Source: a phage. Taken from it: DNA of 64,000 nucleotides. Position numbers and translations under genes: made by a program. Location: assembly GCA_012474735.1 (NCBI GenBank), contig GCA_012474735.1_4085.1. One strand, written 5' to 3'. The notes beneath the pieces were generated by a model. That model had not been told where the DNA came from and searched no databases. It was given only the letters and a program-made list of their open reading frames with translations. How positions within the stretch are numbered: position 1 is the stretch's first letter; each line of letters starts with the position of its first letter. Shown piece after piece: positions 1 through 64,000 of this stretch.

Positions 1-201
1 GCAGTACTCCACGACATAGCACGATAGATATGGCCTTTAACTGGTTGCAATACTGGTAATGTTTTATGGTCTTCTACGTAGGCCATAGCTTGAGGATTTA
101 CCCGATATTGTGTGAACTGTTCCATTATGTTTCCCCTTGTAGTTAGTAAAGTTATTACATCAGTACTATCAAGCTATGTCAATAGTACTGAAATAAAACT
201 T

Positions 202-426
202 TTAGATTAGATTATTGATGCCGTTGATGGTAGACTCGCTTTCTTCTTTCTCCCATTGGCGGTAGTACTTCCATGCTTCATGATATGTGGCGATTAGTTC
301 ATCTTTTTGATCCTGAGTACATGCCAGTATTGAATCACGGTGAGCGGTGTTATAGATAGAATCGAATGATTTCTTCTCTTCTGCCAGGTTAGCTACTTCC
401 CGCATCAGTTCATCAAAGTTAGCCAT
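202..426 (-). CDS. hypothetical early protein (74 aa)
   Basis: ORF; SD AGGAG upstream; promoter unit 445..502. Confidence 0.55.
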   Translation of the reverse strand: MANFDELMREVANLAEEKKSFDSIYNTAHRDSILACTQDQKDELIATYHEAWKYYRQWEKEESESTINGINNLI

Positions 427-444
427 TTTATTACTCCTTTTAGT

Positions 445-502
445 GGGGGAGGATATCTCCCCCTATGCAAAACATTATACTTTGTTTTAGTTATTATGCA
501 AG
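445..502 (-). promoter_or_regulatory. sigma70-like early promoter plus 5' leader hairpin
   Basis: rc: CTTGCA-N17-TATAAT (497..502 / 474..479); hairpin GGGGGAG-N5-CTCCCCC 445..463. Confidence 0.6.
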
Positions 503-757
503 TACTTTTTTCATATAAAGATTATATTCTACACCGCCGTAACCTTCTACGATGATATGTTTTGCGTTATCACGTTTGCACATAGTGAAACCGTTGTTGA
601 TGTGTTCTGCATTTTCCAGGGCGACATCACCGATAGCGGCACATACGGCACTAATAACAGTATTCCGCAAAGTACTGGTATCATTAGCGGTCATAGTAGT
701 TTGCAGTACTACGTTGTCGTATACGTGTGCATTGATAGTGATTTCGATAGTGTTCAT
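494..757 (-). CDS. hypothetical early protein (87 aa)
   Basis: ORF; SD GGAG; promoter unit upstream. Confidence 0.55.
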   Translation of the reverse strand: MNTIEITINAHVYDNVVLQTTMTANDTSTLRNTVISAVCAAIGDVALENAEHINNGFTMCKRDNAKHIIVEGYGGVEYNLYMKKVLA

Positions 758-775
758 GGTGTATCTCCTGGACTG

Positions 776-837
776 GCGGGAGAACTATTCCCCCGATCTA
801 TGTAAAACATTATACGTTAATCTAACTACAATGCAAG
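776..837 (-). promoter_or_regulatory. sigma70-like early promoter plus leader hairpin
   Basis: rc CTTGCA 832..837, TATAAT 809..814, spacer 17; hairpin 776..795. Confidence 0.6.
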
Positions 838-843
838 TACTTT

Positions 844-1035
844 TTAAATTTTATTTCCGATATAGTCCGGTCTATTCTTTTCGGTCATACGCTTTGCTAA
901 TGTTTGCATATGGCTTATTGCGTTTAATGTGTCTTCCTCCAGGGATGAATCAACATAATCAGGATCATTCTTCACCTTGCAATGATTATGATAGCGTAGT
1001 ACTGCCAGTACTTTTTTAACTTCTTCTACTGTCAT
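844..1035 (-). CDS. hypothetical protein (63 aa)
   Basis: ORF; start overlaps stop of upstream gene (coupling). Confidence 0.5.
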   Translation of the reverse strand: MTVEEVKKVLAVLRYHNHCKVKNDPDYVDSSLEEDTLNAISHMQTLAKRMTEKNRPDYIGNKI

Positions 1036-1304
1036 AATAAGTACCCCACTTCGTTAGCTTTCAGGTTAGTATCAATCATCAGTGGATTTTTGTAGTTCAC
1101 AAAACGATTAGTTTTCTCGATAGCGAATCCCATATAATCCAGCTTACTAACAGTACATTCATTCTTAAAAACTTCTTTCGCTGCATCGATGGCTGATTGC
1201 ATGGATAACCGACCATCTAAATTAATGTTTCCAAATGATCCACCAGCAGAAGTAGGATTACCGTTCATATCTTTAATGATCATAGTAGCGGAGTAGCTGG
1301 ACAT
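1032..1304 (-). CDS. hypothetical protein (90 aa)
   Basis: ORF; promoter unit 1327..1385 upstream. Confidence 0.55.
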   Translation of the reverse strand: MSSYSATMIIKDMNGNPTSAGGSFGNINLDGRLSMQSAIDAAKEVFKNECTVSKLDYMGFAIEKTNRFVNYKNPLMIDTNLKANEVGYLL

Positions 1305-1326
1305 AATTTTGTTTCCTTTTAGTATC

Positions 1327-1385
1327 GGGGAGAACTATTCTCCCCTTGATGTAAACTATTATACAGTACTGATATACTTTGTCAA
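1327..1385 (-). promoter_or_regulatory. sigma70-like early promoter plus leader hairpin
   Basis: rc TTGACA 1380..1385, TATAAT 1358..1363; hairpin GGGGAGAA-N3-TTCTCCCC 1327..1345. Confidence 0.6.
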
Positions 1386-1388
1386 TAC

Positions 1389-1610
1389 TTAATTACGTTT
1401 AAAATGATATGTGCCTTTATCATCCTGTACGCCCCACACTGATTTACCATCAACACCAGTGAAACCGGATTGTAATTCAATATGGAAACCATTATTATCA
1501 ACTACAAAAACTTTTTTATTTTCATCCCGATAACATTGATATTCTGAATCAACATTAAAGGCCGCATCATTCAGAAGATTGGAAGCGTAAATGCAAGTCA
1601 TTGTAGTCAT
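1389..1610 (-). CDS. hypothetical protein (73 aa)
   Basis: track ORF trimmed to ATG at 1610; MFYIERGK extension is translated promoter/hairpin. Confidence 0.5.
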   Translation of the reverse strand: MTTMTCIYASNLLNDAAFNVDSEYQCYRDENKKVFVVDNNGFHIELQSGFTGVDGKSVWGVQDDKGTYHFKRN

Positions 1611-1628
1611 GATTTTATTCCTTATTGC

Positions 1629-1691
1629 CAGGGAGAACCATTTCCCCCTCTCGATATAAAACATTATACTTGATTCTAAGTACAATGCAAG
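1629..1691 (-). promoter_or_regulatory. sigma70-like early promoter plus leader hairpin
   Basis: rc CTTGCA 1686..1691, TATAAT 1663..1668, spacer 17. Confidence 0.6.
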
Positions 1692-1804
1692 TACTTTTTA
1701 TCAAATACTTTAAAATAGTTTTCAGTACTGAATACTTATATAATAGATACACTTATGCACCCTGTGGGTCAGTGAGTTATCTCTCAATGAATATATATTA
1801 GCAA

Positions 1805-1828
1805 AGGGACTGACCGGAGTCAATCCCT
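1805..1828 (-). terminator. intrinsic terminator hairpin
   Basis: AGGGACTGAC-CGGA-GTCAATCCCT inverted repeat with flanking T/A runs, downstream of 1842..2426. Confidence 0.5.
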
Positions 1829-1841
1829 TTTTTAATCTTTT

Positions 1842-2426
1842 TTATCGTGTTATAGTTACGGCTTTTACATCACGCTTTTTATAGTACTGATTCCAGATAT
1901 TGCGGGTTAAACCGTAATCAAGTACTTTAATAAGTCCATTACGATCCTGGCCGATATTCTGTTTTCTGATATCTCTTATCGTTAGTGTTGATAATGTATC
2001 ATCGACGTGTTGTAGTGCATCAGCAAAGCGGTGCTGGCGTTCAATGGCATTACGTTTAATATTGTACTTTAATTCGTTGCACGCGTTAACGTGCTTCACA
2101 CTGCCTTTACTTGCAGTACTCAACCGATCCATAACGATAAACATATTATCAGGATCGCATAAATGCATATGCACCTTTGCAAAGTACTGTTTCAATTGAG
2201 GGCGGTCATAGTCTAAAAAATTCCATACCTTACATTCAGTTTCATTTTGTTCTACACCCGCATCACAATTGGCGACCTTAATCACTAACCGATCATTTAA
2301 AGCGAATACGATACGGGAAGAACCCGCCCCGATGATCTCCAGGCCAGCTAACCGACAAGCTGAAAGGATCTCTTTGTTGGTTTCCATTTCTGACAGTGTA
2401 CGGATGAATTTAGTATAATTACGCAT
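1842..2426 (-). CDS. protein kinase-like protein
   Basis: VIKVA, DIRKQN and LDYG motifs resemble kinase beta3-Lys, catalytic loop and DFG; start set at ATG 2426 after AAGGAG. Confidence 0.45.
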   Translation of the reverse strand: MRNYTKFIRTLSEMETNKEILSACRLAGLEIIGAGSSRIVFALNDRLVIKVANCDAGVEQNETECKVWNFLDYDRPQLKQYFAKVHMHLCDPDNMFIVMDRLSTASKGSVKHVNACNELKYNIKRNAIERQHRFADALQHVDDTLSTLTIRDIRKQNIGQDRNGLIKVLDYGLTRNIWNQYYKKRDVKAVTITR

Positions 2427-2457
2427 TGCATGTTCTCCTTGAGTTAATGAAACTATC

Positions 2458-2700
2458 TTACAGTACTTTACTATCAATGGCAACCACTTTTTTCACACTA
2501 ACCGCGTGAATCACTTCCTTAGTGTTTTTAGTACTGAATACTTTCGCTGTTCCTTGTTCTACTGCAATGCGATAACGACCGTTAACATCAACCATATTAA
2601 TAAAGTCCGGTGTACTAAACCGAGTAGTACGGCATTTCAGTACTGTTAACAATTCCACCAGCGATGTAGTTTCTTTGATACGTTTTTCTAAAGTAATCAT
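2458..2700 (-). CDS. hypothetical protein (80 aa)
   Basis: ORF; TTGACA-containing promoter-like sequence upstream. Confidence 0.5.
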   Translation of the reverse strand: MITLEKRIKETTSLVELLTVLKCRTTRFSTPDFINMVDVNGRYRIAVEQGTAKVFSTKNTKEVIHAVSVKKVVAIDSKVL

Positions 2701-2758
2701 TTTGTTTTCCCCCGTGTTGGTATGTACATATAGTACTAAAACATTTGAGTACTGTCAA

Positions 2759-2978
2759 TTAGATAATTGCATATTTCTTTAAAGATAATGCGTCTTGGGT
2801 TGGCTGATACTCAATGCCGTTACCGTTATCTACTTTAACTAATAAACCTTTGTCAATTAGTTTTTTAATAGTCCTTTGGCCTTGTTGAAAATTGGTAAAA
2901 TGTGAATCATTACGAAAGGTATAACCGTGCTTAACTGCTTCATCAATAGTTTTCTTTTCGATTTTAGATAATTTCATT
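2759..2978 (-). CDS. hypothetical protein (73 aa)
   Basis: ORF trimmed to MKLSKIEKK start; SD GGGAGAAAC. Confidence 0.5.
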
Positions 2979-3030
2979 TTGTTTCTCCCGTGTTGGTATG
3001 TGTACATAATACTAAAACAATTGAGTACTG

Positions 3031-3285
3031 TCAACGTGATATTAGTTTTATTTTCTTATTATATTGTTGGTGTTCATATAGGTTTATCTTTCCTGTGTTC
3101 TCAATTACTATTCTGTTGTTAGTGTCTACATCGATTACACGCAGTTTTCCGTTGCTTAACTTCCTTGGTAATAGGTTACCATTAATAAACTCATTAGCAA
3201 GCTGTACGGCCTTTGTGATGATTCTCTGTGGTGCTTTATAGTGTACCCGCAAGATATTATCTTTAGATAGTTGTACCTTAATCAT
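3031..3285 (-). CDS. hypothetical protein (84 aa)
   Basis: ORF; SD AGGA. Confidence 0.5.
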   Translation of the reverse strand: MIKVQLSKDNILRVHYKAPQRIITKAVQLANEFINGNLLPRKLSNGKLRVIDVDTNNRIVIENTGKINLYEHQQYNKKIKLISR

Positions 3286-3306
3286 TTTAGTTTATCCTAT
3301 AAAAAA

Positions 3307-3325
3307 GGCGGGAACTGATCCCGCC
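3307..3325 (-). terminator. intrinsic terminator
   Basis: rc GGCGGGA-TCAGT-TCCCGCC followed by TTTTTT, just after stop of 3348..3743. Confidence 0.6.
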
Positions 3326-3347
3326 GTGTTGTTAGTACTGCAAGTTA

Positions 3348-3743
3348 TTAGATAACCTGGCGGCGTTTACTGTATACTGTTACACGATTACCCTTACGGT
3401 CGTGTCGGATCTCTTTCTGGTTGCGAACCAGTTCACTTGGACGCTTAAGGTTTGCCAGGTGATCCGCGTGAGTCCAAGCGGTATGGTTTGTCTGTACTTT
3501 GATATCAGAATCAGCGATAAATTCATCTTGTGCGTTAAGTACTGCCGCCAGTAAATCCGCTCGTTTTAGTTCTGCTGCTGTTAGTACTGGCTCCGGTGAA
3601 TTCACGATATCAGAGATTTCTTTGAACTGTACGGCCCAGCGTTGACCTTTCGGTGCATCTTTGCCCATGTCTTTAAATGCTGCTCCTTCCTCGCGTGCAA
3701 CAATACGGGCAGCTTCACGGGTAGCGTAGAATTTAGTAATCAT
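3348..3743 (-). CDS. hypothetical protein, paralog of 15779..16044
   Basis: shared FATRE-ARI-AR, FKDMG, DRKGNRVTVY motifs. Confidence 0.6.
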   Translation of the reverse strand: MITKFYATREAARIVAREEGAAFKDMGKDAPKGQRWAVQFKEISDIVNSPEPVLTAAELKRADLLAAVLNAQDEFIADSDIKVQTNHTAWTHADHLANLKRPSELVRNQKEIRHDRKGNRVTVYSKRRQVI

Positions 3744-3787
3744 GGTATACATCCTATTAGTTAAGTTAGTACTACAAGTTAGAGTCT

Positions 3788-3816
3788 ATTATAAAGTACT
3801 ATCTGGGCAATGTCAA
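3788..3816 (-). promoter_or_regulatory. sigma70 consensus promoter
   Basis: rc TTGACA-N17-TATAAT. Confidence 0.6.
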
Positions 3817-3838
3817 ATAGTACTTTAAATGGATTCTA

Positions 3839-4162
3839 TTACATGTCTTTCTTACGTTTTACATCGTAGTAGCGAACTGTTATTTCTTTGTTAATCTCTT
3901 TTTCGATGCGGTGAATAACTTTTTCTTTCGGGTTGAAACCTATAACGGTTTCTTTAATGATCTCCAAACCAGTGTATTCGCCTTGCGTACCGTAACCGTA
4001 TGTAAAGGTTTCATGTCCCAGGTCTTCCCAACGATCACCAATCAATGCAGACACGTAGCAAGAGTGGTAAGTATTGCCGTGTGAATCAGTCCACCGATTA
4101 ACTTTAATGTCAAAGGAGGTTACAATTTTCAGTTCTACTTTCTGGGTAAGGATCATAGCCAT
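3839..4162 (-). CDS. hypothetical protein, paralog of 10097..10420
   Basis: shared RWTDS-GNTYHSC and FTYGY motifs, both end VKRKKD; start trimmed. Confidence 0.6.
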   Translation of the reverse strand: MAMILTQKVELKIVTSFDIKVNRWTDSHGNTYHSCYVSALIGDRWEDLGHETFTYGYGTQGEYTGLEIIKETVIGFNPKEKVIHRIEKEINKEITVRYYDVKRKKDM

Positions 4163-4245
4163 TTTTATTTCTCTCTTTGTTAGGAGGGGAACCATTCCCC
4201 CCTTGATGTAAACTATTATACAGTACTAAGATACTTTGTCAATAC

Positions 4246-4521
4246 TTAATTATTATAAATGTCGTGAATAGTGATAAAGTTTTTACGACCGTAAACCTGC
4301 AAATCAATATCAATGTAGTGCTTATCAAGTACATCCTCGACGCTTAACGCGGTGTCGTGAATATCTTCGTAGAATTGAGGATCTACAATCTTGCTTAAGT
4401 CATCCGGCGTTAACTTATCGTTAAGCAGTTGAACCGCCTGGATATCTGCTTCACGTTTCCAGTCTTCCAGGTTAGTAGTCAGTACTTGTTCGATTTCGTT
4501 AGCTGTCAGTAGAATCCGCAT
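4246..4521 (-). CDS. hypothetical protein (91 aa)
   Basis: ORF behind tandem promoter/leader module. Confidence 0.55.
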   Translation of the reverse strand: MRILLTANEIEQVLTTNLEDWKREADIQAVQLLNDKLTPDDLSKIVDPQFYEDIHDTALSVEDVLDKHYIDIDLQVYGRKNFITIHDIYNN

Positions 4522-4554
4522 TTTAATGTTTCCTTATCAGTGGTTGATGTAAGT

Positions 4555-4699
4555 ATTATACTCGTTTACTTTCTATTGTCAAACTATTTTATCAGGGGAG
4601 TTTTTCGTATGTCTTACTCCTGGACTACTTAACGGGGTTACTTGTTTCGTTCCCCGTCCTGATGTAAAACATTATACTTGATTCTAAGTACAATGCAAG
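4555..4699 (-). promoter_or_regulatory. tandem sigma70-like promoters flanking a conserved structured leader
   Basis: P-a rc TTGACA-N16-TATAAT 4555..4582; P-b 4671..4699; 70-nt leader 4590..4660; near-identical copy at 15068..15214. Confidence 0.55.
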
Positions 4700-4807
4700 T
4701 ACTTTTTAAAAATAGTTTTCAGTACTTGATAGTACTAGCCACCAGCAAACAATAGATACATTTATGCACCCTGTGGGCTAGATTGTTTCAATGCATATAT
4801 AATAGCA

Positions 4808-4831
4808 AAGGGACTGACCGGAGTCAATCCC
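4808..4831 (-). terminator. terminator-like hairpin
   Basis: same AGGGACTGACCGGAGTCAATCCCT element as 1805..1828. Confidence 0.45.
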
Positions 4832-5271
4832 TTTTTCAATTATTTTTAAACTTGTTTTGGGTTGCGATATGTGATAGCGTTCGGGTACATTTGTTTAATG
4901 TTATTCCATGCCTGGTTAACATTGTAACCACTTGAGCGAATCAGTTGGTTACTACCGACACCTTGAAACACTACTTCGAATAAGAATTCTTTCATGCTTT
5001 CACCTCGCGATCTGCTTTACCTTTACGCCAGGACATTACTAATTGTTCGCGTTGCCATAAATCGAGTGATACAAAAAGTTTTGCGGTATCACTTTTAGGA
5101 TACTCGCCAGTAGTACCTAACCGATAAAACAGATCTTTCAGTACTGATAATTCTACTTGAATCATTTTATTACTCCTGATTGCGTTAATACTTCTACTAT
5201 TGCATGAATGATCATAAGTACAGCTAAAACAATAATCATCGGATTCATTTGCATAAGCTGTACTCCTTATA

Positions 5272-5484
5272 TTAATCTTTCAGCCAATGATCTTGAATGA
5301 ATTTTTCACAGAATCCCTGTTTCATGGATTCTAACAGGCGTTCACGGTGAGCGTTGGCAAATTGCTCAGTACTATGCGTTACGCCAGGCTGATAACGTGA
5401 TACCCCATCCGGTCCGATGTATTGTACATCCCACGGTTTTTCGTTAGTATCAGACCATTTACGAACGATTAGTTGACCTTGCAT
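5272..5484 (-). CDS. hypothetical protein (70 aa)
   Basis: ORF; promoter unit 5502..5561. Confidence 0.55.
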   Translation of the reverse strand: MQGQLIVRKWSDTNEKPWDVQYIGPDGVSRYQPGVTHSTEQFANAHRERLLESMKQGFCEKFIQDHWLKD

Positions 5485-5501
5485 TTTTCTTTCCTCTCAG
5501 T

Positions 5502-5561
5502 GGGGAGAATCATTTCTCCCCTTCATGTAACTTATTATACAGTACTAGATTACATTGTCAA
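5502..5561 (-). promoter_or_regulatory. sigma70-like early promoter plus leader hairpin
   Basis: rc TTGACA 5556..5561, TATAAT 5534..5539; hairpin GGGGAGAA-N4-TTCTCCCC 5502..5521. Confidence 0.6.
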
Positions 5562-5567
5562 TAGTTT

Positions 5568-5891
5568 TTATTCACCTTGTTTGAATTTAGTTTTCTCCAT
5601 TGATTCCATGATTGCAACCAATACGCCGTGGATCTCGCTTAACGCGGAATCACTAAAAGCATTAATGAATAGTCGATCATTCTCGCGAATATTTTTAATG
5701 TACTTTTCAGCAGTAGTTGCGAATTCATTCAACGGTAGATCAAATGCTTTATCCCATGATGGATGGCGTAATTGTAACAGTACTGGATTATCACGATCAC
5801 CAGGGGAAAACGTACCAGTGATGAAACATACGCCCGGAATACTTTCGAACTGGCAACGGACTTCCTTTGTGATAGTAGTATGAATGTACAT
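5568..5891 (-). CDS. hypothetical protein (107 aa)
   Basis: ORF; SD GAGGA. Confidence 0.5.
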   Translation of the reverse strand: MYIHTTITKEVRCQFESIPGVCFITGTFSPGDRDNPVLLQLRHPSWDKAFDLPLNEFATTAEKYIKNIRENDRLFINAFSDSALSEIHGVLVAIMESMEKTKFKQGE

Positions 5892-5918
5892 TTATTGTTA
5901 TCCTCTATTAAATTAATA

Positions 5919-6113
5919 TTACAGTTTATGAATCAATTCTTTATCTAAGCGATAGCGTACATTATTAATAGTAACGGCATTGTTTTTAATGCTACGCTGT
6001 ACAGGTCCACCAGCAATAACAAATGTTGCTTTATTACCCCGAACAATGATAGCACTTCCAGGATTACCGAAATCATCTTGTACTAAAATACTTGATAAGT
6101 TTTCCATTTTCAT
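5919..6113 (-). CDS. hypothetical protein (64 aa)
   Basis: ORF; hairpin/promoter-like unit 6120..6185. Confidence 0.5.
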   Translation of the reverse strand: MKMENLSSILVQDDFGNPGSAIIVRGNKATFVIAGGPVQRSIKNNAVTINNVRYRLDKELIHKL

Positions 6114-6185
6114 TTCCTCTTAGTAGGGGAAGATGTTTCCCCTTGATGTAAGTACTATAACAGTACTGAAAACTAAATGCAAGTA

Positions 6186-6542
6186 CTATGATAAAATCAT
6201 GATAGGATATTCACTATCGATCAGTACTTCGAATCCGAAACCTTCGTACCATTCTTTAAGATTGAAGGCGTTATCTTCTCCTGTATCGCATTCTAAAATG
6301 ATACAATCTGAATCATCGGCGGCATCAATAAAGGCATTCATTAATTCGTTACCTTCACCATTGCCCCGACTATCAGGATCAACATAAAGAGAATCAATAA
6401 ACGCTACACGGTCATAATCAAGATCCGGTGCAATGATTCCACGTTTAACAAACCAGTACTGCAATTGTGCTACTTTGCCCTGTACTTGATAGCCAGTGAT
6501 CTCGCCATTGTCAGTAGTACGCGTGATATGTTGTATTCCCAT
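6186..6542 (-). CDS. possible GNAT-family acetyltransferase
   Basis: RGNGEGNELMNAFI resembles GNAT motif A (R/Q-x-x-G-x-G/A). Confidence 0.35.
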   Translation of the reverse strand: MGIQHITRTTDNGEITGYQVQGKVAQLQYWFVKRGIIAPDLDYDRVAFIDSLYVDPDSRGNGEGNELMNAFIDAADDSDCIILECDTGEDNAFNLKEWYEGFGFEVLIDSEYPIMILS

Positions 6543-6605
6543 GATTTCTATCCTCAGTTAAGATATAAAACATTATACACTATCTTTCAGTACTGTCAAT
6601 ACTTT

Positions 6606-6863
6606 TTATCTCATAGATCTATGCCAACAATTACGCGGGGGACGTTTAAAAGTACTATCATGATCCTCCTGGCAAGTTATGCAGTACTTACATCCCTTAA
6701 CGGCCTGGCGTCGTTTCTCAGGGATTATATCGCCGCAGTCGAGGCAATGTATCAGTGATTCTATTTGTGCGTTAATTTGCTTTCTAGCGTGGTTAACGGC
6801 GGCCTGAATCACTGCGTTAATCTCGTCTTGCTCGGCCCCATCTTTCGCGAATCCAACAGCCAT
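6606..6863 (-). CDS. TraR/DksA-family C4 zinc-finger protein
   Basis: CLDCGDIIPEKRR...CKYCITCQ matches TraR/DksA CxxC-N17-CxxC finger. Confidence 0.55.
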   Translation of the reverse strand: MAVGFAKDGAEQDEINAVIQAAVNHARKQINAQIESLIHCLDCGDIIPEKRRQAVKGCKYCITCQEDHDSTFKRPPRNCWHRSMR

Positions 6864-7194
6864 TATTTTAACCTCATTATAAAAATACTATAGTACTGTA
6901 ATGCGACAATAATATTACTTGTTCTTACTTTTTCCAATCCACATGATACCACATATTCATCCCCATATGTGCGAAACGATACACCATGAAAATTTTTATA
7001 CACTTGCACTACTAATCATAACCTTTCGTCTAACCAACTGCATAGAATTATACTACTTTACGCAAATTGATCAAGTATTGATCAGATCATTTTTTGATCA
7101 ATATTATACAGTTACATTTGTGCACCCTATGGGTTAGTGACGTTCTCGTCTTGATGTAAGTATTATGCCAGTACTGGATGATATTGTCAATAGA

Positions 7195-7392
7195 TTATTT
7201 TAATTTTTTTCTGTCATTGATTAATGCTTTCAGTACTATACTAATGATTTGCAATGATTCATCAATGACTATAAAATTATTCTCTTTCATTAGATGATAG
7301 TTACCATTGATTGTATATTCTAAGGTGTACTGTTTACGTTTAATTTTTGATAATGTTTCTATTTGTTTTTGTACTGATTTCATGCTAATCAT
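7195..7392 (-). CDS. hypothetical protein (65 aa)
   Basis: ORF. Confidence 0.45.
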   Translation of the reverse strand: MISMKSVQKQIETLSKIKRKQYTLEYTINGNYHLMKENNFIVIDESLQIISIVLKALINDRKKLK

Positions 7393-7742
7393 TGTTAAAC
7401 GTCCTGTAACGCATTCTAACGAGATAAACGGTTTAGTACTGGCATTGTATAGGGTAATGAATTAAAGCCCACCAGCGTTAACCAGTGGGCTATAATCTTA
7501 CATCTTGCGGATAATCTTAACAGTATCTTTCACCGATTTACCGTCTTGCTGGCATTGCTCGATCATTGCGTATTGTTCTGCTGTAAGATCCTCGCCAGTT
7601 TTTGCCAGTACTGCGTCGATGAATGAATCCAGTGCGATCATTTTGTTTCTCTCTTAGGTTAAGTTAACTACTGTTTATAAAACTTATTATACAGTACTAT
7701 CAAACGTTGTCAATATCTTTAATAGTACTGGTAATATATTTT

Positions 7743-7922
7743 AGCGGTAATCGTCGTATGCTTTATTCACCTGGCGAATGTAACTTTCAAAGGCTTCGTC
7801 TACCGTTTCATACTCCCGAACATAATCACCATAGGAAACTACATACATACCTTTTTGATCTTCAAACGACATGATGATAGAATCCAGGCCGATGATTTCA
7901 GTTTTTGCGATGATAGCCATTT
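7743..7922 (-). CDS. small hypothetical protein (59 aa)
   Basis: ORF below 60-aa cutoff found by eye; MAIIAK start like 10512..10724; promoter upstream. Confidence 0.4.
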
Positions 7923-8002
7923 TTAATTCCTTAGTAGTGTAGTTGATAAAAGTTATTATGCCAGTACTATCAAACTATGTCAATAGTACTGTGATAATAT
8001 TT

Positions 8003-8215
8003 TTAGTTAATGATAGTCAGTGTAAAATTGTAATCCCCTGCCTGGTATAGTACTTTATCGCCGAACGTTCCAACATGTTTCATATTGCAATAGATACCCA
8101 TAACACTTTTTACATCTTTGATATTCCGAACGCCAGTAATATCCTTGTTTAAATGATCGTGATCAGAAAATAAAACTTGTTTTGCATTTTTCAGTACAGT
8201 GCAGATATTAGCCAT
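8003..8215 (-). CDS. hypothetical protein (70 aa)
   Basis: ORF; promoter unit 8236..8295. Confidence 0.55.
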   Translation of the reverse strand: MANICTVLKNAKQVLFSDHDHLNKDITGVRNIKDVKSVMGIYCNMKHVGTFGDKVLYQAGDYNFTLTIIN

Positions 8216-8235
8216 TTTGTTTTCTCTCTGTTAGT

Positions 8236-8295
8236 GGGGAGAATCATTTCTCCCCTTCATGTAACTTATTATACAGTACTATAATCTATTGTCAA
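8236..8295 (-). promoter_or_regulatory. sigma70-like early promoter plus leader hairpin
   Basis: near-identical to unit 5502..5561. Confidence 0.6.
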
Positions 8296-8311
8296 ACTAT
8301 TTTTTTTTATA

Positions 8312-8653
8312 TTATTCGAAATCTTCTGGACCGGACTGATAATCATCTTCACCGTATGCACTTTCTAACTTCTCGCCAGTGTGATCATCAGTTAGTGAAT
8401 CATCCTCATAATTCACGTCTACGCCTACAATGTAAAACTGGCTATCGTCTGGATCATTGAAATTAATTTTCTGAATGTTTACAATAACTGTATTGATGCC
8501 CAGGACACAGCCATCAGCCGTTACAAAGTACTGATAGTTTTCACAACCGCCTGAATTGAAACCGTAATTGATTTCGGCCCGACCATCATTTAAACGCAGT
8601 GCCTGGGCGATGATTTCGTTTTCAAAGTTAGATTGAGCAATTGAGATAGTCAT
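8312..8653 (-). CDS. hypothetical acidic protein (113 aa)
   Basis: ORF; promoter unit 8675..8734. Confidence 0.55.
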   Translation of the reverse strand: MTISIAQSNFENEIIAQALRLNDGRAEINYGFNSGGCENYQYFVTADGCVLGINTVIVNIQKINFNDPDDSQFYIVGVDVNYEDDSLTDDHTGEKLESAYGEDDYQSGPEDFE

Positions 8654-8674
8654 GATTCGTTTCCTTATTACTAG

Positions 8675-8734
8675 GGGAAACCGTTTCCCCTTGCGATGTA
8701 AAACATTATACGCTTATTGAGATAGTTTGCAAGT
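8675..8734 (-). promoter_or_regulatory. sigma70-like early promoter plus leader hairpin
   Basis: rc CTTGCA 8729..8734, TATAAT 8706..8711; hairpin GGGGAAA-CCG-TTTCCCC. Confidence 0.6.
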
Positions 8735-8848
8735 ACTTTTTATCAAATACTTTAAAATAGTTTTCAGTACTCAAACATTATACAATAGATACACTCCTGC
8801 ACCCTGTGGGCTAGTGAGCTATCTCTCAATGATTATATAATAACAAAA

Positions 8849-8868
8849 TGGCTGACCGAAGTCAACCA
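8849..8868 (-). terminator. terminator hairpin (possibly bidirectional)
   Basis: TGGCTGAC-CGAA-GTCAACCA with T-runs on both sides. Confidence 0.5.
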
Positions 8869-9099
8869 CTTTTTTCATTTATTTTTTAGCTTTAAGTACT
8901 GCGGCCTTTCGTGTCATGCCTTGCTTGATGTATTCCTGTACTTTCGCTTTACGTGCTTTAGCTTTATCTGCTTTAGTTTTAGGAGTACTGTAAACTATAC
9001 CGTTAGGATTCATTTAAATCACCATAAAGAATAGATAGGTTACTAACAACGCCGCGATCAATGCACCGACCAGGGCCGAACTGTAATAAGCTAATGATT

Positions 9100-9252
9100 T
9101 CATTTTTTAGCCTGAAAGTAATGTTTAATTTGTGCGGCGGTCAGTGCACAATTACGCAGGAAGTTTTCTGTATAACTGCGTCGAGTACTGAAAGAGAATT
9201 GACCTTTGCCGTTACCGATAGTAACATCAAACCGAGCGTTGTATTGTTTCAT
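9100..9252 (-). CDS. hypothetical protein (50 aa)
   Basis: track ORF trimmed to ATG 9252 after SD GGAG. Confidence 0.45.
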   Translation of the reverse strand: MKQYNARFDVTIGNGKGQFSFSTRRSYTENFLRNCALTAAQIKHYFQAKK

Positions 9253-9270
9253 TTTGTATCTCCTGTTATT

Positions 9271-9330
9271 GGGGAGAACCATTTCCCCCCTCTATGTAAA
9301 ACATTATACGCCTTTTTACAGTACTGTCAA
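9271..9330 (-). promoter_or_regulatory. sigma70-like early promoter plus leader hairpin
   Basis: rc TTGACA 9325..9330, TATAAT 9303..9308; hairpin 9271..9290. Confidence 0.6.
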
Positions 9331-9695
9331 ACTAAATCTAAATCTTTTAATGCTTTGTTAACCATATTTTCAATGATAGAATCAATAGGATCATTTTCAA
9401 TCATGCAATAGTTATAATAGTCTTGCTCAATACTACTATCATATACCATTACTTTTTCTTTATCGACATCAACTACATAGCCATTGAGCTTAAGGAGATC
9501 GATTTTATCCTGTACGGTTAAACCTGGGCCACCTTTAGCAGTACTACTAACCGGAAGGATACTAGCCATTGCCTGGACTTGTTCGACGCTGTAACGCTCA
9601 TAAAGGCGGCATTCTTCCGGTGTTAACATAGCATCAGTACGCTTCATCGGTTTAATGATGCTTTCGATCTCATTCAGTACTTGATTAACGTTCAT
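9327..9695 (-). CDS. hypothetical protein (122 aa)
   Basis: ORF. Confidence 0.5.
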   Translation of the reverse strand: MNVNQVLNEIESIIKPMKRTDAMLTPEECRLYERYSVEQVQAMASILPVSSTAKGGPGLTVQDKIDLLKLNGYVVDVDKEKVMVYDSSIEQDYYNYCMIENDPIDSIIENMVNKALKDLDLV

Positions 9696-9746
9696 GGTAT
9701 AATCCCCAATATAAGCGGCCTAAATCGACCACTGACGATGATTTGA

Positions 9747-10016
9747 TCAATAGGTGTATGGTTGACGCTCAAACAATGATTGCACGTTGTACGCCCCGCT
9801 AATGGGCTTCGCTGGCAAATCAATTTTATATTGTTCACGGCGAAAGATAATAAAACGGCAATTGTTTTTAACATCAAAATTGATTGAACGTTCCAGGAGT
9901 TTTCCATCGTGCACAAATACAAGATAACCGCTTGGTACTTGTTTTGTAGAACTGGTTGCAACCATAGACCGACGAACATGTGTACCTGCATCGATTAAAG
10001 TACTGATATTTTTCAT
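9747..10016 (-). CDS. hypothetical protein (89 aa)
   Basis: ORF; SD GAGGA. Confidence 0.5.
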   Translation of the reverse strand: MKNISTLIDAGTHVRRSMVATSSTKQVPSGYLVFVHDGKLLERSINFDVKNNCRFIIFRREQYKIDLPAKPISGAYNVQSLFERQPYTY

Positions 10017-10096
10017 TTTACTATCCTCTTAAGTTGATTTAATTTCTTTCTCCTATGCAGACACTATATCAAAGTATCTGCATAAAGTAAAGCTAA

Positions 10097-10420
10097 TTAA
10101 AGATCTTTTTTGCGTTTAACATTCTGTACAGTACAATGCAACGGGATATTAAGATCATTGCACAAACGATAGAGGGAGGTTTCAACAGTATCAAGCCCGT
10201 CTACTGATTCCTTTAAGAGTGATACCGCCGTTTGTTGATATGCATCCTCATAGCCATAAGTAAATGATTCAACCGCCAGATCATTCAAGCCGTTATCCAG
10301 TTCAACGCTTACATGACAAGAATGATAAGTATTGCCATATGAATCAGTCCAACGTTTACCGTCAACATTGATTGCATGGATTGCAGCCAGGGAAACGGTG
10401 TTGATGATAGTTTTAGCCAT
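10097..10420 (-). CDS. hypothetical protein, paralog of 3839..4162
   Basis: shared motifs; promoter rc TTGACA-N17-CATAAT upstream. Confidence 0.6.
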   Translation of the reverse strand: MAKTIINTVSLAAIHAINVDGKRWTDSYGNTYHSCHVSVELDNGLNDLAVESFTYGYEDAYQQTAVSLLKESVDGLDTVETSLYRLCNDLNIPLHCTVQNVKRKKDL

Positions 10421-10511
10421 TTTAGTATTCCTTAAATTAATATGTGTCGTCTTGATAAAATCTATTATGCCAGTACTATCAAACTATGTCAATAGTACTG
10501 TGATAATATTT

Positions 10512-10724
10512 TTACTTACTTTCTTTCGCTGCTTTATATGTTGCCACTGCCATAACCACATCAGCACGAACAAAGTTTTTAACCGTGTCACTGTAATAAT
10601 TGATCGCATCATCTATATCTGCGAACGTCCGATACATACCGCACCAAGATACTTTATAACCTTCTTTCACTTCTGCCAGTTTAACGATAGTCTTGTTAAC
10701 TTTGATTTTAGTAATGATAGCCAT
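10512..10724 (-). CDS. hypothetical protein (70 aa)
   Basis: ORF; promoter unit 10742..10802. Confidence 0.55.
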   Translation of the reverse strand: MAIITKIKVNKTIVKLAEVKEGYKVSWCGMYRTFADIDDAINYYSDTVKNFVRADVVMAVATYKAAKESK

Positions 10725-10741
10725 TTTAGTTTCCTTGTAGT

Positions 10742-10802
10742 GGGGAGAATCATTTCTCCCCTTGATGTAATGTATTATACTTTATTCGATTTACTTTGCA
10801 AG
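10742..10802 (-). promoter_or_regulatory. sigma70-like early promoter plus leader hairpin
   Basis: rc CTTGCA 10797..10802, TATAAT 10774..10779; hairpin 10742..10761. Confidence 0.6.
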
Positions 10803-10810
10803 TACTTTTT

Positions 10811-11038
10811 TTAATTTAATTCATCCAGGCAAAGGATACGTTCCACACCAAGATCCGTTAAACTAATGGTCGGCACTTGATAGGTTTCAATGTATGCTAC
10901 ACTTGCCCACTGACCGAACTCATTAACGGCCCAGGTATTCATTGCATTTTGCAATTCCGCACCTGCCTTGTTCGTAATGACTGCAACTACTTGTTCGTTG
11001 CCAGTAGTACCAGATACGCGAGTAATGATAATAGCCAT
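10811..11038 (-). CDS. hypothetical protein (75 aa)
   Basis: track ORF trimmed to MAIIITRV start. Confidence 0.5.
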   Translation of the reverse strand: MAIIITRVSGTTGNEQVVAVITNKAGAELQNAMNTWAVNEFGQWASVAYIETYQVPTISLTDLGVERILCLDELN

Positions 11039-11057
11039 TGTTTTGATTCCTTTGATT

Positions 11058-11122
11058 TGGAAGGAGAACCGTTTCCCCCTCTCGATGTAAAACATTATAC
11101 GCTAATCTCTTAATCGTGCAAG
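11058..11122 (-). promoter_or_regulatory. sigma70-like early promoter plus leader hairpin
   Basis: rc CTTGCA 11117..11122, TATAAT 11094..11099. Confidence 0.6.
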
Positions 11123-11164
11123 TACTTTTTATTACTTTTTGCAAAATACTTTAAACGCCCTCAA

Positions 11165-11265
11165 TCGCATTCTAACGACCTTAACGCCACCAGCTAGGGC
11201 GATGTATCAGATAATCAGTTTAATGCGTTAGAATCGATTCTAGGCGGTGCTGGTGGACTGGAATA
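11165..11265. repeat. long imperfect inverted repeat
   Basis: arms CGCATTCTAACG...CCACCAGC and GCTGGTGG...CGTTAGAATCG around a 20-bp centre. Confidence 0.45.
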
Positions 11266-11281
11266 CTATAGACACAAAAAA

Positions 11282-11301
11282 GCCCACTGTTTAAGGTGGG
11301 C
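11282..11301 (-). terminator. intrinsic terminator
   Basis: GCCCAC-N8-GTGGGC followed by T6 on minus strand; after stop of 11324..11806. Confidence 0.65.
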
Positions 11302-11323
11302 TAGTGATTCAGTACTTTAATTG

Positions 11324-11806
11324 TTATGCTTCAACTTTGCGATGAGCTTCGATCCATTCCTCGCGAGTCATACCGCTTTCTTTGATAGCGTCCAGTACTA
11401 CCGCAATGCAGTTACCGCGTACAGGAATCATATGTTCTTCCCCGTTATCAAGTACTACAGTAACACGTTCTTGAATCCATTTTTTAGGTTTAGATTCTGG
11501 CTTATCTTCACCATACTTAACCGCCAGGGCTTTATGTGCCATTTCTACAACTACTTCCAGATCCAATCCAGCCACCGCCGCCTGGATACTTTCGATTGTT
11601 GCTTGCAGTTCGGCTTCACGGGCTTTTTTCTGTTCTTCCAGTTCTGCTACCTTTTTGGCTTGCAGTTCTTTAGCTTCACTGTACGCAATGTTAAAATTGT
11701 TGCGTACTGCTTTCATGGTATCGTTATCCAGGTCAGCCAACAATTCAGCAGCAATAACAGTATCGTTTGAAATCAGTGCTTTCAGGAATGATTTTACATT
11801 AGCCAT
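11324..11806 (-). CDS. hypothetical coiled-coil-rich protein (160 aa)
   Basis: ORF trimmed to MANVKSF start; SD GAGGA. Confidence 0.5.
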   Translation of the reverse strand: MANVKSFLKALISNDTVIAAELLADLDNDTMKAVRNNFNIAYSEAKELQAKKVAELEEQKKAREAELQATIESIQAAVAGLDLEVVVEMAHKALAVKYGEDKPESKPKKWIQERVTVVLDNGEEHMIPVRGNCIAVVLDAIKESGMTREEWIEAHRKVEA

Positions 11807-11859
11807 TTTATAAATCCTCAATTAAAGTTTAGTTTACGTTTATTAGTGTATCAAAGTTT

Positions 11860-11975
11860 TATCGACGTGTCCAGTTTTTCGTTCGACTTACTGGCGGTCT
11901 ACTTAGTGCTCCCCGTCTTGATGTAATACATTCTACGCTTTTCTGCGGTAATGTCAACTACTTTTTTTAAAACTA
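11860..11975 (-). promoter_or_regulatory. diverged copy of structured leader plus promoter
   Basis: rc TTGACA-N17-TAGAAT; leader shares ACGAAAAACU loop hairpin with 4590..4660. Confidence 0.4.
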
Positions 11976-12009
11976 TTTTCAAAGTATGCAGTACTACAAA
12001 AACAAAAAA

Positions 12010-12029
12010 GCCCACTGTTTAAGGTGGGC
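12010..12029 (-). terminator. intrinsic terminator
   Basis: same GCCCACTGTTTAAGGTGGGC hairpin plus T-run. Confidence 0.65.
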
Positions 12030-12047
12030 TAGTGATTCAGTACTAGA

Positions 12048-12347
12048 TTATAAACAGTTAATTACTCCGGTGTGCGTTACTTTCTCAGTATCCATTACAG
12101 TGACCGAACCGCGTTTAGTACTTACATCGTAATAAATTGTCGTGCTACCTTTTTCGTCTTCTTCATGGAACGGGCCGCTTTTAAATGCTTCTGGCTGGAT
12201 CTCTAAATCCTTTAAAACAATCTCGCCAGTACTTTCATCTGTCATCGCAACAGTACACTGAATGAATTTTTCACTAGGTACATCTAACGACGCGTTAACA
12301 GCGAAAGAGGAAACAGATAAAGCCAGGGCGATGATTGCAATTTTCAT
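12048..12347 (-). CDS. secreted/periplasmic hypothetical protein
   Basis: N-terminal signal-peptide-like MKIAIIALALSVSSFAVNA. Confidence 0.55.
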   Translation of the reverse strand: MKIAIIALALSVSSFAVNASLDVPSEKFIQCTVAMTDESTGEIVLKDLEIQPEAFKSGPFHEEDEKGSTTIYYDVSTKRGSVTVMDTEKVTHTGVINCL

Positions 12348-12367
12348 TTGATTATCCTTAGTTACCA

Positions 12368-12427
12368 GGGGGGAACCGCTCCCCCTTGCGATGTAAAATA
12401 TTATACAGTACTAAAAACTATTATCAA
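12368..12427 (-). promoter_or_regulatory. early promoter plus leader hairpin
   Basis: rc TTGATA-N16-TATAAT; hairpin GGGGG-AACCGC-TCCCCC. Confidence 0.5.
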
Positions 12428-12432
12428 GTACT

Positions 12433-12669
12433 TTATGATTTTTTATAAAACATTTCAGCAGTGATATTTTTACCCGTTGGCTGTACTTTATCCAGAATTT
12501 TTTGATGTCCTGGCCGTCCAAATGAATATGATCCGTAAACAGTAAACCAGTAGTTACCCTCAGTGTTTACATGTACAGCACAATAGGGAACGCCCCGCGA
12601 TTCATCACTAGTAAAGTGTGCTACCGTTCCCGTTACATTCGAAGACGTTGATTTGATTTGTTCGACCAT
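12433..12669 (-). CDS. hypothetical protein (78 aa)
   Basis: ORF; promoter unit 12691..12745. Confidence 0.55.
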   Translation of the reverse strand: MVEQIKSTSSNVTGTVAHFTSDESRGVPYCAVHVNTEGNYWFTVYGSYSFGRPGHQKILDKVQPTGKNITAEMFYKKS

Positions 12670-12690
12670 TTTCTTATTCCTTAGTTACCA

Positions 12691-12745
12691 GGGGAACCGC
12701 TCCCCCTATGCAAAACATTATACGCGTTTAAAAACTAATTGCAAG
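12691..12745 (-). promoter_or_regulatory. sigma70-like early promoter plus leader hairpin
   Basis: rc CTTGCA 12740..12745, TATAAT 12717..12722. Confidence 0.6.
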
Positions 12746-12781
12746 TATTTTAATAAAAAGTATTTGAAAAATAGTTGTTGA

Positions 12782-12810
12782 CAAGTGCATCCAGTACTGG
12801 CATAATTACT
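12782..12810 (+). promoter_or_regulatory. plus-strand promoter-like element
   Basis: TTGACA-N17-CATAAT, spacer contains CCAGTACTGG; followed at about +25 by CCCACAGGGTGCA motif. Confidence 0.4.
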
Positions 12811-12888
12811 ACATAAAGACGATACAGTCACTAACCCACAGGGTGCATAGATCCGTCTATTAAATGATTCAGTACTGAAAAAGTAACG

Positions 12889-12909
12889 GGGAGTTATTAT
12901 CTCCCCGCG
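12889..12909 (-). terminator. terminator hairpin
   Basis: CGGGGAG-N7-CTCCCCG with T-rich flank, after stop of 12913..13134. Confidence 0.5.
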
Positions 12910-12912
12910 TTG

Positions 12913-13134
12913 TTATTTGGTAAGGTATAAACAGAAGTCACCTTTATTTGCTACGCCGCCAGTGTAACGCGATGAATAGTTAGAAATATCTTGTACTTCT
13001 GCTATTACCAGTGTATCATCATTCATTTCGTCGCAGAAGCAAACGGCTGGATCTTTTACGCCGATATTGTCGGCATGTTCCCGCATAGATTTAACCAGTG
13101 CTTCCAGTTGAGAAAGAGTAGTGATATTAGCCAT
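12913..13134 (-). CDS. hypothetical protein (73 aa)
   Basis: trimmed to MANITTLS start. Confidence 0.5.
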   Translation of the reverse strand: MANITTLSQLEALVKSMREHADNIGVKDPAVCFCDEMNDDTLVIAEVQDISNYSSRYTGGVANKGDFCLYLTK

Positions 13135-13153
13135 TGTATTTTCCTCATTACCA

Positions 13154-13213
13154 GGGAGAACCATTTCTCCCCTCTATGTAAACTATTATACAGTACTGAA
13201 AACTAATTGCAAG
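13154..13213 (-). promoter_or_regulatory. sigma70-like early promoter plus leader hairpin
   Basis: rc TTGCAA 13207..13212, TATAAT 13185..13190. Confidence 0.6.
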
Positions 13214-13219
13214 TACTTT

Positions 13220-13408
13220 TTAATTAAATTCCATAAAATCATTCTCAACGTGCACTACAATCTGATTATTTTTAAAGTCCGCAGCGAACTCAATGCAATC
13301 ATATACTGCTTTTTCTGTTACCATGCTATGAGTACCAATCGGATTAATAGGGGATTGAATTGTTTCAATCTCGTTACCTTGTTCATTAACAATTAAAATA
13401 TTAAACAT
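13220..13408 (-). CDS. hypothetical protein (62 aa)
   Basis: ORF. Confidence 0.5.
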   Translation of the reverse strand: MFNILIVNEQGNEIETIQSPINPIGTHSMVTEKAVYDCIEFAADFKNNQIVVHVENDFMEFN

Positions 13409-13456
13409 CGCTGTTACTCCTGATAGTGTTTACCTGATATAAAGTATTATACGCCT

Positions 13457-13705
13457 TTATTGCTTAGTGTCCAGTACTTTTAAAACATAATCAAAGACAC
13501 CACGCACATCATTGATCATCGCCTGGCGGTTAGCAGGTAACGCATCAGGATCGCCACTATCCCAGGCATTGATAAAACTCCCCAAATCATGATAGATTTT
13601 ATTCTGTAAGCCGATTAACTGTAATTCTTTTTCTTCAAGCTCTTTGATGCGGTCGATTAAATCACTCATTAGATAATCCTCAGTACTTAACTGTAAGATC
13701 CGCAA
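13457..13705 (-). CDS. hypothetical protein (82 aa)
   Basis: ORF; overlaps upstream gene end. Confidence 0.5.
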   Translation of the reverse strand: MRILQLSTEDYLMSDLIDRIKELEEKELQLIGLQNKIYHDLGSFINAWDSGDPDALPANRQAMINDVRGVFDYVLKVLDTKQ

Positions 13706-13971
13706 CGGTCGCAGTAGTGCCCGTCATCGTCATCGTCAACGAATTGACCGACGAAATGATCTACTTTCGCTTTCAGGTTATTATAATCGTTTTCTACTTC
13801 CTTTAAACGCTTCTGGTAGTATTCCAGGGCTTGTAAATACGCCGCCTCAGCAGTTTTCTCCCGCATAGCTAAATTCATTCCACGCGATTCATCATACAGC
13901 CAAAAACCATCGGTGCACTGGCTAATAGATAATGACTTGCTTAGTACTGTATAGTTAATTACTTTACCCAT
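13687..13971 (-). CDS. hypothetical protein (94 aa)
   Basis: ORF; promoter unit 13990..14050. Confidence 0.55.
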   Translation of the reverse strand: MGKVINYTVLSKSLSISQCTDGFWLYDESRGMNLAMREKTAEAAYLQALEYYQKRLKEVENDYNNLKAKVDHFVGQFVDDDDDGHYCDRCGSYS

Positions 13972-13989
13972 TAGATAATCCTCAGTAAA

Positions 13990-14050
13990 GGCGGGAACTA
14001 TTCCCCGCCTCGATATAAAGTATTATACGTTAATCTAACTACAATGCAAG
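13990..14050 (-). promoter_or_regulatory. sigma70-like early promoter plus leader hairpin
   Basis: rc CTTGCA 14045..14050, TATAAT 14022..14027; hairpin GGCGGGAA-N4-TCCCCGCC. Confidence 0.6.
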
Positions 14051-14063
14051 TACTTTTTAAATT

Positions 14064-14330
14064 TTATAATCCTTTTACTGCATCAGGTGCGACTACTCCA
14101 TCAATGTATTGAACATCGTTTTCAACTTCACGGGCGGCATCATTCAGCAGATCAAAATTAAATTCCATTTCTTCCAGATCATCGAAATCAGGCTCATAAC
14201 CATTAATTGTTGAATAAGTCCAAGTACCTTTTTCATAAGTTACGACACTTACATCAGGGAAGAAATCTTGCACATGATCCATCGCATCCCGAACCAATTG
14301 ATGTGCAGTTGTGATATTTAAAGTTTTCAT
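14064..14330 (-). CDS. hypothetical acidic protein (88 aa)
   Basis: ORF; promoter unit 14351..14411. Confidence 0.55.
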   Translation of the reverse strand: MKTLNITTAHQLVRDAMDHVQDFFPDVSVVTYEKGTWTYSTINGYEPDFDDLEEMEFNFDLLNDAAREVENDVQYIDGVVAPDAVKGL

Positions 14331-14350
14331 TTTGTTGCCCTTTTAGTGTG

Positions 14351-14411
14351 AGCGGGGAACCACTCCCCGCCTCGATGTAAAGTATTATACGCTTTTAAAC
14401 TTAGTTTGCAA
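14351..14411 (-). promoter_or_regulatory. sigma70-like early promoter plus leader hairpin
   Basis: rc CTTGCA 14406..14411, TATAAT 14383..14388; hairpin GCGGGGAA-N3-CTCCCCGC. Confidence 0.6.
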
Positions 14412-14423
14412 GTACTTTTTAAA

Positions 14424-15035
14424 TTAATATGCGATTGATTCTACTACGCCATCAATAACATTGAATTGATATTCGTTACCCTCAATCAGTGCCGTAATGT
14501 TTTCAGTAGTGAATTGATCCTCATATGCATTCTCTAAATCACGGTACAACTTGCGGGATAATTCACGAATAGTTTCAGTGAGTAGTTCCTCAAGCTCATT
14601 AACTAACGTTTCTTGTTTTGCGGTTAAATCAGTGTAAGCCGATTCAATGTACCCGCTTACAGTATTCTCATGCGAGTAGTGGGAGTGAGAACGCTTTACA
14701 CTCATCGCCAAATCATCTTCATTCAGCAAGTGACGGATTGAGCGATACTTAGTTAATGCTCTTACCTTGCGTAAAAACTTCACTGCGTCAACGTGGTCAG
14801 TACTGATTGATGCACCGTCACCCTGGGACCAAAAACCACTGAATTGTATTTCAGCGTCATTAATGCCATATTCCGGTAGTACTGTTTCTTTATAGTATTC
14901 AATTTCACTTTCAGAAAAATAATTGTCGTTTGAGTTTTTTTCACGTTCCCGAACCAGTTCGATAGCCGCCGCTTGTTGTTCTGCGTTCAGTTCAGAAAAA
15001 GCCATAACGAAAGTAGTAGTAGTGATAGTTTTCAT
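14424..15035 (-). CDS. hypothetical protein (203 aa)
   Basis: ORF behind tandem promoter/leader module. Confidence 0.55.
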   Translation of the reverse strand: MKTITTTTFVMAFSELNAEQQAAAIELVREREKNSNDNYFSESEIEYYKETVLPEYGINDAEIQFSGFWSQGDGASISTDHVDAVKFLRKVRALTKYRSIRHLLNEDDLAMSVKRSHSHYSHENTVSGYIESAYTDLTAKQETLVNELEELLTETIRELSRKLYRDLENAYEDQFTTENITALIEGNEYQFNVIDGVVESIAY

Positions 15036-15067
15036 TTTGTAACCCTCATTCAGTAGTTTATGTAAGT

Positions 15068-15214
15068 ATTATACGCTTTTAAAAACATTTGTCAAACTAT
15101 TTTATCAGGGGAGTTTTTCGTGTGCCTTACTCCTGGGCTACTTAACGGGGAGTTACTTATTTCGTTCCCCGTCCTGATGTAAAACATTATACGCCTTTAA
15201 ACATAGTTTGCAAG
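15068..15214 (-). promoter_or_regulatory. tandem promoters flanking structured leader (copy 2)
   Basis: near-identical to 4555..4699; P-a 15068..15095, leader 15103..15173, P-b 15186..15214. Confidence 0.55.
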
Positions 15215-15257
15215 TACTTTTTAAAAATAGTTTTCAGTACTGAATAGTAAAAAGGTA

Positions 15258-15286
15258 TTGACAGCACTATCCAGTACTGGCATAAT
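15258..15286 (+). promoter_or_regulatory. plus-strand promoter-like element
   Basis: TTGACA-N17-CATAAT; convergent with minus promoter 15392..15420. Confidence 0.4.
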
Positions 15287-15391
15287 ATACCCCATGACAA
15301 CAGCTAACCCACCGGGTGCACAATTGTAACTGTACTAAACTAATTTTTCTATAGATACACTTCCGCACCCTATGGGCCACGGCTTATCTGC

Positions 15392-15420
15392 CAATGAATA
15401 CATTATGCCAGTACTGACAT
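15392..15420 (-). promoter_or_regulatory. minus-strand promoter-like element
   Basis: rc TTGACT-N17-CATAAT; mirror of 15258..15286. Confidence 0.4.
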
Positions 15421-15460
15421 TTTAAGTCAATACCGGCAATTGTAAATATTTGTAAACTAC

Positions 15461-15691
15461 TTATACTGCAATCGCGTCCAGGCTATAATAATAATAAGTG
15501 CCGTATTGGTGTACTTTATTACCTTTTATTTCAGTACTGAATGAATCCGAACGGTTTGCATATGATGTTAATTTAAAGTACTTTGATTTGCTGATACGTT
15601 GCCATACACCACAGATCCGCTGTAAGTAAGTAGTTTTATTCGTGGTAGTATCTTTTACGGTTTTAACTTCAGTCATATACATATTAGTCAT
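15461..15691 (-). CDS. hypothetical protein (76 aa)
   Basis: ORF; promoter unit 15713..15772. Confidence 0.5.
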   Translation of the reverse strand: MTNMYMTEVKTVKDTTTNKTTYLQRICGVWQRISKSKYFKLTSYANRSDSFSTEIKGNKVHQYGTYYYYSLDAIAV

Positions 15692-15712
15692 TTTTATTAC
15701 TCCAGGTTATAG

Positions 15713-15772
15713 GCGGGAAGAGTTCCCGCTCTCGATGTAAAACATTATACGCCTTTAAACATAGTTTGCAAG
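15713..15772 (-). promoter_or_regulatory. sigma70-like early promoter plus leader hairpin
   Basis: rc CTTGCA 15767..15772, TATAAT 15744..15749; hairpin GCGGGAA-GAG-TTCCCGC. Confidence 0.6.
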
Positions 15773-15778
15773 TACTTT

Positions 15779-16044
15779 TTATTCAAGTACTGCAATCTTT
15801 TTAGTACGGTACACGGTCACGCGGTTGCCCTTTCGGTCGAGCTTTATTTCTACCACTCGACGCGATACACTATCGGGACTTTTTAAGGCCGCTAACCAGT
15901 ACTGTAATGATCTGGCGGTACTACGCTTTACAATGGCCCAACGTTTACCACGTTCCGATTGTACGCCCATATCTTTAAACGTTGCCCCGTCCTGGCGTGC
16001 GGCGATCCGAGCTTGTTCACGCGTCGCAAAATACTTAATATTCA
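15779..16044 (-). CDS. hypothetical protein, paralog of 3348..3743
   Basis: trimmed to MNIKYFATRE start; shared motifs. Confidence 0.6.
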
Positions 16045-16133
16045 TGCTGTTGCCCTTATCGTTGGTGTATGAATAAAACACTATTATAAAGTACTATCCC
16101 CGTGCAATAGTACTTTAAATAAATTCTATTCTA

Positions 16134-16373
16134 TTACATTCCAACCATTGCCGCACGGATCGCAGTAGTGCTATATTTGAATCCGTCCGGTGTTTTATCT
16201 TGTCCAGTCTGTTCTAAAAATAACATCATATGACGGGCCGCATCATTGCGATTAGTGCTATCGTTAATAAAGTCCTGGGCCAACCGGTATAATGATTCAT
16301 CGTTATTAATCCAAAGGCTTACATTCCAATGAGTTTTGTTTTTGTGACCTAAGAACATTTTTGATTTAGCCAT
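16134..16373 (-). CDS. hypothetical protein (79 aa)
   Basis: ORF; promoter unit 16394..16452. Confidence 0.55.
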   Translation of the reverse strand: MAKSKMFLGHKNKTHWNVSLWINNDESLYRLAQDFINDSTNRNDAARHMMLFLEQTGQDKTPDGFKYSTTAIRAAMVGM

Positions 16374-16393
16374 TTTTTAATCCTCTTATATAG

Positions 16394-16452
16394 TGGGGAA
16401 CTATTCCCCACCTGATAGAAAGTATTATACTTGTTTTAACTTAGTATGCAAG
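16394..16452 (-). promoter_or_regulatory. sigma70-like early promoter plus leader hairpin
   Basis: rc CTTGCA 16447..16452, TATAAT 16424..16429; hairpin GTGGGGAA-N3-TTCCCCAC. Confidence 0.6.
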
Positions 16453-16465
16453 TACTTTATTAAAC

Positions 16466-16828
16466 TTATTTGTAAATTTTGCCACTGTCAGCCCATACCA
16501 GGAAACGATGCATATTATCCCATGCATCTTGTTTTAAATTTAAACCGTGCAATTCCTCAGTAGTTGCCATCCCTGGTACTGGCTTACTACACACCGCGAA
16601 ATTTTCGCCCATGTACTGATAAACCATCGTTAAATCATTTGAGATCATTATATGGATCATTGAATCAAGCATCAAAGTAGCGGCGTATTGTTCACGCTTA
16701 AGCGGCAACATTGCAATAAGTTCCCGATAAGCTGCAATGTGAATTTTTACAGTTTCAGCCGGAAGACCTTTCATCTCTTCGCGGAAGTTTACCAGGTTAA
16801 GCATGATTTTAGTGATTTGAGTCGCCAT
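16466..16828 (-). CDS. hypothetical protein (120 aa)
   Basis: trimmed to MATQITKIM start. Confidence 0.5.
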   Translation of the reverse strand: MATQITKIMLNLVNFREEMKGLPAETVKIHIAAYRELIAMLPLKREQYAATLMLDSMIHIMISNDLTMVYQYMGENFAVCSKPVPGMATTEELHGLNLKQDAWDNMHRFLVWADSGKIYK

Positions 16829-16852
16829 CGTTTTAATCTCTCTTAATGTGTA

Positions 16853-16912
16853 GCGGGAAGTGTTCCCGCTCTCGATGTAAAACATTATACGCTTTTATCA
16901 GTACGGTGCAAG
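16853..16912 (-). promoter_or_regulatory. sigma70-like early promoter plus leader hairpin
   Basis: rc CTTGCA 16907..16912, TATAAT 16884..16889; hairpin GCGGGAA-GTG-TTCCCGC. Confidence 0.6.
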
Positions 16913-17191
16913 TACTTTCTACAAATACTTTTAAAATAGTTTTCTTTCTATATAGGGGAACTATTATTCAGTACTGCAACCATCCAGGGGAACTATCTTT
17001 CTATATAGGAGTACTATTATTCAGTACTGAATCAATCAACCAAATCACTACTACACCCCGTAAAACGGCCTCAGACGCATTCTAACGCATTAATACACCC
17101 AAGCTATACATTTGCACCATTCCAATCATTCCAGGGCTTTACAGGCCGTTTAAACGCGTTAAATTATTTTCAATTATTTTGTTTTTAGCTA

Positions 17192-17219
17192 TTGACTCAG
17201 TACTAAAAAAGCGTATAAT
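17192..17219 (+). promoter_or_regulatory. plus-strand promoter-like element
   Basis: TTGACT-N16-TATAAT followed by TACTACATAGACG...GATCCGTC, similar to region after 12810. Confidence 0.4.
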
Positions 17220-17406
17220 TACTACATAGACGCGAGAAAGCGGATACCCCAGGGGGTGGGAAGATCCGTCCAAAATTCAAGATATAAAAAAAGGATACAC
17301 TCCCGCACCCTAGCAGGTTAACGCACTTTCTCAGTACTGAATTATAGTACCATAGTCCGGCCCAGGATGGCAAGCAAATTAATTAAAACTTTTTTCATCC
17401 AGGGTA

Positions 17407-17434
17407 TTGCTTTATTTTTCCAGTACTGTATAAT
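17407..17434 (+). promoter_or_regulatory. plus-strand promoter-like element
   Basis: TTGCTT-N16-TATAAT followed by CCCACCGGGTGCA motif. Confidence 0.35.
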
Positions 17435-18779
17435 AGTTCCATCAAGTCGAGAAAGACTCAAGCCCACCGGGTGCATAGTTACGCCCAAAATTCAGTACTG
17501 AAAAAATTTTTAAAAATATCCGTCCAGGCCGTTGACATTGCCCCCAGTTTATAAGATAATGATTCCAGATTCAGAAAAATCTAACTCCAGATACTGCGGG
17601 GAAACTATCCCCACGCGGTAGGGGAACTATTGGAAAAAACAAAATAAAATTTTGATTTAGCCGTCTATACTTCCAGACGTGTAACCATCTAGCCGTTTAG
17701 CCGTCTAGATGGATAGCCATCTTTACTTCCAGACTTCTGGAGGGCTAGACATATCTACGCCCAAAATCCATCCAGGGTAACTACGCCCAAAATCCGTCAG
17801 TACTATACCATAGATCTATCTTTTGAAAGGGAGTATTCAGTACTGCCATCATAGCCCTCACTATGTTACCCTAGGAGGATGAAGACTATCATGTAGTACT
17901 GAATACTGTTAGAGGGAATCCACCAGCTTGTGCTGGTGGCATAATGCTTTAGATTAAAATCAGTACTGACACCATTCTGTTAATATCAGTACTGTTATTA
18001 CGATTTTCATATGAGGTTCAAAAAGATGTACCACCACAGGAGGAACTATCTTTTCTGTACTGTCTCACGACAGGAGGTAGAGTAAATGAATTGTTCGCAG
18101 CAACTCATCTCTCTATGTAGAACATTATACAGTACTGAATCATAATGTCAATAGCTTTCTTTCATTATTCAGTACTGATATTCTTGAGAACTACCCGACT
18201 ACAAACATCATTATATCCCACAAATCATAAACGTCCCAACGTAAATTTCAACTTTCGAAGATCCAACTTTTATTTCATAGGTACTCCAAAATTTTTAGGA
18301 TCGAGATTTAGGATGGAGTACTAACCAACTTTTTGCTGGAGCCTCAAGGGGTAATTGAATTTTACCCCGAAGGGTAAAGGGGTAATTGAAATTAAGGTGA
18401 AAGTAATAATTCAGTACTAATCATTGCGTGATTACTTTTGATTACATTTGATGTAATTTGAAAAATGGAAAAGGAGCTTGGAAACTACAAAGTACGGCAG
18501 ACTTCCTCTGCCTACTTAGTGGCATATCAGTACTGAATCCTTCCCTAGCATTCTTGAGCAATCTTGTCTATACTAATCAGTACTGAATCATATATAATCA
18601 TTCTGTGATTCTACGGTGCTCATATAAATGTTTATATATGATTACTTATGACTACCTATGATTACGGGGTTTAGCCTGGGGAGAATCCTAGTGATCGCAT
18701 TTGTCCAGGCTGAATTTTAACAATTCGCCTGTACATAAAGGTTGTTCACTAGGAGCTTCCCCTGTCTACTTGTGTTTAA

Positions 18780-18971
18780 TTACTTCCTATATATAAGCAT
18801 TAAGATATAGTAGTACTGATTATACTGTACATTCTCTTTAATATTATAAGGGTCTATAGCAATCTCGGTACATCTGTTAAATGCATATCTATTAAATGCC
18901 AGTGGAATTATAGATCTAATCCATACTTGTTCATTTTCTTTTAGTTTACTTATATAGAAGTTTTTATACAT
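18780..18971 (-). CDS. small paralog family protein (63 aa)
   Basis: array family: N-term MxKxFY, C-term LIYRK. Confidence 0.55.
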   Translation of the reverse strand: MYKNFYISKLKENEQVWIRSIIPLAFNRYAFNRCTEIAIDPYNIKENVQYNQYYYILMLIYRK

Positions 18972-18986
18972 AGTATTCTCTATTAA

Positions 18987-19169
18987 TTAATATGATAGTA
19001 CTAGTGTTAGTACTGAGCACAATTGTTCTTTGTAGTTCTTAGGGTATATAGAATCTTTTATGCACTCATTGAAGTGCCATAGGTATAATCTTGGGTCGCA
19101 TTCTTTATATATTCTTACGGGGACGAATGTTAGTTTTCGTATATAGAATTCTTTATGTTCTTTATTCAT
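18987..19169 (-). CDS. small paralog family protein (60 aa)
   Basis: MNKEHKEFY start; array member. Confidence 0.55.
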   Translation of the reverse strand: MNKEHKEFYIRKLTFVPVRIYKECDPRLYLWHFNECIKDSIYPKNYKEQLCSVLTLVLSY

Positions 19170-19170
19170 A

Positions 19171-19359
19171 TTAGTACCTGAATATAAGTAGGATTATGTT
19201 ATAGTACTGGTTAGTACTGCAATGATTCTCTATACATCGATTAACAGTTATGGAATAGCTATATCTGGCGTAAGCATTATCCAGCGGGATTTTACATTGA
19301 GCACTTAGAGAAAGTACAGTAGGTAGTGTATTCAAATAGAAGTCTTTGTAATTATTCAT
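19171..19359 (-). CDS. small paralog family protein (62 aa)
   Basis: MNNYKDFYLNTLP ... LLIFRY. Confidence 0.6.
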   Translation of the reverse strand: MNNYKDFYLNTLPTVLSLSAQCKIPLDNAYARYSYSITVNRCIENHCSTNQYYNIILLIFRY

Positions 19360-19561
19360 ACAGGAATAGTATACCTATGATACCTGAGTACAGGTTAGTA
19401 CTGTTACCATCTTCGTTTGCGTTTAAAGTCATTTGAATACAATTATTGTAGCATACTCTGCCGAAAAATGTATTAGTACTTAAAGGTGGAGTATTCCTTA
19501 GAAACATTTGTTCTGAGGGGCTTATGTATTTGGAGTAGAATTCTTTATGTTCTTTATTCAT
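19352..19561 (-). CDS. small paralog family protein (69 aa)
   Basis: MNKEHKEFY ... ILFLYE. Confidence 0.6.
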   Translation of the reverse strand: MNKEHKEFYSKYISPSEQMFLRNTPPLSTNTFFGRVCYNNCIQMTLNANEDGNSTNLYSGIIGILFLYE

Positions 19562-19566
19562 ATTAG

Positions 19567-19752
19567 TTAGTGTCTGTATATAAGTAATAGTAAGAATACG
19601 TACTGCACATCTTCATCTTTAGTATTGAGTACTGTACGTATTGCGTCATGGAACAAGAATATAGTACTTGGGTCATGAAAATTTAAAGGGGTTCTGGGTA
19701 CGGCATGTTTGTAGTTCCCTTTAACAAATTGTGTGTAGTATTCTCTATGCAT
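19567..19752 (-). CDS. small paralog family protein (61 aa)
   Basis: MHREYYTQF ... LLLIYRH. Confidence 0.6.
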   Translation of the reverse strand: MHREYYTQFVKGNYKHAVPRTPLNFHDPSTIFLFHDAIRTVLNTKDEDVQYVFLLLLIYRH

Positions 19753-19753
19753 A

Positions 19754-19939
19754 TTAGTACCTATATATTAGGGCGAGAATGTAGTACAATTCATATGGAA
19801 TGTAATTTGGGGTGATCGCACACTGTGTATGGTAAATGAATTGTTCGGTATTTTTCTTATCCTTGATATCTATTGGGATTTGTGGTATAAGCATTTGGGA
19901 GTTTAGATCGAGGTGGCTTAAGTAGAATTCTTTATGCAT
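19754..19939 (-). CDS. small paralog family protein (61 aa)
   Basis: MHKEFYLSHL ... LALIYRY. Confidence 0.6.
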   Translation of the reverse strand: MHKEFYLSHLDLNSQMLIPQIPIDIKDKKNTEQFIYHTQCAITPNYIPYELYYILALIYRY

Positions 19940-19948
19940 ATTGTTCTC

Positions 19949-20137
19949 TTAGAATACGAAAGCTAGGTACAGGGTATGATACAGTACTCGATGATAGCTG
20001 TCAAAATCTAGTATACATGCTTTAGTGCACATAGTAAAGTACACTTTCTCGTTTTGTGCATTGATACCGCGAGGTTTATCTAATAGATTAGTTCTGAGGT
20101 ACATTGGGAAATATTTTGTGTAGTATTCTTTATGCAT
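19949..20137 (-). CDS. small paralog family protein (62 aa)
   Basis: trimmed to MHKEYYTKYF start; LYLAFVF end. Confidence 0.55.
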   Translation of the reverse strand: MHKEYYTKYFPMYLRTNLLDKPRGINAQNEKVYFTMCTKACILDFDSYHRVLYHTLYLAFVF

Positions 20138-20138
20138 A

Positions 20139-20321
20139 TTAGTACCTGAATATAAGTAGGATAGTGTTATATAGCTGGTCATAACTACTACTATTTTCTA
20201 TACTTCGTTCTATGCAGTTATTGAATCCCAGTACTGCCAAATCGTTATCCATAGGGACTTTATATCTGGCGTAGTGTTCAAAAATGCTGGGGAGAAATTG
20301 TGTGTAGTATTCTTTGTGCAT
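20139..20321 (-). CDS. small paralog family protein (60 aa)
   Basis: MHKEYYTQFLP ... LLIFRY. Confidence 0.6.
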   Translation of the reverse strand: MHKEYYTQFLPSIFEHYARYKVPMDNDLAVLGFNNCIERSIENSSSYDQLYNTILLIFRY

Positions 20322-20322
20322 A

Positions 20323-20508
20323 TTAGTACCTATATATTAGTAAAAGGATGTGATACAGTACTCGATTATAGTCTTCAATATATATCGAGGATTTAGTGCA
20401 CTGAATGAAGTAGTCTTTTTCGTAGTTTTTTTCTATACCCAATGCAACGTTTGGTACAAGGTGTTGGAGATACATTGGGAGTTTCTCTATGTAGTATTCT
20501 TTATACAT
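20323..20508 (-). CDS. small paralog family protein (61 aa)
   Basis: MYKEYYIEKLP ... LLLIYRY. Confidence 0.6.
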   Translation of the reverse strand: MYKEYYIEKLPMYLQHLVPNVALGIEKNYEKDYFIQCTKSSIYIEDYNRVLYHILLLIYRY

Positions 20509-20517
20509 ATATTATCC

Positions 20518-20718
20518 TTAGTACTGGAACGCAAGGTACAGGGTGTGGTACAGTTGTACTTGATAATTGTTTTCATTAGCTTCTTCATTAAGTACTTGTT
20601 CAGTACATGTACGGAAGTAATCAGCTTCATATATACAGTCAATACCGCGAGGTTCATCTTCTAATAGATTTCCTTGTAGAAACTTTGGTAGTTCTTTTAT
20701 GTAGAATTCTTTATACAT
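20518..20718 (-). CDS. small paralog family protein (66 aa)
   Basis: trimmed to MYKEFYIKELP start; LYLAFQY end. Confidence 0.55.
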   Translation of the reverse strand: MYKEFYIKELPKFLQGNLLEDEPRGIDCIYEADYFRTCTEQVLNEEANENNYQVQLYHTLYLAFQY

Positions 20719-21382
20719 AGTTTGTAATATACGTAATGAGGTGATGCATTTTCTTATTAGTACTGATAATTTCCTGTACATGTTTTGTCAGATTGTACGC
20801 GTTTTTATAGAGTGCTGGATTATCGATTACAGTACTGTACATGAATAGTTCTTCCTCGGATAATTCTTTGCCTTGTAATTCTTTGAGGAATTGTAGTACT
20901 GTATCAGTTTCTTCTGTACGTTGTGCTTGCCAGAAGTGCATATTCTCGTGTACTTTTTCTGCATCAGTAGAGTATATGCCACCCATTTGGAATTGTGCTG
21001 TATTGACATCGTGGGAGGTGTTACAATTCCCGAAGAAGTATGTATTCCCGAAGTATAGCATTAAAGTGCACGGGGTATTATCCAACTGCATATTGATGAT
21101 GAAGGATGCGTTCTTTAGTACCTTTGTGCTCGTATTAGTACTCAATACTTTTAAATCAGTATTATAGATATTCATATAATGAACAGCTATATTATTTTTC
21201 TTCATGTACAATTCAAGGTTCTTTGATACGTTAACTCCATTTGTACTGGATTTTTCCTTTTTATTTCGTTTCTTTAGTACATTCGGGTGATACGTATATG
21301 CAGATGTAACTGATTCTGCCTGAATACTATTGAGGTACTTAAAGTGCTTAAGGTATTGTTTGCTGTGTGCATTAAGTTTCAT
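20711..21382 (-). CDS. hypothetical protein (223 aa) embedded in small-gene array
   Basis: ORF; no recognisable domain. Confidence 0.5.
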   Translation of the reverse strand: MKLNAHSKQYLKHFKYLNSIQAESVTSAYTYHPNVLKKRNKKEKSSTNGVNVSKNLELYMKKNNIAVHYMNIYNTDLKVLSTNTSTKVLKNASFIINMQLDNTPCTLMLYFGNTYFFGNCNTSHDVNTAQFQMGGIYSTDAEKVHENMHFWQAQRTEETDTVLQFLKELQGKELSEEELFMYSTVIDNPALYKNAYNLTKHVQEIISTNKKMHHLITYITNYV

Positions 21383-21392
21383 TTGGTTTCCT

Positions 21393-21572
21393 TTATATAG
21401 ATGCCAGGGCGAGGATTTCCCTGTAGGGATTATCTTGTGTTAGTACAGCATAAATGCAGCTATTGAGATTAATATTTTTAGTACTTTTTGTTCCTAGTTT
21501 GTAGTACTTCACGAAGGTGTCGTACATGAAACGGTCTTTTATGGTTATACGTTCTCTATAGAATTGTTGCAT
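21393..21572 (-). CDS. small paralog family protein (59 aa)
   Basis: found by eye below cutoff; MQQFYRERIT start. Confidence 0.4.
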   Translation of the reverse strand: MQQFYRERITIKDRFMYDTFVKYYKLGTKSTKNINLNSCIYAVLTQDNPYREILALASI

Positions 21573-21580
21573 AGTATTCC

Positions 21581-21763
21581 TTAAATAGCGATTAGTTTCA
21601 TTACTTCTCTGTATGTGTACTTTTCGTTTTGTGCATCTCTTGTGACGACATATAGGAAGGTGTGTTTATCTTTTTTGTTCCCGCAATTGTAGAAAATATT
21701 GAACTTATTGAAGTTGAATCTTTCGGCGTGTTGTAGTTTAGTTAAATAGAATTCTATGTTCAT
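21581..21763 (-). CDS. small paralog family protein (60 aa)
   Basis: MNIEFYLTKL ... MKLIAI. Confidence 0.55.
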   Translation of the reverse strand: MNIEFYLTKLQHAERFNFNKFNIFYNCGNKKDKHTFLYVVTRDAQNEKYTYREVMKLIAI

Positions 21764-21771
21764 TTTCTTCC

Positions 21772-21957
21772 TTACATTTCAATAAGTTTCAGTACTGCTC
21801 GGTACGTGTACTTAGTTGTCAGTGCTTCTTTAATAGAAATACAGAAGTAATGTTGTTTGTCTCTTATACTGCCGCGTTTGTAGTACCACACATGGGAGTT
21901 GTGACTGTACTTGTCTCTGTCGGATAGTTGTTGGTAGTAGTAGCTTATATGATTCAT
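21772..21957 (-). CDS. small paralog family protein (61 aa)
   Basis: MNHISYYYQQL ... LKLIEM. Confidence 0.55.
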   Translation of the reverse strand: MNHISYYYQQLSDRDKYSHNSHVWYYKRGSIRDKQHYFCISIKEALTTKYTYRAVLKLIEM

Positions 21958-22004
21958 TGTAATTAGCCTTACTATGTTAAAGTACTCGGTCCCTGGTGTA
22001 CCTT

Positions 22005-22199
22005 TTAGAACTTAAAGATGAGGTTCAGGATAGAGCGGTACTTAGTTGCAGGGAACGTATGTTCTATTGCATAACGTGTCACCATCCTGAAATCGTAATT
22101 ATAATACAGATTATCCTTTCTCATAGGTGGTGCTAAAGAGAATGATAGCTGTTCTTGTTTGGGTAGTTTACTACAATAGAAATCTTTATGATTATTCAT
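22005..22199 (-). CDS. small paralog family protein (64 aa)
   Basis: MNNHKDFYCSKLP ... LNLIFKF. Confidence 0.6.
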   Translation of the reverse strand: MNNHKDFYCSKLPKQEQLSFSLAPPMRKDNLYYNYDFRMVTRYAIEHTFPATKYRSILNLIFKF

Positions 22200-22401
22200 A
22201 GAAATATATTAGTCCTATTAAACCTGAGTACATAATATTTTTGTTATTACATTCGATTGCTTCTATAGTACTACGTATACAATTATTAAAGCAATCTCTG
22301 GCGTGTGGTGTATCTATACTTAAAGGTGATACACTCCTTAGAAACAATTGTTCTTCGTTGCTAAGGTATTTGGTGTAGAATTCTTTATGTTCAGTATTCA
22401 T
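22192..22401 (-). CDS. small paralog family protein (69 aa)
   Basis: MNTEHKEFYTKYL ... LIYFYE. Confidence 0.6.
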   Translation of the reverse strand: MNTEHKEFYTKYLSNEEQLFLRSVSPLSIDTPHARDCFNNCIRSTIEAIECNNKNIMYSGLIGLIYFYE

Positions 22402-22402
22402 A

Positions 22403-22606
22403 TTAGTACTCGATTAAAAGGGCAAGGATATAATAGTATTGCATACTTTCTGCCCCTTGTAAAGCATTTCTTATGATATTACTCCTGTACGAGTTCAGGA
22501 GTTTAGGACAACGTTTGTAGTGTATAAAAGTATTTTGTGTATACAGTAGGCTTTCTCGTAGACCTTTTGTTGGTAGTGCATCGATGTAGTACTGTTCAAT
22601 GTTCAT
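22403..22606 (-). CDS. small paralog family protein (67 aa)
   Basis: MNIEQYYIDALP ... LALLIEY. Confidence 0.55.
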   Translation of the reverse strand: MNIEQYYIDALPTKGLRESLLYTQNTFIHYKRCPKLLNSYRSNIIRNALQGAESMQYYYILALLIEY

Positions 22607-22830
22607 ATAGATAGCAGTACTAAGATTTTTGATAATTGTTTATTGCTATCCCCGCAGATGTTGCTGTGTAAAATACTCACAATGAGGGTATCAATTGCAT
22701 TGTTCATCATAAGGGTGCATCCTGGACTATTATAATTTTTTAGCTCAATTAGCCACGAACTATCCGCGAGAAATTCCCCGTACTCTAGTTCATTTAGAGT
22801 ATTGAGGTAGTACTTAAGAGTATTTGTCAT
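22603..22830 (-). CDS. small paralog family protein (75 aa)
   Basis: MTNTLKYYLNTL ... array member. Confidence 0.5.
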   Translation of the reverse strand: MTNTLKYYLNTLNELEYGEFLADSSWLIELKNYNSPGCTLMMNNAIDTLIVSILHSNICGDSNKQLSKILVLLSI

Positions 22831-22932
22831 GTGTAGTTCTCCTTATATTCCTTCTATAGTACACCAGTACTGAAAGGATGTCAAGGGTTTTCTTTATGGG
22901 GTAAATATGATATAATGAATAAGGAGGGAAAT

Positions 22933-24135
22933 ATGTTACCTTTTGGAAGAATGGTTAAGTACGCAAATATTGCACCAGGTCCAGAACCTGTAGAGTTCTC
23001 AGATGTTTTACAACAACATTATACAAACTGTATGTATCTACATAACCCAACTAATACTTTATATGGTTATGGTAGTAATAACATGTATCAATTTGGTCTT
23101 GGGAATTCAGCAGCAGTTTCGTCATTTACAGTACTTGCAAGGAACTGTGCAGCCTTTTGGCTTGGTGTTCAAGGTTCGTTGATGATTGATTTGGATAATA
23201 AAATATACTACACTGGGTCTGTGGCTGCATTTTCTGATTATGGAGATGCAACACCTGTTAATGGTTATTTGACAACATGGACTGATGTTACTGTTGCATT
23301 TAATAAAATAGGTGTTATGGCTAATATGATCAAGAGTGTATATATAGGTGAAAGTACTAGAATATTATTAACCGATGGTAGAGTAATTGCGTGTGGAAGA
23401 AATACCAATGGTGAATGTGGCTCTGGTAATAAAAATTCCATCCCTACACTCACAGTTATGACTAATATGGGTGAAGTTACACATATGGCATGTTCATTAC
23501 AAGGAACGCACTATATCAAATCAAATAAAGATGCATGGTTTTGTGGTAAGGATAACTTTGGTGAAAGTGGATGTGGTGGTAGTTCTGTTGTATATTTGAA
23601 CAAATTCGTGATTAGTAATGTAGAACATATTAGTACTACATACGATGTTACTTGGTGGTTTACTACTGGTGGGTCTGTATATTATAGCGGGGCTAACAGT
23701 ACTGGACAAGCGGGTAATGGTACGACTACATCGGTAAATCAGCTAACACCAATTAGGAACACATCGGTCACGGTTGATGTAAGTAAGTACAGTACTTTTA
23801 TTTGTCCAAGTAATATGGGAAATGCATCAATTGGTGCACCTATGGCACAATACGCACCATATGTTAGAAGTAGTGGTGCTAACTCATATGGTCAAGAAGG
23901 TAATGGAACTAATACATTAGTTAGAACTTGGAATATTTTTAATCTTAGTGCAATAAGTGGTGGTTATGAAAATGTTCTTATGGCATCTAAAGATTGGAGC
24001 AGAACCATAATAATTACTAAAGATTATAAATTATATGCATGTGGTGGCTGGAATGGAAATGGTGGTAGATTGCCAGATGGCACTTATAGTATTACTACAC
24101 TAACATTAATGCCAACGCAGTTATGGCAACAATAG
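22933..24135 (+). CDS. RCC1-like beta-propeller repeat protein, array member 1
   Basis: start MLPFGRMVKYANIAPG after AAGGAGGG; repeated G-x-N-x-x-G-Q-x-G-x-G blades. Confidence 0.7.
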   Translation: MLPFGRMVKYANIAPGPEPVEFSDVLQQHYTNCMYLHNPTNTLYGYGSNNMYQFGLGNSAAVSSFTVLARNCAAFWLGVQGSLMIDLDNKIYYTGSVAAFSDYGDATPVNGYLTTWTDVTVAFNKIGVMANMIKSVYIGESTRILLTDGRVIACGRNTNGECGSGNKNSIPTLTVMTNMGEVTHMACSLQGTHYIKSNKDAWFCGKDNFGESGCGGSSVVYLNKFVISNVEHISTTYDVTWWFTTGGSVYYSGANSTGQAGNGTTTSVNQLTPIRNTSVTVDVSKYSTFICPSNMGNASIGAPMAQYAPYVRSSGANSYGQEGNGTNTLVRTWNIFNLSAISGGYENVLMASKDWSRTIIITKDYKLYACGGWNGNGGRLPDGTYSITTLTLMPTQLWQQ

Positions 24136-24143
24136 GAGGGAAT

Positions 24144-25253
24144 ATGTTACCTTTTGGAAGAATAATTAGGTATGGAAATATTGTCCCTGGTCCTAAAAAA
24201 ATAATTAAAGTTGGTGCTTCTACACAAGGTCAATTCTTATTGACTGATTCACATGATTTATATTACATAGGTAGAAATCAAGGTGGTGAATCTGGAAATG
24301 GTAATACCAACACGGTGTCTTCGTGGACATTAGTAAGTGCAGATGTTTCTAATTTTTTCGTGGGTGATCGTACACTTGTTATTATTAAAAATGATAATAC
24401 TATATGGACATCAGGTCAAACGTACTGGTTCTCATCTTCTACAACTACTTCTTACAGTACTGTATTAGTTGAAAGGACTAGTTGGTTTACCAATGCTATA
24501 CCAGTCAGTGAAATTGCTAATATTGTATGCACAAATGGTTTAATATTTGTACTTAGCACTAATTCAGTACTCTATGGTGCAGGAGATAATGGATATCGTG
24601 GTTCTTTGGGTATTGGTTCATCATCAATTTACACATTAACTCAATGTGCTACGAACGTTCGTAAAGTAATGACCAATGCGAATGATAGTATGTATCTTAC
24701 ATTAGATAATAAGCTATATAGTTCTGGATGGAATAGTAGTGGGCAGCATGGTACGGGGAACCAAACACAAATTAACACTTGGGGATTGCGTAGTTCTGGT
24801 GTAATCGATGCAGCCATTGGTGGTAATGCATTAAATTACTATAATGGTACATCATATTTCGTATGTGGTCAAACTCCAAACTTTCTTAGTTCAGGTACGA
24901 CTACATTCCGTGCAGTTCCTTTAAGTACTTTGCCTAATAGTTCTCCGTTGTTTATGACGAATTCACCTGCCTTAAATACTGCTACACAAATGGTAATTAC
25001 TAGTACATATCAGAAGGGTGTTGGGGCGAACCGTGGTTTGGGATTAAACAATTCTCAAACTGGTGCTATATATAGTGCTACCAATTTACAATTACCCGTT
25101 GAAGTTAGTGAGATTAGGGATGTTCTTTTTAGTGATGGTTTGACATCGATATTAACCAAAAATGGAGACGTGTATAGTACTGGATCGTATTACGCCATTC
25201 CAGGTGCAATCGAGGATGTTGCAGTCTTTACTAAAATTGATTTACCAAAATAA
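24144..25253 (+). CDS. RCC1-like repeat protein, array member 2
   Basis: MLPFGRIIRYGNIVPG; 8 nt after member 1 stop; RCC1-like motifs. Confidence 0.7.
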   Translation: MLPFGRIIRYGNIVPGPKKIIKVGASTQGQFLLTDSHDLYYIGRNQGGESGNGNTNTVSSWTLVSADVSNFFVGDRTLVIIKNDNTIWTSGQTYWFSSSTTTSYSTVLVERTSWFTNAIPVSEIANIVCTNGLIFVLSTNSVLYGAGDNGYRGSLGIGSSSIYTLTQCATNVRKVMTNANDSMYLTLDNKLYSSGWNSSGQHGTGNQTQINTWGLRSSGVIDAAIGGNALNYYNGTSYFVCGQTPNFLSSGTTTFRAVPLSTLPNSSPLFMTNSPALNTATQMVITSTYQKGVGANRGLGLNNSQTGAIYSATNLQLPVEVSEIRDVLFSDGLTSILTKNGDVYSTGSYYAIPGAIEDVAVFTKIDLPK

Positions 25254-25259
25254 CATAAT

Positions 25260-25278
25260 GCCAGTACTCTGTACTGGC
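25260..25278 (+). terminator. intrinsic terminator of array cassette
   Basis: GCCAGTAC-TCT-GTACTGGC then TTTCTTATTT; followed by AT-rich TATAA(T/C) box and AAAGGAGGG SD. Confidence 0.65.
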
Positions 25279-25322
25279 TTTCTTATTTGTATTAAATATA
25301 GTATAACAAATAAAGGAGGGAA

Positions 25323-26463
25323 TATGTTACCTTTTGCAAGAATGGTTAAGTACGGGAATATCGCACCTGAACTGATTCTACCTAAAAACAGGTTACAATG
25401 TTCTGCTGATGCCAAATTTTATTTACACACAAATGGTAATCTATATTGGTTTGGTTCTTCAGCATATGGACAAAGTGGTAATGGTTCATTGGACTCTTCA
25501 ACTGAATGGACTCTTGTCAACTCAAATGTTACACGATATTGGGGTGGGGTACAAGGAACAATTGCTATAAAGAAAGATGGTACTATTTGGTACACTGGTA
25601 GACGTACTGTTATTCCAATACTATCTTCAAACACTAACGGCGTTTGGGTTGATATAACACAGAACTTTACTGATTTCGGTGTCAGTGCAGATGATATTGA
25701 TAGTGTTGTGATATCTTCGTGTATGCGTGTATTTTTAAAAAATGGAAAGTGGTTCTACTGTGGTGCTGGTACTGGTGGTGTTTTTGGGAATGGATCAACT
25801 TCAAGCGTTTCACGATTCACCTATAGTACAATAGAAAATGTTATCAGTGCTGGTTGTGCAATATATAGTACTGGATTAGTACTAAATGATGGTTCATATT
25901 GGTATGCAGGTAGAACGTTTGTATCAGGAACGACGACACAAAACTTGCTCACATTTACACAAGATACTTCGATTAGTAATGCAATTAAAGCAGTCAATAC
26001 AAATGAAACTTCTTATATATTTCTTAATGATGGTAATGTTAAAGTTGCATCTATTAACGACTATGGACAAGCAGGTACAGGAAATAGGTCAGTAGCCCCA
26101 ATGAGTACATTAATTCCAAATTTATCATTCCAAGGAGAAGTGGAGTTGGTGGGTGAGCTTGGGACAAACCTTACCGGACCATCCTGTATAATTAATAATA
26201 ATAATAAGTTATTTTCATGTGGCCTTAATTCAAATGGTCAATGTGGTATTGGTACAACTGATATGTATATAACATCATTCGCTGAAATGGATCTTACTGC
26301 ATTAGAAGGTAGTAATCTTAGTAGTTTTTGTAAGAGCTATTCTTATACGATGTTAGTTGACGAATATAATAATTTATACACATGTGGTGTACCCAATCTT
26401 ACTGGAATGTCTTCAACTACTGTACCAACAAGGGTTCCTGATTCACTTCTACCGTGGAAATAA
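25323..26463 (+). CDS. RCC1-like repeat protein, array member 3
   Basis: MLPFARMVKYGNIAPE; RCC1-like motifs. Confidence 0.7.
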
Positions 26464-26469
26464 TATAAT

Positions 26470-26488
26470 GCCAGTACACTGTACTGGC
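26470..26488 (+). terminator. intrinsic terminator of array cassette
   Basis: GCCAGTAC-ACT-GTACTGGC plus T-rich tail. Confidence 0.65.
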
Positions 26489-26534
26489 TTTCTTATTTGT
26501 ATTAAATATAGTATAATGAATAAAGGAGGGAAAT

Positions 26535-36964: not shown

Positions 36965-37278
36965 TACATCCCTCGTTTACGCTTTTGATTGCGTCTAAAT
37001 TCTGTTAGTCCACGGCTAATCGGCGGCATCAGACTACATAAAAAAGTAACAGTTGTTGGTAGTAACATCAAGTCAATCATTGCAGTGTTATCTGGTGGAT
37101 CAAAAACCAAAAAATACACACAAGAAACACTAATAATGGTTGAACCGATAAAAGGAATACAAAATTCTTTTATCTGTTTTTCAACATAATCAAACATCTT
37201 GAGTACAAATAAAAATCCAACCCAACACATAATGAAATAGAATGAATACAACGTGTAAATCAATGTTACTATATCCAT
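36964..37278 (-). CDS. small multi-TM membrane protein
   Basis: hydrophobic; ends NQKRKRGM. Confidence 0.55.
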   Translation of the reverse strand: MDIVTLIYTLYSFYFIMCWVGFLFVLKMFDYVEKQIKEFCIPFIGSTIISVSCVYFLVFDPPDNTAMIDLMLLPTTVTFLCSLMPPISRGLTEFRRNQKRKRGM

Positions 37279-37616
37279 TAGTACCTCGCATCAGGAACTT
37301 TAGCACGTAACTTATGAACGACTGGGAACAACAACAAACTTACATATGCAATAGTTGAACCCCAATAGAATACTAATACAATTGGTTCACCATTAGAACG
37401 GAAACCTCTACTAATCATTGAGTAGTGAATAATAGGCATAATCATCGCCAGACCAAACCATGCGTGTAATTTTAATTGCAGCATGTTATCAGCGATGAAT
37501 ACTGAAATTGGTCGTTTAAAGAACCACATCAGAAAGTAGAATCCAGCACTAATAATATAGTACATGGTACTAACTTTCATATACCACGGCAGTAAATCAA
37601 TAAAGTACTCCATCAT
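37278..37616 (-). CDS. small multi-TM membrane protein
   Basis: hydrophobic; C-term RAKVPDARY. Confidence 0.55.
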   Translation of the reverse strand: MMEYFIDLLPWYMKVSTMYYIISAGFYFLMWFFKRPISVFIADNMLQLKLHAWFGLAMIMPIIHYSMISRGFRSNGEPIVLVFYWGSTIAYVSLLLFPVVHKLRAKVPDARY

Positions 37617-37960
37617 TCCTCCGGTATCTTATTTCGAAGTTCAATCATAACACAACAAATTTTAATGGTCAATATAAAAGTTAAACATATCATCCCAAGT
37701 GTGCCGTAAACTGCGGAAAAAGCTGGTAGTACCTTTCCTGTGAGTGTTGCTACAATACATGCAATCAATGTTGATGCAAACAACGATTGATTAATGACAG
37801 AATTCATAAAATCTTCACCATTACGTTTATAGAATTGTCGTTTAAAATACCATCCTAGAAACATAACTACCCAAAATGATACATAAGTTGTTAGAATAAT
37901 CCCTGCAAGTGAATGTGCAACTGGACTACTCCTTAAAAACTCAAGATAAGCTTCAAACAT
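37613..37960 (-). CDS. small multi-TM membrane protein
   Basis: hydrophobic; C-term RNKIPEE. Confidence 0.55.
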   Translation of the reverse strand: MFEAYLEFLRSSPVAHSLAGIILTTYVSFWVVMFLGWYFKRQFYKRNGEDFMNSVINQSLFASTLIACIVATLTGKVLPAFSAVYGTLGMICLTFILTIKICCVMIELRNKIPEE

Positions 37961-38298
37961 TAGAAGTCTCCGCGAATTTTATCTCTACCATGAATAATGA
38001 GATGGATTAAGTATACACCTAACCAAATGAACAACCCAAAGAATACAATATATTGTGAGATTGAGTTCAAGTGAGGATTAGCACAATAAATTAAGTGTGC
38101 CATAAGACCAACAATTGCAAACAAACCTTGAACAATTGTGTAAAGAACTAGTGATGAATTCCTCACTGGATACAGTTTAAAAACAATTTTCTTTTTAAAA
38201 TACCATAGTACTACAACTAGTGCATGATAAAAGAAAAAACCAAACAGATAAATCAAAGTAATACTAATCATTGTATCTGATTTAAAAAATTCTAACAT
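37960..38298 (-). CDS. small multi-TM membrane protein, paralog of 38298..38639
   Basis: MLEFFKSDT start; TAATG overlap with upstream stop. Confidence 0.6.
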   Translation of the reverse strand: MLEFFKSDTMISITLIYLFGFFFYHALVVVLWYFKKKIVFKLYPVRNSSLVLYTIVQGLFAIVGLMAHLIYCANPHLNSISQYIVFFGLFIWLGVYLIHLIIHGRDKIRGDF

Positions 38299-38639
38299 TA
38301 GAATCCCCATTTAAAGTTATCACGAGCATTAATAATAAAATACATAGTACACACCAATAACCAGACGATTAGTCCTGAAAACACAACATATTGTGTAATG
38401 TGTGGTGTGTTATCAATTTGTAACATGTAAATCACATATGTCATCACACCAAATAAAATAAACCCACCTTGTATAATGCTATATACTACTAAGAGTACAT
38501 TATCATACGAATACAATTTAAAAACAACTTTCCTTTTAAAATACCAAAGACTAATTACAATTGAATGATAAAACAAGAATACAAACATGTAAATTAGCGT
38601 GATACCAAGCATTGTATCTGAATTAAAAAACTCAAGCAT
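38298..38639 (-). CDS. small multi-TM membrane protein
   Basis: MLEFFNSDT; clear paralog of the preceding gene. Confidence 0.6.
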   Translation of the reverse strand: MLEFFNSDTMLGITLIYMFVFLFYHSIVISLWYFKRKVVFKLYSYDNVLLVVYSIIQGGFILFGVMTYVIYMLQIDNTPHITQYVVFSGLIVWLLVCTMYFIINARDNFKWGF

Positions 38640-38706
38640 ATCGTATCTCCGGTGGTGAATATTAAGTTATAGTACTACCATAGTGTAGTACTGTCAACAT
38701 ATGTAA

Positions 38707-39477
38707 TTAGATTTTCTCAAGGAACAAGTTTTCACATTGTTCTTCCCAATCATACGGATTGTTGTTATATACTGCTGAAATCAACAAAGGCATACGCAGG
38801 GATGGTGCACGAAGATTATCTTCATGTTTTAACATCCAGTTCAGAATTGCTTTACTACCGTTACTGTTAACACCTTTAGATGCAAGGATATTAGTCTTAG
38901 TCATTACATTTTCAATATGAATCATGATATCACTTTTAGTCTGAATCTGTAAATCCACGTACACAGAACGAGACATAAGAGCAGCATAATGAGCAGACAT
39001 TTTAGTTTTAGCTTTAGCATCTAACGCTAAATCTTTGTTAGTAATGAATACGATGCGACCATTAAAATCAAAGCTATTAGGAATGCCGTTAGTGCTCAAG
39101 TACTTAGAGCTAGTCATATAAGATACAGTACGCTTACCACTATCCAAAACAGCTTTGAGTAGGTTCATACCATCTTCTGATTCAAAGATGCTGTCCATAT
39201 CATCCAGTACTAACACGTTGGTGCTGTGACGATTCTTGTACAGAACTTCGTACAGAGCCAGTGTAGTCATCTTACCACTGATAGTAGCTACGTTCCATTC
39301 TGCTGCGTCATGAGCCTTCTGGAGACGTTGGGACAAGGTGTAAGTCTTACCAACACCAGGAGCACCACTGACAACCATACTTTTTACAGTACTGCTATCA
39401 TCGAGCAAACACTCAAGAGCAACCATCATGGAGTTGAAGTTTTTCTGAATTTGAATGCTGCGTGCTTCTCTGGTCAT
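38707..39477 (-). CDS. P-loop NTPase (AAA-like ATPase)
   Basis: Walker A GAPGVGKT and Walker B-like VLVLDDMD. Confidence 0.6.
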   Translation of the reverse strand: MTREARSIQIQKNFNSMMVALECLLDDSSTVKSMVVSGAPGVGKTYTLSQRLQKAHDAAEWNVATISGKMTTLALYEVLYKNRHSTNVLVLDDMDSIFESEDGMNLLKAVLDSGKRTVSYMTSSKYLSTNGIPNSFDFNGRIVFITNKDLALDAKAKTKMSAHYAALMSRSVYVDLQIQTKSDIMIHIENVMTKTNILASKGVNSNGSKAILNWMLKHEDNLRAPSLRMPLLISAVYNNNPYDWEEQCENLFLEKI

Positions 39478-39505
39478 TTCTTTACCCTCTTCAGTTGATG
39501 AAATG

Positions 39506-39539
39506 ATTATAGCAAAAAGGGCTGACCGAAGTCAACCCT
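39506..39539 (-). promoter_or_regulatory. terminator-promoter cassette
   Basis: hairpin AGGGTTGAC-UUCG-GUCAGCCCU plus T5 on minus strand (39513..39539); stem holds TTGACT -35, 18 bp before TATAAT 39506..39511. Confidence 0.6.
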
Positions 39540-39545
39540 TTTGTT

Positions 39546-40664
39546 TTAGATAATTTGTACTTCACCATAGATCTGCACGATTTGCTTTCCTGGATTCTCT
39601 TCAATGAGTTTAAGGAAAGATTTCAATGCTCCAATATGGTCTTCATAATACGCAATACGAATGAAGTTATATCCATTTTTTATTGCGTATTCTGTTTTGA
39701 TTTTATCGTGTTTTTTCCTCATAAGTCCGTTTCCCCATCCTGATTCACGTTCTTCAAAGTGATTACTACCATCATATTCAAATAACGTATTAATATCACG
39801 AATATAAAAATCATATGGAAGTTTTGATTTATTTTTTAAATCAGGAAATGTTTTCTCTCTTTCAGTAACAAACATTCCTCTCAAAAACTCTTTACAATCA
39901 TTATGACCAAATGAGTGTGTTTCTAATTGGGAACAGCATCCACACTTTTGTGCTTGTTTACTAGTAAACGCATAATAGTCTTGATTACACTCGTGTCCTT
40001 TATCACATATATATTTTACATAATAACGACCATTTGATTTCTTGTAAACTTCTTTTAATGTATATCCTAGTTCATTACAGCGTGTGTTAGCAATTGTTTC
40101 ACGCATTTCAGGTGTTATAAAATATCTAACGTTCATTGATGTTTTTGTAATTATATCATTTATTCTTCGTGGTTGTGTAAATCCATCGGAATATGTGAAT
40201 TTAATATATGACATTATCCCATTGTCTAAATGTTCATTTTCATATATATAGCATCCTCTTTCCTCAAGAGAACCCAATTTGGTTACATAGTAATAATAAT
40301 TTTCATCTGTATAGGTAAATGATGGCTTGAATTTATTGTTTGTTATTTTTTCAAGCTTTGTTTTTAAACCAGTTATTTTATAATTATCATACAATACCCC
40401 ATTATACATAATCAGTAAATTGTTATTACTATTTCCGTTTTTACCAAACTCACGTGATGATTTAACTGATAATCCAATAATAGTAATATTGTCAATATCT
40501 TTGTTTTTTAATTTTGCTTCTATGTCATCAACATGATCCTTAGCAGTGAGTCCTTTTGAAACCCTTTTTATATCTTCAGGCTTCATCCATTCAAAACGCA
40601 TACCAAGTTCTTCATGAAAATAAACTTTTTCACCATCTTCATTTAAATAATACTGTTCAAACAT
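39546..40664 (-). CDS. putative endonuclease-like protein
   Basis: C-terminal PYDFYI...FEYDGxxHF resembles PD-(D/E)xK nuclease domains seen in phage homing-endonuclease-like ORFs; Cys cluster. Confidence 0.35.
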   Translation of the reverse strand: MFEQYYLNEDGEKVYFHEELGMRFEWMKPEDIKRVSKGLTAKDHVDDIEAKLKNKDIDNITIIGLSVKSSREFGKNGNSNNNLLIMYNGVLYDNYKITGLKTKLEKITNNKFKPSFTYTDENYYYYVTKLGSLEERGCYIYENEHLDNGIMSYIKFTYSDGFTQPRRINDIITKTSMNVRYFITPEMRETIANTRCNELGYTLKEVYKKSNGRYYVKYICDKGHECNQDYYAFTSKQAQKCGCCSQLETHSFGHNDCKEFLRGMFVTEREKTFPDLKNKSKLPYDFYIRDINTLFEYDGSNHFEERESGWGNGLMRKKHDKIKTEYAIKNGYNFIRIAYYEDHIGALKSFLKLIEENPGKQIVQIYGEVQII

Positions 40665-40893
40665 TACTTAATACTCCTTTCCAGTACTGAACCCGTCCAG
40701 CACCATTAATTTTAGCTTGAATCTTATCTTTTTCGACAAGACCTTCTTTGTAATCGATGGAAGTATTATCGCACTGAATTACATCTAAATCAAGTACTTC
40801 TTGTGTAGTTAATGATGTATTATCTGCGATTTGTTGTAGAGTAATTACATCAGTACCAAAGAATTCAGCCAATCGTATAAAAGATAGTTTCAT
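40657..40893 (-). CDS. hypothetical protein (78 aa)
   Basis: ORF; terminator-promoter cassette upstream. Confidence 0.5.
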   Translation of the reverse strand: MKLSFIRLAEFFGTDVITLQQIADNTSLTTQEVLDLDVIQCDNTSIDYKEGLVEKDKIQAKINGAGRVQYWKGVLSNV

Positions 40894-40919
40894 GTGTTGC
40901 CTCTTGAGTTGATGAAATG

Positions 40920-40953
40920 ATTATAGCAAAAAGGGCTGACCGAAGTCAACCCT
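40920..40953 (-). promoter_or_regulatory. terminator-promoter cassette
   Basis: same GGCTGACCGAAGTCAACC hairpin with TTGACT -35 and TATAAT 40920..40925. Confidence 0.6.
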
Positions 40954-40958
40954 TTATG

Positions 40959-41318
40959 TTATTCTAACTCACTCATAGTACTAATAGTTAATCCCATTTC
41001 TTCTGCAATGTTGCATAACATACCAACTGCATTACGAAGAATATCAGTGTTGTCCACCGATAATGATGAGTTTTCATTTACAGTTGAAGACTCAATGTAG
41101 TACTCAAAATAACGAGAAGTTGAACGCACAACTTTAACACCTTCATACTTCTGTAGTTCAGAGTTGATACGCTCGATTAGTGAATCTTCCAGTACTCGAT
41201 AGTCACCATTCATTCCACGTTTCCATCCATCAGCAGGACGGAAATAAAAAGTTTTTGTACGTTGAATTGTTGAGATTGTTAGTGGGTTGTATTCTGCGAT
41301 TTCACTTAAAGATGCCAT
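40959..41318 (-). CDS. hypothetical protein (119 aa)
   Basis: ORF. Confidence 0.5.
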   Translation of the reverse strand: MASLSEIAEYNPLTISTIQRTKTFYFRPADGWKRGMNGDYRVLEDSLIERINSELQKYEGVKVVRSTSRYFEYYIESSTVNENSSLSVDNTDILRNAVGMLCNIAEEMGLTISTMSELE

Positions 41319-41424
41319 GTTGTATTCCTCATTTGGTGATGTACATAATACAGAAAGATAGAACAGGTGTCCATGTTTATATCTAAAATATCCAAATACT
41401 TTGGTGTAGCAAATACTACATCAA

Positions 41425-41619
41425 CTAATCCTCGCTGAAGACAACAATAAGGAATGACACGAACAATGCCGCATAACAAGGAGCTATCTTCATGTACCAC
41501 GGAACTTCATAATACCATGTACCCAATTCATCCCACGAAAAGATTATACTCACACCGAAGCCGATTAGCGAAAGTACAATGAAAGAAATCCAGAAACGCT
41601 TTGAATATACTAATAACAT
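41425..41619 (-). CDS. small membrane protein (64 aa)
   Basis: two hydrophobic segments; preferred over overlapping 41306..41500. Confidence 0.4.
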   Translation of the reverse strand: MLLVYSKRFWISFIVLSLIGFGVSIIFSWDELGTWYYEVPWYMKIAPCYAALFVSFLIVVFSED

Positions 41620-41657
41620 GTTATGTTCCTTTATGTGACCGAAGTCAATCCTTTCCT

Positions 41658-42173
41658 TTAATAATTATTCATTTCATCTTTGATTTGTTCTTCAATTTCG
41701 TCGAACATATCAGTACTAGATTCGTTCTTACTACTTACGTTCTGCATATCTTTAACGTACTGTGGACATTCAACATCAGTAAACTTATACCACTTAGGCT
41801 TCATCTGGAGCTTATCAATCAAACGATCACGAGACATTTTAATCTCTGACTCCGATGGTACGTAGTCATTACAAAACTCAGCAGGGAATCCGCTAATGTC
41901 GTTTACTTCAGTGTTTTGAATCTTCATACCACGACGCAAACATTCGTTAACAATATCAATATGACGCTTCTGTAAGTACAATAACTTGTTGTAGAAGAAT
42001 GTTACATGACCTGAACCCAACAGGTAAGTACTGTTAATTTTGAAATCACGTACACGCTTACGTGCTTGAACGTGTTTTTGTACAGCACCAAATACACGTG
42101 GGAGTTCACGATATTCAGCCATCAGATGTTGGTCAGCAAGTTCTTTAACGTGTACTAAGTTAATGCGTGTCAT
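41658..42173 (-). CDS. denV: endonuclease V / pyrimidine-dimer DNA glycosylase
   Basis: N-terminal MTRINL...[21 protein letters not shown]...KRVRDFKI...GHVTFFY closely matches recalled T4 endonuclease V. Confidence 0.85.
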
Positions 42174-42200
42174 GTATTCATCCTCTCGTTTCGATGAAAT

Positions 42201-42234
42201 GATTATAGCAAAAAGGGCTGACCGAAGTCAACCC
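42201..42234 (-). promoter_or_regulatory. terminator-promoter cassette upstream of denV
   Basis: hairpin 42213..42234 with TTGACT -35 (42225..42230) and TATAAT (42201..42206). Confidence 0.6.
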
Positions 42235-42641
42235 TTTTTTCTTTCAATCAAACATAGTCTACCAGAATGTACCATGCGATGGTGATTAGAACAAAGAATC
42301 ATACACTTTCGAATTTCATCTTTGATAGCATCTCGACTTTTACTGAACATAGAACTTGGTGTATGTTCTTTGGTATTAGGGTCAAGATGGTGAAAGTCTA
42401 AACATTCTGGATACTTCATCATACAAATACTACAACCATAAAATGATTTAACTCTGGTCATGAAATCTTTATTTTTTCTTTTGATTTCTTCAAGTTTTTT
42501 GACATCAGTTTTTTTATTTCTGGTTTTCTTACTGGTAATATTACTACAACCTTTGCATGTATTTCTATGTTTCCCAGTATCTTTTCTTATACCAAATTCA
42601 CTAATGTCTTTTTCAATATTACACGTGATACACTTCTTCAT
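42228..42641 (-). CDS. HNH endonuclease
   Basis: Cys-rich N-term; HNH motif LDFHHLDPNTKE...CSNHH. Confidence 0.65.
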   Translation of the reverse strand: MKKCITCNIEKDISEFGIRKDTGKHRNTCKGCSNITSKKTRNKKTDVKKLEEIKRKNKDFMTRVKSFYGCSICMMKYPECLDFHHLDPNTKEHTPSSMFSKSRDAIKDEIRKCMILCSNHHRMVHSGRLCLIERKKG

Positions 42642-42653
42642 TGTTTAATCCAT

Positions 42654-42941
42654 TTATTCAACAATCCCCAACTTCACAATCTCATACCCGTCCAGATAGC
42701 CGTAGGAACACTCAGGTGTTTCATAAGATGAACCATCATGGATGCCCTGGCATTGACTTTTGGAATTCTCAAGCAATCGTTGTAGTACTGATACGTCATC
42801 AAGAACGTAATACAAGTTAGCATATAGGTCAGTTACAATACAGTACTCCAACATATCAAATGTATCAATCGAAATTTCAACCTTAGCAAATCGTTTCTTT
42901 TCTTTATTATACAGTGCGTACATATTAATCTCCATAATCAA
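42654..42941 (-). CDS. hypothetical protein (95 aa)
   Basis: ORF; may be C-terminal part of upstream kinase-like ORF. Confidence 0.4.
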   Translation of the reverse strand: MIMEINMYALYNKEKKRFAKVEISIDTFDMLEYCIVTDLYANLYYVLDDVSVLQRLLENSKSQCQGIHDGSSYETPECSYGYLDGYEIVKLGIVE

Positions 42942-43341
42942 GTTTAACTAACTTACCATTCAGATAACCAAAGTTTTCTGGCTTCGCATCTGAATAAAAG
43001 AAGTCAGTACTTAACTCTGAATTCAATGCTAAAGCACACAACTCCACCCAAAATAAACCCCTATGTTGAACTGGCTTACAACGTTTCTGTACAGTTACTA
43101 GTCCAGTACATGATGACCACAAAGTAGGACAGATACCAGTATCACTACGATTGGAGTACTGCATCCACGAACGTTCATTGAGGTTAGCTATCATCCCTGT
43201 TAAGAATAGCTTCCAACTTTTAAAGGTTGGAATCTTGATAGCATATTCCCCAATGAGGATAACAGTTCGTGTTGCACCTTTAAAATCTATATTCATATTT
43301 TTAATTAGAAGAACACAAACCAAGTCAAGAATAAATTCCAC
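42925..43341 (-). CDS. protein kinase-like protein (possibly truncated)
   Basis: GEYAIKIP, DAKPENFG and KLDYGD motifs resemble kinase beta3-Lys, catalytic loop and DFG. Confidence 0.4.
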   Translation of the reverse strand: MEFILDLVCVLLIKNMNIDFKGATRTVILIGEYAIKIPTFKSWKLFLTGMIANLNERSWMQYSNRSDTGICPTLWSSCTGLVTVQKRCKPVQHRGLFWVELCALALNSELSTDFFYSDAKPENFGYLNGKLVKLDYGD

Positions 43342-43556
43342 ATTACAAATAAAGACATAGTGGTTTTATGTACAATATCAGCAGTACTGGTCCATCCTCC
43401 ACCGTGTCCTATTCCATTTATGAATAGAACTAAGAACAAGATACCATTTACTACAATAGTACATACTAAGTACACAAATACATTCCATGCAAGTCCAGGG
43501 GATACTAAAGTAAATGGTAAAACTATTAGTAGTATTAGAACTAATAATATTTTCAT
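43305..43556 (-). CDS. small membrane protein (83 aa)
   Basis: highly hydrophobic. Confidence 0.45.
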   Translation of the reverse strand: MKILLVLILLIVLPFTLVSPGLAWNVFVYLVCTIVVNGILFLVLFINGIGHGGGWTSTADIVHKTTMSLFVMWNLFLTWFVFF

Positions 43557-43783
43557 TTATCGCCTCACTTAATTAACGTGACATATCACGTAATATTAGT
43601 ACGAATCAGATTCCCAGTACTCGATTGCTTCTTTCAGCAATTCTTTAGCACGTTGTTTTGCAATGCGAGCGGGAAACTGATATGTGTACATTAACTGACG
43701 CTTCACTTCATTCAGTTAAAGCTGTTCATGGTACAGTGCATCCATCAGTCGATTACGAGTACGTAGTTTCATATAAGTTATCC

Positions 43784-44338
43784 TTATTTCAAAGAATCAT
43801 AGTAAGCAGTGTCAAAGATTGGAGTCATAATAACATAGTCAATACGGTCAATGTAAGTTGAACTCCACATTTCTGGTTTGTCATATAACTGACGCTCGCG
43901 TTCATTCATACGAGTCAGTACTTCTTCCAATTTACTACGTGAATCCATCAATGTATTACTCGAACCATAAGTGAAGTACTCAGTCCAATGATATTCATAT
44001 TCAGTACTGATAGATTGAATAGTACCATCTTTGAAATGAGCTAAGGCATAACCTTTCTCTACAAAGTTATCAGGTGGAAGAACACCATCTGGATTAGTTT
44101 TCAAGGCTTGTGCTAACTTTTCTTTAATTTCAGTTAACGTGCATACTGAACGAATGTTCTTCAGGTTTGATACTTGAAAATCACTGTACTTTCCAAAGAA
44201 AAAGACACGCCAATCTTTAGGTTCATTATCAGATACGGTAGCATTAGGATGATGGGCGAGTAAACGAAGAAGGCCAGCTTTATGACCGTTAATGTAGATT
44301 TCATGGATGTGGTTAGCAGTTTTCTTAAAAGTAATCAT
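43784..44338 (-). CDS. hypothetical protein (184 aa)
   Basis: ORF. Confidence 0.5.
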   Translation of the reverse strand: MITFKKTANHIHEIYINGHKAGLLRLLAHHPNATVSDNEPKDWRVFFFGKYSDFQVSNLKNIRSVCTLTEIKEKLAQALKTNPDGVLPPDNFVEKGYALAHFKDGTIQSISTEYEYHWTEYFTYGSSNTLMDSRSKLEEVLTRMNERERQLYDKPEMWSSTYIDRIDYVIMTPIFDTAYYDSLK

Positions 44339-44414
44339 GGTAGTTCCTCGATTGTAGGGATGAGAAGTTCATCCCATTGATAAGCATTATACAGTACTGA
44401 ATGTGTTTGTCAAC

Positions 44415-44810
44415 TCAAAATAAATTCATTTCATGTGCGTATTGTGGTTCAAGATAAGATAAGTTTTTGAAACTGTCTTTCAATTCTGCATCATCTACGT
44501 ACACAGTACCAGGTACATTCCCCATAGTGAAGCCAACCCAAACAGTCATGTTTCCAGTTCCTAAGCGGGGCATTGATAGCGTCCCATCAGGTGAAACATC
44601 AAACGCTACACTAAAGTCATCCGTTACAACTTCCGAACCATTTTCCAGAATAATACAACCACGTTCTTTAAGCTTCTGAATGTGGATAGCAGCCTCTACA
44701 GCACGTTTAAAGTTATAGTAAGACTCTTTATCCTCAAACATAGATTGTTTAACCAGACGCTTGTTTAGCTCGGTTACTTTGTACATTTGTCGCATTATTT
44801 CAACACCCAT
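44415..44810 (-). CDS. hypothetical protein (131 aa)
   Basis: ORF. Confidence 0.5.
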   Translation of the reverse strand: MGVEIMRQMYKVTELNKRLVKQSMFEDKESYYNFKRAVEAAIHIQKLKERGCIILENGSEVVTDDFSVAFDVSPDGTLSMPRLGTGNMTVWVGFTMGNVPGTVYVDDAELKDSFKNLSYLEPQYAHEMNLF

Positions 44811-45049
44811 AGTGGTAGGATTTCATATGAACCTGGAGGTGCTGGATTGATAATCTCAGGGTATTCAGTACTGTTAGGATTACCACCAGCATTGAACTCA
44901 GCAAGTAATAATTCGAGTTCATTCCTATCATGTACAACAAACACGCAATATCCAGTTCCTTCTTCAAGAACTGTAGTTGACCCCGCACAATCCCATACGG
45001 TATCAATACATAATAATTCTTTAGTGTTTTTATTACGCAACGCAAACAT
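44795..45049 (-). CDS. hypothetical protein (84 aa)
   Basis: ORF; preferred over overlapping 44800..45213. Confidence 0.4.
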   Translation of the reverse strand: MFALRNKNTKELLCIDTVWDCAGSTTVLEEGTGYCVFVVHDRNELELLLAEFNAGGNPNSTEYPEIINPAPPGSYEILPLWVLK

Positions 45050-45058
45050 ATATGTCTC

Positions 45059-45427
45059 CTATCGATTCGGCATATTCTTTCGTAGTCGCAAGAGAAATTC
45101 AACCACTGACCATGTTGTAATGAAGGCAATATAAGTTGCAAGGAATCCAGTAAGAATAAATGCAACCAACGTACTACCATTTGGGGAATCAGTTTTAATG
45201 CCGATGACACCATCGGCTACAGTGAAACATGTAGCCATTAATGTGTAACCTACGTACAACACAAAGAAAAACTCATTCTCCATTGAAGGATAGAAACGGT
45301 TAAACACTTTATAAAATTTAAAGTACAGTAGGATTATACCAACAAAGGCATAGAATGTAAACAGTGTTGTTATAATATATGAGATTAGGTTCAAATTATA
45401 CATATCAACGCTCCGGTAGATTATCAC
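45059..45427 (-). CDS. small multi-TM membrane protein (family B)
   Basis: hydrophobic; C-term RKNMPNR shared with neighbours. Confidence 0.55.
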   Translation of the reverse strand: MIIYRSVDMYNLNLISYIITTLFTFYAFVGIILLYFKFYKVFNRFYPSMENEFFFVLYVGYTLMATCFTVADGVIGIKTDSPNGSTLVAFILTGFLATYIAFITTWSVVEFLLRLRKNMPNR

Positions 45428-45752
45428 GTAATGTTTTAATTCGATGATACATTTTCATACCAATATTACCAAAGATACCATATCCAAGTACTAAAATGTA
45501 TGCGATAAGCATAGTAATAATTACTATAGTACCAAAACTATAATGTACACTACTGATACCCATTGTAGTTTCAACGATTATTTGAGAAACTGAAAGAATC
45601 AAAAGTACAACTACAATTGGATGATTTGGGTACATTCGGTTGAACAACGTTTTGTACTTAAAGAAGCACAGTACTCCACCAAATAAGAAGTAAACAATGT
45701 AAATGCAAGCAACAGCATAGGCAAACATGTTAGTGTAATAAATCATTACCAA
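45405..45752 (-). CDS. small multi-TM membrane protein (family B)
   Basis: C-term RDNLPER. Confidence 0.55.
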   Translation of the reverse strand: MVMIYYTNMFAYAVACIYIVYFLFGGVLCFFKYKTLFNRMYPNHPIVVVLLILSVSQIIVETTMGISSVHYSFGTIVIITMLIAYILVLGYGIFGNIGMKMYHRIKTLRDNLPER

Positions 45753-45755
45753 TCC

Positions 45756-46094
45756 TTACTTTTCAGGGATATTAGAACGCCATATATCAATGCGATGAAC
45801 TAGTCCAAAGAACAACCATACTGGAACGGCAGCTATCATAACAACAAATGAAAACCCAGTCAAGACCGATACCAGATTTAATTCATCAGTACTATACCCA
45901 CATATCAGTACTTCTAATATTCCCCACGTACATGCACAAAACATCAAGAATGAAATTGGGGCATCATAGTAGATACGTTCATATAAAGTAGTGTATCGGA
46001 AGAATGCAATAATGTAGCAAAACATATAATACACCCAAACCAAAGATACTACATAAAATGATACTTTGTTTATTAATTCAAAATATTGTTCCAT
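45756..46094 (-). CDS. small multi-TM membrane protein (family B)
   Basis: C-term RSNIPEK. Confidence 0.55.
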   Translation of the reverse strand: MEQYFELINKVSFYVVSLVWVYYMFCYIIAFFRYTTLYERIYYDAPISFLMFCACTWGILEVLICGYSTDELNLVSVLTGFSFVVMIAAVPVWLFFGLVHRIDIWRSNIPEK

Positions 46095-46096
46095 TT

Positions 46097-46378
46097 TTAC
46101 CCCAATATATATTCAGAGAGTAATGTATTAGCTTCATCTTTGTTCTTAAGGTAATACATGTAATATAGATTCGGTTCACCATCTTTAGCACTCAAATCGA
46201 AGTACTTTAAACTATGTACTTTCATAGTAAAAACAAATAATGACTTAAAACCAATCTCACCGTACTTAATAAACAGTTCATCCAAATGAATGTAACTTTT
46301 TGATTTGGATAATTCTTTAACGTCTGCATCAATTTCAGATAAAAGATGCTTACCTATTAAGTTTTCAAATGAACGCAT
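46097..46378 (-). CDS. hypothetical protein (93 aa)
   Basis: ORF. Confidence 0.5.
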   Translation of the reverse strand: MRSFENLIGKHLLSEIDADVKELSKSKSYIHLDELFIKYGEIGFKSLFVFTMKVHSLKYFDLSAKDGEPNLYYMYYLKNKDEANTLLSEYILG

Positions 46379-46439
46379 GATTTTATCCTTTACCGCAATT
46401 TTTATGGTTTATTAAGAATACATCAGAACATCAGTTCTG

Positions 46440-47114
46440 TCAATAAAAAACTGGATCTTCTTCAGTAATTGGTATTTCTCTACGCACATCACACGAAAGA
46501 GGATCAGTAATGAATACATTCCCATCTTTATCCATCATCACATTACTTGAATGAATGTCTGGTACAAAACGCCCGTGAAACTCTTTCATGATGTTAGCAG
46601 CGACCGTTGCAATAGCAATCTCTTCAGAATTTCCACGCATATCATTCACTGAAGTTGCGTACTGACCAGCATGTGCATACGAATACAAATCTCCAATTTT
46701 AGTACTAACAAAGTCATCATAATTATTTTTTTGTTTAATTATAGGATAGTACTTGTCCATCTCATACCATCCAAAGTTTCCTTGTTCGTTTGCACTGTAG
46801 ATCACAGGAAGAAACTTGGTTCCTGCGTTTTCAATGCAGTACTTTGCATAAGCACGAAAACCATCCCAGCGTGAAGTGGTTACTTTAAATGCACGTCCAG
46901 AATAGTTTTTATGTTCAACTACTACAGAGTACATCCCCATTCCAAGCAAAGTAAGTCCAGCAGCTTTAACTTGTGGAAAGATTACGCGTTCAGCATAAGG
47001 AATATCAAACTCCATCGCACAACGAGTTTTTGATGGACGCAAAATGTCAATTAAAGTTTTGAATATTTCTTGCTTAGTCATTACTTTATCCTCTGTAGTT
47101 AATACCAACATCAT
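46440..47114 (-). CDS. protein kinase-like protein
   Basis: Gly-rich LLGMGMYSVV, AFKV, and DIHSSNVMMDKDGNVFITDP catalytic-loop-like segment. Confidence 0.4.
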   Translation of the reverse strand: MMLVLTTEDKVMTKQEIFKTLIDILRPSKTRCAMEFDIPYAERVIFPQVKAAGLTLLGMGMYSVVVEHKNYSGRAFKVTTSRWDGFRAYAKYCIENAGTKFLPVIYSANEQGNFGWYEMDKYYPIIKQKNNYDDFVSTKIGDLYSYAHAGQYATSVNDMRGNSEEIAIATVAANIMKEFHGRFVPDIHSSNVMMDKDGNVFITDPLSCDVRREIPITEEDPVFY

Positions 47115-47122
47115 AACAAAAA

Positions 47123-47143
47123 AGGCTGACCGAAGTCAACCCT
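47123..47143 (-). terminator. terminator hairpin (cassette family)
   Basis: GGCTGACCGAAGTCAACC with flanking A/T runs. Confidence 0.55.
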
Positions 47144-47150
47144 TTTATTA

Positions 47151-47570
47151 TCATTTACAGTTTTCTATAACTATTGCACGTTTTAGTATTTTACTTTCAT
47201 AAACATACTTAAGATGACCTTCTTCACGAATACGATTGAACACATATCCTAGTTTATCTTTTAGTACTGAAGCGGTATCAATGTCAAGATTAACTTCAAC
47301 CCCTCCTGTTAATTTAACTTTATATGTAAAGCTAAAAGCATCACCAGATTCAACCAATGGGACTACTTGTTCATACGTATTCAACATAACTCGTTCATCA
47401 TTAACTAAATTATATATTACTATATCACAAGTTTTTACCCCAATTTCCTCTAAGGTAGGAGCATTGTCTACTATAACATCTTTTACTGTATTAGCAACCT
47501 GTTTAGCATCTGCTGCATATACATTAAAACTAAAAAGTACTAAAATAATACTTAAAAAAATCTTTTTCAT
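47151..47570 (-). CDS. secreted hypothetical protein
   Basis: signal peptide MKKIFLSIILVLFSFNVYA. Confidence 0.55.
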   Translation of the reverse strand: MKKIFLSIILVLFSFNVYAADAKQVANTVKDVIVDNAPTLEEIGVKTCDIVIYNLVNDERVMLNTYEQVVPLVESGDAFSFTYKVKLTGGVEVNLDIDTASVLKDKLGYVFNRIREEGHLKYVYESKILKRAIVIENCK

Positions 47571-47579
47571 TATATATCC

Positions 47580-47909
47580 TTATTTTATTTTACACGTCAT
47601 ATCGGGTTGTGCTGGTTTATTATTTTTAAACGGATTAGGTTTTTTATCTTTCTTTTTATCTTTTAAAGGTTTTTTGTCTTCTTTTTTATCTTTATCTTTG
47701 TCTTTTTTATTTTTATCAGGTTCAGAGGGAGTATTACATTGTGCTGGGGGTTGATTAGTTGGAGTACAGCTATTGTCTGATGGGAGTATTACTTCGTTAC
47801 AATTGTAAAATAGTAAACTTTTATTTGTGGTTAAATTATGAAAACGATAGTTACGTTCATTATTATAATAAATTGTTTTAGTACTTTCAATGTCATTACA
47901 CATTGCCAC
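47580..47909 (-). CDS. Lys/Asp-rich low-complexity protein
   Basis: KDKDKDKKEDKKPLKDKKKDKK tract. Confidence 0.45.
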   Translation of the reverse strand: MAMCNDIESTKTIYYNNERNYRFHNLTTNKSLLFYNCNEVILPSDNSCTPTNQPPAQCNTPSEPDKNKKDKDKDKKEDKKPLKDKKKDKKPNPFKNNKPAQPDMTCKIK

Positions 47910-47913
47910 GGAA

Positions 47914-48165
47914 TCACCGAAACTCTTTTTCTATTCCCATTACATCAGTCTTACGCTCAGATAGTATACCTGAAGTATATGAATCTTTGTTGTCAAACGC
48001 ATTAAATCCAATAGTTCTGTCGGTGTCGTGTATTATTCCTTTTGTGTATGAGGTAGTATAGAACTCCCCATTTCTGAAATCCTGCCTTGCTACGGAGCAA
48101 TGATAATCTGCACCATAAGCAGTACTGGAAAATAATACAATTCCAAATATAATATATTTTTTCAT
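47914..48165 (-). CDS. secreted hypothetical protein
   Basis: trimmed to MKKYIIFGIVLFSSTAYG signal-peptide start. Confidence 0.5.
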   Translation of the reverse strand: MKKYIIFGIVLFSSTAYGADYHCSVARQDFRNGEFYTTSYTKGIIHDTDRTIGFNAFDNKDSYTSGILSERKTDVMGIEKEFR

Positions 48166-48208
48166 TGTAATCCCTCTTCTTAATTCCTCTTTTGTATTTA
48201 CAAAAAAA

Positions 48209-48228
48209 AGGCTGACCGAAGTCAACCT
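48209..48228 (-). terminator. terminator hairpin (cassette family)
   Basis: AGGCTGACCGAAGTCAACCT after stop of 48238..49782. Confidence 0.55.
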
Positions 48229-48237
48229 TTAGTTTTA

Positions 48238-49782
48238 TCATTTACCGTATTTGCTCATGATGTCCTTTTCCCAATGAGTTACGTTACCGTTATCGTAATC
48301 TTTAAAGGAATTATCAAGAGTAGTTAATGCATATTCGTATGCTTCAGGTGATTCAATGTCAACATCATCAGCACCATTTACTAAATCAGTCCATGCTTTT
48401 TGTAGTTTACGAGCATTTTTACCAACATTACTTTTAATCCAACTAATGTTTTTGTTGATACTCTTATTATCAGCACCAGCTTTTTTACCAATATCGGATA
48501 TCCACATCATTAGCTTTTGGAGTTCATGAATGGAGTTGTCGTTCATTTCACGATCTTTAGCCAATTCTGCTTCCATGCCATCAGTATCAGTACCATCTTT
48601 AGAACCTACATCAATTCCATGTTTAGCTAATAGTTTACCAAGTTCAAAGAATGCTGCCTCAGCAGGGAAGTCATAACCTTTGTCTTTGTAGTTGTTCCAT
48701 GCACTATCAAACTCATCTACAAATCGGTTGGCATAATCTGGATTGTCCACGAGAGCTTTGTACACTGCCATTGCATGTTCAAATCCTTCTTTGTCAGAAC
48801 CAAACTCTCCCATTTCTGGACGATGAATGTAACCATCCATATCAACAGTATCAGGTAAATCATCATGAGATGTTTCAGCATCTTTCTGGTCAACTGCACC
48901 TTCTTCATCTGCACGAACTAAGTAACCATCTTTTGATACTTTCTCACCATGTTCAGCTTCATACTTTTTCATAGTATTGAATGCAGAATTCATAACAGTG
49001 ATGAATCGAGACTTCTCACCTGGTGAGTAAGAATCTAATGCTGCTTTAATAGCATCATGTACTAATTGAATCTTATCATCTTTGCCTTCAAGACGATTTT
49101 CTAACTTAGCAAGAACATTCTTAACTTGCTGGGCGTTAGCACGGTCTTCTTTACCTATACGGTTAACAGTATGGAGGATGCTTTCAAGACTTGCTTCTTC
49201 AGCAGTCGCTTCTTCTTGACCTTCAAGTGCACGCATGATAGTACTGAATACTTCAGTTGGTTCAGTACTGGTATTTCCACTCATTGCATCAAGTACAGCT
49301 TGTGCTTTGACTTTTAATTCTTCTTTAGGTACAGATTGCAATTCTTTCACAATACCTTGGATAAGTTGTGGTTTATTAGCAAAAATCTTACCTAACTTAT
49401 CAGACAATTCTTTGACAGGGTTAACCGCCTTTGGTGCTTCTTGTTTTGGTTCTTCTTTCGCAGGAGAAGACTTTTCTTTTTCTTCACGTTCCATATCAGC
49501 TAGGCGTTGTTTTTGTGTAGCATTAAGAAGTCCCAATGAATTAACATAACGTAGCTTTTCTAGCTCAGTCATGTTCTCAGTACTCTTAACTTCACCTGCT
49601 TCTGCGTTTGCTTTACCAGCTAGACCAGTTCCTTGGTTACGTGATCCACGTGAACCTTGACCTGCTTGATAACTATTTGGTCGGCGGTTGCGTTCACTCC
49701 ATTTATCAGAGTGACCAGCCATGTTACCACCATTTTTATCAGTAAAATTACTTGGCATTTGATTTCTCTCCATAGATTTCAT
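48238..49782 (-). CDS. large hypothetical protein (514 aa)
   Basis: Gly/Ser/Asn-rich N-term then charged helical body; TATAAATA (T4 late-promoter-like) in upstream region. Confidence 0.55.
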   Translation of the reverse strand: MKSMERNQMPSNFTDKNGGNMAGHSDKWSERNRRPNSYQAGQGSRGSRNQGTGLAGKANAEAGEVKSTENMTELEKLRYVNSLGLLNATQKQRLADMEREEKEKSSPAKEEPKQEAPKAVNPVKELSDKLGKIFANKPQLIQGIVKELQSVPKEELKVKAQAVLDAMSGNTSTEPTEVFSTIMRALEGQEEATAEEASLESILHTVNRIGKEDRANAQQVKNVLAKLENRLEGKDDKIQLVHDAIKAALDSYSPGEKSRFITVMNSAFNTMKKYEAEHGEKVSKDGYLVRADEEGAVDQKDAETSHDDLPDTVDMDGYIHRPEMGEFGSDKEGFEHAMAVYKALVDNPDYANRFVDEFDSAWNNYKDKGYDFPAEAAFFELGKLLAKHGIDVGSKDGTDTDGMEAELAKDREMNDNSIHELQKLMMWISDIGKKAGADNKSINKNISWIKSNVGKNARKLQKAWTDLVNGADDVDIESPEAYEYALTTLDNSFKDYDNGNVTHWEKDIMSKYGK

Positions 49783-49818
49783 TTTTTTCTCTATGTCTAT
49801 ATTTATAGTATAAAGAAA

Positions 49819-49838
49819 AGGCTGACCGAAGTCAACCT
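49819..49838 (-). terminator. terminator hairpin (cassette family)
   Basis: AGGCTGACCGAAGTCAACCT. Confidence 0.55.
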
Positions 49839-49845
49839 TATTTTG

Positions 49846-49959
49846 TTACTTAGATTGTTCTTGTGCAGGTGGATTTACTTTTTGATCCACTACATAGAAT
49901 ACACCACCAACCAGTACTGCGGCGATGAGTGCAGCAACTACAAATTTTAAACCTTGCAT
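49846..49959 (-). CDS. small membrane peptide (37 aa)
   Basis: found by eye; MQGLKFVVAALIAAVLVGGVFYVV. Confidence 0.3.
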   Translation of the reverse strand: MQGLKFVVAALIAAVLVGGVFYVVDQKVNPPAQEQSK

Positions 49960-50000
49960 ATATGATACCTCAGTTATATTGAGAAGTTATGATACAACAA

Positions 50001-50022
50001 AGGGCTGACCTTAGTCAACCCT
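50001..50022 (-). terminator. terminator hairpin (cassette family)
   Basis: AGGGCTGAC-CTTA-GTCAACCCT plus T-run. Confidence 0.55.
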
Positions 50023-50027
50023 TTTTA

Positions 50028-50411
50028 TTACTTCTTGAACTTATGTTTTTCACTTTCGATTGCATTCACGATTTCATCATGAATTTTACGAAGATTGTGA
50101 GTTTTCTTTAGAGATTCATGTAATGCACGGAATGCAGAGTGTACAGTTGCTTTAAAGTGCTCTTTAGGAGTTACTTTAAGTTTCTCGATAATATCACGTA
50201 CATAGATTGGGTGATCCTCAAACACACGATTAAGCTCATGACCTAGTGATTCTAGGCTAAATGCTTTTTCACGGGATGGACGATCATGTGCAAGACTTTG
50301 GTCTGGTTTTAGAAGACCTAGTGAATCTAGATACTTGTGCTTATGTGCATTGTCTAGACCAGAAATATCAACATCATGTGATGGATCTTTCTTATTCCAT
50401 TTATCAACCAT
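50028..50411 (-). CDS. hypothetical protein (127 aa)
   Basis: shares Y-x-x-SLGLL motif with N-terminal region of 48238..49782. Confidence 0.5.
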   Translation of the reverse strand: MVDKWNKKDPSHDVDISGLDNAHKHKYLDSLGLLKPDQSLAHDRPSREKAFSLESLGHELNRVFEDHPIYVRDIIEKLKVTPKEHFKATVHSAFRALHESLKKTHNLRKIHDEIVNAIESEKHKFKK

Positions 50412-50526
50412 TTTTATAACTCCTATAAGAGATAAATTTTACTATAATATTTATAGTTCCGTTGTCATTTATATCGAATGACATAAAACATTATATCATA
50501 ATAAGAATGGTTGTCCCAAAGTTAAA

Positions 50527-50970
50527 TTAGTACTGATCAAGTTCAGATGTAAAAATGAATGCATCCATGTCTTCCAACGTAAGTTTTAAGTCTGGTACAT
50601 ACTTAAGAATAACGCACTCTGGCTTCTTAATAGCAGCTTGATAAGCAGCAATGGCAAGGGATTCCAATTGCTGTGCTGTATAATTTTTACGTTCTGCATT
50701 AAAAACTTTGTTTTTGATATCACCACCTGGGAGTTTTTCAAACTCACGCATAACTGCGGTAAGAACATCGTCAGCAGTGTTACTATATACCCATTGGGGT
50801 AATTGCATTACATTATAAATCACACCACTATCATCCATCAAAGAGATCCATTTGTACCCATCACTAGCACTGAACAAACGCCCTTTTAGTACTGTGTTAT
50901 TAGTTAAATTTACAAATGCAAAAATATCTTGTTCGTTAAGTTCAATACTATTAACATTTACCCAACTCAT
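50527..50970 (-). CDS. hypothetical protein (147 aa)
   Basis: trimmed to MSWVNVN start. Confidence 0.5.
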   Translation of the reverse strand: MSWVNVNSIELNEQDIFAFVNLTNNTVLKGRLFSASDGYKWISLMDDSGVIYNVMQLPQWVYSNTADDVLTAVMREFEKLPGGDIKNKVFNAERKNYTAQQLESLAIAAYQAAIKKPECVILKYVPDLKLTLEDMDAFIFTSELDQY

Positions 50971-50983
50971 TACGATTCCCCAT

Positions 50984-51580
50984 TCATAAATCACGAACAA
51001 TATTCATTAAACACAATTTAGGTTTTATAGCATTCAACACCCATATGCATTCTTTGTAAGTAGCTATTATATCATCTAAATGCTCAGTTACAATGCTTTC
51101 TTGAAAATATTCTTCATCATTGAGCTTTGCTAATTTAGTAACATCACACGTAGGCACTATAGGTCTGGATTGTACACCCATTCCATTATTGATATTAGTG
51201 AAATGTACAAAATGGTACTTCACAACACCTTTATCTAGATTTATTATACATGACAAATTTTCCAACTCAGTTAGTTTTTTATTACAAGTAACATTAATGA
51301 AACCAGCATTATAGGCTCTATAATCATCTACTGATATCTCAAAATCATTACGTTCAAATATAAGTGAAATGAGTTGGTCCAGTGGTTTGACATTCATATA
51401 TTTTAATGAATTTACGTATGATACTTCAATCTTAGATGAAATTATCTTTTTACTAAGTGCAGTTAAATCTTTGTTAGATTTAACTGTTAAAACAATAGGT
51501 TTAAACCTAGAACTTTTGTTCTTTTTTGATACTTTAAAACGACCTTTACGATTCATAATTTCCTCAATTAATAATTTCAC
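50984..51580 (-). CDS. hypothetical protein (198 aa)
   Basis: ORF. Confidence 0.5.
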   Translation of the reverse strand: MKLLIEEIMNRKGRFKVSKKNKSSRFKPIVLTVKSNKDLTALSKKIISSKIEVSYVNSLKYMNVKPLDQLISLIFERNDFEISVDDYRAYNAGFINVTCNKKLTELENLSCIINLDKGVVKYHFVHFTNINNGMGVQSRPIVPTCDVTKLAKLNDEEYFQESIVTEHLDDIIATYKECIWVLNAIKPKLCLMNIVRDL

Positions 51581-51785
51581 ATTTAACGTGTGGTTTATAT
51601 AGCATAATTAACCCATTTTTAAGTACAATGATTGTTGCTCTGTTAGTAATCGAAACGTTTTTAATTATACTTTTTTTATATGTTTCAACATATTTCTCTT
51701 CATAATTTATACATTTAACATATTCTTTTTGTTTAGCACTTACAACAGTACTGAATAATATCAGTACAAGTACTATATATTTCAT
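51564..51785 (-). CDS. secreted small protein
   Basis: signal peptide MKYIVLVLILFSTVVSA. Confidence 0.5.
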   Translation of the reverse strand: MKYIVLVLILFSTVVSAKQKEYVKCINYEEKYVETYKKSIIKNVSITNRATIIVLKNGLIMLYKPHVKCEIIN

Positions 51786-51837
51786 TACTATACCTTATAA
51801 ACAAAAAGGAATTCATTTAAGAATTCCTATTTTACAA

Positions 51838-52131
51838 TCATTTATCTAACATACCATTGTGCAAACGTTCATATACTTCAGTTCGACGCAAATTAACAAT
51901 ATCTTCTGCGTATTTTAATGTAAATGCCCATGCTTTTGGATGTACGTTAAGCTTCATACGAATTCGATTTTTCATCAACTCTCCACTTAAACGAATAAAT
52001 TCGTGTACACCACGACTACCGTATTCAGTAATTAAATCATTAATGTACATATCACGAAGAGTTTCATCTGCACATTCTTTAACCATTTCTACGTCAGCGA
52101 CGATGCTTTCATTAACTGAAGTACTGATCAT
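51838..52131 (-). CDS. hypothetical protein (97 aa)
   Basis: ORF. Confidence 0.5.
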   Translation of the reverse strand: MISTSVNESIVADVEMVKECADETLRDMYINDLITEYGSRGVHEFIRLSGELMKNRIRMKLNVHPKAWAFTLKYAEDIVNLRRTEVYERLHNGMLDK

Positions 52132-52143
52132 TTTTAATTTACC

Positions 52144-52410
52144 TTATTTAAATTCGACTGTAATTTTATCACCTTCAACTACGAACTTACAGTTGTAGCG
52201 ACGTGCCATATCCATGTACATATGCTCAGAGTACCAAGGAACATCAATAATCGGATGCTCTGCATATTGTAGAACTTCACGGTCGCCCACTGTAGTAATG
52301 ATGAAAGGAATGTTCATCTCTCGTAAAAACAGTTCAGCACCAGGAGAACGATTAATAAATTCAGTATCATTACGTAAAGTAAATCCATTATATTGTAATT
52401 TAAGCTTCAT
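52144..52410 (-). CDS. hypothetical protein (88 aa)
   Basis: ORF. Confidence 0.5.
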   Translation of the reverse strand: MKLKLQYNGFTLRNDTEFINRSPGAELFLREMNIPFIITTVGDREVLQYAEHPIIDVPWYSEHMYMDMARRYNCKFVVEGDKITVEFK

Positions 52411-52424
52411 ATGTTATCCTCTAT

Positions 52425-52769
52425 TCAATACCATTCTTTAAAACCATTAAGTTCGGCTACGTGAGTGATTATAACACATATAACATTCAGGTCAAGTATA
52501 ATTTGATCATAATTTAATTTTATACGATCATCATTATATGCTCTAAAAACTACATCGTAATCAAAGAAATTTGCGTTTTCATCATTCATTGAAACGATTC
52601 GGTATCTACGTCTTCCATCTGTATTGAATATAGTTAAACACTGTTGAAACTTTCTCATTAACTGTTTAGATAGGATATTATAATATTCAATATCTTTTTG
52701 TGAATTACGTGGGTCATCAGGAAGATAGAATGAAACAAATTTCTTTAATTCTATTTGAGTTTTATCCAT
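52425..52769 (-). CDS. hypothetical protein (114 aa)
   Basis: ORF. Confidence 0.5.
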   Translation of the reverse strand: MDKTQIELKKFVSFYLPDDPRNSQKDIEYYNILSKQLMRKFQQCLTIFNTDGRRRYRIVSMNDENANFFDYDVVFRAYNDDRIKLNYDQIILDLNVICVIITHVAELNGFKEWY

Positions 52770-53202
52770 ATATTACCTCATGTGTTTCTCTTTTACTTTG
52801 TCGGAACTCATCCTTTGCTTCCTTAACTGACATGATACGAACTAATTTAGCACTACCGCAATAGTACTGAACCTGATTACGACCAATGTCTACATGGTGG
52901 TCTGGAACTTCATATACAGATATAGCAAACCCAGCACGATGCAATTTACCCAAGTCCATAGTGAAGAATCTGAACAAATCTTTCAAACTTTGACAGCCAA
53001 ATACCCATCCACTTTTGATTGAATAGATCCCATCCTCAGTTGGTTCAGGTTGGAATTGAGAAGGTGTAGTCATAAGCAAACGGTCAAATCCATTTTTAGT
53101 ACTGTATCTGGTTGAATACCGTGCAAACGGACCTACAGTTCGTGCAGGATCTAAGTTAGGTTCAATGTAACTAAATTTAAGTTCAAAACGATATACATAC
53201 AT
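52762..53202 (-). CDS. hypothetical protein (146 aa)
   Basis: ORF; cassette promoter upstream. Confidence 0.5.
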   Translation of the reverse strand: MYVYRFELKFSYIEPNLDPARTVGPFARYSTRYSTKNGFDRLLMTTPSQFQPEPTEDGIYSIKSGWVFGCQSLKDLFRFFTMDLGKLHRAGFAISVYEVPDHHVDIGRNQVQYYCGSAKLVRIMSVKEAKDEFRQSKRETHEVIYG

Positions 53203-53230
53203 AATTAAAATCCTCTAATTTATTAAGAGA

Positions 53231-53263
53231 ATTATAACAAAAAAGGCTGACCGAAGTCAACCT
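53231..53263 (-). promoter_or_regulatory. terminator-promoter cassette
   Basis: hairpin 53244..53263 with TTGACT -35 (53255..53260), 18-bp spacer, TATAAT (53231..53236). Confidence 0.6.
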
Positions 53264-53502
53264 TTGTTTTGAAGTTCTTGAACTAATTGTCGTACTTCGT
53301 TAATATTTTTACACTGCTTTACAGTGAAGTAATCATACTTACGACCATAGGTTCTTGGGTCATCACCTTCCATATACTGCTGCACATCAAAGATTTGTAA
53401 GTAGGGATGCTGCATAACACGAATATTATCACTTTGATAAATCAACATAATATCAATCCTTATATTTACACAAGCCACCAAAACTAGTTTCTTTAGCACC
53501 AC
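53257..53502 (-). CDS. hypothetical protein (81 aa)
   Basis: ORF. Confidence 0.45.
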   Translation of the reverse strand: MVLKKLVLVACVNIRIDIMLIYQSDNIRVMQHPYLQIFDVQQYMEGDDPRTYGRKYDYFTVKQCKNINEVRQLVQELQNKG

Positions 53503-53803
53503 GACGCATCATAACTAATTTAGCATATTGTGTGCCATTACTATCTTCATATACATCTACTTCAATAAACGCTAAGAAGTTAGGGTCTGTGTCGTTAGAA
53601 AACTCAGTGAAGCTAATGTCGCCTACTGTATGCTCTTTAACAAACGTATATGATTGTCCATCAATATATACAATATCTCGATCGTCACTATCACCTTGAT
53701 AGATATGTTTAATATTACCATCGGTACAAACTAAACCTTCCAATGGTTCAGCATATGACAATCCACACATTAACATACATACAAAAAATAAAATAATTTT
53801 CAT
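53453..53803 (-). CDS. secreted hypothetical protein
   Basis: signal peptide MKIILFFVCMLMCGLSYA. Confidence 0.5.
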   Translation of the reverse strand: MKIILFFVCMLMCGLSYAEPLEGLVCTDGNIKHIYQGDSDDRDIVYIDGQSYTFVKEHTVGDISFTEFSNDTDPNFLAFIEVDVYEDSNGTQYAKLVMMRRGAKETSFGGLCKYKD

Positions 53804-53805
53804 GA

Positions 53806-54183
53806 TTATTTTCCTCCAACGTTAAGTGATTTCTTGTACTGATATTCTTTATAAGTACTATACCATATATCACCAACGTAAATCAAGTACCACGTAGCAG
53901 GATAAAGAGCCAATCCAGTACTGATGTATACGAACTTTTGGTCAAGGACATCAAATACATACAGAAGGAAAGTTACTCCCATAATGCAAGAACAAATTAA
54001 CCACAAGTTATAAGCAATCGAATCGCAAGCAAAAATAGAATCAAGCTTAGAAATTAGGACATATTTGTTTGTTAAAATGAAATGAATTACTGCAACTAAA
54101 CAATATCCTGCCATAAAAATAGAAATTAAAAAAGACAGAATAATTGGAATATTCAACAACAAAAGTAAAATAGTGTTTACCAT
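53806..54183 (-). CDS. multi-TM membrane protein (125 aa)
   Basis: hydrophobic segments. Confidence 0.5.
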   Translation of the reverse strand: MVNTILLLLLNIPIILSFLISIFMAGYCLVAVIHFILTNKYVLISKLDSIFACDSIAYNLWLICSCIMGVTFLLYVFDVLDQKFVYISTGLALYPATWYLIYVGDIWYSTYKEYQYKKSLNVGGK

Positions 54184-54193
54184 TTTTTAAGTC

Positions 54194-54553
54194 CTATATT
54201 TCACAGTGTAAGTTCAATTTATCTATATCTAGGTCACGGCGTACCGATGAGTCCAAGTAAATTACTATATAGATATCACCATTACCAGTTCTTGGGTCTA
54301 CAATTAATATTACGTTTGCTAATGTACCAGAATCATCTCTATAAGTCGAGATTTTTTTATTACCGATAATACTTTCTACTTTAAAACGATAAATCACACC
54401 ATCAACAACTATATTTTTACCATTTCTAGGGTCGTTAGTCAATACATGCCACGTTCCCTTAGTACTACGACAATATGTTTCTGCTGCTGCACCATAACTA
54501 AAACATGAAAATAATGCACACACAAGTGCTATTAATTTTATATAACTCTTCAT
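54194..54553 (-). CDS. secreted hypothetical protein
   Basis: signal peptide MKSYIKLIALVCALFSCFSYGAAA. Confidence 0.5.
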   Translation of the reverse strand: MKSYIKLIALVCALFSCFSYGAAAETYCRSTKGTWHVLTNDPRNGKNIVVDGVIYRFKVESIIGNKKISTYRDDSGTLANVILIVDPRTGNGDIYIVIYLDSSVRRDLDIDKLNLHCEI

Positions 54554-54631
54554 AACAAACCTCTAACGAGAAATACTTCTGTACTATATATATGTACAGA
54601 AGTATTTAATACTATAGAGATATTTTCACTG

Positions 54632-54958
54632 TTACATCTTATTCGTGAACTTGAATTTGATAATATCAATCCAAATTTTAACATTTCCTGCAAATAGTGC
54701 TTTGATTAGCCACATAATTGCAACAAAGTTCTCAACTAAATCCAAAGTTTTAACTACTGCACCGAGTGGGAAGATAAAACTCAAAACCCATACAATTACT
54801 GAAACCACAACGACTGCATAGAAAATACGCACAATCGGTGAATCAAGCATAAACAACTCAGAGAACTCTTTTTTATCATTATCATCAGTAATGAAGCATT
54901 CGTAAACCAGAAGCCAAATCAGAATTAAAGACGGAATTGAAATTAGTACTGATAGCAT
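54632..54958 (-). CDS. multi-TM membrane protein (108 aa)
   Basis: hydrophobic segments. Confidence 0.5.
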   Translation of the reverse strand: MLSVLISIPSLILIWLLVYECFITDDNDKKEFSELFMLDSPIVRIFYAVVVVSVIVWVLSFIFPLGAVVKTLDLVENFVAIMWLIKALFAGNVKIWIDIIKFKFTNKM

Positions 54959-55015
54959 ATTTTTTACCTCAAGTTTAAGTGTTAAGTTTCAGACTACAGG
55001 AACCATTATACAGTA

Positions 55016-55258
55016 CTACGAACGTTTGTCAACATTTGTTTCTTCAATAAGCATAAGATAACTTAACACGAAGAGTAATACCGAAATAATATCAATAACT
55101 GTAAAGCTCACTGGAATGATAATAGAAACCAGTACTAATGCCACGTTTAGCAAGAATACAGTAGTGAGATCTACCATCGTTCGTCTAGTGGCTAATGCCA
55201 CTAGTGTAGGATAGAACATAAACAATAGTGCAACAACAAAACTTAGTACTAGATACAT
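55016..55258 (-). CDS. small membrane protein (80 aa)
   Basis: hydrophobic. Confidence 0.45.
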   Translation of the reverse strand: MYLVLSFVVALLFMFYPTLVALATRRTMVDLTTVFLLNVALVLVSIIIPVSFTVIDIISVLLFVLSYLMLIEETNVDKRS

Positions 55259-55929
55259 TTCTTTTTCACCTTAATAAAATTATAACACAAAACCACATCA
55301 ACATCTGGCTCATCATACAAGTACTCAAAACGTTCTTTACTTCGTTTAGTACCGATATACTCACCATTCTTATGCCAACGCCATCCACCATCCTTTGGTT
55401 GTTCAGACTTCAGTACTGGGTGATAGCACAGGACAATTTCTTCTGGACCTTCAATTAGGTTCTTGTACTTATTCATAATCTGTTCAAGCGTATCTGCTAC
55501 ACCATAAGATGGATGCATAAGATAAGACTCAGGACGTGGACGTCCACTTGGTAGAATATCATCAGTACTATTAAAGATAGCACGGAAGTCTTCAGATGTG
55601 TATAGACTTCCATCTTCATGGATCATTGGGTATTCATCCACGACATCGTAATCAGTGAAGTGTTCAATTGCATGTGCAGGTCGATAACCTGCAAGGATAC
55701 CTGCATGTTTAGTCTGGACAATAGTCATAACAGATGTATTGTTGTTTACATTTGGATCATGAATTTCAGCCCAAAACGGATGATTTGGATCAAAAGTTGC
55801 ATTTACCAATGTACACTCACCAATGTAGTCAAACATAGTTTCCTTGAAGTTTAAAGAAACTCCACGTAATGCCCAGTCAGGTGAAGTGATGAAATTAAGA
55901 TTAACTAACATAAGTATCCTCAGATGCAA
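55249..55929 (-). CDS. hypothetical protein (226 aa)
   Basis: ORF. Confidence 0.5.
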   Translation of the reverse strand: MHLRILMLVNLNFITSPDWALRGVSLNFKETMFDYIGECTLVNATFDPNHPFWAEIHDPNVNNNTSVMTIVQTKHAGILAGYRPAHAIEHFTDYDVVDEYPMIHEDGSLYTSEDFRAIFNSTDDILPSGRPRPESYLMHPSYGVADTLEQIMNKYKNLIEGPEEIVLCYHPVLKSEQPKDGGWRWHKNGEYIGTKRSKERFEYLYDEPDVDVVLCYNFIKVKKKCI

Positions 55930-55943
55930 TTTTTTTGATGTGG

Positions 55944-56159
55944 TTATTGTATCAAAGATGTATCGATTTGTACAACATTTATTGTAACTATTTCGTACAT
56001 ATAGTCAGGTGCATTGAACTCAGCATACCACTCAATGATCTCACAAGCAGCATCAACTTGGTTGTTCGCATTAACACGTCTTGCATAGGTACTAGACATT
56101 TTATATCTACCATTTACATACACGTTATATACACCATGACACCACCACATCTTAGTCAT
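55944..56159 (-). CDS. hypothetical protein (71 aa)
   Basis: ORF. Confidence 0.45.
   Translation of the reverse strand: MTKMWWCHGVYNVYVNGRYKMSSTYARRVNANNQVDAACEIIEWYAEFNAPDYMYEIVTINVVQIDTSLIQ

Positions 56160-64000: not shown

What the first reader, a model, noticed from the sequence alone, without database searches (positions are those of the whole stretch)
1..17000. Early-gene block: consensus promoter followed by a 5' leader hairpin that shows covariation
At least 19 small genes are each preceded on the minus strand by a near-consensus promoter and, a few nt after the predicted start site, a G-rich/C-rich hairpin with no U-tract, so it is not a terminator. Stem sequences differ between copies with compensatory changes (GGGGAGAA/TTCTCCCC, GCGGGGAA/CTCCCCGC, GTGGGGAA/TTCCCCAC, GCGGGAA/TTCCCGC), which argues for a selected structure. 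Possible roles are 5'-end mRNA stabilisation, a processing or regulator site (many stems contain GGAG), or a PeSL-like recombination module.
Basis: partly seen in the sequence, partly recalled or inferred. Interest (0 to 1): 0.65.

Follow-up and report, generated by a model that had tools for sequence, protein, structure and literature searches.

The report
Promoter plus leader-hairpin cassettes, jumbo phage
The early genes in the terminal repeat of this jumbo E. coli phage are driven by a repeated promoter cassette whose transcript starts with a small RNA hairpin; the hairpin is kept intact by selection, probably protects or insulates the message, and resembles the known promoter/stem-loop cassettes of T4-like phages.

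Summary
Window 1-17000 is most of the ~21-kb direct terminal repeat of an Asteriusvirus (PBECO4/121Q-type jumbo coliphage). On the minus strand, 20 of about 33 sigma-70-type promoters are followed, 8-14 nt after TATAAT, by a hairpin with a 7-10 bp stem and a 3-5 nt loop. The 5' arm is G-rich and the 3' arm C/T-rich. No T tract follows. After 16-23 unpaired nt come the Shine-Dalgarno sequence (SD) and ATG.

An unbiased census finds 30 GC-rich hairpins on this strand against 5.8 +/- 1.9 in shuffles, and 20 of them sit in this leader position. Across six Asteriusvirus genomes there are 104 copies (53 distinct). They are 96.7% paired, and 4 of 8 pairs show changes on both sides. Across nine loci, 53 G.U wobbles stand against 2 A.C mismatches on the transcribed strand, so selection acts on the RNA.

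RaK2, rV5-like and phAPEC8-like phages have the same layout with unrelated stems. Homology breakpoints between phages cluster at the cassettes, as with the PeSL cassettes of T4-like phages.

The function is inferred only. I favour a passive 5'-leader structure that shields the mRNA end and masks an SD-like purine tract. I reject a terminator and a loop-specific protein site. This is a new variant of a known kind, of moderate interest.

The parts
16852..16911 (-). cassette p16911: TTGCAC-16-TATAAT, 13 nt, AGCGGGAA cac TTCCCGCT
16392..16451 (-). cassette p16451: TTGCAT-16-TATAAT, GGTGGGGAA tag TTCCCCACT
15713..15771 (-). cassette p15771: TTGCAA-16-TATAAT, GCGGGAA ctc TTCCCGC
14351..14411 (-). 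cassette p14411: GGCGGGGAG tgg TTCCCCGCT (one G.U)
13988..14049 (-). cassette p14049: GAGGCGGGGA atag TTCCCGCCTT; the G17 orthologue is annotated as an ARNOLD terminator; in three other phages the same gene has the hairpin without a promoter
13153..13212 (-). cassette p13212: GGGGAGAA atgg TTCTCCCT
12689..12744 (-). cassette p12744: TAGGGGGA gcgg TTCCCCTG (stem starts 8 nt after the -10)
12369..12427 (-). cassette p12427: GGGGGAG cgg TTCCCCC
11060..11121 (-). cassette p11121: GAGGGGGAA acgg TTCTCCTTC (G.U pairs)
10742..10801 (-). cassette p10801: GGGGAGAA atga TTCTCCCC
9271..9330 (-). cassette p9330: TTGACA-16-TATAAT, GGGGGGAA atgg TTCTCCCC (G.U where orthologues have A-U)
8673..8732 (-). cassette p8732: AGGGGAAA cgg TTTCCCCT
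8236..8295 (-). cassette p8295: TTGACA-16-TATAAT, GGGGAGAA atga TTCTCCCC
6125..6182 (-). cassette p6182: TTGCAT-17-TATAGT, AGGGGAA acatc TTCCCCT
5502..5561 (-). cassette p5561: TTGACA-16-TATAAT, GGGGAGAA atga TTCTCCCC
4184..4242 (-). cassette p4242: GGGGGGAA tgg TTCCCCTC
1630..1690 (-). cassette p1690: AGGGGGAA atgg TTCTCCCT
1327..1385 (-). cassette p1385: GGGGAGAA tag TTCTCCCC
777..836 (-). cassette p836: CGGGGGAA tag TTCTCCCG
445..501 (-). cassette p501: GGGGGAG atatc CTCCCCC
15096..15213 (-). promoter with a long (~80 nt) structured leader whose first six nt (AUCAGG) pair with CCUGAU downstream; a second promoter (15095) follows
4583..4698 (-). second copy of the long structured leader
11840..11957 (-). 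divergent third copy of the long leader; the 5'-terminal closing helix is kept through a change on both sides
44357..44413 (-). outside the block: perfect-consensus promoter followed, 10 nt after the -10, by an unrelated hairpin GGGATGA acttc TCATCCC
18084..18151 (-). first promoter inside the genome end: perfect consensus, then AGATGAGTTG ctgcgaa CAATTCATTT; no obvious ORF

Best explanation
Window 1 to about 18500 is the direct terminal repeat of an Asteriusvirus, the block that holds its host-takeover (pre-early/early) ORFans.

Twenty of its host-RNA-polymerase promoters are copies of one expression cassette of about 100 bp, counted from the A-rich tract to the start codon. In order, the cassette holds:
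- an A-rich upstream tract;
- a -35 box (TTGCAn or TTGACA);
- a 16-bp spacer;
- TATAAT;
- a conserved start region (..TTTAC|ATCGAG..);
- a 7-10 bp hairpin at roughly +5 to +27 of the transcript;
- an unstructured A-rich stretch with the Shine-Dalgarno sequence (SD) and ATG.

The hairpin works as RNA. Selection keeps it paired on the transcribed strand and tolerates G.U pairs, and neither its loop nor most of its stem sequence matters.

I propose that it is a passive cis-acting leader element with two effects. (i) It leaves only a short unpaired 5' tail, so attack on the mRNA that depends on its 5' end (RppH, then RNase E) is reduced. (ii) It locks away a purine tract that is more SD-like than the real SD, together with its anti-SD-like partner, so the genuine ribosome site stays open whichever ORFan sits behind the cassette.

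Because the cassette is repeated some 30 times and is shared with other coliphage families, it also supplies the homology at which gene cassettes are swapped, as PeSLs do.

Shown: anatomy, excess over chance, RNA-strand-specific conservation of pairing, absence of terminator features, breakpoints at the cassettes, cross-family occurrence. Inferred: promoter activity, the start site, and every functional effect of the hairpin.
For: Identity and place:
- 90-97% DNA identity to Asteriusvirus genomes.
- The homologous stretch of vB_Ec-M-J is annotated as a 21,525-bp direct terminal repeat. The repeat of fEgEco12 was confirmed by restriction digests (PMC13070987).

Anatomy and chance.

Folding: every one of the 20 leaders folds into the single hairpin (-10.6 to -16.7 kcal/mol; z from -0.3 to -3.8, all negative). 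SD and AUG are unpaired in 20/20. The minimum-energy structures leave 1-6 unpaired nt at the 5' end.

Covariation:
- 104 copies, 53 distinct, 96.7% paired against 88.6% in shuffles (0/500); 4 of 8 pairs have changes on both sides.
- 39 distinct hairpins in six genomes.
- Unrelated stems in the same position in RaK2, A73 and nepoznato and in IMG/VR contigs.

RNA level: 53 G.U against 2 A.C on the transcribed strand.

Start site: YA at positions 7-8 after the -10 in 83-85 of 87 leaders. T7 A1 has the same spacing and the same ATCGAGAG, with its annotated start there. T7 A1 and A2 transcripts also fold from +1 or +2.

The long-leader variant pairs its first six nucleotides, and the divergent copy keeps this through a compensatory change.

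Outside leaders and T-tract terminators there are only three to five GC-rich hairpins on this strand: three unrelated ones, plus the two hairpins that overlap a -35 box. None precedes an internal, promoter-less cistron.

The 5' arm binds the anti-SD at -8.5 kcal/mol on average, against -5.8 for the true SD regions and -0.7 for background. An AUG sits in or at the loop in 7/20.

Shuffling:
- 19 of 38 homology-breakpoint clusters fall in promoter cassettes against 19% expected, P about 2e-5.
- Cassettes are swapped in front of the same gene.
- Cassettes and ORFans are shared with Vequintavirinae and Stephanstirmvirinae phages at 78-89% identity.
Against: - No start-site, half-life or expression data exist for any of these phages.
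- If the start is at position 8, the commonest unpaired 5' tail before the main stem is 5 nt, with a range of 1-7 nt. From my own recollection of the ompA and RppH literature, protection needs about 4 nt or fewer.
- RNase E readily steps over a simple stem-loop when scanning (PMC9943677). The hairpin therefore cannot act as a scanning obstacle.
- About nine promoters of the same block manage without a hairpin.
- Individual folding z-scores are modest.
- The covariation alignment was fitted to the model and the hairpin finder favours G.U over mismatches.
- Transcription-associated C-to-T mutation on the non-template strand could account for part of the G.U excess.
- Most differences between true orthologues are one-sided (G.U versus A-U or G-C) or are whole-cassette swaps. 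The double changes are therefore seen mainly between paralogous copies.
Confidence: 0.45

Rival explanations
1. PeSL-type attenuator or 3'-end barrier. The hairpin acts on read-through transcripts from the upstream gene. It either stops or pauses RNA polymerase, or it protects the upstream mRNA from 3' exonucleases after cleavage in the A-rich ribosome-site region. Its presence in the promoter's own transcript is incidental.
For: - PeSL stem-loops of RB49/phi1 are Gn-loop-Cn and were reported to reduce downstream lacZ like a strong terminator (PMC2839356).
- True terminators of this block use the same stem family: GGCGGGA..TCCCGCC+T6 at 3325-3307 and GCGGGGAG..CTCCCCGT at 12908-12886.
- In three phages the p14049 orthologue is a hairpin without a promoter, followed by TTTATT.
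- G17's annotators labelled one leader hairpin a terminator.
Against: - No T tract after any of the 20; the tails are A-rich.
- The position is fixed 8-14 nt after the -10 and never upstream of the -35, which a terminator or 3' barrier would not require.
- A terminator there would also stop the cassette's own transcripts.
Confidence: 0.15
2. Transcription-level role. The purine-rich start region, like those of T7 A1 and T5 N25, helps RNA polymerase escape from near-consensus promoters. The hairpin that forms behind the polymerase prevents backtracking or R-loop formation at very heavily transcribed units. This might matter if transcription helps to draw the genome end into the cell, as in T7.
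For: - +1..+8 is identical to T7 A1.
- Purine fraction of +1..+15 is 0.78 in hairpin promoters against 0.58 in hairpin-less ones.
- The polarity is strict: the purine arm is always 5', with 52 G.U against 1 U.G.
- All promoters point inward from the physical genome end.
Against: - The stem is complete only at about +27, so it forms after promoter escape.
- The hairpin-less promoters are just as close to consensus.
- No data on escape or backtracking here; the link between purine-rich start regions and escape is from my memory of the T5 N25 literature, not tested.
Confidence: 0.13
3. Recognition site for a trans-acting factor, either a phage or host RNA-binding protein or a nuclease. The factor would time the shut-off of early messages or mark them as 'self' while host mRNA is degraded.
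For: - The base of the stem is conserved as GGG(R)/(Y)CCC in Asteriusvirus and RaK2, and the top as GAA..UUC within Asteriusvirus.
- GGAG, the T4 RegB target (my recollection), is in 9/20 arms.
- The block encodes many ORFans of unknown function; only a GNAT acetyltransferase, a DksA/TraR zinc finger and a weak kinase-like match are recognisable.
Against: - At least 18 different loops of 3-6 nt, and stems that are unrelated in rV5-like and phAPEC8-like phages and at 44413.
- The stems are too short for RNase III (my knowledge of its substrates).
- GGAG is absent from 11/20 arms and is base-paired where present.
- No boxA/boxB-like conserved element and no Rfam match.
Confidence: 0.12
4. DNA-level element only. 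The inverted repeat is a recombination or template-switch hotspot (cruciform or quasi-palindrome) that spreads with the cassette, and the RNA hairpin has no function.
For: - Breakpoints at cassettes and cassette swaps.
- One loop inversion, cac to gtg, between orthologues, as hairpin-mediated inversion would give.
- Recombination within the loop was documented for PeSL mini-circles (PMC2839356).
Against: - 53 G.U against 2 A.C mismatches on the transcribed strand. A DNA hairpin has no reason to prefer G.T on one strand.
- Strict purine-arm-first polarity and a fixed distance from the -10.
- Breakpoints are as frequent at hairpin-less promoters: 8 against 11 clusters at equal coverage. The promoter homology is therefore enough, and the palindrome is not needed.
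Confidence: 0.05
5. Neutral passenger. The hairpin is a relic, for example of a former terminator, that hitch-hikes in a recently amplified cassette.
For: Several copies are identical or nearly so (p10801, p8295, p5561), which shows recent duplication or gene conversion.
Against: - 39 distinct hairpins all stay paired.
- Unrelated stems sit in the same place in four phage groups.
- Hairpin excess over shuffles.
Confidence: 0.05

Closest known systems
PeSLs (promoter-early stem-loops) of T4-like phages RB49/phi1, PST/T4 and nt-1/KVP40 (Arbiol et al. 2010, PMC2839356; Comeau et al. 2014, PMC4122927)
   Same: - A strong sigma-70-type promoter with an AT-rich upstream tract, plus a G-run/C-run stem-loop, with SD and start codon at the 3' end.
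- Dense in ORFan-rich plastic regions.
- Sits at insertion, deletion and replacement breakpoints between close relatives.
   Different: [quoted passage not shown] Here it is uniformly inside the transcript, at about +5 to +27.
- PeSL stem-loops are described as terminators. Here there is no T tract, and the strand-specific G.U pattern points to a leader-RNA role.
- The host genomes are Rak2-like jumbo phages (in the terminal repeat) and rV5-like and phAPEC8-like phages, not T4-like phages.
5'-terminal stem-loop mRNA stabilisers: E. coli ompA leader hairpin hp1 and the phage T7 gene 10 (phi10) leader GGGAGACC..GGUUUCCC (from my own knowledge of Belasco-lab and Mertens et al. work; not re-read here)
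   Same: A sequence-independent small hairpin near the 5' end of an mRNA, followed by an open ribosome site. In T7 phi10 the purine arm is also 5' and the pyrimidine arm 3'.
   Different: - Those hairpins start within about 0-4 nt of the 5' end. Here the predicted tail is 1-7 nt, most often 5, and the start is not mapped.
- No half-life data here.
Phage T7 early promoters A1 and A2 (RefSeq NC_001604)
   Same: - A1 has the same distance from the -10 to the start (8th nt) and an identical +1..+8 ATCGAGAG.
- A1 and A2 transcripts are predicted to fold from +2 and +1.
   Different: - T7 has three such promoters in front of one long RNase III-processed transcript, not one per gene.
- The A1 stem is interrupted and longer.
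- I know of no assigned function for it.
Intrinsic (Rho-independent) terminators
   Same: A GC-rich stem of similar size and sequence family; genuine examples lie in the same block.
   Different: No U tract, and placed after a promoter instead of after a gene.
Promoter-proximal antitermination RNAs (lambda nut/boxB, HK022 put)
   Same: An RNA stem-loop encoded just downstream of early promoters.
   Different: - nut and put have conserved loop or box sequences and, for put, two large stem-loops (PMC9378689 is listed; the details are from my own knowledge).
- Here the loops are free to vary, there is one small hairpin, and there is one per gene.

Membership tests
PeSL (promoter-early stem-loop cassettes) | Near-consensus sigma-70-type early promoter with an AT-rich tract upstream of the -35 | tested here: met
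   TTGACA or TTGCAn, 16 bp, TATAAT, preceded by aaaaagtac/aatag tracts
PeSL (promoter-early stem-loop cassettes) | Adjacent stable stem-loop, often a G run followed by a C run | tested here: met
   7-10 bp stems, -10.6 to -16.7 kcal/mol
PeSL (promoter-early stem-loop cassettes) | Stem-loop placed within, over or upstream of the promoter boxes, or just before the start site (the five published subclasses) | tested here: not met
   All 20 stems begin 8-14 nt after the -10, that is after the predicted start at position 8. The published positions are from PMC2839356 and PMC4122927. Start sites are not mapped in either system.
PeSL (promoter-early stem-loop cassettes) | Stem-loop is an effective transcription terminator or attenuator | not testable with these tools
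   The sequence argues against it: there is no T tract, unlike the real terminators nearby.
PeSL (promoter-early stem-loop cassettes) | Concentrated in ORFan-rich plastic regions and at insertion, deletion or replacement junctions between close relatives | tested here: met
   Only 33-67% of the block aligns between relatives that are 90-97% identical. 19 of 38 breakpoint clusters fall in promoter cassettes, P about 2e-5. Cassettes are swapped in front of the same gene.
PeSL (promoter-early stem-loop cassettes) | Recombination between neighbouring cassettes yields mini-circles | not testable with these tools
   Needs inverse PCR on infected cells or virions.
5'-terminal stem-loop mRNA stabiliser | Stem-loop within a few (about 4 or fewer) unpaired nt of the mRNA 5' end | tested here: inconclusive
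   Minimum-energy structures leave 1-6 unpaired nt. The distance from predicted start to the main stem is 1-7 nt, with a mode of 5. The start is inferred, not mapped.
5'-terminal stem-loop mRNA stabiliser | Structure, not sequence, is what is conserved | tested here: met
5'-terminal stem-loop mRNA stabiliser | Lengthens mRNA half-life in an RNase E/RppH-dependent way | not testable with these tools
   Needs rifampicin-chase experiments.
Intrinsic terminator | GC-rich hairpin immediately followed by a U tract | tested here: not met
   None of the 20 has 5 or more T in the 9 nt after the stem or passes the terminator scan.
nut/boxB- or put-type antitermination RNA | Conserved loop or box sequence recognised by a factor or by RNA polymerase | tested here: not met
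   Loops vary freely (tag, atgg, atga, cgg, cac, ctc, tgg, acatc, atatc, aaac...). No Rfam hit at E of 1 or below other than chance-level matches.

The most novel reading that the evidence does not exclude
The leader hairpin is an active signal and not a passive structure. It would be a shared 'early-message tag' used by several unrelated families of virulent coliphages (Asteriusvirus, Alcyoneusvirus, Vequintavirinae, Stephanstirmvirinae). A host or phage factor would read the tag by shape plus the G-rich base of the stem. It could exempt pre-early transcripts from phage-induced mRNA decay, or time their shut-off. The tag would travel horizontally with the promoter-ORFan cassettes.
Probability: 0.1. 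Interest if true: 0.75.

Novelty: new variant of a known kind. Interest (0 to 1): 0.45.

Why it matters
Composite promoter/stem-loop cassettes (PeSLs) have been treated as promoter-terminator units and as recombination linkers of T4-like phages. This array shows the same kind of cassette in a different lineage, in the terminal repeat that carries the first-expressed genes. Here the stem-loop lies inside the transcript and carries a strand-specific signature of selection on RNA.

That gives a clean, testable case for what such stem-loops do for expression, whether stability, insulation of the ribosome site, or something else. It also shows that promoter-leader-ORFan units are exchanged between unrelated coliphage families.

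In practice the cassettes are compact, strong, context-independent expression units. Genome annotators should not label these hairpins as terminators.

Tried and rejected
- Intrinsic terminator: rejected. No T tracts, while real terminators in the block have them.
- Known RNA family: no Rfam match; only three chance-level hits at E 0.13-0.71.
- RNase E scanning obstacle: I considered that the hairpin blocks RNase E scanning from the 5' end. I dropped this after reading that RNase E readily bypasses orthogonal stem-loops (PMC9943677).
- GGAG/RegB-type cleavage site: not general, 9/20 arms.
- Switch between the hairpin and pairing of the 3' arm with the SD: the alternative pairing is only about 5 bp on the RNA strand, and the SD is free in all 20 minimum-energy folds.
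- MAFFT alignments of the cassettes put gaps inside the stems and were unusable for pair counting. I used equal-layout seeds and a covariance model instead.
- CMSTMSU (L004) was dropped because its record shows homopolymer errors.
- The IMG/VR pattern scan added little beyond the known jumbo phages.
- Literature searches found no start-site or transcriptome data for Asteriusvirus, RaK2-like or rV5-like phages, and no description of these hairpins.
- I did not scan RB49/phi1 myself. The comparison with PeSL geometry rests on the papers' text.

Full report
**What the region is.** Window 1-17000 matches Asteriusvirus genomes (PBECO4, 121Q, G17, slurp01, E9.1, fEgEco12, vB_Ec-M-J) at 90-97% identity, but only 33-67% of it aligns with any one of them, in 5-14 pieces. 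In vB_Ec-M-J the homologous DNA is annotated as a 21,525-bp direct terminal repeat. Its genes read inward from about 1.7 kb inside the left physical end. The ~21-kb repeat of fEgEco12 was confirmed by restriction digests (PMC13070987). By homology, the genome end falls near window 18516. The block therefore holds most of the terminal repeat. It consists of small ORFans, plus a GNAT acetyltransferase, a DksA/TraR zinc-finger protein and a weak kinase-like match.

**Checking the observation.** I read the minus strand and scanned it. This gives 20 units with one layout:
- -35 box TTGCAn or TTGACA;
- 16-bp spacer (17 bp once);
- TATAAT;
- 8-14 nt of conserved start region (typically gTTTTACATCGAG or aGTTTACATCAA);
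- a 7-10 bp stem whose 5' arm is G/A-rich and whose 3' arm is C/T-rich;
- a 3-5 nt loop;
- 11-23 nt (16-23 in 19 of the 20) that are A-rich and contain the Shine-Dalgarno sequence (SD);
- ATG.

Eleven promoters in 1-19000 match the consensus 12/12, and all are on the minus strand.

A census that ignores promoters (stem of at least 7 bp, at least 4 G-C pairs, loop of 3-7 nt) finds 30 hairpins on the minus strand, against 5.8 +/- 1.9 in shuffles. Twenty of them are exactly these leader hairpins. Five are followed by a T tract, and two of the remaining five are the hairpins that overlap a -35 box and are followed by a T-rich tail; these seven are terminator-like. Three are other hairpins.

A covariance model built from nine copies recovers all 20 on the minus strand, at E-values from 2e-11 to about 1 for the weakest copies. 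It finds nothing comparable in the other 47 kb of the window.

Three more promoters (15213, 4698, 11957) have a longer structured leader. About nine have none.

**Is the structure selected, and at what level?** The model finds 104 copies (53 distinct) in six Asteriusvirus genomes. In these copies 96.7% of cells are paired, against 88.6% when the 3' letters are shuffled (0/500 shuffles reach the observed value) and at most 79% when the partners are slid. Four of eight pairs show changes on both sides, for example G-C/A-U/G.U at two positions and G-C/C-G at one.

My own promoter-anchored scan, which does not use the model, finds 122 cassettes with 39 distinct hairpins, all paired.

Over nine loci, and allowing one internal mismatch, 87 distinct leaders hold 53 G.U pairs against 2 A.C mismatches on the transcribed strand. 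On the other strand those G.U pairs would be A.C. Pairing is therefore maintained for the transcript, not for DNA.

Caveats:
- the model-fitted alignment leans towards the structure;
- my scoring favours G.U over mismatches;
- C-to-T mutation on the non-template strand could contribute to the G.U excess;
- between true orthologues most changes are one-sided or are whole-cassette swaps.

**Same layout, other stems, other phages.** In RaK2 (Alcyoneusvirus), 11 of 45 early promoters are followed at the same distance by stems such as GGGGATACA/TGTATCCCT, GGGAATGAA/TTCATTCCC, GGAGATTCCA/TGGAATCTCC and AGGAGGT/ACCTCCT. The rV5-like phage A73 and the phAPEC8-like phage nepoznato have GGGCGGCA/TGCCGCTC and GGCGGCA/TGCCGCC. 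IMG/VR contigs add further variants. A perfect-consensus promoter at window 44413 carries GGGATGA/TCATCCC.

**Is the hairpin in the transcript?** Position 7 after the -10 is a pyrimidine in 85/87 leaders, and position 8 is A in 83/87. T7 promoter A1 has its RefSeq-annotated start at the 8th nt after its -10, and its transcript begins ATCGAGAGGG. This is identical over +1..+8 to many cassettes here. With that start, the hairpin occupies about +5 to +27.

All 20 leaders fold into this single hairpin (-10.6 to -16.7 kcal/mol; z from -0.3 to -3.8). They leave 1-6 unpaired nt at the 5' end, and SD and AUG are open in 20/20.

T7 A1 and A2 leaders are also predicted to pair from +2 and +1. The long-leader variant here pairs its first six nucleotides with a segment about 75 nt downstream. 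The divergent third copy keeps that helix through a change on both sides.

**What it is not.**
- Not an intrinsic terminator. No T tract follows any of the 20, while the true terminators of the block (3325-3307, 12030-12009, 11302-11281, 12908-12886) have them.
- Not a known RNA family.
- Not a loop-specific protein site, because the loops vary freely.
- GGAG is present in only 9/20 arms, and it is paired there.
- Not an obstacle to RNase E scanning. RNase E is reported to bypass orthogonal stem-loops readily (PMC9943677).

**What it most likely does (inference).** The hairpin is tied to promoters. No G-rich/C-rich hairpin precedes any promoter-less internal cistron. The census finds only three hairpins on this strand that are neither leader nor terminator-like: one lies inside a coding region and two are unrelated intergenic hairpins without a consensus promoter. 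The hairpin's distance from the -10 is tightly constrained. This points to a role at or near the mRNA 5' end and argues against a general role in translation.

The 5' arm is a purine tract that would pair with the anti-SD of 16S rRNA better than the real SDs do (mean -8.5 against -5.8 kcal/mol; background -0.7). In 7/20 an AUG sits in or at the loop. The 3' arm neutralises this decoy.

I therefore favour a passive leader element that (i) shortens the accessible 5' tail and so hinders decay that depends on the 5' end, and (ii) masks an SD-like tract and its anti-SD-like partner, keeping the true ribosome site open whatever gene follows.

The 5-nt modal tail is the main weakness of (i). The existence of hairpin-less promoters is the main weakness of both.

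**DNA-level consequence.** Ends of homology between this window and five relatives form 38 clusters. Nineteen fall within promoter cassettes +/- 10 nt (19% expected; P about 2e-5), and most of the rest lie just outside them. The same gene is found behind different cassettes in different phages (p11121, p10801, p6182, p836). Hairpin-less promoters are hit as often as hairpin promoters (8 against 11 clusters at equal coverage). The repeated promoter, and not the palindrome, therefore seems to supply the homology.

The cassette itself matches A73 and W70 at 88.6% over 70 nt, and RaK2 at 76.6%. Several ORFans of the block occur in A73 and nepoznato at 74-86% nucleotide identity, in a different order.

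**Comparison with what is known.** The closest described system is the PeSL of T4-like phages: promoter, G/C stem-loop, SD and ATG, lying in plastic regions and at insertion/deletion junctions (PMC2839356, PMC4122927). The differences are the position of the stem-loop (inside the transcript here; within, over, upstream of, or just before the start there), the lack of terminator features, the RNA-strand signature, and the host lineage and genomic place.

I found no description of these hairpins in papers on Asteriusvirus, CBB, PA5oct or rV5. The G17 record labels one of them as a predicted terminator.

**Verdict.** This is a new variant of a known kind, its function is still inferred, and it is of moderate interest.

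Noticed in passing
whole window; densest in 16950-18800: AGTACT occurs 274 times against 21.7 expected (12.6-fold; 20-fold in 1-19000). No other 6-bp palindrome exceeds 2.5-fold. It is the core of a longer palindrome, ATTCAGTACTGAAT, which fills the non-coding stretch next to the physical genome end and also sits in promoter spacers and at the upstream edge of the -35 box. It may be a binding site for an unknown protein.
   Followed up: partly
window 8765-8829(-), 4727-4791(-), 1731-1795(-), 7090-7154(-), 15330-15394(-), 17285-17336(-), 12814-12878(+), 15294-15358(+); L008 (RaK2), six copies: A conserved motif, RRCCCAC-AGGGTGC-N6-TGTATCTAT, lies about 25-35 nt after its own promoter and is preceded by a short hairpin that varies between copies. 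It occurs in both orientations (a convergent pair at 15294-15394) and is conserved between Asteriusvirus and RaK2. It has no ORF and no Rfam match. It could be a small-RNA family or a DNA site.
   Followed up: partly
window 15096-15213, 4583-4698, 11840-11957 (-); L007 11868-12048: A structured non-coding leader of about 80 nt sits between two tandem promoters. The rV5-like phage A73 shares it at 84-89% identity. Its first six nucleotides pair with a distal segment.
   Followed up: partly
window 8845-8872, 4807-4834, 1804-1830 (-): A 12-bp hairpin, AAAGGGATTGAC tccg GTCAGTCCCTTT, contains a -35 box (TTGACT) and is followed by a T-rich tail and TATTAT. This is a composite terminator/promoter of the classic PeSL type, with the stem-loop over the -35. 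It drives the conserved motif described in the previous item.
   Followed up: no
window 4245-4497, 7940-8229, 10722-11100, 12442-12681, 16134-16386 against L007; 16134-16408 against L009: Early ORFans of this jumbo phage occur at 78-86% nucleotide identity, in a different order, in a Vequintavirinae phage (A73). One occurs at 85% in a Stephanstirmvirinae phage (nepoznato). These lineages appear to share a pool of promoter-ORFan cassettes.
   Followed up: partly
window 16852-16870 against L005 (PBECO4): The orthologous hairpin differs only by an inverted loop: AGCGGGAA cac TTCCCGCT against AGCGGGAA gtg TTCCCGCT. Inversion of the whole palindrome would give this.
   Followed up: no
window 16950-18516: About 1.5 kb of non-coding, repeat-rich DNA lies between the genome end and the first early gene. 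Repeats include TACGCCCAAAATCC (3 copies), TAGCCGTCT..CCAGAC (3), GGGGTAATTG (2) and TGATTAC (4). It contains outward- and inward-facing consensus promoters, including a perfect one at 18151 with no ORF.
   Followed up: no
L004 (MH494197, phage CMSTMSU): The record shows systematic shortening of G and C runs in the hairpins and has sparse ORF calls. This is consistent with homopolymer sequencing errors, so it was excluded from the comparisons.
   Followed up: no
L006 1-7000 (phage Turkey3), beyond the window's left edge: Downstream of the promoter-rich block lies a run of about 30 tightly packed genes of about 70 codons. Their stops and starts overlap and they have no individual promoters. This contrasts sharply with the one-promoter-per-gene layout of the block.
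   Followed up: no

What the first reader, a model, noticed from the sequence alone, without database searches (positions are those of the whole stretch)
1..23000. Pervasive CAGTACTG / AGTACT palindrome in intergenic DNA
The palindrome recurs very frequently between genes and is characteristically placed in promoter spacers directly abutting the -10 box (CAGTACTG-TATAAT, CCAGTACTGG-CATAAT); it also forms the terminator stems of the RCC1 array. Restriction-type palindromes are usually depleted in phages, so enrichment suggests a functional site, for example an operator for a dimeric regulator or a structural role in promoter/terminator cassettes.
Basis: seen in the sequence. Interest (0 to 1): 0.5.

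Follow-up and report, generated by a model that had tools for sequence, protein, structure and literature searches.

The report
Hyper-abundant AGTACT palindrome in jumbo phage
In this giant E. coli virus, which has purged 24 other six-letter palindromes completely, the palindrome AGTACT is the commonest six-letter word inside and between genes, is built into the early promoters, and is kept by selection across a whole clade of related giant viruses, so it looks like a working recognition site whose reader is still unknown.

Summary
The window is an Asteriusvirus-like (Rak2-like) jumbo coliphage.

- **Abundance:** AGTACT occurs 274 times against about 21 expected, and CAGTACTG 58 times against 1. 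It is the most frequent hexamer of the window and of the whole 348-kb genome of relative 121Q (903 against about 100).
- **Not only intergenic:** 183 of 274 sites lie in genes, in all three frames, driven by synonymous codon choice.
- **Context:** the same genomes have zero copies of 24 other hexamer palindromes.
- **Clade trait:** enrichment is shared by all sampled Rak2-like phages and is absent in more distant relatives.
- **Selection:** sites are conserved above background, but most positions turn over between genera while density stays constant.
- **Promoters:** the terminal-repeat early region (window 1-18516) carries 6-7 sites per kb. Sites sit in sigma70-type promoters at about -19, -29 and -39, an arrangement conserved in Klebsiella phage Rak2.
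- **Terminators:** the RCC1-array terminator stems are built from half-sites.

Best reading (confidence 0.4): the site binds an unidentified, probably phage-encoded, symmetric DNA-binding protein that acts genome-wide and serves as an operator at early promoters. Methylation and DNA-enzyme targets remain open. SlmA, codon usage and repair drive are disfavoured.

The parts
1..64000 (.). Dispersed AGTACT sites: 274 copies, of which 58 are the 8-mer CAGTACTG; 183 inside ORFs and 91 intergenic or overlapping ORF ends
1..18516 (-). Part of the ~21-kb direct terminal repeat / early region. Window 18516 aligns with the physical left end, position 1, of phage fEgEco12. This is the densest AGTACT region: intergenic DNA has 11.7 sites per kb and ORFs 4.1 per kb (figures for 1-18000)
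1358..1385 (-). Early promoter TTGACA-N9-AGTACT-G-TATAAT (site 1365-1370), the commonest class, with the site at -19..-14
7955..7990 (-). Early promoter with two sites 22 bp apart flanking the -35 hexamer: AGTACT-A-TTGACA-N9-AGTACT-GG-CATAAT (sites 7985-7990 and 7963-7968). The TG after the proximal site lies at the extended -10 position
8705..8771 (-). Early promoter of the AAAA-AGTAC|TTGCAA class. The site at 8732-8737 shares its last T with the -35 hexamer. A second site lies 34 bp upstream (8766-8771), across an A/T-rich stretch resembling an UP element
6572..6599 (-). Early promoter of the TTGAC|AGTACT class. The site at 6589-6594 shares its first A with the -35 hexamer (site at -29)
7090..7195 (-). 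CCAGTACTGG-CATAAT promoter (site 7170-7175) in front of a short conserved non-coding unit that contains the ACCCAYMGGGTGCA motif. It is one of 8 such units in 1-18 kb, on both strands
18124..18176 (-). First strong promoter inside the genome end: TTGACA-N9-AGTACT-G-TATAAT (site 18131-18136), with a further site at 18171-18176
25260..25278 (+). RCC1-array terminator GCC[AGTACT]CTGTACTGGC plus T-run. The same unit recurs at 30207-30225 and 31429-31447
28953..28972 (+). RCC1-array terminator made of two full sites: GCC[AGTACT]TC[AGTACT]GGC plus T-run
26470..26488 (+). RCC1-array terminator with half-site arms only (GCCAGTAC-ACT-GTACTGGC, no exact hexamer). Similar units at 27690-27708, 32681-32699 and 33957-33975
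35829..35854 (+). Terminator-like hairpin formed by two sites: AATCC[AGTACT]TAAT[AGTACT]GGATT plus T-run
44386..44413 (-). Same promoter architecture outside the terminal repeat: TTGACA-N9-AGTACT-G-TATAAT (site 44393-44398). Further copies have their -10 boxes starting at 55010 and 59324
35001..64000 (-). Region of ordinary genes: 77 sites inside ORFs (3.0 per kb, about 9 times expectation), in all three frames

Best explanation
AGTACT (preferred form CAGTACTG, weakly TTCAGTACTGAA) is the recognition site of a sequence-specific, two-fold symmetric double-stranded-DNA-binding protein. That protein goes with the Rak2-like phage clade and is most likely phage-encoded.

Selection keeps the site at high density over almost the whole chromosome: 2.6 per kb in 121Q against 0.06 per kb in the E. 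coli DNA sampled. The protein would therefore load preferentially on phage DNA.

In the terminal-repeat early region, sites are fitted into the strong sigma70-type promoters. They overlap the -35 hexamer and fill the spacer up to the -10 box, about 10 or 20-22 bp apart and so on one face of the helix. A bound dimer or pair of dimers would compete with host RNA polymerase. The most likely local role is therefore an operator that switches the early promoters off (or otherwise tunes them) once the protein is made.

The intragenic copies would act as additional loading, roadblock or architectural sites.

Shown: enrichment, DNA-level symmetry, selection, clade distribution and promoter geometry. 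Inferred: that a protein binds, that it is phage-encoded, and that binding represses.
For: 1. Enrichment of 9-20 fold in both coding and intergenic DNA.
2. In ORFs of at least 100 aa: 124 sites against 33.7 after synonymous-codon shuffling and 17.9 after codon-order shuffling. All three frames are used, and Ser-Thr pairs use AGTACT in 60 of 116 cases. The pressure is therefore on the DNA word, not the protein.
3. Flanks are symmetric relative to gene orientation: C 0.42 and G 0.11 before the site, G 0.48 and C 0.06 after it, T-rich upstream and A-rich downstream. The same G-avoidance appears in every lineage sampled. One-mismatch variants are mildly enriched, mostly 1.0-2.2 fold. This graded, extended palindrome is typical of a protein-binding site.
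4. Purifying selection: window against 121Q, 89% of sites are unchanged against 79% of all hexamers. In 1-23000 the figures are 87.9% against 68.0%.
5. Density is maintained through turnover across genera.
6. Clade trait: all Rak2-like loci are 3-11 fold enriched, including the contig with the length of Yersinia phage fHe-Yen9-04, Klebsiella phage Rak2 and Xanthomonas phage XbC2. Relatives with capsid protein identity of 69% or less total 231 against 201 expected.
7. Promoter geometry at -19/-20, -29/-30 and -39. The exact TTGACA-N9-AGTACTGTATAAT occurs 11 times in 121Q and 8 times in Rak2. Only 6 other copies were found in the 2.9-million-contig viral collection. The N9 is variable.
8. Enrichment is regional, with sharp-edged site-free blocks next to the repeat, which argues against a uniform mutational bias.
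Against: - No candidate binding protein was found. Pfam detects no helix-turn-helix or other classical DNA-binding family among 134 window ORFs apart from a sigma factor and a DksA-like zinc finger.
- A 6-8 bp site is short for a transcription factor and is more typical of restriction or modification enzymes.
- There is no preferred spacing apart from the 20-22 bp promoter pairs.
- An operator role does not need about 760 intragenic copies.
- Homologous promoter cassettes carrying AGTACT at the same positions occur in an rV5-like phage that otherwise avoids the word. The promoter copies can therefore function, or at least persist, without any clade-specific factor.
- Two blocks of 4 and 7.6 kb with no site show that coverage is not needed everywhere.
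Confidence: 0.4

Rival explanations
1. The site is the target of one of the phage's orphan DNA methyltransferases. It is kept abundant in the way HIP1 and alternate HIPs in cyanobacteria go together with cognate orphan methyltransferases. Methylation would mark phage DNA or make early promoters sensitive to replication state (fully methylated incoming DNA against newly replicated DNA).
For: - The clade encodes orphan methyltransferases: a short C5-cytosine enzyme (PF00145) and a Dam-like N6-adenine enzyme (PF05869).
- The C5 enzyme is conserved at 63-78% identity in Rak2, CBB, GAP32 and XbC2. The Dam-like enzyme has a 45% homologue in fHe-Yen9-04.
- A 6-bp palindrome is a typical methyltransferase target.
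- High-frequency palindromes co-occur with cognate methyltransferases in cyanobacteria (PMC4390886).
- Sites overlap the -35 and -10-proximal DNA, where methylation can change promoter use.
Against: - Specificity of the two enzymes is unknown.
- Unrelated phages carrying homologues of the C5 enzyme deplete AGTACT: 123 against 287 expected.
- The flank preferences and G-avoidance are not expected for a strict hexamer target.
- There is no excess of the deamination products AGTATT or AATACT among neighbours or lost sites.
- Methylation alone gives no reason for a 9-fold enrichment.
Confidence: 0.2
2. The site is the preferred entry or cleavage site of a phage DNA-processing enzyme. It would steer that enzyme to phage rather than host DNA. 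Candidates are the T4-like type II topoisomerase (a 4-base stagger A^GTAC^T would fit), the primase, or a nicking or recombination-initiating nuclease.
For: - Density is about 43 times that of the host DNA sampled.
- Distribution along genes is uniform.
- In core regions the gaps are more even than random: coefficient of variation 0.74 and 0.83 against 0.98 +/- 0.09, with largest gaps about 2 kb against about 3.1 kb.
- A palindrome serves both strands.
- 121Q encodes T4-like topoisomerase II subunits, primase, helicase and Mre11/Rad50-like proteins.
Against: - It gives no reason for the fixed positions inside early promoters or for the 6-7 per kb density in the terminal repeat.
- Site-free blocks of 4.1 and 7.6 kb would be left unserved.
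- No known primase or type II topoisomerase has so strict a hexamer requirement (my own knowledge, not tested).
Confidence: 0.15
3. The reader is a host protein. The obvious candidate is the nucleoid-occlusion factor SlmA, whose binding site GTGAGTACTCAC has the same AGTACT core. About a thousand sites per phage genome would then titrate or activate SlmA and block cell division.
For: - The core of the published SlmA site is AGTACT (PMC3020112).
- Early promoters must fire before any phage protein is made.
- Promoter cassettes with the site also work in an unrelated rV5-like coliphage.
Against: - SlmA needs G1, T2, a purine at position 3, A4 and G5.
- The phage sites prefer T-T-C there, and G just before the core is the rarest base.
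- GTRAGYRCTYAC occurs 0 times in the window and in all of 121Q.
- The enrichment persists in a phage reported from Xanthomonas.
- No other host regulator with this site is known to me.
Confidence: 0.07
4. The site has no function of its own. It would be a by-product of codon or dipeptide usage, of duplicated promoter/terminator cassettes, or of a biased mutation or repair process.
For: - AGT and ACT are favoured codons.
- Intergenic cassettes and the RCC1 array are repeated.
- A repair-drive model has been proposed for HIP1 (PMC4390886).
Against: - Synonymous and codon-order shuffles give 34 and 18 sites against 124 observed. All frames are used.
- No one-mismatch neighbour shows the depletion expected of a repair drive.
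- Sites are conserved above background.
- Enrichment has sharp regional boundaries.
- Independent gains occur at non-homologous positions in each lineage.
Confidence: 0.03

Closest known systems
HIP1 (GCGATCGC), the highly iterated palindrome of cyanobacteria, and alternate HIPs
   Same: - A short palindrome many-fold over-represented.
- About one copy per gene.
- Present in coding and non-coding DNA.
- Conserved above background, so maintained by selection.
- Function unresolved.
- Orphan methyltransferases present in the same genomes (PMC5861425, PMC4390886).
   Different: - A 6-8 bp AT-richer word.
- In a virus, not a cell. It is not inherited from the host, which has 0.06 sites per kb.
- A strong extra concentration in early promoters at fixed positions.
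- No repair-drive signature.
- Long-range periodicity was not examined.
SlmA-binding sequence (GTGAGTACTCAC) of E. coli
   Same: Identical central hexamer AGTACT. A palindrome bound by a dimeric TetR-type protein. Sites dispersed along a chromosome rather than confined to promoters (PMC3020112).
   Different: The flanks required by SlmA (G1, T2, purine at 3) are absent and partly counter-selected. No canonical site occurs in 348 kb.
SPO1 transcription factor 1 (TF1) and the host-takeover module in the SPO1 terminal redundancy
   Same: From my own knowledge: a large lytic phage whose terminal repeat carries many small early genes, each with a strong host-type promoter. An abundant phage DNA-binding protein prefers phage DNA, has preferred sites at those early promoters and shuts them down. 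This is the mode of action I propose.
   Different: TF1 tells phage DNA apart through hydroxymethyluracil, not a sequence word. No HU-like gene was seen in the annotation of 121Q. Nothing was tested here.
PeSLs, the composite promoter-terminator cassettes of T4-like phages
   Same: Repeated cassettes combine a near-consensus sigma70 early promoter with a stem-loop. They flank small variable genes and are exchanged between phages (PMC2839356, PMC4122927). The window has the same layout, and cassettes are shared with rV5-like phages.
   Different: The one PeSL paper I searched (PMC4122927) contains no AGTACT or GTAC. PeSLs do not account for intragenic enrichment.
Stoperators of cluster A mycobacteriophages
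   Same: From my own knowledge: many copies of one repressor site spread over a phage genome, beyond the promoters.
   Different: Stoperators are asymmetric, orientation-dependent, number about 30 per genome, are mostly intergenic and serve lysogeny. Here the site is symmetric, numbers about 900 and is mostly intragenic, and I saw nothing suggesting lysogeny.
ScaI / Eco255I type II restriction site
   Same: The same hexamer. Other phages deplete it: 123 against 287 expected in about 1.1 Mb of unrelated phage loci.
   Different: Here it is enriched 9-fold in genomes that have eliminated 24 other restriction-type palindromes.

Membership tests
SlmA-binding sequence | 12-bp palindrome with A4, G5 and a pyrimidine at position 6 (core AGTACT) | tested here: met
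   Every site has the core by definition. Requirement taken from PMC3020112.
SlmA-binding sequence | G at position 1, T at position 2 and a purine at position 3, with the mirror image on the other side | tested here: not met
   GTRAGYRCTYAC occurs 0 times in the window and in 121Q. GT.AGTACT.AC occurs 0 and 2 times. The base before the core is C 42-48% and G 5-11%.
Highly iterated palindrome (HIP-like) | Palindromic word many-fold over expectation genome-wide, in coding and non-coding DNA | tested here: met
   903 against about 100 in 121Q, where it is the top hexamer. Coding and intergenic DNA are both 9-20 fold enriched. All frames are used.
Highly iterated palindrome (HIP-like) | Sites conserved above background between related genomes | tested here: met
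   89% against 79% overall, and 87.9% against 68.0% in 1-23000.
Highly iterated palindrome (HIP-like) | A cognate methyltransferase for the word or its core is present | not testable with these tools
   C5 and N6 methyltransferases are present, but their specificity is unknown.
Operator of a dimeric regulator at sigma70 promoters | Dyad-symmetric site overlapping core promoter elements at fixed positions | tested here: met
   Sites at -19/-20, -29/-30, -39 and -42/-43 in about 22 of 28 early promoters.
Operator of a dimeric regulator at sigma70 promoters | Site conserved across diverged relatives while neighbouring spacer bases vary | tested here: met
   Rak2 and 121Q share AGTAC|TTGACA-N9-AGTACT-GTATAAT with a variable N9.
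Operator of a dimeric regulator at sigma70 promoters | An identified cognate DNA-binding protein | tested here: inconclusive
   No DNA-binding family beyond a sigma factor and a DksA-like zinc finger in 134 window ORFs. The rest of the genome was read only from its annotation.
Intrinsic terminator stem | G+C-containing inverted repeat followed by a T-run at gene ends | tested here: met
   Eight RCC1-array units plus 35829-35854. This concerns fewer than 15 of the 274 sites, and the arms are half-sites.
Chi-like or uptake-sequence-like genomic word | Asymmetric word with orientation bias relative to replication or ends | tested here: not met
   The word and its flanks are symmetric. True E. coli Chi is separately enriched.
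Restriction-site avoidance target | Depletion relative to composition | tested here: not met
   Enriched 9-13 fold, the opposite of the 24 palindromes with zero copies.

The most novel reading that the evidence does not exclude
AGTACT density is a sequence-encoded 'self' label that stands in for the base modification these phages lack. A clade-specific protein or enzyme reads the roughly 40-fold difference in site density between phage and host DNA. It uses that difference to direct protection, transcription control, topology or recombination to the viral chromosome. The site-free blocks next to the terminal repeat would be deliberately left unlabelled.
Probability: 0.15. Interest if true: 0.85.

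Novelty: new variant of a known kind. Interest (0 to 1): 0.68.

Why it matters
**A contrast inside one genome.** These phages remove 24 restriction-type palindromes completely yet make one palindrome their commonest hexamer. That contrast, together with conservation and turnover at constant density across phages reported from Escherichia, Klebsiella, Yersinia and Xanthomonas hosts, points to an unrecognised DNA-reading system in a widespread group of jumbo phages that are candidates for therapy.

- It would give a handle on early-gene control and host takeover in Rak2-like phages. Nearly all genes involved are of unknown function.
- It might explain how an unmodified, nucleus-less jumbo phage tells its own DNA from the host's.
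- It would offer a tractable viral counterpart to the 30-year-old HIP1 problem.

**Practical point.** ScaI should cut these genomes into about a thousand pieces unless the site is modified. That is a one-day test.

Tried and rejected
- **Codon or dipeptide usage:** rejected by synonymous and codon-order shuffles and by use of all three frames.
- **Repair drive of the VSP or HIP type:** no depleted one-mismatch neighbour. AGTATT is at 1.42 and AATACT at 1.05 of expectation.
- **RNA-level signal:** flanks and variant pairs are symmetric relative to gene orientation.
- **SlmA:** no canonical site in 348 kb.
- **Helical or regular spacing:** only a small 20-22 bp peak from promoter pairs.
- **Association with gene starts or ends outside the early region:** none, only dips at the ribosome-binding site and stop codon.
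- **C5 methyltransferase as writer:** unrelated phages with homologues deplete the word.
- **Searching for relatives of the Dam-like enzyme in viral contigs:** this found only 121Q itself.
- **Known RNA families:** none in the window.
- **DNA-binding candidates in the window:** Pfam and PHROGs scans of all 134 window ORFs gave none.
- **Literature:** searches for AGTACT or CAGTACTG with phage, jumbo phage, operator, Asteriusvirus and phAPEC6 found no description. So did the text of the Sharanji, fEgEco12 and CBB papers and the CBB supplements.
- **Site-free blocks as recent foreign DNA:** megablast finds them only in Asteriusviruses, and they also lack the forbidden palindromes, so the question stays open.

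Full report
**Identity of the window.** Megablast places the window in the Asteriusvirus group of Rak2-like jumbo coliphages. The closest records are JP4 at 98.5% and E9.1, 121Q, fEgEco12 and G17 at 92-98%. The experimentally determined left end of fEgEco12 (position 1) aligns with window position 18516 in reverse orientation. Window 1-18516 therefore lies inside the ~21-kb direct terminal repeat. Its minus-strand genes are read inward from the genome end.

**Check of the observation.**
- AGTACT occurs 274 times against 21 expected from dinucleotide shuffles (largest 31). CAGTACTG occurs 58 times against 1. It is the most frequent hexamer in the window.
- The refutation criterion, no enrichment, is not met. 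The motif is neither mainly intergenic (183 of 274 sites are in ORFs) nor limited to the first 23 kb.

**Coding DNA.**
- In ORFs of at least 100 aa there are 124 sites. Shuffling synonymous codons within each gene gives 33.7 +/- 5.4. Shuffling codon order gives 17.9 +/- 4.3.
- All three frames are used: Ser-Thr, x-Tyr-x and x-Val-Leu.
- 60 of 116 Ser-Thr pairs are written AGTACT, against about 14% expected from codon frequencies.
- Flanking preferences are symmetric when sites are oriented by gene direction. C is preferred and G avoided before the site, and G preferred and C avoided after it. The DNA is T-rich further upstream and A-rich further downstream. Non-palindromic variants and their reverse complements are about equally frequent.
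- The pressure therefore acts on double-stranded DNA, not on protein or RNA. The preferred form is CAGTACTG, weakly TTCAGTACTGAA.

**Whole genome and clade.** I fetched the complete 121Q genome.
- AGTACT is its commonest hexamer: 903 against about 100 expected, about 9-fold. It is the only clearly enriched palindrome; the next is AACGTT at 1.6-fold.
- 24 of the 64 hexamer palindromes have no copy at all, although 3-47 copies of each were expected. The same 24 are absent from the window, with a summed expectation of 108.
- Density is 1.1-3 per kb throughout and peaks at 6.5 per kb in the terminal repeat.
- Loci around the major capsid gene of relatives show 3.2-7.1-fold enrichment in every contig with at least 85% capsid identity. 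One of these has the length of Yersinia phage fHe-Yen9-04. A 72% relative shows 3.1-fold. Contigs at 69% or less show nothing consistent, totalling 231 against 201 expected.
- Klebsiella phage Rak2 shows 10.6-fold and Xanthomonas phage XbC2 11-fold enrichment.
- Unrelated phage loci deplete the word: 123 against 287 expected.
- E. coli K-12 has 6 sites in 100 kb.

**Selection and turnover.**
- Between the window and 121Q, 89% of sites are intact against 79% of all hexamers. In 1-23000 the figures are 87.9% against 68.0%, which I estimate at about 5 standard deviations. In 35-64 kb they are 95.6% against 87.3%. At aligned positions 27 sites are lost and 36 gained.
- In a 9-genome alignment of the capsid region only a handful of sites are shared by all. 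Most are lineage-specific, yet the eight closest lineages carry 25-45 sites per 21 kb, most of them 35-45.
- One-mismatch neighbours are mildly enriched, not depleted, so a mismatch-repair drive is not supported.
- Outside the early region, sites are uniform along genes.
- In the conserved core they are spaced more evenly than random placement: coefficient of variation 0.74 and 0.83 against 0.98 +/- 0.09.
- Enrichment is nonetheless regional. Directly after the left terminal repeat there are two blocks without a single site, 4.1 kb and 7.6 kb in 121Q. The same pattern and sharp edges appear in fEgEco12.

**Promoters and terminators.**
- The intergenic DNA of 1-18.5 kb is a series of cassettes. 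Each has a near-consensus sigma70 promoter, a 5' hairpin (GGGGAG...CTCCCC) and a strong ribosome-binding site.
- A promoter scan blind to the motif places the first base of AGTACT at -19 or -20 (19 times), -29 or -30 (7), -39 (9) and -42 or -43 (3).
- The site shares bases with promoter elements: the TG of an extended -10, the first T or last A of the -35 hexamer, and an AAAAAGTA stretch resembling an UP-element subsite. It is thus dual-coded with an intact promoter.
- The exact string TTGACA-N9-AGTACTGTATAAT occurs 11 times in 121Q and 8 times in Rak2, and only 6 more times in 2.9 million viral contigs.
- In Rak2 a second site overlaps the -35 hexamer 20 bp upstream, and the N9 differs from copy to copy.
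- The terminators of the RCC1-like gene array are GCCAGTAC-N3-GTACTGGC plus a T-run. They are half-sites used as arms. The full hexamer is present in four of the eight units with such a stem, and one array junction has none. All belong to one tandemly duplicated array.

**A complication.** Several promoter-plus-gene cassettes of the terminal repeat are shared at 79-88% identity with rV5-like coliphages. In phage W70 these cassettes carry AGTACT at the same promoter positions. Yet 50 kb of W70 structural and replication genes has 5 sites against 11.7 expected. The promoter copies can therefore persist without the genome-wide phenomenon. This fits exchange of PeSL-like mobile regulatory cassettes (PMC4122927). 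It also leaves open that a host component or RNA polymerase itself reads the promoter copies.

**Candidate readers.**
- SlmA shares the AGTACT core, but its essential flanks are missing and partly avoided. There is no canonical site in 348 kb.
- The clade has an orphan C5-cytosine and a Dam-like methyltransferase. Their specificity cannot be derived here, and homologues of the C5 enzyme in other phages do not go with enrichment.
- Pfam and PHROGs scans of all 134 window ORFs show no classical DNA-binding family. Rfam finds nothing.
- fEgEco12 DNA is cut normally by ten restriction enzymes, so there is no global hypermodification. ScaI was not tried.
- None of the papers I could search describes the motif.

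**Verdict.** The feature is real, strongly selected and clade-wide.
- My preferred reading (0.4) is a site for a symmetric, probably phage-encoded DNA-binding protein. It would load preferentially on phage DNA and act as an operator at the early promoters. This resembles what TF1 does in SPO1, but with a sequence word instead of a modified base.
- The main rivals are a methyltransferase-linked, HIP-type mark (0.2) and a site for a DNA-processing enzyme (0.15).
- In kind it is closest to the cyanobacterial HIP1. It is a new variant, in a virus, with a promoter-specific layer.

Noticed in passing
window 1-64000; 121Q whole genome (L001-L007): Extreme palindrome purge. The same 24 of 64 hexamer palindromes have zero copies in the window (summed expectation 108) and in all 348 kb of 121Q (3-47 of each expected). 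Examples are CCATGG, TGGCCA, GCATGC, CTGCAG, CAGCTG, GGTACC and GGATCC. GAATTC, GATATC, GTGCAC and CACGTG are not avoided.
   Followed up: partly
window, Chi on minus strand at 1240, 2655, 4739, 6007, 7469, 11187, 17920, 44883, 61490; on plus strand at 11249, 17932: The E. coli Chi octamer GCTGGTGG is strongly enriched: 9 and 2 copies against 0.18 expected per strand. In 121Q the counts are 18 and 11 against 1.1. It is concentrated in the terminal repeat, mostly in the orientation of the early genes. This may be protection of the entering DNA end against RecBCD.
   Followed up: partly
window 17374-18779: A large non-coding, repeat-rich stretch holds the position (18516) that aligns with the physical left end of fEgEco12. 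GC skew changes sign there. It is probably the inner boundary of the terminal repeat and the genome terminus.
   Followed up: partly
121Q 155,502-159,569 and 161,800-169,384 (L004); fEgEco12 21-26 kb and 30-37 kb (L186, L190): AGTACT deserts. Two blocks of tightly packed ORFs of roughly 70 aa, directly after the left terminal repeat, have no site at all. Neighbouring DNA has 3-10 per kb. The edges are sharp, both species show the pattern, and megablast finds the blocks only in Asteriusviruses.
   Followed up: partly
window, -10 box starts at 39511, 40925, 42207, 47115, 49812, 49994, 53236 (minus strand); also 4804, 8842: A compact terminator-promoter cassette: AAAGGGTTGACTTCGGTCAGCCCTTTTTGCTATAAT. 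The terminator hairpin contains the -35 hexamer (TTGACT), and its T-run forms the spacer leading to the -10 box. It resembles the PeSLs of T4-like phages.
   Followed up: no
window 1725-1830, 4734-4839, 7090-7195, 8767-8872, 15333-15438 (minus strand); 12773-12878, 15246-15351, 17401-17506 (plus strand): Eight copies of a short unit. Each has its own strong promoter followed about 25-30 nt later by the conserved motif (A/G)CCCA(C/T)(A/C)GGGTGCA. Three face against the early genes. These may be small RNAs. There is no Rfam match and only a weak 7-bp consensus hairpin without covariation.
   Followed up: partly
window 844-1035, 8009-8215, 10442-11100, 12442-12729, 13687-14009, 15460-16464: Small early genes with their promoters are shared at 79-90% nucleotide identity with rV5-like and phAPEC8-like coliphages (Vequintavirinae, Phapecoctavirus). 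The 13 'Campylobacter phage' records that match have similar lengths, about 140-146 kb. This suggests exchange of early-gene cassettes between unrelated coliphage lineages.
   Followed up: partly
window 1-18000, minus strand, after most promoters: A conserved 5'-leader hairpin (GGGGAG-N5-7-CTCCCC and variants) lies between the predicted transcription start and the ribosome-binding site of most early genes. Rak2 has the same architecture (GGGGATACATAGTGTATCCCC).
   Followed up: no
window 18780-22830 (minus strand) and 22915-35174 (plus strand): Two tandem paralogue arrays: about 20 ORFs of 60-77 aa, and 10 RCC1-like beta-propeller genes of roughly 300-430 aa. Seven of the nine RCC1 junctions checked repeat the same terminator followed by TATAAT, and all nine repeat the ribosome-binding site.
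   Followed up: no
121Q 75,464-75,555 (L002): An annotated tRNA-Ser has the unusual anticodon ACT, which reads AGT. AGT is the commonest serine codon and the first half of the motif.
   Followed up: no

Follow-up and report, generated by a model that had tools for sequence, protein, structure and literature searches.

The question raised by this phage DNA, a window of 64,000 nucleotides, is whether three small and widely separated open reading frames, here called K1, K2 and K3 (Table 1), encode kinases and, if so, of what kind. An earlier note had described three small protein-kinase-like proteins and, by its comparison, implied a T4-like phage. The reading frames lie where it placed them, all on the minus strand, and their kinase-like character was borne out: K3 is related to the T7 kinase, K1 to eukaryote-type kinases in profile comparisons, and K2 to K1, with a kinase-fold model of its own. 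The T4-like setting was mistaken, the source being an Asteriusvirus jumbo phage of the 121Q/G17 type, with E. coli as host and 98–99% nucleotide identity to 121Q, G17 and Sharanji. All three proteins very probably belong to the kinase superfamily; K1 and K3 are already known, and K2 is a new and extreme kinase variant. Our reading, to which we assign a rough probability of 0.6 as a whole, is that the window carries three separate genes for minimal protein-kinase-like (PKL) superfamily enzymes that would be catalytically active and would phosphorylate host targets.

All three translated sequences, together with the alignments of their families, show a Gly-rich loop, beta3 lysine, catalytic loop and DFG-type aspartate in the correct order. 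The motif set originally proposed (V/AIK, D-x-K/R-x-x-N and DYG or TDP) describes K1 and K2 well, and its first two elements fail for K3, which carries FKV and D-x-H-x-x-N. Such motifs are short and individually degenerate, and none of the three proteins passes the gathering threshold of Pfam PF00069 (K1 scores 17.9 bits, E 0.002, against a cutoff of 31.7, and K2 and K3 give no match), so that chance resemblance among unrelated small phage proteins had to be considered. A regular expression for the collinear pattern matched only 3 of the 367 six-frame open reading frames of at least 50 amino acids, exactly K1, K2 and K3, and none in 200 residue shuffles; since the pattern was composed after the sequences had been seen, this result measures specificity and yields no unbiased P-value. 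The real proof that the motifs did not arise by chance is homology, as judged from sequence comparison: K3 shows significant profile similarity to the T7 kinase and K1 to solved kinases, the motif residues coincide with invariant columns of the three families, and the predicted fold of K2 matches kinases. Chance resemblance can thus be regarded as already refuted.

Table 1. Coordinates of the kinase-like genes, their motifs and nearby promoter-like sites in the window
Feature	Position	Strand	Evidence
K1, 194-aa kinase-like protein, PHROG 4301	1842..2426	-	phrog_4301 E 7.9e-42
K1 Gly-rich loop G33-A-G-S-S-R38	2313..2330	-	G33, G35, S36, R38 invariant in A1
K1 beta3 lysine K50 (VIKV)	2277..2279	-	invariant in A1
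K1 catalytic loop D152-I-R-K-Q-N157	1956..1973	-	D152 invariant, N157 >=90% in A1; aligns with HRDIKPSN of MKK4
K1 DFG-type motif D170-Y-G172	1911..1919	-	D170, G172 invariant in A1; aligns with DFG of MKK4/7
Promoter-like sigma70-type site TTGACA-17-TACTAT	2730..2758	-	upstream of gene 2458..2700 and K1; consensus match only
K2, 123-aa mini-kinase, PHROG 4301, = 121Q gp215	42925..43296	-	phrog_4301 E 6.6e-44
K2 Gly-rich loop G7-A-T-R10	43267..43278	-	G7 and R10 in 145/147 family representatives
K2 beta3 lysine K21 (AIK21I)	43234..43236	-	147/147 representatives; invariant in A4
K2 alphaC glutamate E41 (N38-x-x-E41)	43174..43176	-	147/147 representatives; invariant in A4
K2 catalytic loop D103-A-K-P-E-N108	42973..42990	-	aligns with SDLKPANF of TTK
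K2 DFG-type motif D120-Y-G122	42931..42939	-	D120 in 145/147 representatives; followed by D123 and stop
Perfect sigma70 consensus TTGACA-16-TATAAT	44386..44413	-	head of gene string with K2; consensus match only
K3, T7 gp0.7-type kinase domain without shutoff domain	46440..47081	-	phrog_15752 E 1e-97, phrog_2828 E 2.3e-15
K3 Gly-rich loop G58-M-G60 to beta3 lysine K77 (AFKV)	46884..46943	-	G58, G60, K77 invariant in A3; aligns with LGNGHF...VIKV of T7K
K3 catalytic loop D186-I-H-S-S-N191	46542..46559	-	D186, H188, N191 invariant in A3; aligns with DMHSGN of T7K
K3 DFG-equivalent D204-P-L206	46497..46505	-	I202, T203, D204 invariant, P205, L206 >=90% in A3; aligns with ITDPV of T7K
Sigma70-type promoter-like site TTGACT-18-TATGAT, TG extension	47110..47139	-	upstream of K3, just past terminator-like hairpin; consensus match only

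The clearest relationship is that of K3, which by sequence is a homologue of the T7 gp0.7 kinase (T7K; PHROG 2828, UniProt P00513). The family alignment A3 matches T7 gp0.7 in hhalign (98.7%, E 3.5e-16), with K3 residues 45–221 on T7K 61–230, and K3 itself gives E 7e-8 in BLASTP. The two proteins have in common the Gly-rich loop, the beta3 lysine, D-x-H-x-x-N and I-T-D-P, and differ in that K3 carries Leu206 where the DPV motif of T7K has valine. K3 also lacks the C-terminal shutoff (SO)/DNA-binding domain, because the protein ends about 20 residues beyond DPL, corresponding approximately to T7K residues 230–233, and it may represent a gp0.7-type kinase domain from which that domain has been lost. 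The homologue in jumbophage G17 has been listed among T7K homologues without a shutoff domain (Nature 2026, PMC13645617). Jumbophage homologues of T7K occur in G17 and Munch. Databases give K3 a length of 224 amino acids from ATG 47114 (121Q gp205); the start is most likely ATG 47081, yielding 213 amino acids, because a GAGGA Shine-Dalgarno sequence is present there, all homologues except the nearly identical P0029 start at that position, and ATG 47114 falls within a promoter-like -10 element just past a terminator hairpin.

K1 and K2 show no detectable sequence relation to the T7K family (hhalign, 2–4%) and are linked instead to each other, the K1 and K2 families aligning in hhalign at 95.4% with E 1.7e-8 and the Gly-rich loop of K1 falling on the G-x-T-R loop of K2. 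PHROG 4301 is matched by K1, by K2 and by each of the 127 representatives sampled from the K2 family (alignment A4), and K1 and K2 would be paralogues within this separate, uncurated clade. PHROG 4301 is labelled "unknown function", the kinase assignment being absent from that resource. The K1 start, ATG 2426, is preceded by an AAGGAG Shine-Dalgarno sequence, and its catalytic set is collinear (G33/G35, K50, E64, D152/N157 and D170), as in the PKL superfamily. Searched against the PDB, the K1 family profile (A1) retrieved MKK4 and MKK7 at E 2e-4 to 6e-4 over about 150 residues from the Gly-rich loop to DFG, with the MKK7 alignment spanning residues 29 to 182; in a search with the single K1 sequence all of the top 60 matches were protein kinases, and PD-T4-6 kinase models matched K1 at E 2e-4. 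The predicted model of K1 is poor (pLDDT 48.7) and unusable for fold assignment, so that its fold rests on the sequence profiles and on the BFVD model of the RaK2 ortholog (ORF356, 194 aa), whose match to the K2 model has E 1.6e-5. Several relatives carry K1 under the annotation "protein kinase", and the Sharanji paper mentions it; both K1 and K3 have already been annotated or published as kinases in the Asteriusvirus phage group.

For K2, the start was corrected from GTG 43341 to ATG 43296, giving 123 amino acids, the length of 121Q gp215. Its catalytic residues are likewise collinear (G7, K21, E41, D103/N108 and D120), as in the PKL superfamily. The K2 family profile gave no significant sequence match to solved kinases, the best being TTK at E 0.11, and the fold assignment, made directly for K2 only, comes from structure prediction, in which the non-kinase fold named by the earlier note as refuting its reading did not appear. 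The AlphaFold model is confident (pLDDT 91) and bilobal, with a five-stranded N-lobe carrying alphaC followed by a catalytic-loop/DFG sheet, and it superposes on the N-lobe and catalytic core of kinases. Structural matches in Foldseek were almost all kinase folds, with modest E-values (best 4.6e-4) and query-normalised TM scores of 0.45–0.62. SAICAR synthetase (PurC), an ATP-binding fold of the 'SAICAR synthase-like' type, gave one structural match to K2, at 13% identity, which stands against hundreds of kinases, and the K2 motifs are of the kinase type.

An unusual property of K2 is its C-terminus. The gene ends GAT TAT GGA GAT TAA, with a single residue between DYG and the stop codon, nearly as the earlier note had described, and a second reading frame, 42654..42923, begins one nucleotide past that stop codon in another frame. 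On this basis K2 could be truncated, the remnant of a decaying K1-like kinase, or split, the N-terminal half of an enzyme completed by the downstream frame through frameshifting or as a second chain. The family argues strongly otherwise. When grouped at 50% identity it forms at least 1,213 clusters, and their median length of 123 amino acids is not fragment-like. The protein stops 0–1 residue beyond DYG in 15 of 15 close K2 homologues and in 93 of the 150 best representatives of the family; moreover, the 123-residue chain by itself gives the confident predicted fold. The downstream frame belongs to a different PHROG (8563), which it matches over its full length (1–97/97), and has its own GGAG Shine-Dalgarno sequence. 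No relative of it was found beside the K2 homologues of other phages, and in lambdoid prophages the K2 homologue is followed, at a distance of about 400 nt, by the terminase gene nu1. The longer family members Kc263 (267 aa), P0162 and P0187 bear unrelated tails, for which Pfam gave no match, nor did the PDB sequence search for Kc263. The proposed continuation into 42654..42941 is thus unsupported, the downstream frame is not a continuation of K2, and a truncated or split origin is extremely improbable. K2 ends naturally at its DFG-type motif.

The K2 family is a large and unstudied group of "mini-kinases" of about 120 residues that stop at this motif. Members were found in jumbo, siphoviral and lambdoid phages and also in genuine Tevenvirinae. 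The PHROG 4301 core of about 115 residues would consist of the N-lobe, one alphaE-like helix, the catalytic loop and DYG, with nothing beyond. K2 would be this bare core; K1 appears to add helical sequence at its N-terminus, an insertion preceding the catalytic loop and a tail of 22 residues past DYG. Only K21, E41 and D120 are invariant in A4 (127 sequences, 28–66% identity to K2), and G7, R10, K105 and G110 are nearly so among 147 representatives, which points to selection acting on the catalytic residues. The catalytic loop reads D-x-K-x-x-N in about two thirds of the family, and about one third has the covarying form E-x-K-x-x-S, which suggests that the chemistry may differ among members.

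K1 and K2 share with eukaryote-type Ser/Thr/Tyr kinases (PF00069; MKK4/MKK7, TTK/Mps1, PknB) the same order of Gly-rich loop, VAIK lysine, alphaC glutamate, D-x-K-x-x-N and D-[FY]-G, but they lack the activation segment, the APE motif and the alphaF–alphaI C-lobe, and K2 does not reach half of a kinase domain's length. The small effector kinases of bacteria, OspG, NleH1 and HopBF1, and the archaeal Ark1 keep helices past DFG whereas K2 keeps none, and a sequence-level relation of OspG, NleH, HopBF1 or Ark1 to K1 or K2 was not found. OspG requires a host E2~ubiquitin partner. We know of no characterised active PKL core with nothing past DFG, since OspG, NleH, HopBF1 and T7K all retain some C-terminal structure.

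K1 and/or K2 might for such reasons be pseudokinases, nucleotide-binding regulators, sponges or scaffolds, working by binding and not by phosphotransfer. K2 lacks all of the post-DFG elements that normally brace the catalytic loop, Glu and Ser replace the catalytic Asp and Asn in one third of its family, and a Tad2-like anti-defence sponge gene lies four genes from one K2 homologue. Pseudokinases, however, typically lose at least one of the Lys, Glu, catalytic Asp and DFG-Asp, and in the K2 family three of these are the invariant positions and an acidic residue occupies the catalytic position in every case. T7K, a hyperactive kinase that disarms defences, is fully active with a kinase domain (residues 1–242) that ends about 27 residues past its DFG equivalent, DPV at 213–215 (PMC13645617), and it provides a precedent for an active phage kinase ending there. 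A purely binding role is accordingly judged unlikely.

Phosphotransfer to a substrate other than protein, such as an RNA 2'-OH or a small molecule of the sort used by APH, choline and Kdo kinases, or a SAICAR-synthetase-type ligase reaction, is also rather improbable for K1 and K2. Ark1, an archaeal tRNA 2'-OH kinase, acts on RNA (PMC10622864). In the T4-like phage NC-G the K2-family gene and the beginning of an RNA ligase gene overlap, another RNA ligase gene lies near the family member of Pseudomonas phage Ab19, and K1 and K2 lack the lobe that binds protein substrates. Across the family, however, gene neighbours are not conserved, which leaves an RNA or metabolite substrate without a pathway context, and the signature D-x-K-P-x-N-F-G ... 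D-Y-G together with the K1 profile matches points towards MKK4/7 and TTK and away from APH and PurC.

We favour early-expressed phosphotransferases acting on host targets as the most likely role of K1–K3. All three retain the residues for ATP/Mg binding and phosphate transfer, namely the beta3 Lys, the alphaC Glu or an equivalent, the catalytic Asp with its Asn, and the DFG-type Asp. Using ATP, they would phosphorylate targets in the host, and perhaps some of the phage's own, at an active site left unusually open by the lack of an activation segment and of the alphaF–alphaI substrate-binding scaffold, and this may help to take over the host or to disarm its defence systems, as has been demonstrated with the T7 kinase. 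We raise more tentatively, as rather doubtful on present evidence, that the K2 family is the smallest active PKL enzyme known, a self-sufficient phosphotransferase used early on host proteins or RNA, for example in disarming defences. In that case Asteriusviruses would employ three different minimal kinases together.

Each of the three genes lies in a leftward string of small genes behind a sigma70-consensus promoter, that of K2 heading a presumed operon; these promoters are consensus matches with counts no higher than shuffled expectation. In T7, as for K3, a host-type promoter precedes gene 0.7, and transcription of K1–K3 by the host RNA polymerase early in infection would fit this arrangement. 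K1 is located in the region equivalent to the direct terminal repeat of G17, a position likewise of early type, and the promoter-like site upstream of it is part of an intergenic module that recurs, with family D20 among others.

The stretch matches Asteriusvirus Escherichia jumbo phages (121Q, PBECO4, G17, slurp01, Sharanji and JP4; genomes of 348-386 kb) with 98-99% identity over 93-100% of the query when two parts of the window are compared by megablast, and the T4-like frame in which an earlier note had placed it is therefore only loosely right. The three small ORFs with kinase motifs which the same note had picked out, here K1, K2 and K3, were confirmed, and a kinase interpretation is supported by homology and, for K2, also by fold. 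All three genes lie on the minus strand, each within a long leftward string of small genes. A regular expression for the collinear motifs matched three of the 367 six-frame ORFs of at least 50 aa, K1, K2 and K3 only, and the same pattern occurred in 0 of 200 residue shuffles, although, since the pattern was composed with the sequences already known, the shuffle result serves as a specificity check only. K1 and K2 show no detectable relationship to the clade of the phage T7 gp0.7 protein kinase (hhalign 2-4%), to which K3 is related, and the three minimal kinases of this jumbo phage belong to two unrelated clades.

Coordinates and sequence features of the kinase-like ORFs and neighbouring elements in the window
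Feature	Position	Strand	Protein length	Motifs or content
K1	1842..2426	minus	194 aa	G33AGSSR38, VIK50V, E64, D152IRKQN157, D170YG
K2	42925..43296	minus	123 aa	G7ATR10, AIK21I, E41, D103AKPEN108, D120YG, then Asp and stop codon
K3	46440..47081	minus	213 aa	G58MG60, AFK77V, D186IHSSN191, TD204PL
ORF downstream of K2	42654..42923			PHROG 8563
HNH endonuclease ORF	42228-42641	minus	137 aa	CSNHHRMVH
Three tandem paralogous genes	45059-46094	minus	112-122 aa	121Q gp207-209
Intergenic module (more than 15 copies in 1-18200)	441-511, 1307-1395, 1630-1723, 4164-4252, 8672-8765 and 16851-16944 among them	minus (coding strand)		promoter-like element and hairpin

K3, as judged by homology, is a T7-type kinase and was already known. 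It matched PHROG 15752 ("protein kinase; inhibitor of host transcription...") at E 1e-97 and PHROG 2828, to which T7 gp0.7 belongs (PMC13645617), at E 2e-15, and a profile of 19 homologues matched T7 gp0.7 with 98.7% probability (E 3.5e-16). This profile alignment places K3 residues 45-221 against T7 gp0.7 residues 61-230 and pairs LGMGMYS with LGNGHFS, AFKV with VIKV, DIHSSNVM with DMHSGNIM and ITDPLS with ITDPVS. In contrast to the T7 protein, K3 lacks the shutoff domain because its C-terminus lies only about 20 residues past DPL. Both 121Q gp205 and many K3 relatives are annotated "protein kinase", homologues carry the precomputed PF27024, the ortholog WNN14432.1 is given as a T7 kinase homologue in the Sharanji paper, and a homologue from jumbophage G17 was listed by Bartolec et al., Nature 2026 (PMC13645617). 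Matches of this type were found by tblastn in 754 phage records, in most of them to Autographiviridae gene 0.7.

The start first assigned to K3, at 47114, is almost certainly not the correct one. ATG 47114, also the annotated start of the orthologs (224 aa), coincides with the -10 element of a promoter-like site that follows immediately on a terminator hairpin, and ATG 47081 has a GAGGA Shine-Dalgarno motif 9 nt upstream (region 47079-47139, minus strand); MTKQEIF is the N-terminus of all K3 homologues except the nearly identical P0029. ATG 47081 is the likely true start, yielding 213 aa, and public annotations of the orthologs would then probably be 11 codons too long.

K1 is likewise, by sequence comparison, a kinase-like protein which had already been flagged as a kinase. 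The Pfam Pkinase model gave E 0.002, below threshold, and matches to the PADLOC PD-T4-6 kinase models were weak (E 2e-4), but protein kinases accounted for all 60 of the 60 best PDB matches in a single-sequence search and a profile of 12 sequences aligned with MKK4/MKK7 from G-loop to DFG (E 2e-4 to 6e-4). The AlphaFold2 model from the 12-sequence alignment had a pLDDT of 48.7, too low to be used in a search by fold. K1 has orthologs in 60 phage records; the phages listed are without exception jumbo phages (320-386 kb), comprising Asteriusvirus, RaK2/K64-1, Munch/7t3, CBB and Yersinia fHe-Yen9. They are annotated "protein kinase" in K64-1 RefSeq, Munch, SE_PL, Muenster, Turkey3/5 and fEgEco12, and the Sharanji paper describes the ortholog WNN14351.1 as "another protein kinase, which function is unknown". 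Positions 1 to about 18300 of the window correspond to G17 coordinates of about 2.4-20.7 kb, in the direct terminal repeat of about 20.7 kb, and G17 carries the K1 ortholog twice (G17_00012 at 4249-4833 and G17_00625 at 354398-354982). Since its counterpart lies inside this repeat, each packaged genome would hold two copies of K1, and the gene would lie near a genome end.

On their own, K1 and K3 constitute an ordinary finding because both are already annotated or published; the new part is K2, which is "hypothetical" in every Asteriusvirus record. Its kinase motifs were correctly reported in the earlier note but the ORF does not begin at 43341; the start is ATG 43296, where the annotations of 121Q (gp215) and Sharanji also place it. 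Nor was the proposal borne out that K2 continues into 42654..42941. The ORF downstream begins 1 nt after the K2 stop codon, with its Shine-Dalgarno motif, GGAG, inside the final codons of K2, and a split or frameshifted gene was rejected because this ORF matches PHROG 8563, not the PHROG of K2, over its full length, the K2 family ends naturally at DYG, and no relative of the ORF was found beside K2 homologues among the loci examined in other phages.

No curated family was found in Pfam or NCBIfam for K2, its relatives or longer variants. K2 falls into PHROG 4301 ("unknown function"; E 7e-44) together with K1, and a family profile of 127 sequences matched the K1 family with 95.4% probability (E 1.7e-8), in register from G-loop to DYG. 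Among solved structures, no match was found by sequence with a K2 profile of 15 sequences and only TTK (E 0.11) with that of 127, and the link of K2 to kinases therefore rests on its fold and its homology to K1. The AlphaFold2 model from 15 sequences (pLDDT 91.1, pTM 0.80) shows three N-terminal strands, a long helix with N38-x-x-E41, two further strands, an alphaE-like helix and catalytic-loop/DYG hairpins. Foldseek, the check originally proposed, yielded a kinase fold: the top 50 of 1,874 PDB matches were all kinase-fold proteins, among them Lpg2603 (E 4.6e-4), TTK, WbdD, CDK2, PKA and APH(2''), with TM scores of 0.45-0.62 normalised to the query. BFVD matches included annotated viral kinases, a 133-aa Aeromonas phage protein (TM 0.85) and a 194-aa RaK2 protein (E 1.6e-5), equal in length to the K1 ortholog ORF356.

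An exhaustive profile search recovered 1,213 cluster representatives (50% identity) at E <=1e-3, and 642 at E <=1e-10. The 150 top-scoring representatives have a median length of 123 aa, and in 93 of them the chain stops 0-1 residue past D-Y-G. In the 127 sequences used for conservation (28-66% identity to K2, mean column identity 20%), only K21, E41 and D120 are invariant, and these three correspond precisely to the Lys-Glu pair of a kinase and to its Mg-binding Asp; G7, R10, P23, G34, N38, G65, G110 and Y121 are at least 90% conserved. The catalytic loop takes two covarying forms, D-x-K-x-x-N in about two thirds, including K2, and E-x-K-x-x-S in about one third. K2 had gone unrecognised as a member of this large, uncurated mini-kinase family and is a new, extreme variant within a known kind, and no described phage mini-kinase or minimal kinase was found in the limited body of literature searched. 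One high-scoring sequence, P0079 (1,073 aa with 16 near-identical 66-residue repeats; E 6e-25), cannot credibly be counted as a relative and was excluded; it has the look of a tandem repeat that was wrongly assembled or translated.

Family members occur in 120 phage records including Asteriusvirus, Aeromonas and Erwinia jumbo phages, Pseudomonas and E. coli siphoviruses and true Tevenvirinae (JS10, NC-G and PaulHMueller). Two longer relatives, in Kc263 and AH04, are annotated as Ser/Thr kinases, and the Kc263 protein consists of the mini-kinase core and an unrelated 125-residue tail without a Pfam or PDB match. No conserved gene neighbourhood was found across the loci compared; in lambdoid Salmonella prophages the gene has the lysis cassette on one side and the terminase gene nu1 on the other, in a T4-like phage its neighbour is RNA ligase 2, and elsewhere it is surrounded by hypothetical genes. 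In the Dhakavirus NC-G (L011, 2477-3854) the gene overlaps the start of a 1,023-nt RNA ligase gene which is probably rnlB since it adjoins the capsid vertex gene, and DNA and RNA ligase genes lie nearby in Pseudomonas phage Ab19 (L013). Such neighbours may hint at an RNA-directed role, although the family as a whole does not keep this arrangement. One metagenomic phage contig (L005, 2159-2524) has a gene for a Tad2-like anti-Thoeris sponge four genes upstream of a K2-family gene, which hints at an anti-defence region. Two BFVD models from Pectobacterium phage CBB (A0A1L2CVI5 and A0A1L2CVG3; 194 and 168 aa) both match the K2 model and, paired by length only with the adjacent genes gp535 (194 aa) and gp534 (168 aa; L017), suggest a possible tandem kinase pair in another jumbo phage.

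Past the DFG equivalent K2 retains 1 residue, K3 about 20 and K1 22, and all three lack the activation segment and helices alphaF-alphaI. In T7 gp0.7 the kinase domain comprises residues 1-242, with DPV at 213-215, and the enzyme, which acts on most proteins of host and phage, has been shown to disarm several bacterial defence systems through this pervasive phosphorylation (PMC13645617); a phage kinase with a short stretch past this motif can therefore be highly active. That the catalytic set is so strictly conserved speaks for catalysis and against a pseudokinase, and the absence of the substrate-binding lobe speaks for a permissive, open active site or else a substrate other than protein, as for Ark1, which phosphorylates the tRNA 2'-OH (PMC10622864). 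Once a curiosity, phage kinases have lately become a matter of mechanism, and the K2 clade, which numbers at least 1,213 clusters (50% identity) and is spread over phages of many types, Salmonella prophages among them, carries neither a curated family nor a functional label. If active, the 120-residue form would redefine the minimal catalytic unit of the kinase fold and provide a compact, easily expressed tool; if inactive, it would represent a widespread nucleotide-binding module.

A consensus scan placed sigma70-consensus promoters before the K1, K2 and K3 genes. Their counts are not above shuffled expectation and early timing is therefore something we infer: expression by the host RNA polymerase would fit these promoters and the position of K1 in the G17 terminal-repeat region. 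The intergenic modules each carry TTGACA/TTGCAA, a 16-17 nt spacer, TATAAT, about 10 nt, a GC-rich hairpin GGGGAGAA-nnnn-TTCTCCCC and a ribosome-binding site, and resemble consensus early promoters of the host type, each with a 5'-UTR stem-loop behind it which may serve in mRNA stabilisation or regulation. Between K2 and K3, the tandem paralogous genes encode small, hydrophobic, membrane-like proteins. The HNH endonuclease ORF, located between a denV-like glycosylase gene and the ORF downstream of K2, is absent at the same site in 121Q and Sharanji, is annotated HNH endonuclease in JP4 and UB, and is probably a mobile homing-endonuclease insertion.

What the first reader, a model, noticed from the sequence alone, without database searches (positions are those of the whole stretch)
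4555..4699. Duplicated 145-bp regulatory module with a structured leader between tandem promoters
Two near-identical copies (4555..4699 and 15068..15214) sit upstream of unrelated genes, and a diverged third copy is at 11860..11975. The leader between the promoters has alternative pairing possibilities (ACGGGG/CCCCGU and GGAGU/ACUCC). The third copy keeps a 5-bp stem with a 14-nt loop AAGxCxxACGAAAA but has a different, compensated stem (CCAGU/ACUGG), which is covariation consistent with a functional RNA element such as an attenuator or protein-binding leader.
Basis: seen in the sequence. Interest (0 to 1): 0.6.

Follow-up and report, generated by a model that had tools for sequence, protein, structure and literature searches.

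The report
Conserved structured leader between tandem phage promoters
The repeated 145-bp module is real: two host-type early promoters flank a ~75-nt folded RNA leader, and that leader is a diverged copy of an unannotated RNA motif that also sits between promoters A1 and A2 of phage T7 and in about 500 related phages.

Summary
The window is an Asteriusvirus-type jumbo coliphage, and the element reads on the minus strand. Each copy has a strong sigma-70 promoter P1, then a 62-79-nt leader starting at +1, then a second promoter P2, then an unrelated early gene.

Copies A and B fold as a closing helix (AUCAGG/CCUGAU) around two hairpins. Copy C keeps the closing helix and the second hairpin.

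The same core occurs in other jumbo phages, in rV5-like phages, and once per genome in at least 502 T7-like phage records. The core is an unpaired UAAGUAG(A)C segment plus a hairpin with loop UAAGNCNNACGAAAA. In T7 it lies exactly between A1 and A2.

A covariance model built only from T7-like sequences ranks the three window copies as its top three hits. The stems covary: hairpin 2 occurs as CCUG/CAGG, CUUG/CAAG, CCAG/CUGG and GGAG/CUCC. In T7-likes the hairpin-1 loop forms a covarying pseudoknot.

Rfam has no match. The leader is not a terminator-type attenuator, a tRNA or a boxA site.

The function is unknown. My best guess is a cis-acting leader RNA that buries the 5' end and presents two conserved single-stranded segments to a host factor. 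A put-like RNA polymerase modifier and a decoy RNA remain open.

The parts
4671..4698 (-). Copy A, promoter P1: -35 TTGCAT, 16-nt spacer, -10 TATAAT. An A/T-rich UP-like tract lies upstream at about 4699-4722.
   Evidence: A sequence identical to this promoter also occurs at 1663-1690 in front of an ordinary 5' hairpin.
4587..4663 (-). Copy A, leader RNA domain. The inferred +1 is A4663. Closing helix 4658-4663 with 4591-4596. Hairpin 1 at 4632-4657 (ACGGGG / 14-nt loop / CCCCGU). Junction UAAGUAGUCCA at 4621-4631. Hairpin 2 at 4597-4620 (GGAGU / AAGACAUACGAAAA / ACUCC).
   Evidence: Fold energy is -20.9 to -21 kcal/mol with z = -2.8 to -3.65. The T7-derived covariance model scores it 19.2 bits, E = 0.013 in the window. 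The transcription start is inferred by analogy with T7 A1.
4555..4582 (-). Copy A, promoter P2: TTGACA, 16-nt spacer, TATAAT (12 of 12 consensus positions). It is followed by ACTTACATC, an SD sequence and the ATG at 4521.
4246..4521 (-). Gene downstream of copy A: 91 aa, PHROG 14947, function unknown. The same gene with the same leader and P2 is present in Justusliebigvirus phage muut.
   Evidence: a 512-bp block at 93.75% identity.
15186..15213 (-). Copy B, promoter P1: TTGCAA, 16-nt spacer, TATAAT. It is identical to the promoter at 15744-15771.
15100..15178 (-). Copy B, leader RNA domain. Closing helix 15173-15178 with 15104-15109. Hairpin 1 at 15145-15172. Junction UAAGUAGCCCA at 15134-15144. 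Hairpin 2 at 15110-15133 with loop AAGGCACACGAAAA.
   Evidence: Fold energy is -22.2 kcal/mol with z = -2.3 to -3.4. The covariance model scores it 16.0 bits, E = 0.085.
15068..15095 (-). Copy B, promoter P2: TTGACA, 16-nt spacer, TATAAT (12 of 12).
14424..15035 (-). Gene downstream of copy B: 203 aa, PHROG 5162, function unknown.
11930..11957 (-). Copy C, promoter P1: TTGACA, 16-nt spacer, TAGAAT (11 of 12).
11861..11922 (-). Copy C, leader RNA domain without hairpin 1. Long-range helix AUC (11920-11922) plus GACG (11914-11917) pairs with CGUC (11864-11867) plus GAU (11861-11863). Junction UAAGUAGACCG at 11895-11905. Hairpin 2 at 11871-11894 (CCAGU / AAGUCGAACGAAAA / ACUGG).
   Evidence: The covariance model scores it 27.5 bits, E = 1.1e-4 in the window. 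The fold shows the same topology, but the energy is not distinguishable from shuffles (z = -0.5 to -0.7).
11826..11854 (-). Copy C, weak P2-like site: TTGATA, 17-nt spacer, TAAACT.
   Evidence: Read from the sequence. It is not among the listed scan hits.
11324..11806 (-). Gene downstream of copy C: 160 aa, PHROG 27871. Homologues follow the same type of leader in phages 7t3, Hallingskeid and EJP2.

Best explanation
The module is a tandem early-promoter cassette. Its inter-promoter segment is transcribed from P1 into a conserved, compactly folded 5' leader RNA. This leader is a diverged member of the motif that lies between promoters A1 and A2 of T7-like phages.

Shown here:
- The fold is a long-range helix enclosing an unpaired UAAGUAG(A)C segment and a hairpin with the conserved loop UAAGNCNNACGAAAA. 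Copies A and B carry an extra hairpin.
- The stems covary across phage families while the single-stranded segments stay constant.
- The element always lies in the sense orientation, downstream of a strong host-type promoter, and nearly always upstream of a second one.

Inferred: it acts as RNA, in cis, on P1 transcripts. In the window copies the helix starts at the predicted +1. The triphosphate 5' end is therefore buried, which by established knowledge of E. coli mRNA decay (RppH and RNase E 5'-end dependence; 5'-terminal stem-loops stabilise mRNA) should protect the transcript. The two invariant purine-rich single strands are most likely a docking site for a host component shared by all these phages. 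P2 then supplies a second mRNA isoform without the domain. Which factor binds, and with what effect, is not resolved.
For: Homology:
- A covariance model built only from 20 distinct T7-like sequences ranks copies C, A and B as the top three hits in the window (E = 1.1e-4, 0.013, 0.085).
- BLAST with copy C reaches T7-group phages at the A1-A2 interval and several jumbo phages.
- The T7 annotation places A1 at 498 and A2 at 626, flanking the motif.

Structure:
- In 37 distinct sequences, 91.8% of cells pair. The inner four pairs of hairpin 2 pair in 100% of sequences, with CG<->GC, CG<->GC/UA and UA<->AU exchanges. No shuffle out of 500 reaches the covariation score, and slid controls collapse to 27-48% paired.
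- The pseudoknot between the hairpin-1 loop and the sequence 3' of hairpin 2 is 96% paired and has compensatory variants (sequences).
- G-U pairs occur on the sense strand only: GC 10, GU 10, AU 2 at one pair.
- All ten non-T7 leaders fold into the same topology at minimum free energy.

Constraint: the leader varies less than its flanks among Asteriusviruses. In phage A7_1 it is an isolated 87-bp block at 91% identity between non-homologous promoters.

5' end: P1 has the same 7-nt distance from the -10 element to the A as T7 A1, and neighbouring promoters share A1's start ATCGAGAGGG.
Against: - No experiment bears on function.
- The transcription start of P1 is inferred, not mapped.
- In T7-like phages the motif starts about 40 nt into the transcript, behind a separate 5' hairpin. 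Burying the 5' end therefore cannot be the universal core function.
- Transcripts from P2 (or from T7 A2 and A3) lack the domain and presumably still work.
- Copy C's fold energy is not better than shuffled sequence (z about -0.6).
- Covariation counts come from related sequences. One alignment (A3) was fitted to the model, which inflates the pairing figures.
- From memory, T7 deletion D111 removes A2 and A3 and is viable, so the element is probably not essential in the laboratory.
Confidence: 0.35

Rival explanations
1. It is a put-like modifier of RNA polymerase. The nascent leader stays bound to the polymerase that made it and makes it resistant to pausing or termination, so that P1-initiated polymerases read through the many terminators of the early region. 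In T7-like phages the same effect would help the polymerase keep pulling the genome into the cell.
For: - The element is promoter-proximal, about 60-80 nt long and built of two helices. It is found at the start of early transcription units in phages whose only obvious common partner is the host polymerase.
- HK022 putL and putR are about 70 nt, made of two stem-loops, lie downstream of early promoters and act without protein factors (PMC9378689).
- The early region of the window is dense in terminator-like hairpins (G17 annotation).
Against: - The architecture differs from put: short 4-6-bp stems with 14-17-nt loops, against two long stems with a triplex.
- No Rfam family matches.
- Polymerases starting at P2, A2 or A3 would be unmodified.
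- From memory, T7 A1 transcripts terminate efficiently at TE in vitro.
- No terminator lies between copies A or B and the next promoter.
Confidence: 0.2
2. It is a trans-acting decoy or sponge RNA. P1 exists mainly to make large amounts of a stable small structured RNA, released by processing just 3' of the closing helix, which titrates a host protein such as a ribonuclease, an RNA chaperone or an RNA-sensing defence. P2 is then the real promoter of the gene.
For: - A dedicated near-consensus promoter drives a compact fold with a buried 5' end, and a second promoter immediately follows.
- The loops are invariant across unrelated phage families that infect the same host order.
- No copy is found in bacterial chromosomes, so the element is phage-specific.
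- From memory, T7 leader fragments released by RNase III accumulate in infected cells.
Against: - No terminator or recognisable processing signal follows the domain.
- There is no reason for a free-standing small RNA always to sit between tandem promoters.
- No candidate partner emerged. There are no GGA motifs in the T7-type loops, no ARN repeats, and the 16S rRNA resemblance is not significant.
Confidence: 0.25
3. It is purely a DNA-level element. One version is a recombination cassette of the PeSL type that shuffles early genes. The other is an upstream (UP or activator) site for P2. In either version the transcribed RNA has no function.
For: - The early region is a mosaic of at least 15 promoter-plus-hairpin cassettes.
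- P1 of copies A and B are each identical to another promoter elsewhere in the window.
- The gene after copy A is replaced in phages 121Q and JP4, with the junction just after P2.
- rV5-like phages share many of these cassettes and genes.
- PeSLs are described in PMC2839356 and PMC4122927.
- In T7-likes the A-tract of the hairpin-2 loop sits where a proximal UP subsite of A2 would be (read from the sequence).
Against: - Compensatory changes in three helices, together with sense-strand G-U pairs, are not expected for a duplex-DNA site.
- The distance from hairpin 2 to the next -35 ranges from about 2 nt (T7-likes) to about 50 nt.
- The pseudoknot partner covaries in the lineages that have lost the A2 -35 element.
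- Shuffling explains why the module is duplicated. It does not explain why its interior is conserved from T7 to jumbo phages.
Confidence: 0.08
4. It is a transcription attenuator: alternative hairpins decide whether P1 transcripts terminate before the gene.
For: Two G+C-rich hairpins lie in a 5' leader.
Against: - Neither hairpin is followed by a U-run. Hairpin 1 is followed by UAAGUAG and the closing helix by AAAAUAG.
- The terminator scan reports no site inside any of the three leaders.
- The hairpins coexist in the minimum-energy and centroid folds.
- No leader peptide or known riboswitch was found.
Confidence: 0.03

Closest known systems
The interval between promoters A1 and A2 of phage T7 (about nt 538-593) and of T7-like phages generally
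   Same: It is the same element. A hairpin is followed by (A/U)UAAGUAGACAG and then by a second hairpin with loop AUAAGUC(R)(Y)A(Y)GAAAAA. It lies downstream of the first host-type early promoter, and the second promoter follows directly. The covariance model from these phages recovers the window copies.
   Different: - In T7-likes the long-range helix is a pseudoknot between the hairpin-1 loop and the -35 region of A2, and a separate hairpin occupies the 5' end.
- In the window the long-range helix is a nested closing stem that starts at +1.
- Hairpin 1 has a 14-nt loop in copies A and B and is absent from copy C.
- The window has three copies per genome, against one in T7-likes.
- In the records I saw, only the promoters are annotated, never an RNA.
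HK022 put RNAs (putL and putR)
   Same: Both are about 70-nt, two-helix, promoter-proximal RNA elements in phage early operons, with more than one copy per genome.
   Different: There is no sequence or model match. Put has long stems with a triplex and a V shape. Activity on RNA polymerase has not been tested for the present element.
Lambda nut sites and rrn leader antiterminators (boxA plus a hairpin)
   Same: Both are leader RNA signals of early or rRNA operons. T7 itself carries a perfect rrn-type boxA (GCTCTTTAACAA) downstream of A3, preceded by a hairpin whose loop, UAACGAAAC, resembles the hairpin-1 loop of copies A and B.
   Different: No boxA lies near any of the three window copies. 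The only perfect boxA in the window is on the other strand at 53632.
PeSL 'promoter-early stem-loop' cassettes of T4-type phages (PMC2839356, PMC4122927)
   Same: Both are repeated early-promoter-plus-stem-loop units that flank small variable genes and mark recombination junctions. The window has at least 15 such cassettes, and the module's promoters are shared with them.
   Different: PeSLs are composite promoter-terminator motifs (title of PMC4122927). Here the hairpin follows the promoter as a 5' leader. The phage lineages differ. The 75-nt conserved domain has no PeSL counterpart.
5'-terminal stabilising stem-loops of E. coli mRNAs such as ompA (from my own knowledge)
   Same: A helix beginning within 0-2 nt of the predicted 5' end.
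   Different: Generic stabilisers need no conserved loop sequence. This element has invariant junction and loop motifs, and in T7-likes it is not at the 5' end.

Membership tests
T7-group A1-A2 inter-promoter RNA motif (as defined here) | An unpaired junction UAAGUAG(A)C immediately 5' of hairpin 2 | tested here: met
   UAAGUAGUCCA, UAAGUAGCCCA and UAAGUAGACCG in copies A, B and C.
T7-group A1-A2 inter-promoter RNA motif (as defined here) | Hairpin 2: a 4-5-bp stem of free sequence with a 14-17-nt loop (A)UAAGNCNNACGAAA(A) | tested here: met
   All three copies have it. The stems are GGAGU/ACUCC and CCAGU/ACUGG. Pairing is 100% in the inner four pairs across 37 distinct sequences.
T7-group A1-A2 inter-promoter RNA motif (as defined here) | A long-range helix joining a segment 5' of the junction to the segment just 3' of hairpin 2 | tested here: met
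   It is a nested closing helix in the window copies and in other jumbo and rV5-like phages. It is a pseudoknot in T7-likes. The topology is the same but the strand register is not homologous column by column.
T7-group A1-A2 inter-promoter RNA motif (as defined here) | Sense orientation, downstream of a sigma-70-type early promoter and upstream of a second one | tested here: met
   P2 is weak in copy C.
T7-group A1-A2 inter-promoter RNA motif (as defined here) | A significant score against a covariance model built without the window sequences | tested here: met
   In the 64-kb window, E = 1.1e-4 (C), 0.013 (A) and 0.085 (B). These are the top three hits. Copy B is marginal on its own.
HK022 put RNA | Two long stem-loops of about 70 nt (V shape, triplex in stem I) with put-like sequence | tested here: not met
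   Here the stems are short and the loops large. No Rfam match was found.
HK022 put RNA | Factor-independent suppression of pausing and termination by the nascent RNA | not testable with these tools
   This needs in vitro transcription.
nut / rrn boxA-type antiterminator | A boxA sequence (GCTCTTTAACAA or CGCTCTTA) next to the hairpin | tested here: not met
   No boxA with up to 2 mismatches lies near 4.6, 11.9 or 15.1 kb on the minus strand.
Intrinsic-terminator attenuator | A G+C-rich hairpin followed by a U-run, and mutually exclusive alternative pairings | tested here: not met
   The terminator scan finds no site in the leaders. The hairpins coexist in the fold.
PeSL-type mobile regulatory cassette | A repeated early promoter plus stem-loop flanking variable small genes, with exchange junctions inside the cassette | tested here: met
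   At least 15 cassettes, identical P1 twins, and gene replacement after P2 in 121Q and JP4. The order of promoter and hairpin differs from T4-type PeSLs, and the lineage is different.
Any Rfam 15 family, tRNA or tmRNA | A score at or near the family threshold | tested here: not met
   No gathering-level hit in the window. Only noise at E up to 10 around copy A and at E up to 1 in the T7, 7t3 and Hallingskeid loci. No tRNA genes.
5'-terminal stabiliser stem-loop | The helix begins within about 2-4 nt of the transcript's 5' end | tested here: inconclusive
   This is met if +1 is the A of ATCAGG or ATCAAG. The start site is inferred from T7 A1, not mapped.

The most novel reading that the evidence does not exclude
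The leader defines a new class of phage RNA. It is a small pseudoknotted or three-way-junction domain, made as the very first transcript of virulent Enterobacterales phages, from T7 to 350-kb jumbo phages. It binds a conserved host machine and reprogrammes it at the onset of infection. The machine could be the transcribing RNA polymerase, the RNA-decay apparatus or an RNA-sensing defence. This would also explain why tandem early promoters are so widely conserved.
Probability: 0.35. Interest if true: 0.85.

Novelty: new variant of a known kind. Interest (0 to 1): 0.66.

Why it matters
T7's A1, A2 and A3 promoters are textbook material, yet the sequence between A1 and A2 carries no annotation beyond promoter signals in the T7-like records I examined.

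Here that interval turns out to be a covariation-supported RNA fold. It is shared by at least 502 T7-like phage records and, in diverged form, by jumbo and rV5-like coliphages that share little else.

If it binds a host factor, it is a new and experimentally accessible handle on the first seconds of infection. That covers early mRNA fate, polymerase behaviour, possibly transcription-driven genome entry, and the purpose of tandem early promoters.

In practice it is a candidate Rfam family. It is also a part to keep, or deliberately remove, when T7-type early regions are engineered.

Tried and rejected
- Mimicry of 16S rRNA. From memory, the junction and hairpin 2 resemble 16S nt 860-912. Local alignment to rrsH is no better than shuffled sequence: between 9 and 291 of 300 shuffles score at least as well. 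Rejected.
- An antisense mini-ORF. On the plus strand of copies A and B there is an SD followed by ATG or GTG and 7 codons. It is absent from copy C, and the start codon is GCG in T7. Rejected.
- An antisense partner for the hairpin-2 loop elsewhere in the window. The hit count equals chance (34 observed, 33.8 expected).
- A host homologue or prophage copy. Two scans of 185,579 species genomes found only two phage-like contaminant contigs and coding-sequence coincidences, for example in what look like dksA-type coding sequences by my own reading. BLAST against E. coli genomes found nothing, but it is uninformative for short matches.
- Known RNA families, tRNA and CRISPR repeats. Nothing was found.
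- A boxA next to the modules. Absent.
- 'The first promoter from the genome end'. In Klebsiella phage Kae01 the motif lies 3.6 kb into the terminal repeat, after six genes, so it is not simply the first promoter.
- Literature searches for a description of the T7 motif returned nothing relevant. Older papers in subscription journals are not covered.
- IMG/VR and metagenome scans with the A/B/C-type pattern found only Asteriusvirus-like contigs.

Full report
**1. Observation**

Copies A (4555-4699) and B (15068-15214) align at 126 of 151 columns (83%). Over the inter-promoter leader alone they match at 72 of 78 positions (92%), and the differences lie mostly in the promoter spacers. Copy C (11860-11975) is about 48% identical overall but keeps the core. 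The pattern TAAGNNNNACGAAAAACT occurs exactly three times in the window. The downstream genes are unrelated to one another: 91 aa (PHROG 14947), 203 aa (PHROG 5162) and 160 aa (PHROG 27871).

**2. Context**

The window is 94-97% identical to Asteriusvirus jumbo coliphages such as 121Q, PBECO4 and G17. In phages whose ends were determined, this region lies inside the long direct terminal repeat.

From 1 to about 18.5 kb all genes are small and lie on the minus strand. Most have their own near-consensus sigma-70 promoter: 11 perfect 12-of-12 matches on that strand. At least 15 of these promoters are followed directly by a short G+C-rich 5' hairpin of the type GGGGAGAA-NNNN-UUCUCCCC (families D1, D3 and D4). 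Several of these ordinary promoters start their transcripts with ATCGAGAGGG, which is the start of the T7 A1 transcript.

**3. Anatomy, read on the minus strand**

Copy A runs as follows.
- An A/T-rich tract, then P1 (TTGCAT, 16-nt spacer, TATAAT; 4698-4671).
- 7 nt, then A4663, the inferred +1.
- AUCAGG.
- Hairpin 1: ACGGGG / 14-nt loop / CCCCGU.
- UAAGUAGUCCA.
- Hairpin 2: GGAGU / AAGACAUACGAAAA / ACUCC.
- CCUGAU, then AAAAUAG.
- P2 (TTGACA, 16-nt spacer, TATAAT; 4582-4555), then ACUUACAUC, an SD sequence and the AUG at 4521.

AUCAGG pairs with CCUGAU, so the leader is a three-way junction whose outer helix begins at the predicted first nucleotide. This is both the minimum-energy and the centroid fold for A and B (-21 and -22 kcal/mol; z = -2.3 to -3.7).

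Copy C lacks hairpin 1. It has a long-range helix (AUC..GACG with CGUC-GAU) around UAAGUAGACCG and the hairpin CCAGU / AAGUCGAACGAAAA / ACUGG, followed by a weak P2-like site.

The two hairpins are therefore not alternatives. No U-run follows either one, and the terminator scan finds nothing in the leaders.

**4. Relatives**

*Asteriusviruses.* All Asteriusvirus records carry the copies. The leader varies less than its flanks.

*rV5-like phages.* The A/B-type leader is also present at 89-96% identity in some Justusliebigvirus (muut, EmilieFrey, outra) and Vequintavirinae (A73, W70, A7_1, A5-4) phages. It is always placed between two promoters and is followed by different genes. In A7_1 the leader is an isolated 87-bp homologous block between unrelated promoters. 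In muut a 512-bp block also includes P2 and the gene. These phages share many other early genes and cassettes with the window, so this is a common mosaic pool of early genes.

*Other jumbo phages.* The C-type leader occurs in Salmonella phage 7t3, Klebsiella phage Kae01, Erwinia phage Hallingskeid, an IMG/VR 366-kb contig, EJP2 and the rV5-like phage LTH01. In 7t3, Hallingskeid and EJP2 it precedes homologues of the same gene.

*T7-like phages.* BLAST with copy C also hit T7-group phages between promoters A1 and A2. T7 reads ...CCGGGGUCAACCGG-AUAAGUAGACAG-CCUG-AUAAGUCGCACGAAAAA-CAGG-UAUUGACA, where the final UUGACA is the -35 element of A2. A pattern scan of IMG/VR returned 34 genuine loci, nearly all 37-45-kb T7-like contigs. 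BLAST of the T3-type core against GenBank phages found 502 records with one place each. The hosts span Escherichia, Klebsiella, Salmonella, Yersinia, Enterobacter, Shigella, Citrobacter, Serratia, Pantoea, Erwinia and one Aeromonas phage. In the listed rows the annotation under the match was nothing, a 'hypothetical protein', or a promoter signal, and never an RNA.

**5. Evidence for structure**

I built a covariance model from 20 distinct T7-like sequences only. In the window, with filters off, it ranks copy C (27.5 bits, E = 1.1e-4), copy A (19.2 bits, E = 0.013) and copy B (16.0 bits, E = 0.085) as its three best hits. There is no further copy.

On the resulting alignment of 37 distinct sequences:
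- 91.8% of cells pair, against 68% in column shuffles and 27-48% when partners are slid.
- No shuffle out of 500 reaches the covariation score.
- Hairpin 2 occurs as CCUG/CAGG, CUUG/CAAG, CCAG/CUGG and GGAG/CUCC, with a fifth closing pair that is G-C, G-U or A-U.

On a MAFFT alignment of T7-likes that was not fitted to the model, hairpin 2 is 100% paired. The hairpin-1 stem covaries as CCGG/CCGG, CCAG/CUGG, CCAC/GUGG and CGGG/CCCG.

In T7-likes the hairpin-1 loop (R)GUCAA is complementary to UUGAC just 3' of hairpin 2. Where that sequence has changed, the loop has changed with it: GUCAC/GUGAC, GUCAU/AUGAC and GAUUAG/CUAAUC. This helix is 96% paired and three of its pairs show changes on both sides.

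This pseudoknot is topologically the same long-range helix as the closing stem of the window copies. The closing stem also differs between lineages: AUCAGG/CCUGAU, GACG/CGUC, GACGG/CCGUC, AUCAA/UUGAU, CGGC/GCCG and GCGGC/GUCGC.

G-U pairs are tolerated only on the sense strand. The distance to the next -35 element ranges from about 2 nt (T7-likes) to about 50 nt. Both facts argue for RNA rather than a duplex-DNA site.

Two caveats apply. The sequences are related, and one alignment (A3) was fitted to the model. Several compensatory types are each carried by a single lineage.

**6. What it is not**

- No Rfam family, tRNA or tmRNA matches.
- It is not a terminator or attenuator.
- No boxA lies nearby.
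- The resemblance to 16S rRNA is not significant.
- There is no conserved small ORF on either strand.
- There is no antisense partner in the window.
- There is no copy in bacterial chromosomes.

**7. Mechanism**

*Shown.* The element is a conserved fold with free-sequence helices and two invariant purine-rich single strands: UAAGUAG(A)C and UAAGNCNNACGAAAA. It is made from a strong early promoter, and a second promoter nearly always follows.

*Inferred.* It works as RNA. The invariance of the single strands across phage families that share a host order, but little else, points to a host partner. In the window copies the helix starts at +1, which should block 5'-end-dependent decay. The neighbouring promoters carry generic 5' hairpins, so protection of the 5' end is evidently selected in this region.

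I therefore favour a cis-acting, factor-binding, 5'-protective leader (0.35). The alternatives are a put-like polymerase modifier (0.20), a decoy RNA (0.25), a DNA-only cassette or site (0.08) and an attenuator (0.03).

The duplication itself is best explained by PeSL-like modular shuffling. P1 of copy A is identical to the promoter at 1663-1690, and P1 of copy B to the promoter at 15744-15771. The gene after copy A is replaced in 121Q and JP4, with the junction just after P2.

**8. Comparison and novelty**

The closest known object is the T7 A1-A2 interval itself. In the records I examined it is annotated only for its promoters. Put, nut/boxA, PeSL cassettes and 5' stabiliser hairpins each share some logic, but none fits as a family (see the membership tests).

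I could find no description of the RNA motif in Rfam 15 or in the searchable literature. Older papers in subscription journals were not searchable, so prior notice cannot be excluded.

I rate it a new variant of a known kind, namely cis-regulatory leader RNAs of phage early operons, with a real chance of being a new class.

Noticed in passing
window 1757, 4766, 7122, 8799, 15365 (minus strand); 12834, 15307, 17462 (plus strand): A second repeated non-coding motif, RCCCAYAGGGTGC, has 8 copies in the first 18 kb against 0.65 expected. Upstream of module copy B, two inverted copies form an ~80-nt hairpin (15262-15396 minus strand, -46.9 kcal/mol, z = -3.25). It is flanked by convergent promoter-like sites (15430..15402 minus strand, 15258..15286 plus strand). 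This may be another structured RNA or a sense/antisense pair.
   Followed up: partly
window 53632-53643 (+): A perfect rrn-type boxA, GCTCTTTAACAA, which is the only exact match in the window. Its strand and context were not examined.
   Followed up: no
L045 (T7) 514-525, about T7 nt 813-824: T7 carries the same perfect boxA downstream of A3. It is preceded by the hairpin GGUC-UAACGAAACCU-GACC and by UAAGAC. That hairpin loop resembles the hairpin-1 loop (AACGAAAC) of window copies A and B.
   Followed up: no
window 441-16944, minus strand: At least 15 cassettes consist of a near-consensus promoter plus a 5' hairpin (GGGGAGAA-NNNN-UUCUCCCC type). Several begin with ATCGAGAGGG, the same start as the T7 A1 transcript. 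Two promoter classes are visible: AAAAAGTACTTGCA...TATAATG, and TTGACA...AGTACTGTATAAT with an extended -10.
   Followed up: partly
window 1663-1690 and 15744-15771: The P1 promoters of module copies A and B are each identical over 28 nt to another promoter that drives an ordinary hairpin leader. This suggests recombination within the conserved TATAATGTTTTACATC segment.
   Followed up: partly
window 22885-32800: Seven or eight tandem paralogous units of about 1.2 kb each. Every unit has its own promoter-like TATAAT, an SD sequence and a conserved N-terminus, MLPFGRM (repeat families D2 and D5).
   Followed up: no
window 1777-1832, 4781-4836, 8819-8874 and 39.4-53.3 kb: A hairpin of the form AAAGGG(C/A)UGACCGRAGUCAA(C/U)CCUUU is repeated at least 12 times. 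G17 annotates it as a terminator. It contains a TTGACT -35-like hexamer followed by TATTAT, so terminator and promoter overlap.
   Followed up: no
L001-L003, L036, L048 compared with window 1-17 kb: The early regions of rV5-like phages (Justusliebigvirus, Vequintavirinae) share many small early genes and promoter cassettes with this jumbo phage at 70-94% nucleotide identity. This indicates a common exchangeable pool of early genes.
   Followed up: partly
L089, L092, L095, L098 (bacterial genomes): The 19-base motif pattern also matches coding sequence whose translation (...MEEVDRTVSHMKDEAANFPDP...) looks DksA-like to me in several gammaproteobacteria. The gene identity is my own reading and was not checked with a tool. 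This is a coincidence, not a homologue of the motif.
   Followed up: yes

What the first reader, a model, noticed from the sequence alone, without database searches (positions are those of the whole stretch)
12782..17480. Conserved 20-nt motif (TCACTAACCCACAGGGTGCA) in both orientations, with convergent promoter-like elements
The motif or its reverse complement occurs at about 1757, 4773, 7125, 8805, 12836, 15305, 15366, 17297 and 17462, always intergenic. In several copies it lies about 25-40 nt downstream of a plus-strand TTGACA-N17-CATAAT element (12782..12810, 15258..15286, 17192..17219, 17407..17434), which would transcribe against the minus-strand genes. At 15258..15420 two such promoter-motif units face each other 105 bp apart. 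This could mark small antisense RNAs, a regulator binding site, or a promoter for a different polymerase or sigma.
Basis: seen in the sequence. Interest (0 to 1): 0.65.

Follow-up and report, generated by a model that had tools for sequence, protein, structure and literature searches.

The report
Repeated small structured RNA genes, jumbo phage
The repeated "motif" is the invariant core of ten copies of a roughly 50-base structured RNA, each with its own strong host-type promoter, packed into the terminal repeat of a giant E. coli phage; the RNA is conserved across related giant phages, appears undescribed, and its function is unknown.

Summary
The window comes from an Asteriusvirus-like jumbo phage (PBECO4/121Q/G17 group). 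The conserved part is the core CCCAYNGGGTGC plus a GTATCT tail, not the full 20-mer.

A covariance model finds 9 copies (E 2e-15 to 3e-3), and a tenth is degenerate. All lie at 1.7-17.5 kb, inside the direct terminal repeat, which ends near 18,514. Every copy, on either strand, sits 7 nt downstream of a near-consensus sigma-70 promoter on its own strand.

The unit is an RNA:
- a 5' hairpin P1 with heavy compensatory covariation;
- an invariant core that can fold two mutually exclusive ways (P2 CCC/GGG, or P3 GGGUGC/GUAUCU, rich in G-U).

The family occurs 10-14 times per genome in RaK2, GAP32, Yersinia and other Rak2-like phages. These include convergent pairs with an exactly conserved 57-nt offset. 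It is absent from Rfam, E. coli genomes and the searched literature.

Best reading: a new family of early, host-RNAP-made small RNAs or leaders. Their action does not depend on neighbouring genes, and they probably bind a conserved factor. A cis attenuator or antiterminator role is the main rival. A DNA operator or an alternative-polymerase promoter is not supported.

The parts
1741..1823 (-). Unit U1. Promoter: -35 TTGACT 1823-1818, TGn plus -10 TAATAT 1800-1795. Predicted start: A at about 1788. RNA motif: 1790-1741 (P1 UGAG/CUCA, core CCCACAGGGUGC, tail GUAUCU). The -35 lies inside the terminator-like hairpin of the upstream gene. Runs in the same direction as the genes.
   Evidence: CM 59.5 bits, E 2e-15; promoter coordinates; sequence
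4750..4827 (-). Unit U2. Promoter: TTGACT-17-TATTAT, embedded in hairpin 4834-4807. Motif: 4796-4750. A Chi site follows at 4746-4739.
   Evidence: CM 39.9 bits; terminator-like hairpin; promoter; Chi
7106..7190 (-). Unit U3. Promoter: TTGACA-17-CATAAT with TG (11 of 12 consensus positions) and CCAGTACTGG in the spacer. Motif: 7155-7106. The region has no counterpart in phage G17.
   Evidence: CM 31.1 bits; promoter; indel
8783..8865 (-). Unit U4. Promoter: TTGACT-17-TATTAT, embedded in hairpin 8872-8845. Motif: 8832-8783.
   Evidence: CM 55.1 bits
12778..12918 (+). Unit U5. Promoter: 12778-12806 (TTGACA-17-CATAAT, TG). Motif: 12813-12862. It is followed by the bidirectional terminator 12887-12907 plus a T-rich tail. 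The predicted product is a free-standing RNA of about 100 nt that ends before the next ORF.
   Evidence: CM 43.1 bits; promoter and terminator; fold z -2.3
15258..15335 (+). Unit U6, left member of convergent pair 1. Promoter: 15258-15286. Short leader with no clear P1. Core: CCCACCGGGUGC at 15308.
   Evidence: CM 20.3 bits, E 0.002
15349..15430 (-). Unit U7, right member of convergent pair 1. Promoter: 15430-15402. P1: GGC/GCC. The core starts 57 nt from that of U6.
   Evidence: CM 45 bits
17192..17275 (+). Unit U8, left member of convergent pair 2. Promoter: TTGACT-16-TATAAT. P1: CGC/GCG. Degenerate core: CCCCAGGGGGUGG.
   Evidence: CM 19.6 bits, E 0.003
17285..17373 (-). Unit U9, right member of pair 2. 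Weaker promoter: TTGCCA-18-TACTAT. Core variant: CCUGCUAGGGUGC. Here P3 (AGGGUGC/GUAUCCU, 17311-17292) is followed by U7, which makes an intrinsic terminator. The predicted RNA is about 50 nt.
   Evidence: Terminator scan hit; sequence; not reached by the CM at E<=10
17407..17490 (+). Unit U10. Promoter: TTGCTT-16-TATAAT. P1: AGUC/GACU. Tail variant: ACGCCC, which pairs with GGGUG.
   Evidence: CM 51 bits; fold z -2.4 with P1+P3 as the minimum-energy structure
18505..18520 (.). Boundary of the direct terminal repeat (a physical genome end in relatives). All ten units lie on the repeat side.
   Evidence: The G17 repeat is 20,668 bp and its end maps to about 18,511. Position 1 of the E9.1 record maps to 18,516.

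Best explanation
Each copy is a small, self-contained transcription unit.

Anatomy:
- A near-consensus, mostly TG-extended sigma-70 promoter starts an RNA at an A seven bases after the -10.
- The first ~50 nt form a conserved structured module. It has a 5'-terminal hairpin P1 (4-5 bp, sequence free but always paired, purine-rich 6-7 nt loop), a short linker (CUAR), and an invariant core.
- The core can fold in two mutually exclusive ways: P2 (RCCC-N3/4-GGGU) or P3 (GGGUGC(R)-N4-(U)GUAUCU, 5-7 bp, half of them G-U).

Shown: the copies, their promoters, the P1 covariation, the pairing-preserving variation in P3, restriction to the terminal repeat, and conservation across genera of Rak2-like jumbo phages.

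Inferred:
- Host RNA polymerase makes these RNAs immediately after DNA entry, from about 10 units present twice per virion DNA.
- P1 protects the 5' end.
- The invariant bistable core is the working part and is recognised by a conserved macromolecule.
- The units occur in either orientation, in convergent pairs, and with no downstream ORF. I therefore take them to act as free small RNAs or leaders whose function does not depend on neighbouring genes, most likely as a binding site or decoy for a conserved host or phage protein (possibly RNA polymerase itself).
For: Copies and statistics.

Promoter on the motif's own strand, with a constant 7-nt distance from -10 to start, in all ten units.

P1:
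- 93% of cells are paired, with 19-28 double (compensatory) changes per pair across 55 distinct sequences and 32 different stem sequences. Slid controls give 15-52% paired and a covariation score of 0.01-0.06, against 0.48 observed.
- The four top mutual-information column pairs are exactly the P1 pairs.
- RNAalifold predicts P1 by itself on an ungapped, unfitted alignment.

P3:
- 92% paired. Tail positions vary almost only U<->C or A<->G, which keeps pairs with G and U.
- RNAalifold predicts it on the unfitted alignment.
- In U9 it is followed by U7 and scores as an intrinsic terminator.

P2:
- Predicted by RNAalifold on the 62-sequence alignment.
- The loop varies in sequence and in length (3 or 4 nt). 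CCU/AGG compensations occur in L005:4610 and in U9.
- P2 and P3 are near-isoenergetic.

Strand specificity: the G-U pairs exist on the promoter-sense strand only.

Selection: among orthologues in three close relatives, changes fall in the two loops and not in the stems.

Conservation: found in RaK2, GAP32, fHe-Yen9-03/04, CBB, Serratia BF, Erwinia and Salmonella jumbo phages.

Stand-alone copies have a promoter plus a terminator: U5, U9, RaK2 8216 and 15284.

Precedent: two highly expressed ncRNAs in the terminal repeat of the related phage PA5oct (PMC7318152).
Against: - No expression data exist for any of these phages, so starts, 3' ends and abundance are predictions.
- Most gene-codirectional copies lack a terminator. 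They would read into the next promoter and gene, which fits a leader better than a discrete sRNA.
- Single-sequence folding energies are unremarkable (z -0.4 to -2.4).
- P2 never truly covaries because CCC/GGG is invariant.
- The P3 evidence consists of one-sided (wobble) changes, which are also transitions, the commonest mutation type.
- The large alignment was fitted to the model, which leans pair counts towards it.
- No partner was identified. Pfam finds no RNA-binding domain among 40 repeat-encoded ORFs.
- There is no significant complementarity to E. coli rRNA or to three tRNAs.
Confidence: 0.5

Rival explanations
1. Cis-acting leader switch (attenuator, or nut/put-like antiterminator). 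The nascent module acts on the polymerase that made it. P3 would act as a pause or terminator hairpin and P2 as its competitor. Alternatively, P1 plus the core would load a factor that changes read-through of the many terminators in the repeat.
For: The module is always at the very 5' end of the transcript. P2 and P3 share the GGG and are near-isoenergetic. P3 plus a U-tract is an intrinsic terminator in U9, and a U-run also follows the tail in GAP32 17326. Four or five units sit upstream of genes in a region dense in terminators. P1 loops (GAGAAA, GCGAAA, AGAUAA, AGAACAA) resemble the GNRA-like loops of boxB hairpins (my own knowledge).
Against: Most units have no U-tract after P3. About a third point away from or against genes, or face each other, where read-through control has no target. 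Each downstream gene has its own promoter. BoxA-like sequences are at chance level, with none in the units. No N-like protein was identified.
Confidence: 0.25
2. Repeated promoter cassettes without an RNA function of their own. These would be PeSL-like mobile or recombinogenic elements that shuffle genes in the hyperplastic terminal repeat, with the conserved sequence kept by gene conversion.
For: The region is mosaic between relatives. U3 lies in an indel relative to G17. Tails and P3 loops swap between paralogues among close relatives. In U1, U2 and U4 the promoter is fused to a terminator hairpin, as in T4-type PeSLs.
Against: Gene conversion cannot explain an invariant core across genera whose flanks share no nucleotide similarity. 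It also cannot explain compensatory changes that keep P1 paired across 32 different stem sequences, or the exactly conserved 57-nt offset of convergent pairs with unrelated spacer sequence.
Confidence: 0.1
3. Double-stranded DNA site. The motif would be an operator for a dimeric phage or host protein (ACCC-N3-GGGT dyad) placed just downstream of early promoters, or a recognition site linked to the genome end.
For: CCC-N3-GGG is a small dyad with a free centre. The sites are confined to the terminal repeat.
Against: The conserved TGC and tail are on one side only. 3-nt and 4-nt spacers coexist in one genome, fHe-Yen9-03. G-U pairs and P1 covariation make no sense for duplex DNA.
Confidence: 0.05
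4. Translated minigene, like the lambda bar minigenes. GGGUG would be the Shine-Dalgarno, followed 5 nt later by AUG/GUG/UUG, then UAU-CUA and a stop. This would sequester a rare tRNA or ribosomes.
For: NUG occupies the right place in 32 of 55 distinct units. U56 is 95% conserved. A stop at codon 4 occurs in 16 of 55. CUA is a rare codon in E. coli (my own knowledge).
Against: 23 of 55 units lack a start codon (11 have AUC). Stops are no commoner than UUA/UUG at codon 4 (16 against 18). The 'Tyr' codon varies to CGC, CGU, UGC, UGU and CAU, which keeps pairing with GGGUGC but not the amino acid.
Confidence: 0.05

Closest known systems
PeSL (promoter-early stem-loop) cassettes of T4-type phages (PMC2839356, PMC4122927)
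   Same: Both have strong sigma-70-like early promoters combined with a GC-rich stem-loop, repeated many times in a hyperplastic region of small orphan genes, and both are involved in indels. The ordinary gene promoters of this window, and the hairpin-embedded promoters of U1, U2 and U4, fit this picture.
   Different: A PeSL ends in a Shine-Dalgarno and the start codon of an ORF, and has no conserved transcribed motif. The units here have no ORF. They carry a ~50-nt RNA module with a covarying hairpin and a core that is invariant across genera.
Lambdoid nut sites (boxA + boxB) and HK022 put RNAs
   Same: All are promoter-proximal elements in early transcripts. Each combines a small hairpin bearing a purine-rich GNRA-like loop with an invariant sequence, in a terminator-rich early region. 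Invariance across hosts would fit binding to conserved host machinery.
   Different: There is no boxA consensus and no identified N-like protein. The units also occur against genes and in convergent pairs, and the core is bistable rather than a linear box. The comparison with put rests on memory only.
ncRNA001 and ncRNA002 in the terminal repeat of Pseudomonas jumbo phage PA5oct (PMC7318152)
   Same: Both are non-coding RNAs from the long terminal repeat of a related jumbo phage. The PA5oct RNAs are highly expressed through infection and transcription depends on host RNA polymerase.
   Different: The PA5oct RNAs are 236 and 451 nt and single-copy. They show no sequence or model similarity.
Terminator/antiterminator expression platforms (attenuators, riboswitch platforms)
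   Same: Both have two mutually exclusive hairpins sharing one strand, and in U9 one of them works as a terminator stem.
   Different: Most copies have no U-tract, and no aptamer or leader peptide is evident. Many copies have nothing downstream to regulate.

Membership tests
Any Rfam 15 family | Covariance-model match at or near the gathering score | tested here: not met
   There were no hits at gathering over the whole window. At E<=10 on 12700-17700 there were only three weak hits, none overlapping a unit.
tRNA / tmRNA | Cloverleaf detected by ARAGORN | tested here: not met
   0 genes in the window
T4-type PeSL cassette | Strong sigma-70-like early promoter | tested here: met
   9-12 of 12 consensus positions, mostly with TG
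T4-type PeSL cassette | GC-rich stem-loop (terminator) within or next to the promoter | tested here: inconclusive
   Present in U1, U2 and U4, where the -35 lies inside the hairpin. Absent in the other seven units.
T4-type PeSL cassette | Ends in a Shine-Dalgarno and the start codon of a flanked ORF | tested here: not met
   No ORF follows. The next gene has its own promoter 60-80 nt further on.
Lambdoid nut site | boxA consensus (YGCUCUUWA) next to the hairpin | tested here: not met
   52 near-matches against 49 expected, none inside a unit
Lambdoid nut site | boxB-type hairpin with a GNRA-like loop | tested here: inconclusive
   P1 has 4-5 bp and loops GAGAAA, GCGAAA, AGAUAA and AGAACAA. Similarity to boxB loops is judged from memory.
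Lambdoid nut site | Cognate N-type antiterminator protein | not tested
   Pfam on 40 repeat-encoded ORFs showed only GNAT, DksA/TraR zinc finger, ParE-like and DUF domains. N proteins are small and easily missed.
Intrinsic-terminator attenuator | Terminator hairpin directly followed by a U-tract, with a competing alternative helix | tested here: inconclusive
   The competing helices P2 and P3 are present in all units. In the window a U-tract follows only in U9, and in a few copies in relatives.
Free-standing bacterial-type sRNA gene | Own promoter and own Rho-independent terminator | tested here: inconclusive
   All units have a promoter. Only U5 and U9 have a terminator, as do the antisense-oriented single units in RaK2.
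Free-standing bacterial-type sRNA gene | Detected transcript of defined size | not testable with these tools
   No transcriptome of any Rak2-like enterobacterial phage was found.
RNA anti-CRISPR (solitary CRISPR-repeat mimic) | Close similarity to a host CRISPR repeat | tested here: not met
   The 36-nt core plus tail has no blastn match (E<=10) in 5,426 complete E. coli genomes.
Lambda bar-type minigene | Shine-Dalgarno, start codon, 1-3 codons and a stop, conserved as a reading frame | tested here: not met
   A start codon is present in 32 of 55 units and a stop at codon 4 in 16 of 55. Substitutions keep pairing, not coding.
Type I toxin-antitoxin with convergent RNAs | Small toxin ORF on one of the two overlapping RNAs | tested here: not met
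   There is no ORF between the convergent promoters.
Dyad-symmetric DNA operator | Symmetric half-sites at a fixed spacing | tested here: not met
   The conserved flank is one-sided. 3-nt and 4-nt spacers coexist in one genome.

The most novel reading that the evidence does not exclude
These units are a new class of jumbo-phage early RNA. It would be a multicopy, promoter-coupled, bistable ~50-nt RNA expressed from the terminal repeat within the first minutes of infection. Its invariant core would capture or reprogramme a conserved host factor (for example RNA polymerase, a nuclease or a defence sensor). The fixed-geometry convergent pairs would be a distinct functional module, such as collision-defined RNA ends or a double-stranded RNA product.
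Probability: 0.3. Interest if true: 0.8.

Novelty: new variant of a known kind. Interest (0 to 1): 0.62.

Why it matters
Rak2-like jumbo phages (Asteriusvirus, Alcyoneusvirus, Mimasvirus, Eneladusvirus and others) are being collected as therapy candidates, yet their 20-kb terminal repeats are annotated as strings of hypothetical small genes.

This work shows that about a tenth of the intergenic slots in that repeat hold a conserved structured RNA unit instead. It has strong comparative support and its own host-type promoter.

If expressed as predicted, it would be among the first and most abundant products of infection, and so a plausible host-takeover or anti-defence RNA. The family is small, sharply defined and easy to test by Northern blot, probing, pulldown and in vitro transcription. 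Current annotations either ignore it or cover it with spurious 30-aa ORFs.

Tried and rejected
- Known RNA classes. Rfam at gathering and at E<=10, and ARAGORN, returned nothing.
- PA5oct ncRNAs. They are not related in sequence or by the model.
- Host copy or host mimic. There is no match in E. coli genomes. An exact-pattern scan of 185,579 species genomes gave 71 single hits in unrelated taxa; I estimate about 140 expected by chance for 17 specified bases in 596 Gb. None of them matches the covariance model.
- Base-pairing to host stable RNAs. Duplex energies against 16S, 23S, 5S and three tRNAs are not better than shuffles (z between -1.8 and +1.2).
- Minigene reading. Rejected as a family feature.
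- boxA. At chance level.
- Protein partner in the repeat. Pfam finds no RNA-binding domain.
- Further helices. A mutual-information scan found none beyond P1. A proposed pairing of the P1 loop AGAUA with the tail UAUCU does not hold where the loops differ.
- Resemblance to the type I-F CRISPR repeat and to ToxI. Noticed by eye from memory. Not pursued beyond, because the similar flank (TCACTG) belongs to the variable P1 and linker.
- Literature. Searches for the motif strings and for transcriptomes of these phages found nothing relevant.

Full report
**What the window is.** The region 12.7-17.6 kb is 94-97% identical to Escherichia jumbo phages of the PBECO4/121Q/G17 group (Asteriusvirus, about 350-385 kb).
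- The first 18.5 kb carries small minus-strand genes. Transcription and GC skew switch at about 18 kb.
- In G17 the first 351 bases of the record recur at 350,150, so its direct terminal repeat is 20,668 bp. Its inner end maps to window position about 18,511.
- The E9.1 record starts at window 18,516.
- The studied region is therefore the terminal repeat, present at both ends of the virion DNA.

**Checking the observation.**
- The exact 20-mer occurs once, with three more copies at one mismatch.
- The conserved core is CCCAYNGGGTGC: 8 exact copies against 0.49 expected.
- After orienting all copies, conservation runs further 3': GGGTGC, five variable purine-rich bases, T, then GTATCT and AT.
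- Every copy, whichever strand it is on, is preceded on its own strand by a sigma-70-type promoter. The -35 is TTGAC(A/T), the spacer is 16-18 nt, most have TG, and the -10 is CATAAT, TATTAT or TATAAT.
- A C-A step lies exactly 7 nt after the -10.
- The same promoter type also drives ordinary genes at 10492-10464 and 7983-7955. It is therefore the phage's normal early promoter, not a special one.

**Relatives.**
- A 59-nt unit finds 61 phage records: Asteriusviruses plus Klebsiella RaK2, K64-1 and Muenster, Cronobacter GAP32, Yersinia fHe-Yen9-03/04, Serratia BF, Erwinia pEa_SNUABM and Salmonella 7t3.
- In these distant genera only about 30-36 nt of core and tail align.
- In one record the hit lies in an annotated 'Direct Terminal Repeats' feature, and in another in a predicted terminal repeat.
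- 30-40 kb fetched from RaK2, GAP32 and fHe-Yen9-03 each contain 10-14 units clustered within about 20 kb of small early genes.
- An exact-pattern scan of IMG/VR hits only contigs of 109-378 kb. In RaK2 the six exact hits all fall in that one cluster.

**Structure.** I built a covariance model from ten ungapped seeds.
- It finds 62 units in the window and five relatives and 43 more in IMG/VR loci.
- It finds none in the PA5oct repeat segment, and none in the 71 bacterial loci that share the bare string.
- In the window, with filters off, nine hits score 19.6-59.5 bits and the next best scores 11.

P1, the 5' hairpin:
- 93% of cells are paired.
- Every one of its four pairs shows 19-28 double changes.
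- 32 different stem sequences occur (UGAG/CUCA, GACG/CGUC, AGUC/GACU, GCCA/UGGC, UCCA/UGGA and others).
- Sliding the partner by 1-3 columns drops pairing to 15-52% and the covariation score from 0.48 to 0.06 or below.
- The four highest mutual-information column pairs in the alignment are the P1 pairs.
- RNAalifold predicts P1 on the ungapped seed alignment, which was not fitted to any model.
- P1 loops are purine-rich hexa- or heptaloops: GAGAAA, AGAUAA, GCGAAA, AGAACAA.

The core:
- CCC and GGG are invariant. The 3-4 nt between them vary in sequence and length.
- The flanking R...U forms A-U or G-U in equal numbers. This is hairpin P2, which RNAalifold predicts on the large alignment.
- P2 has only two compensated variants (CCU/AGG).
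- The same GGGUGC is also complementary to the tail, with wobble pairs.
- Tail position 58 is U45/C10. Position 59 is A42/G13. Position 60 is U41/C7. Position 61 is C54. Position 62 is U43/C11.
- In the same alignment A/G51 pairs with U56.
- This helix, P3, is 92% paired against 30-58% when slid. RNAalifold chooses it on the unfitted alignment.
- P2 and P3 share GGG, so they exclude each other.
- Forced-fold energies differ by 1-4 kcal/mol in most units, and by 6.6 in U5. Across 55 sequences the minimum-energy fold is P2 in 27, P3 in 16 and neither in 12.

Further points:
- The many G-U pairs exist only on the promoter-sense strand, so the structure belongs to the transcript.
- Among orthologous units of the window, E9.1 and G17, differences concentrate in the P2 loop and the P3 loop and spare the stems.
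- Single-sequence energies are modest. The case rests on comparison, not thermodynamics.

**Arrangement.** Units occupy the slot between one gene's terminator and the next gene's promoter, in either orientation.
- In U1, U2 and U4 the -35 lies inside the upstream terminator hairpin. This composite terminator/promoter resembles the PeSLs of T4-type phages (PMC2839356, PMC4122927).
- Codirectional units have no terminator and would read into the next promoter.
- Units pointing the other way end at the gene's bidirectional terminator: U5 (about 100 nt), and RaK2 8216 and 15284.
- In U9 the P3 hairpin followed by U7 is itself a terminator.
- About a third of the units in each genome point against the genes.
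- Each genome has 2-3 convergent pairs. In 7 of 10 pairs examined, including the E9.1 orthologue of window pair 1, the two cores start exactly 57 nt apart although the spacer sequences are unrelated. This holds for window 15308/15365, its E9.1 and G17 orthologues, three pairs in GAP32 and one in fHe-Yen9-03.
- AGTACT follows the tail within 40 nt in 31 of 57 units, against 25% at random positions. This hexamer is promoter-associated throughout the region, so the link is weak.

**What it is not.**
- It matches no Rfam family and no tRNA.
- It has no E. coli counterpart.
- It has no boxA.
- It contains no toxin ORF.
- It has no consistent reading frame.
- It shows no significant complementarity to rRNA or the tRNAs tested.
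- It is not a symmetric DNA site: the flank is one-sided, and 3-nt and 4-nt spacers coexist in one genome.
- The repeat's ORFs show no RNA-binding domain.
- The papers on RaK2, CBB and PA5oct, and string searches, do not mention the motif.
- PA5oct does show that related phages express abundant ncRNAs from the terminal repeat.

**Interpretation.**

Shown:
- a multicopy, promoter-coupled, structured RNA module;
- purifying selection on its stems;
- confinement to the terminal repeat;
- conservation across at least five genera.

Inferred: it is made early by host RNA polymerase.

Mechanism. Orientation independence, the convergent pairs and the ORF-less stand-alone copies argue that the module's job does not depend on the neighbouring gene. 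Invariance of the core across hosts and genera argues for recognition by a conserved macromolecule. I therefore favour free small RNAs or leaders acting as a binding site or decoy (about 0.4-0.5, counting the RNA nature as near-certain). A cis attenuator or antiterminator follows at about 0.25, supported by the bistable core and by U9. Recombination-only cassettes, a DNA operator and a minigene are each unlikely.

**Verdict.** The finding is a previously undescribed RNA family of jumbo phages with unknown function.

Noticed in passing
window, whole length; dense at 16,900-18,600: The 8-bp palindrome CAGTACTG occurs 58 times against about 1 expected. It lies in the spacer of the TG-extended early promoters (CCAGTACTGGCATAAT). 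AGTACT abuts the -35 of gene promoters (AAAAGTACTTGCAA). The palindrome also often follows the RNA units. It could be the site of a transcription factor or another DNA-binding protein.
   Followed up: partly
window 1240, 2655, 4739, 6007, 7469, 11187, 11249, 17920, 17932, 44883, 61490: The Chi sequence GCTGGTGG occurs 11 times against 0.52 expected, 9 of them in the terminal repeat and mostly on the minus strand. By my own knowledge of Chi polarity, that orientation would act on RecBCD entering from the low-coordinate DNA end. There are two inverted pairs, one being CCACCAGCttgtGCTGGTGG at 17920-17939. One Chi directly follows unit U2.
   Followed up: partly
window about 18,505-18,520: This is the inner boundary of the direct terminal repeat and the deposited genome end of relatives: the G17 repeat is 20,668 bp and E9.1 record position 1 maps here. 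It lies in a 1.9-kb stretch (16.9-18.8 kb) with only two short plus-strand ORFs in the mechanical list; the orthologous G17 stretch has no annotated CDS. The stretch is full of repeats, such as ACGCCCAAAAT(T/C)C and GCCGTCTA/TAGCCGTTTAGCCGTCTAGATGG.
   Followed up: partly
L003 (RaK2) about 4,590-4,620 and 5,435-5,470; L005 (fHe-Yen9-03) about 340-360: In the convergent pairs with longer spacing, a palindrome sits between the two units: AATGAGAATGATAATGATTCTCATT. By eye it matches about 16 of 19 positions of the Fur box consensus GATAATGATAATCATTATC. No such site exists in the window.
   Followed up: partly
window 12,680-16,900, minus strand, upstream of most small genes: Each small gene has its own TTGCAA-N16-TATAAT promoter, followed by a GC-rich 5'-UTR hairpin (for example GCGGGGAACCACTCCCCGC) just before the ribosome-binding site. 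This is a PeSL-like repeated cassette architecture.
   Followed up: partly
window 3034-3285 (-), 6189-6542 (-), 6609-6863 (-), 1845-2483 (-): The few recognisable domains among the repeat's small ORFs are a ParE-like toxin domain, a GNAT acetyltransferase, a DksA/TraR C4 zinc finger and a weak protein-kinase-like match.
   Followed up: no
L001 20,381-25,172 and 25,276-36,601 (E9.1); corresponds to window about 18.8-33 kb: Just outside the repeat, the relatives carry an array of about 25 tandem genes of roughly 60 aa each. These are followed by about 9 tandem paralogues annotated 'regulator of chromosome condensation' (RCC1-like), each with its own terminator in G17.
   Followed up: no
L001 3636-3737, 6617-6709, 10665-10778, 16706-16852 (E9.1 annotation): Some deposited annotations place 30-48-aa 'hypothetical protein' CDSs over the RNA units. 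G17 and most other records leave these stretches unannotated. The CDS calls are probably spurious.
   Followed up: no
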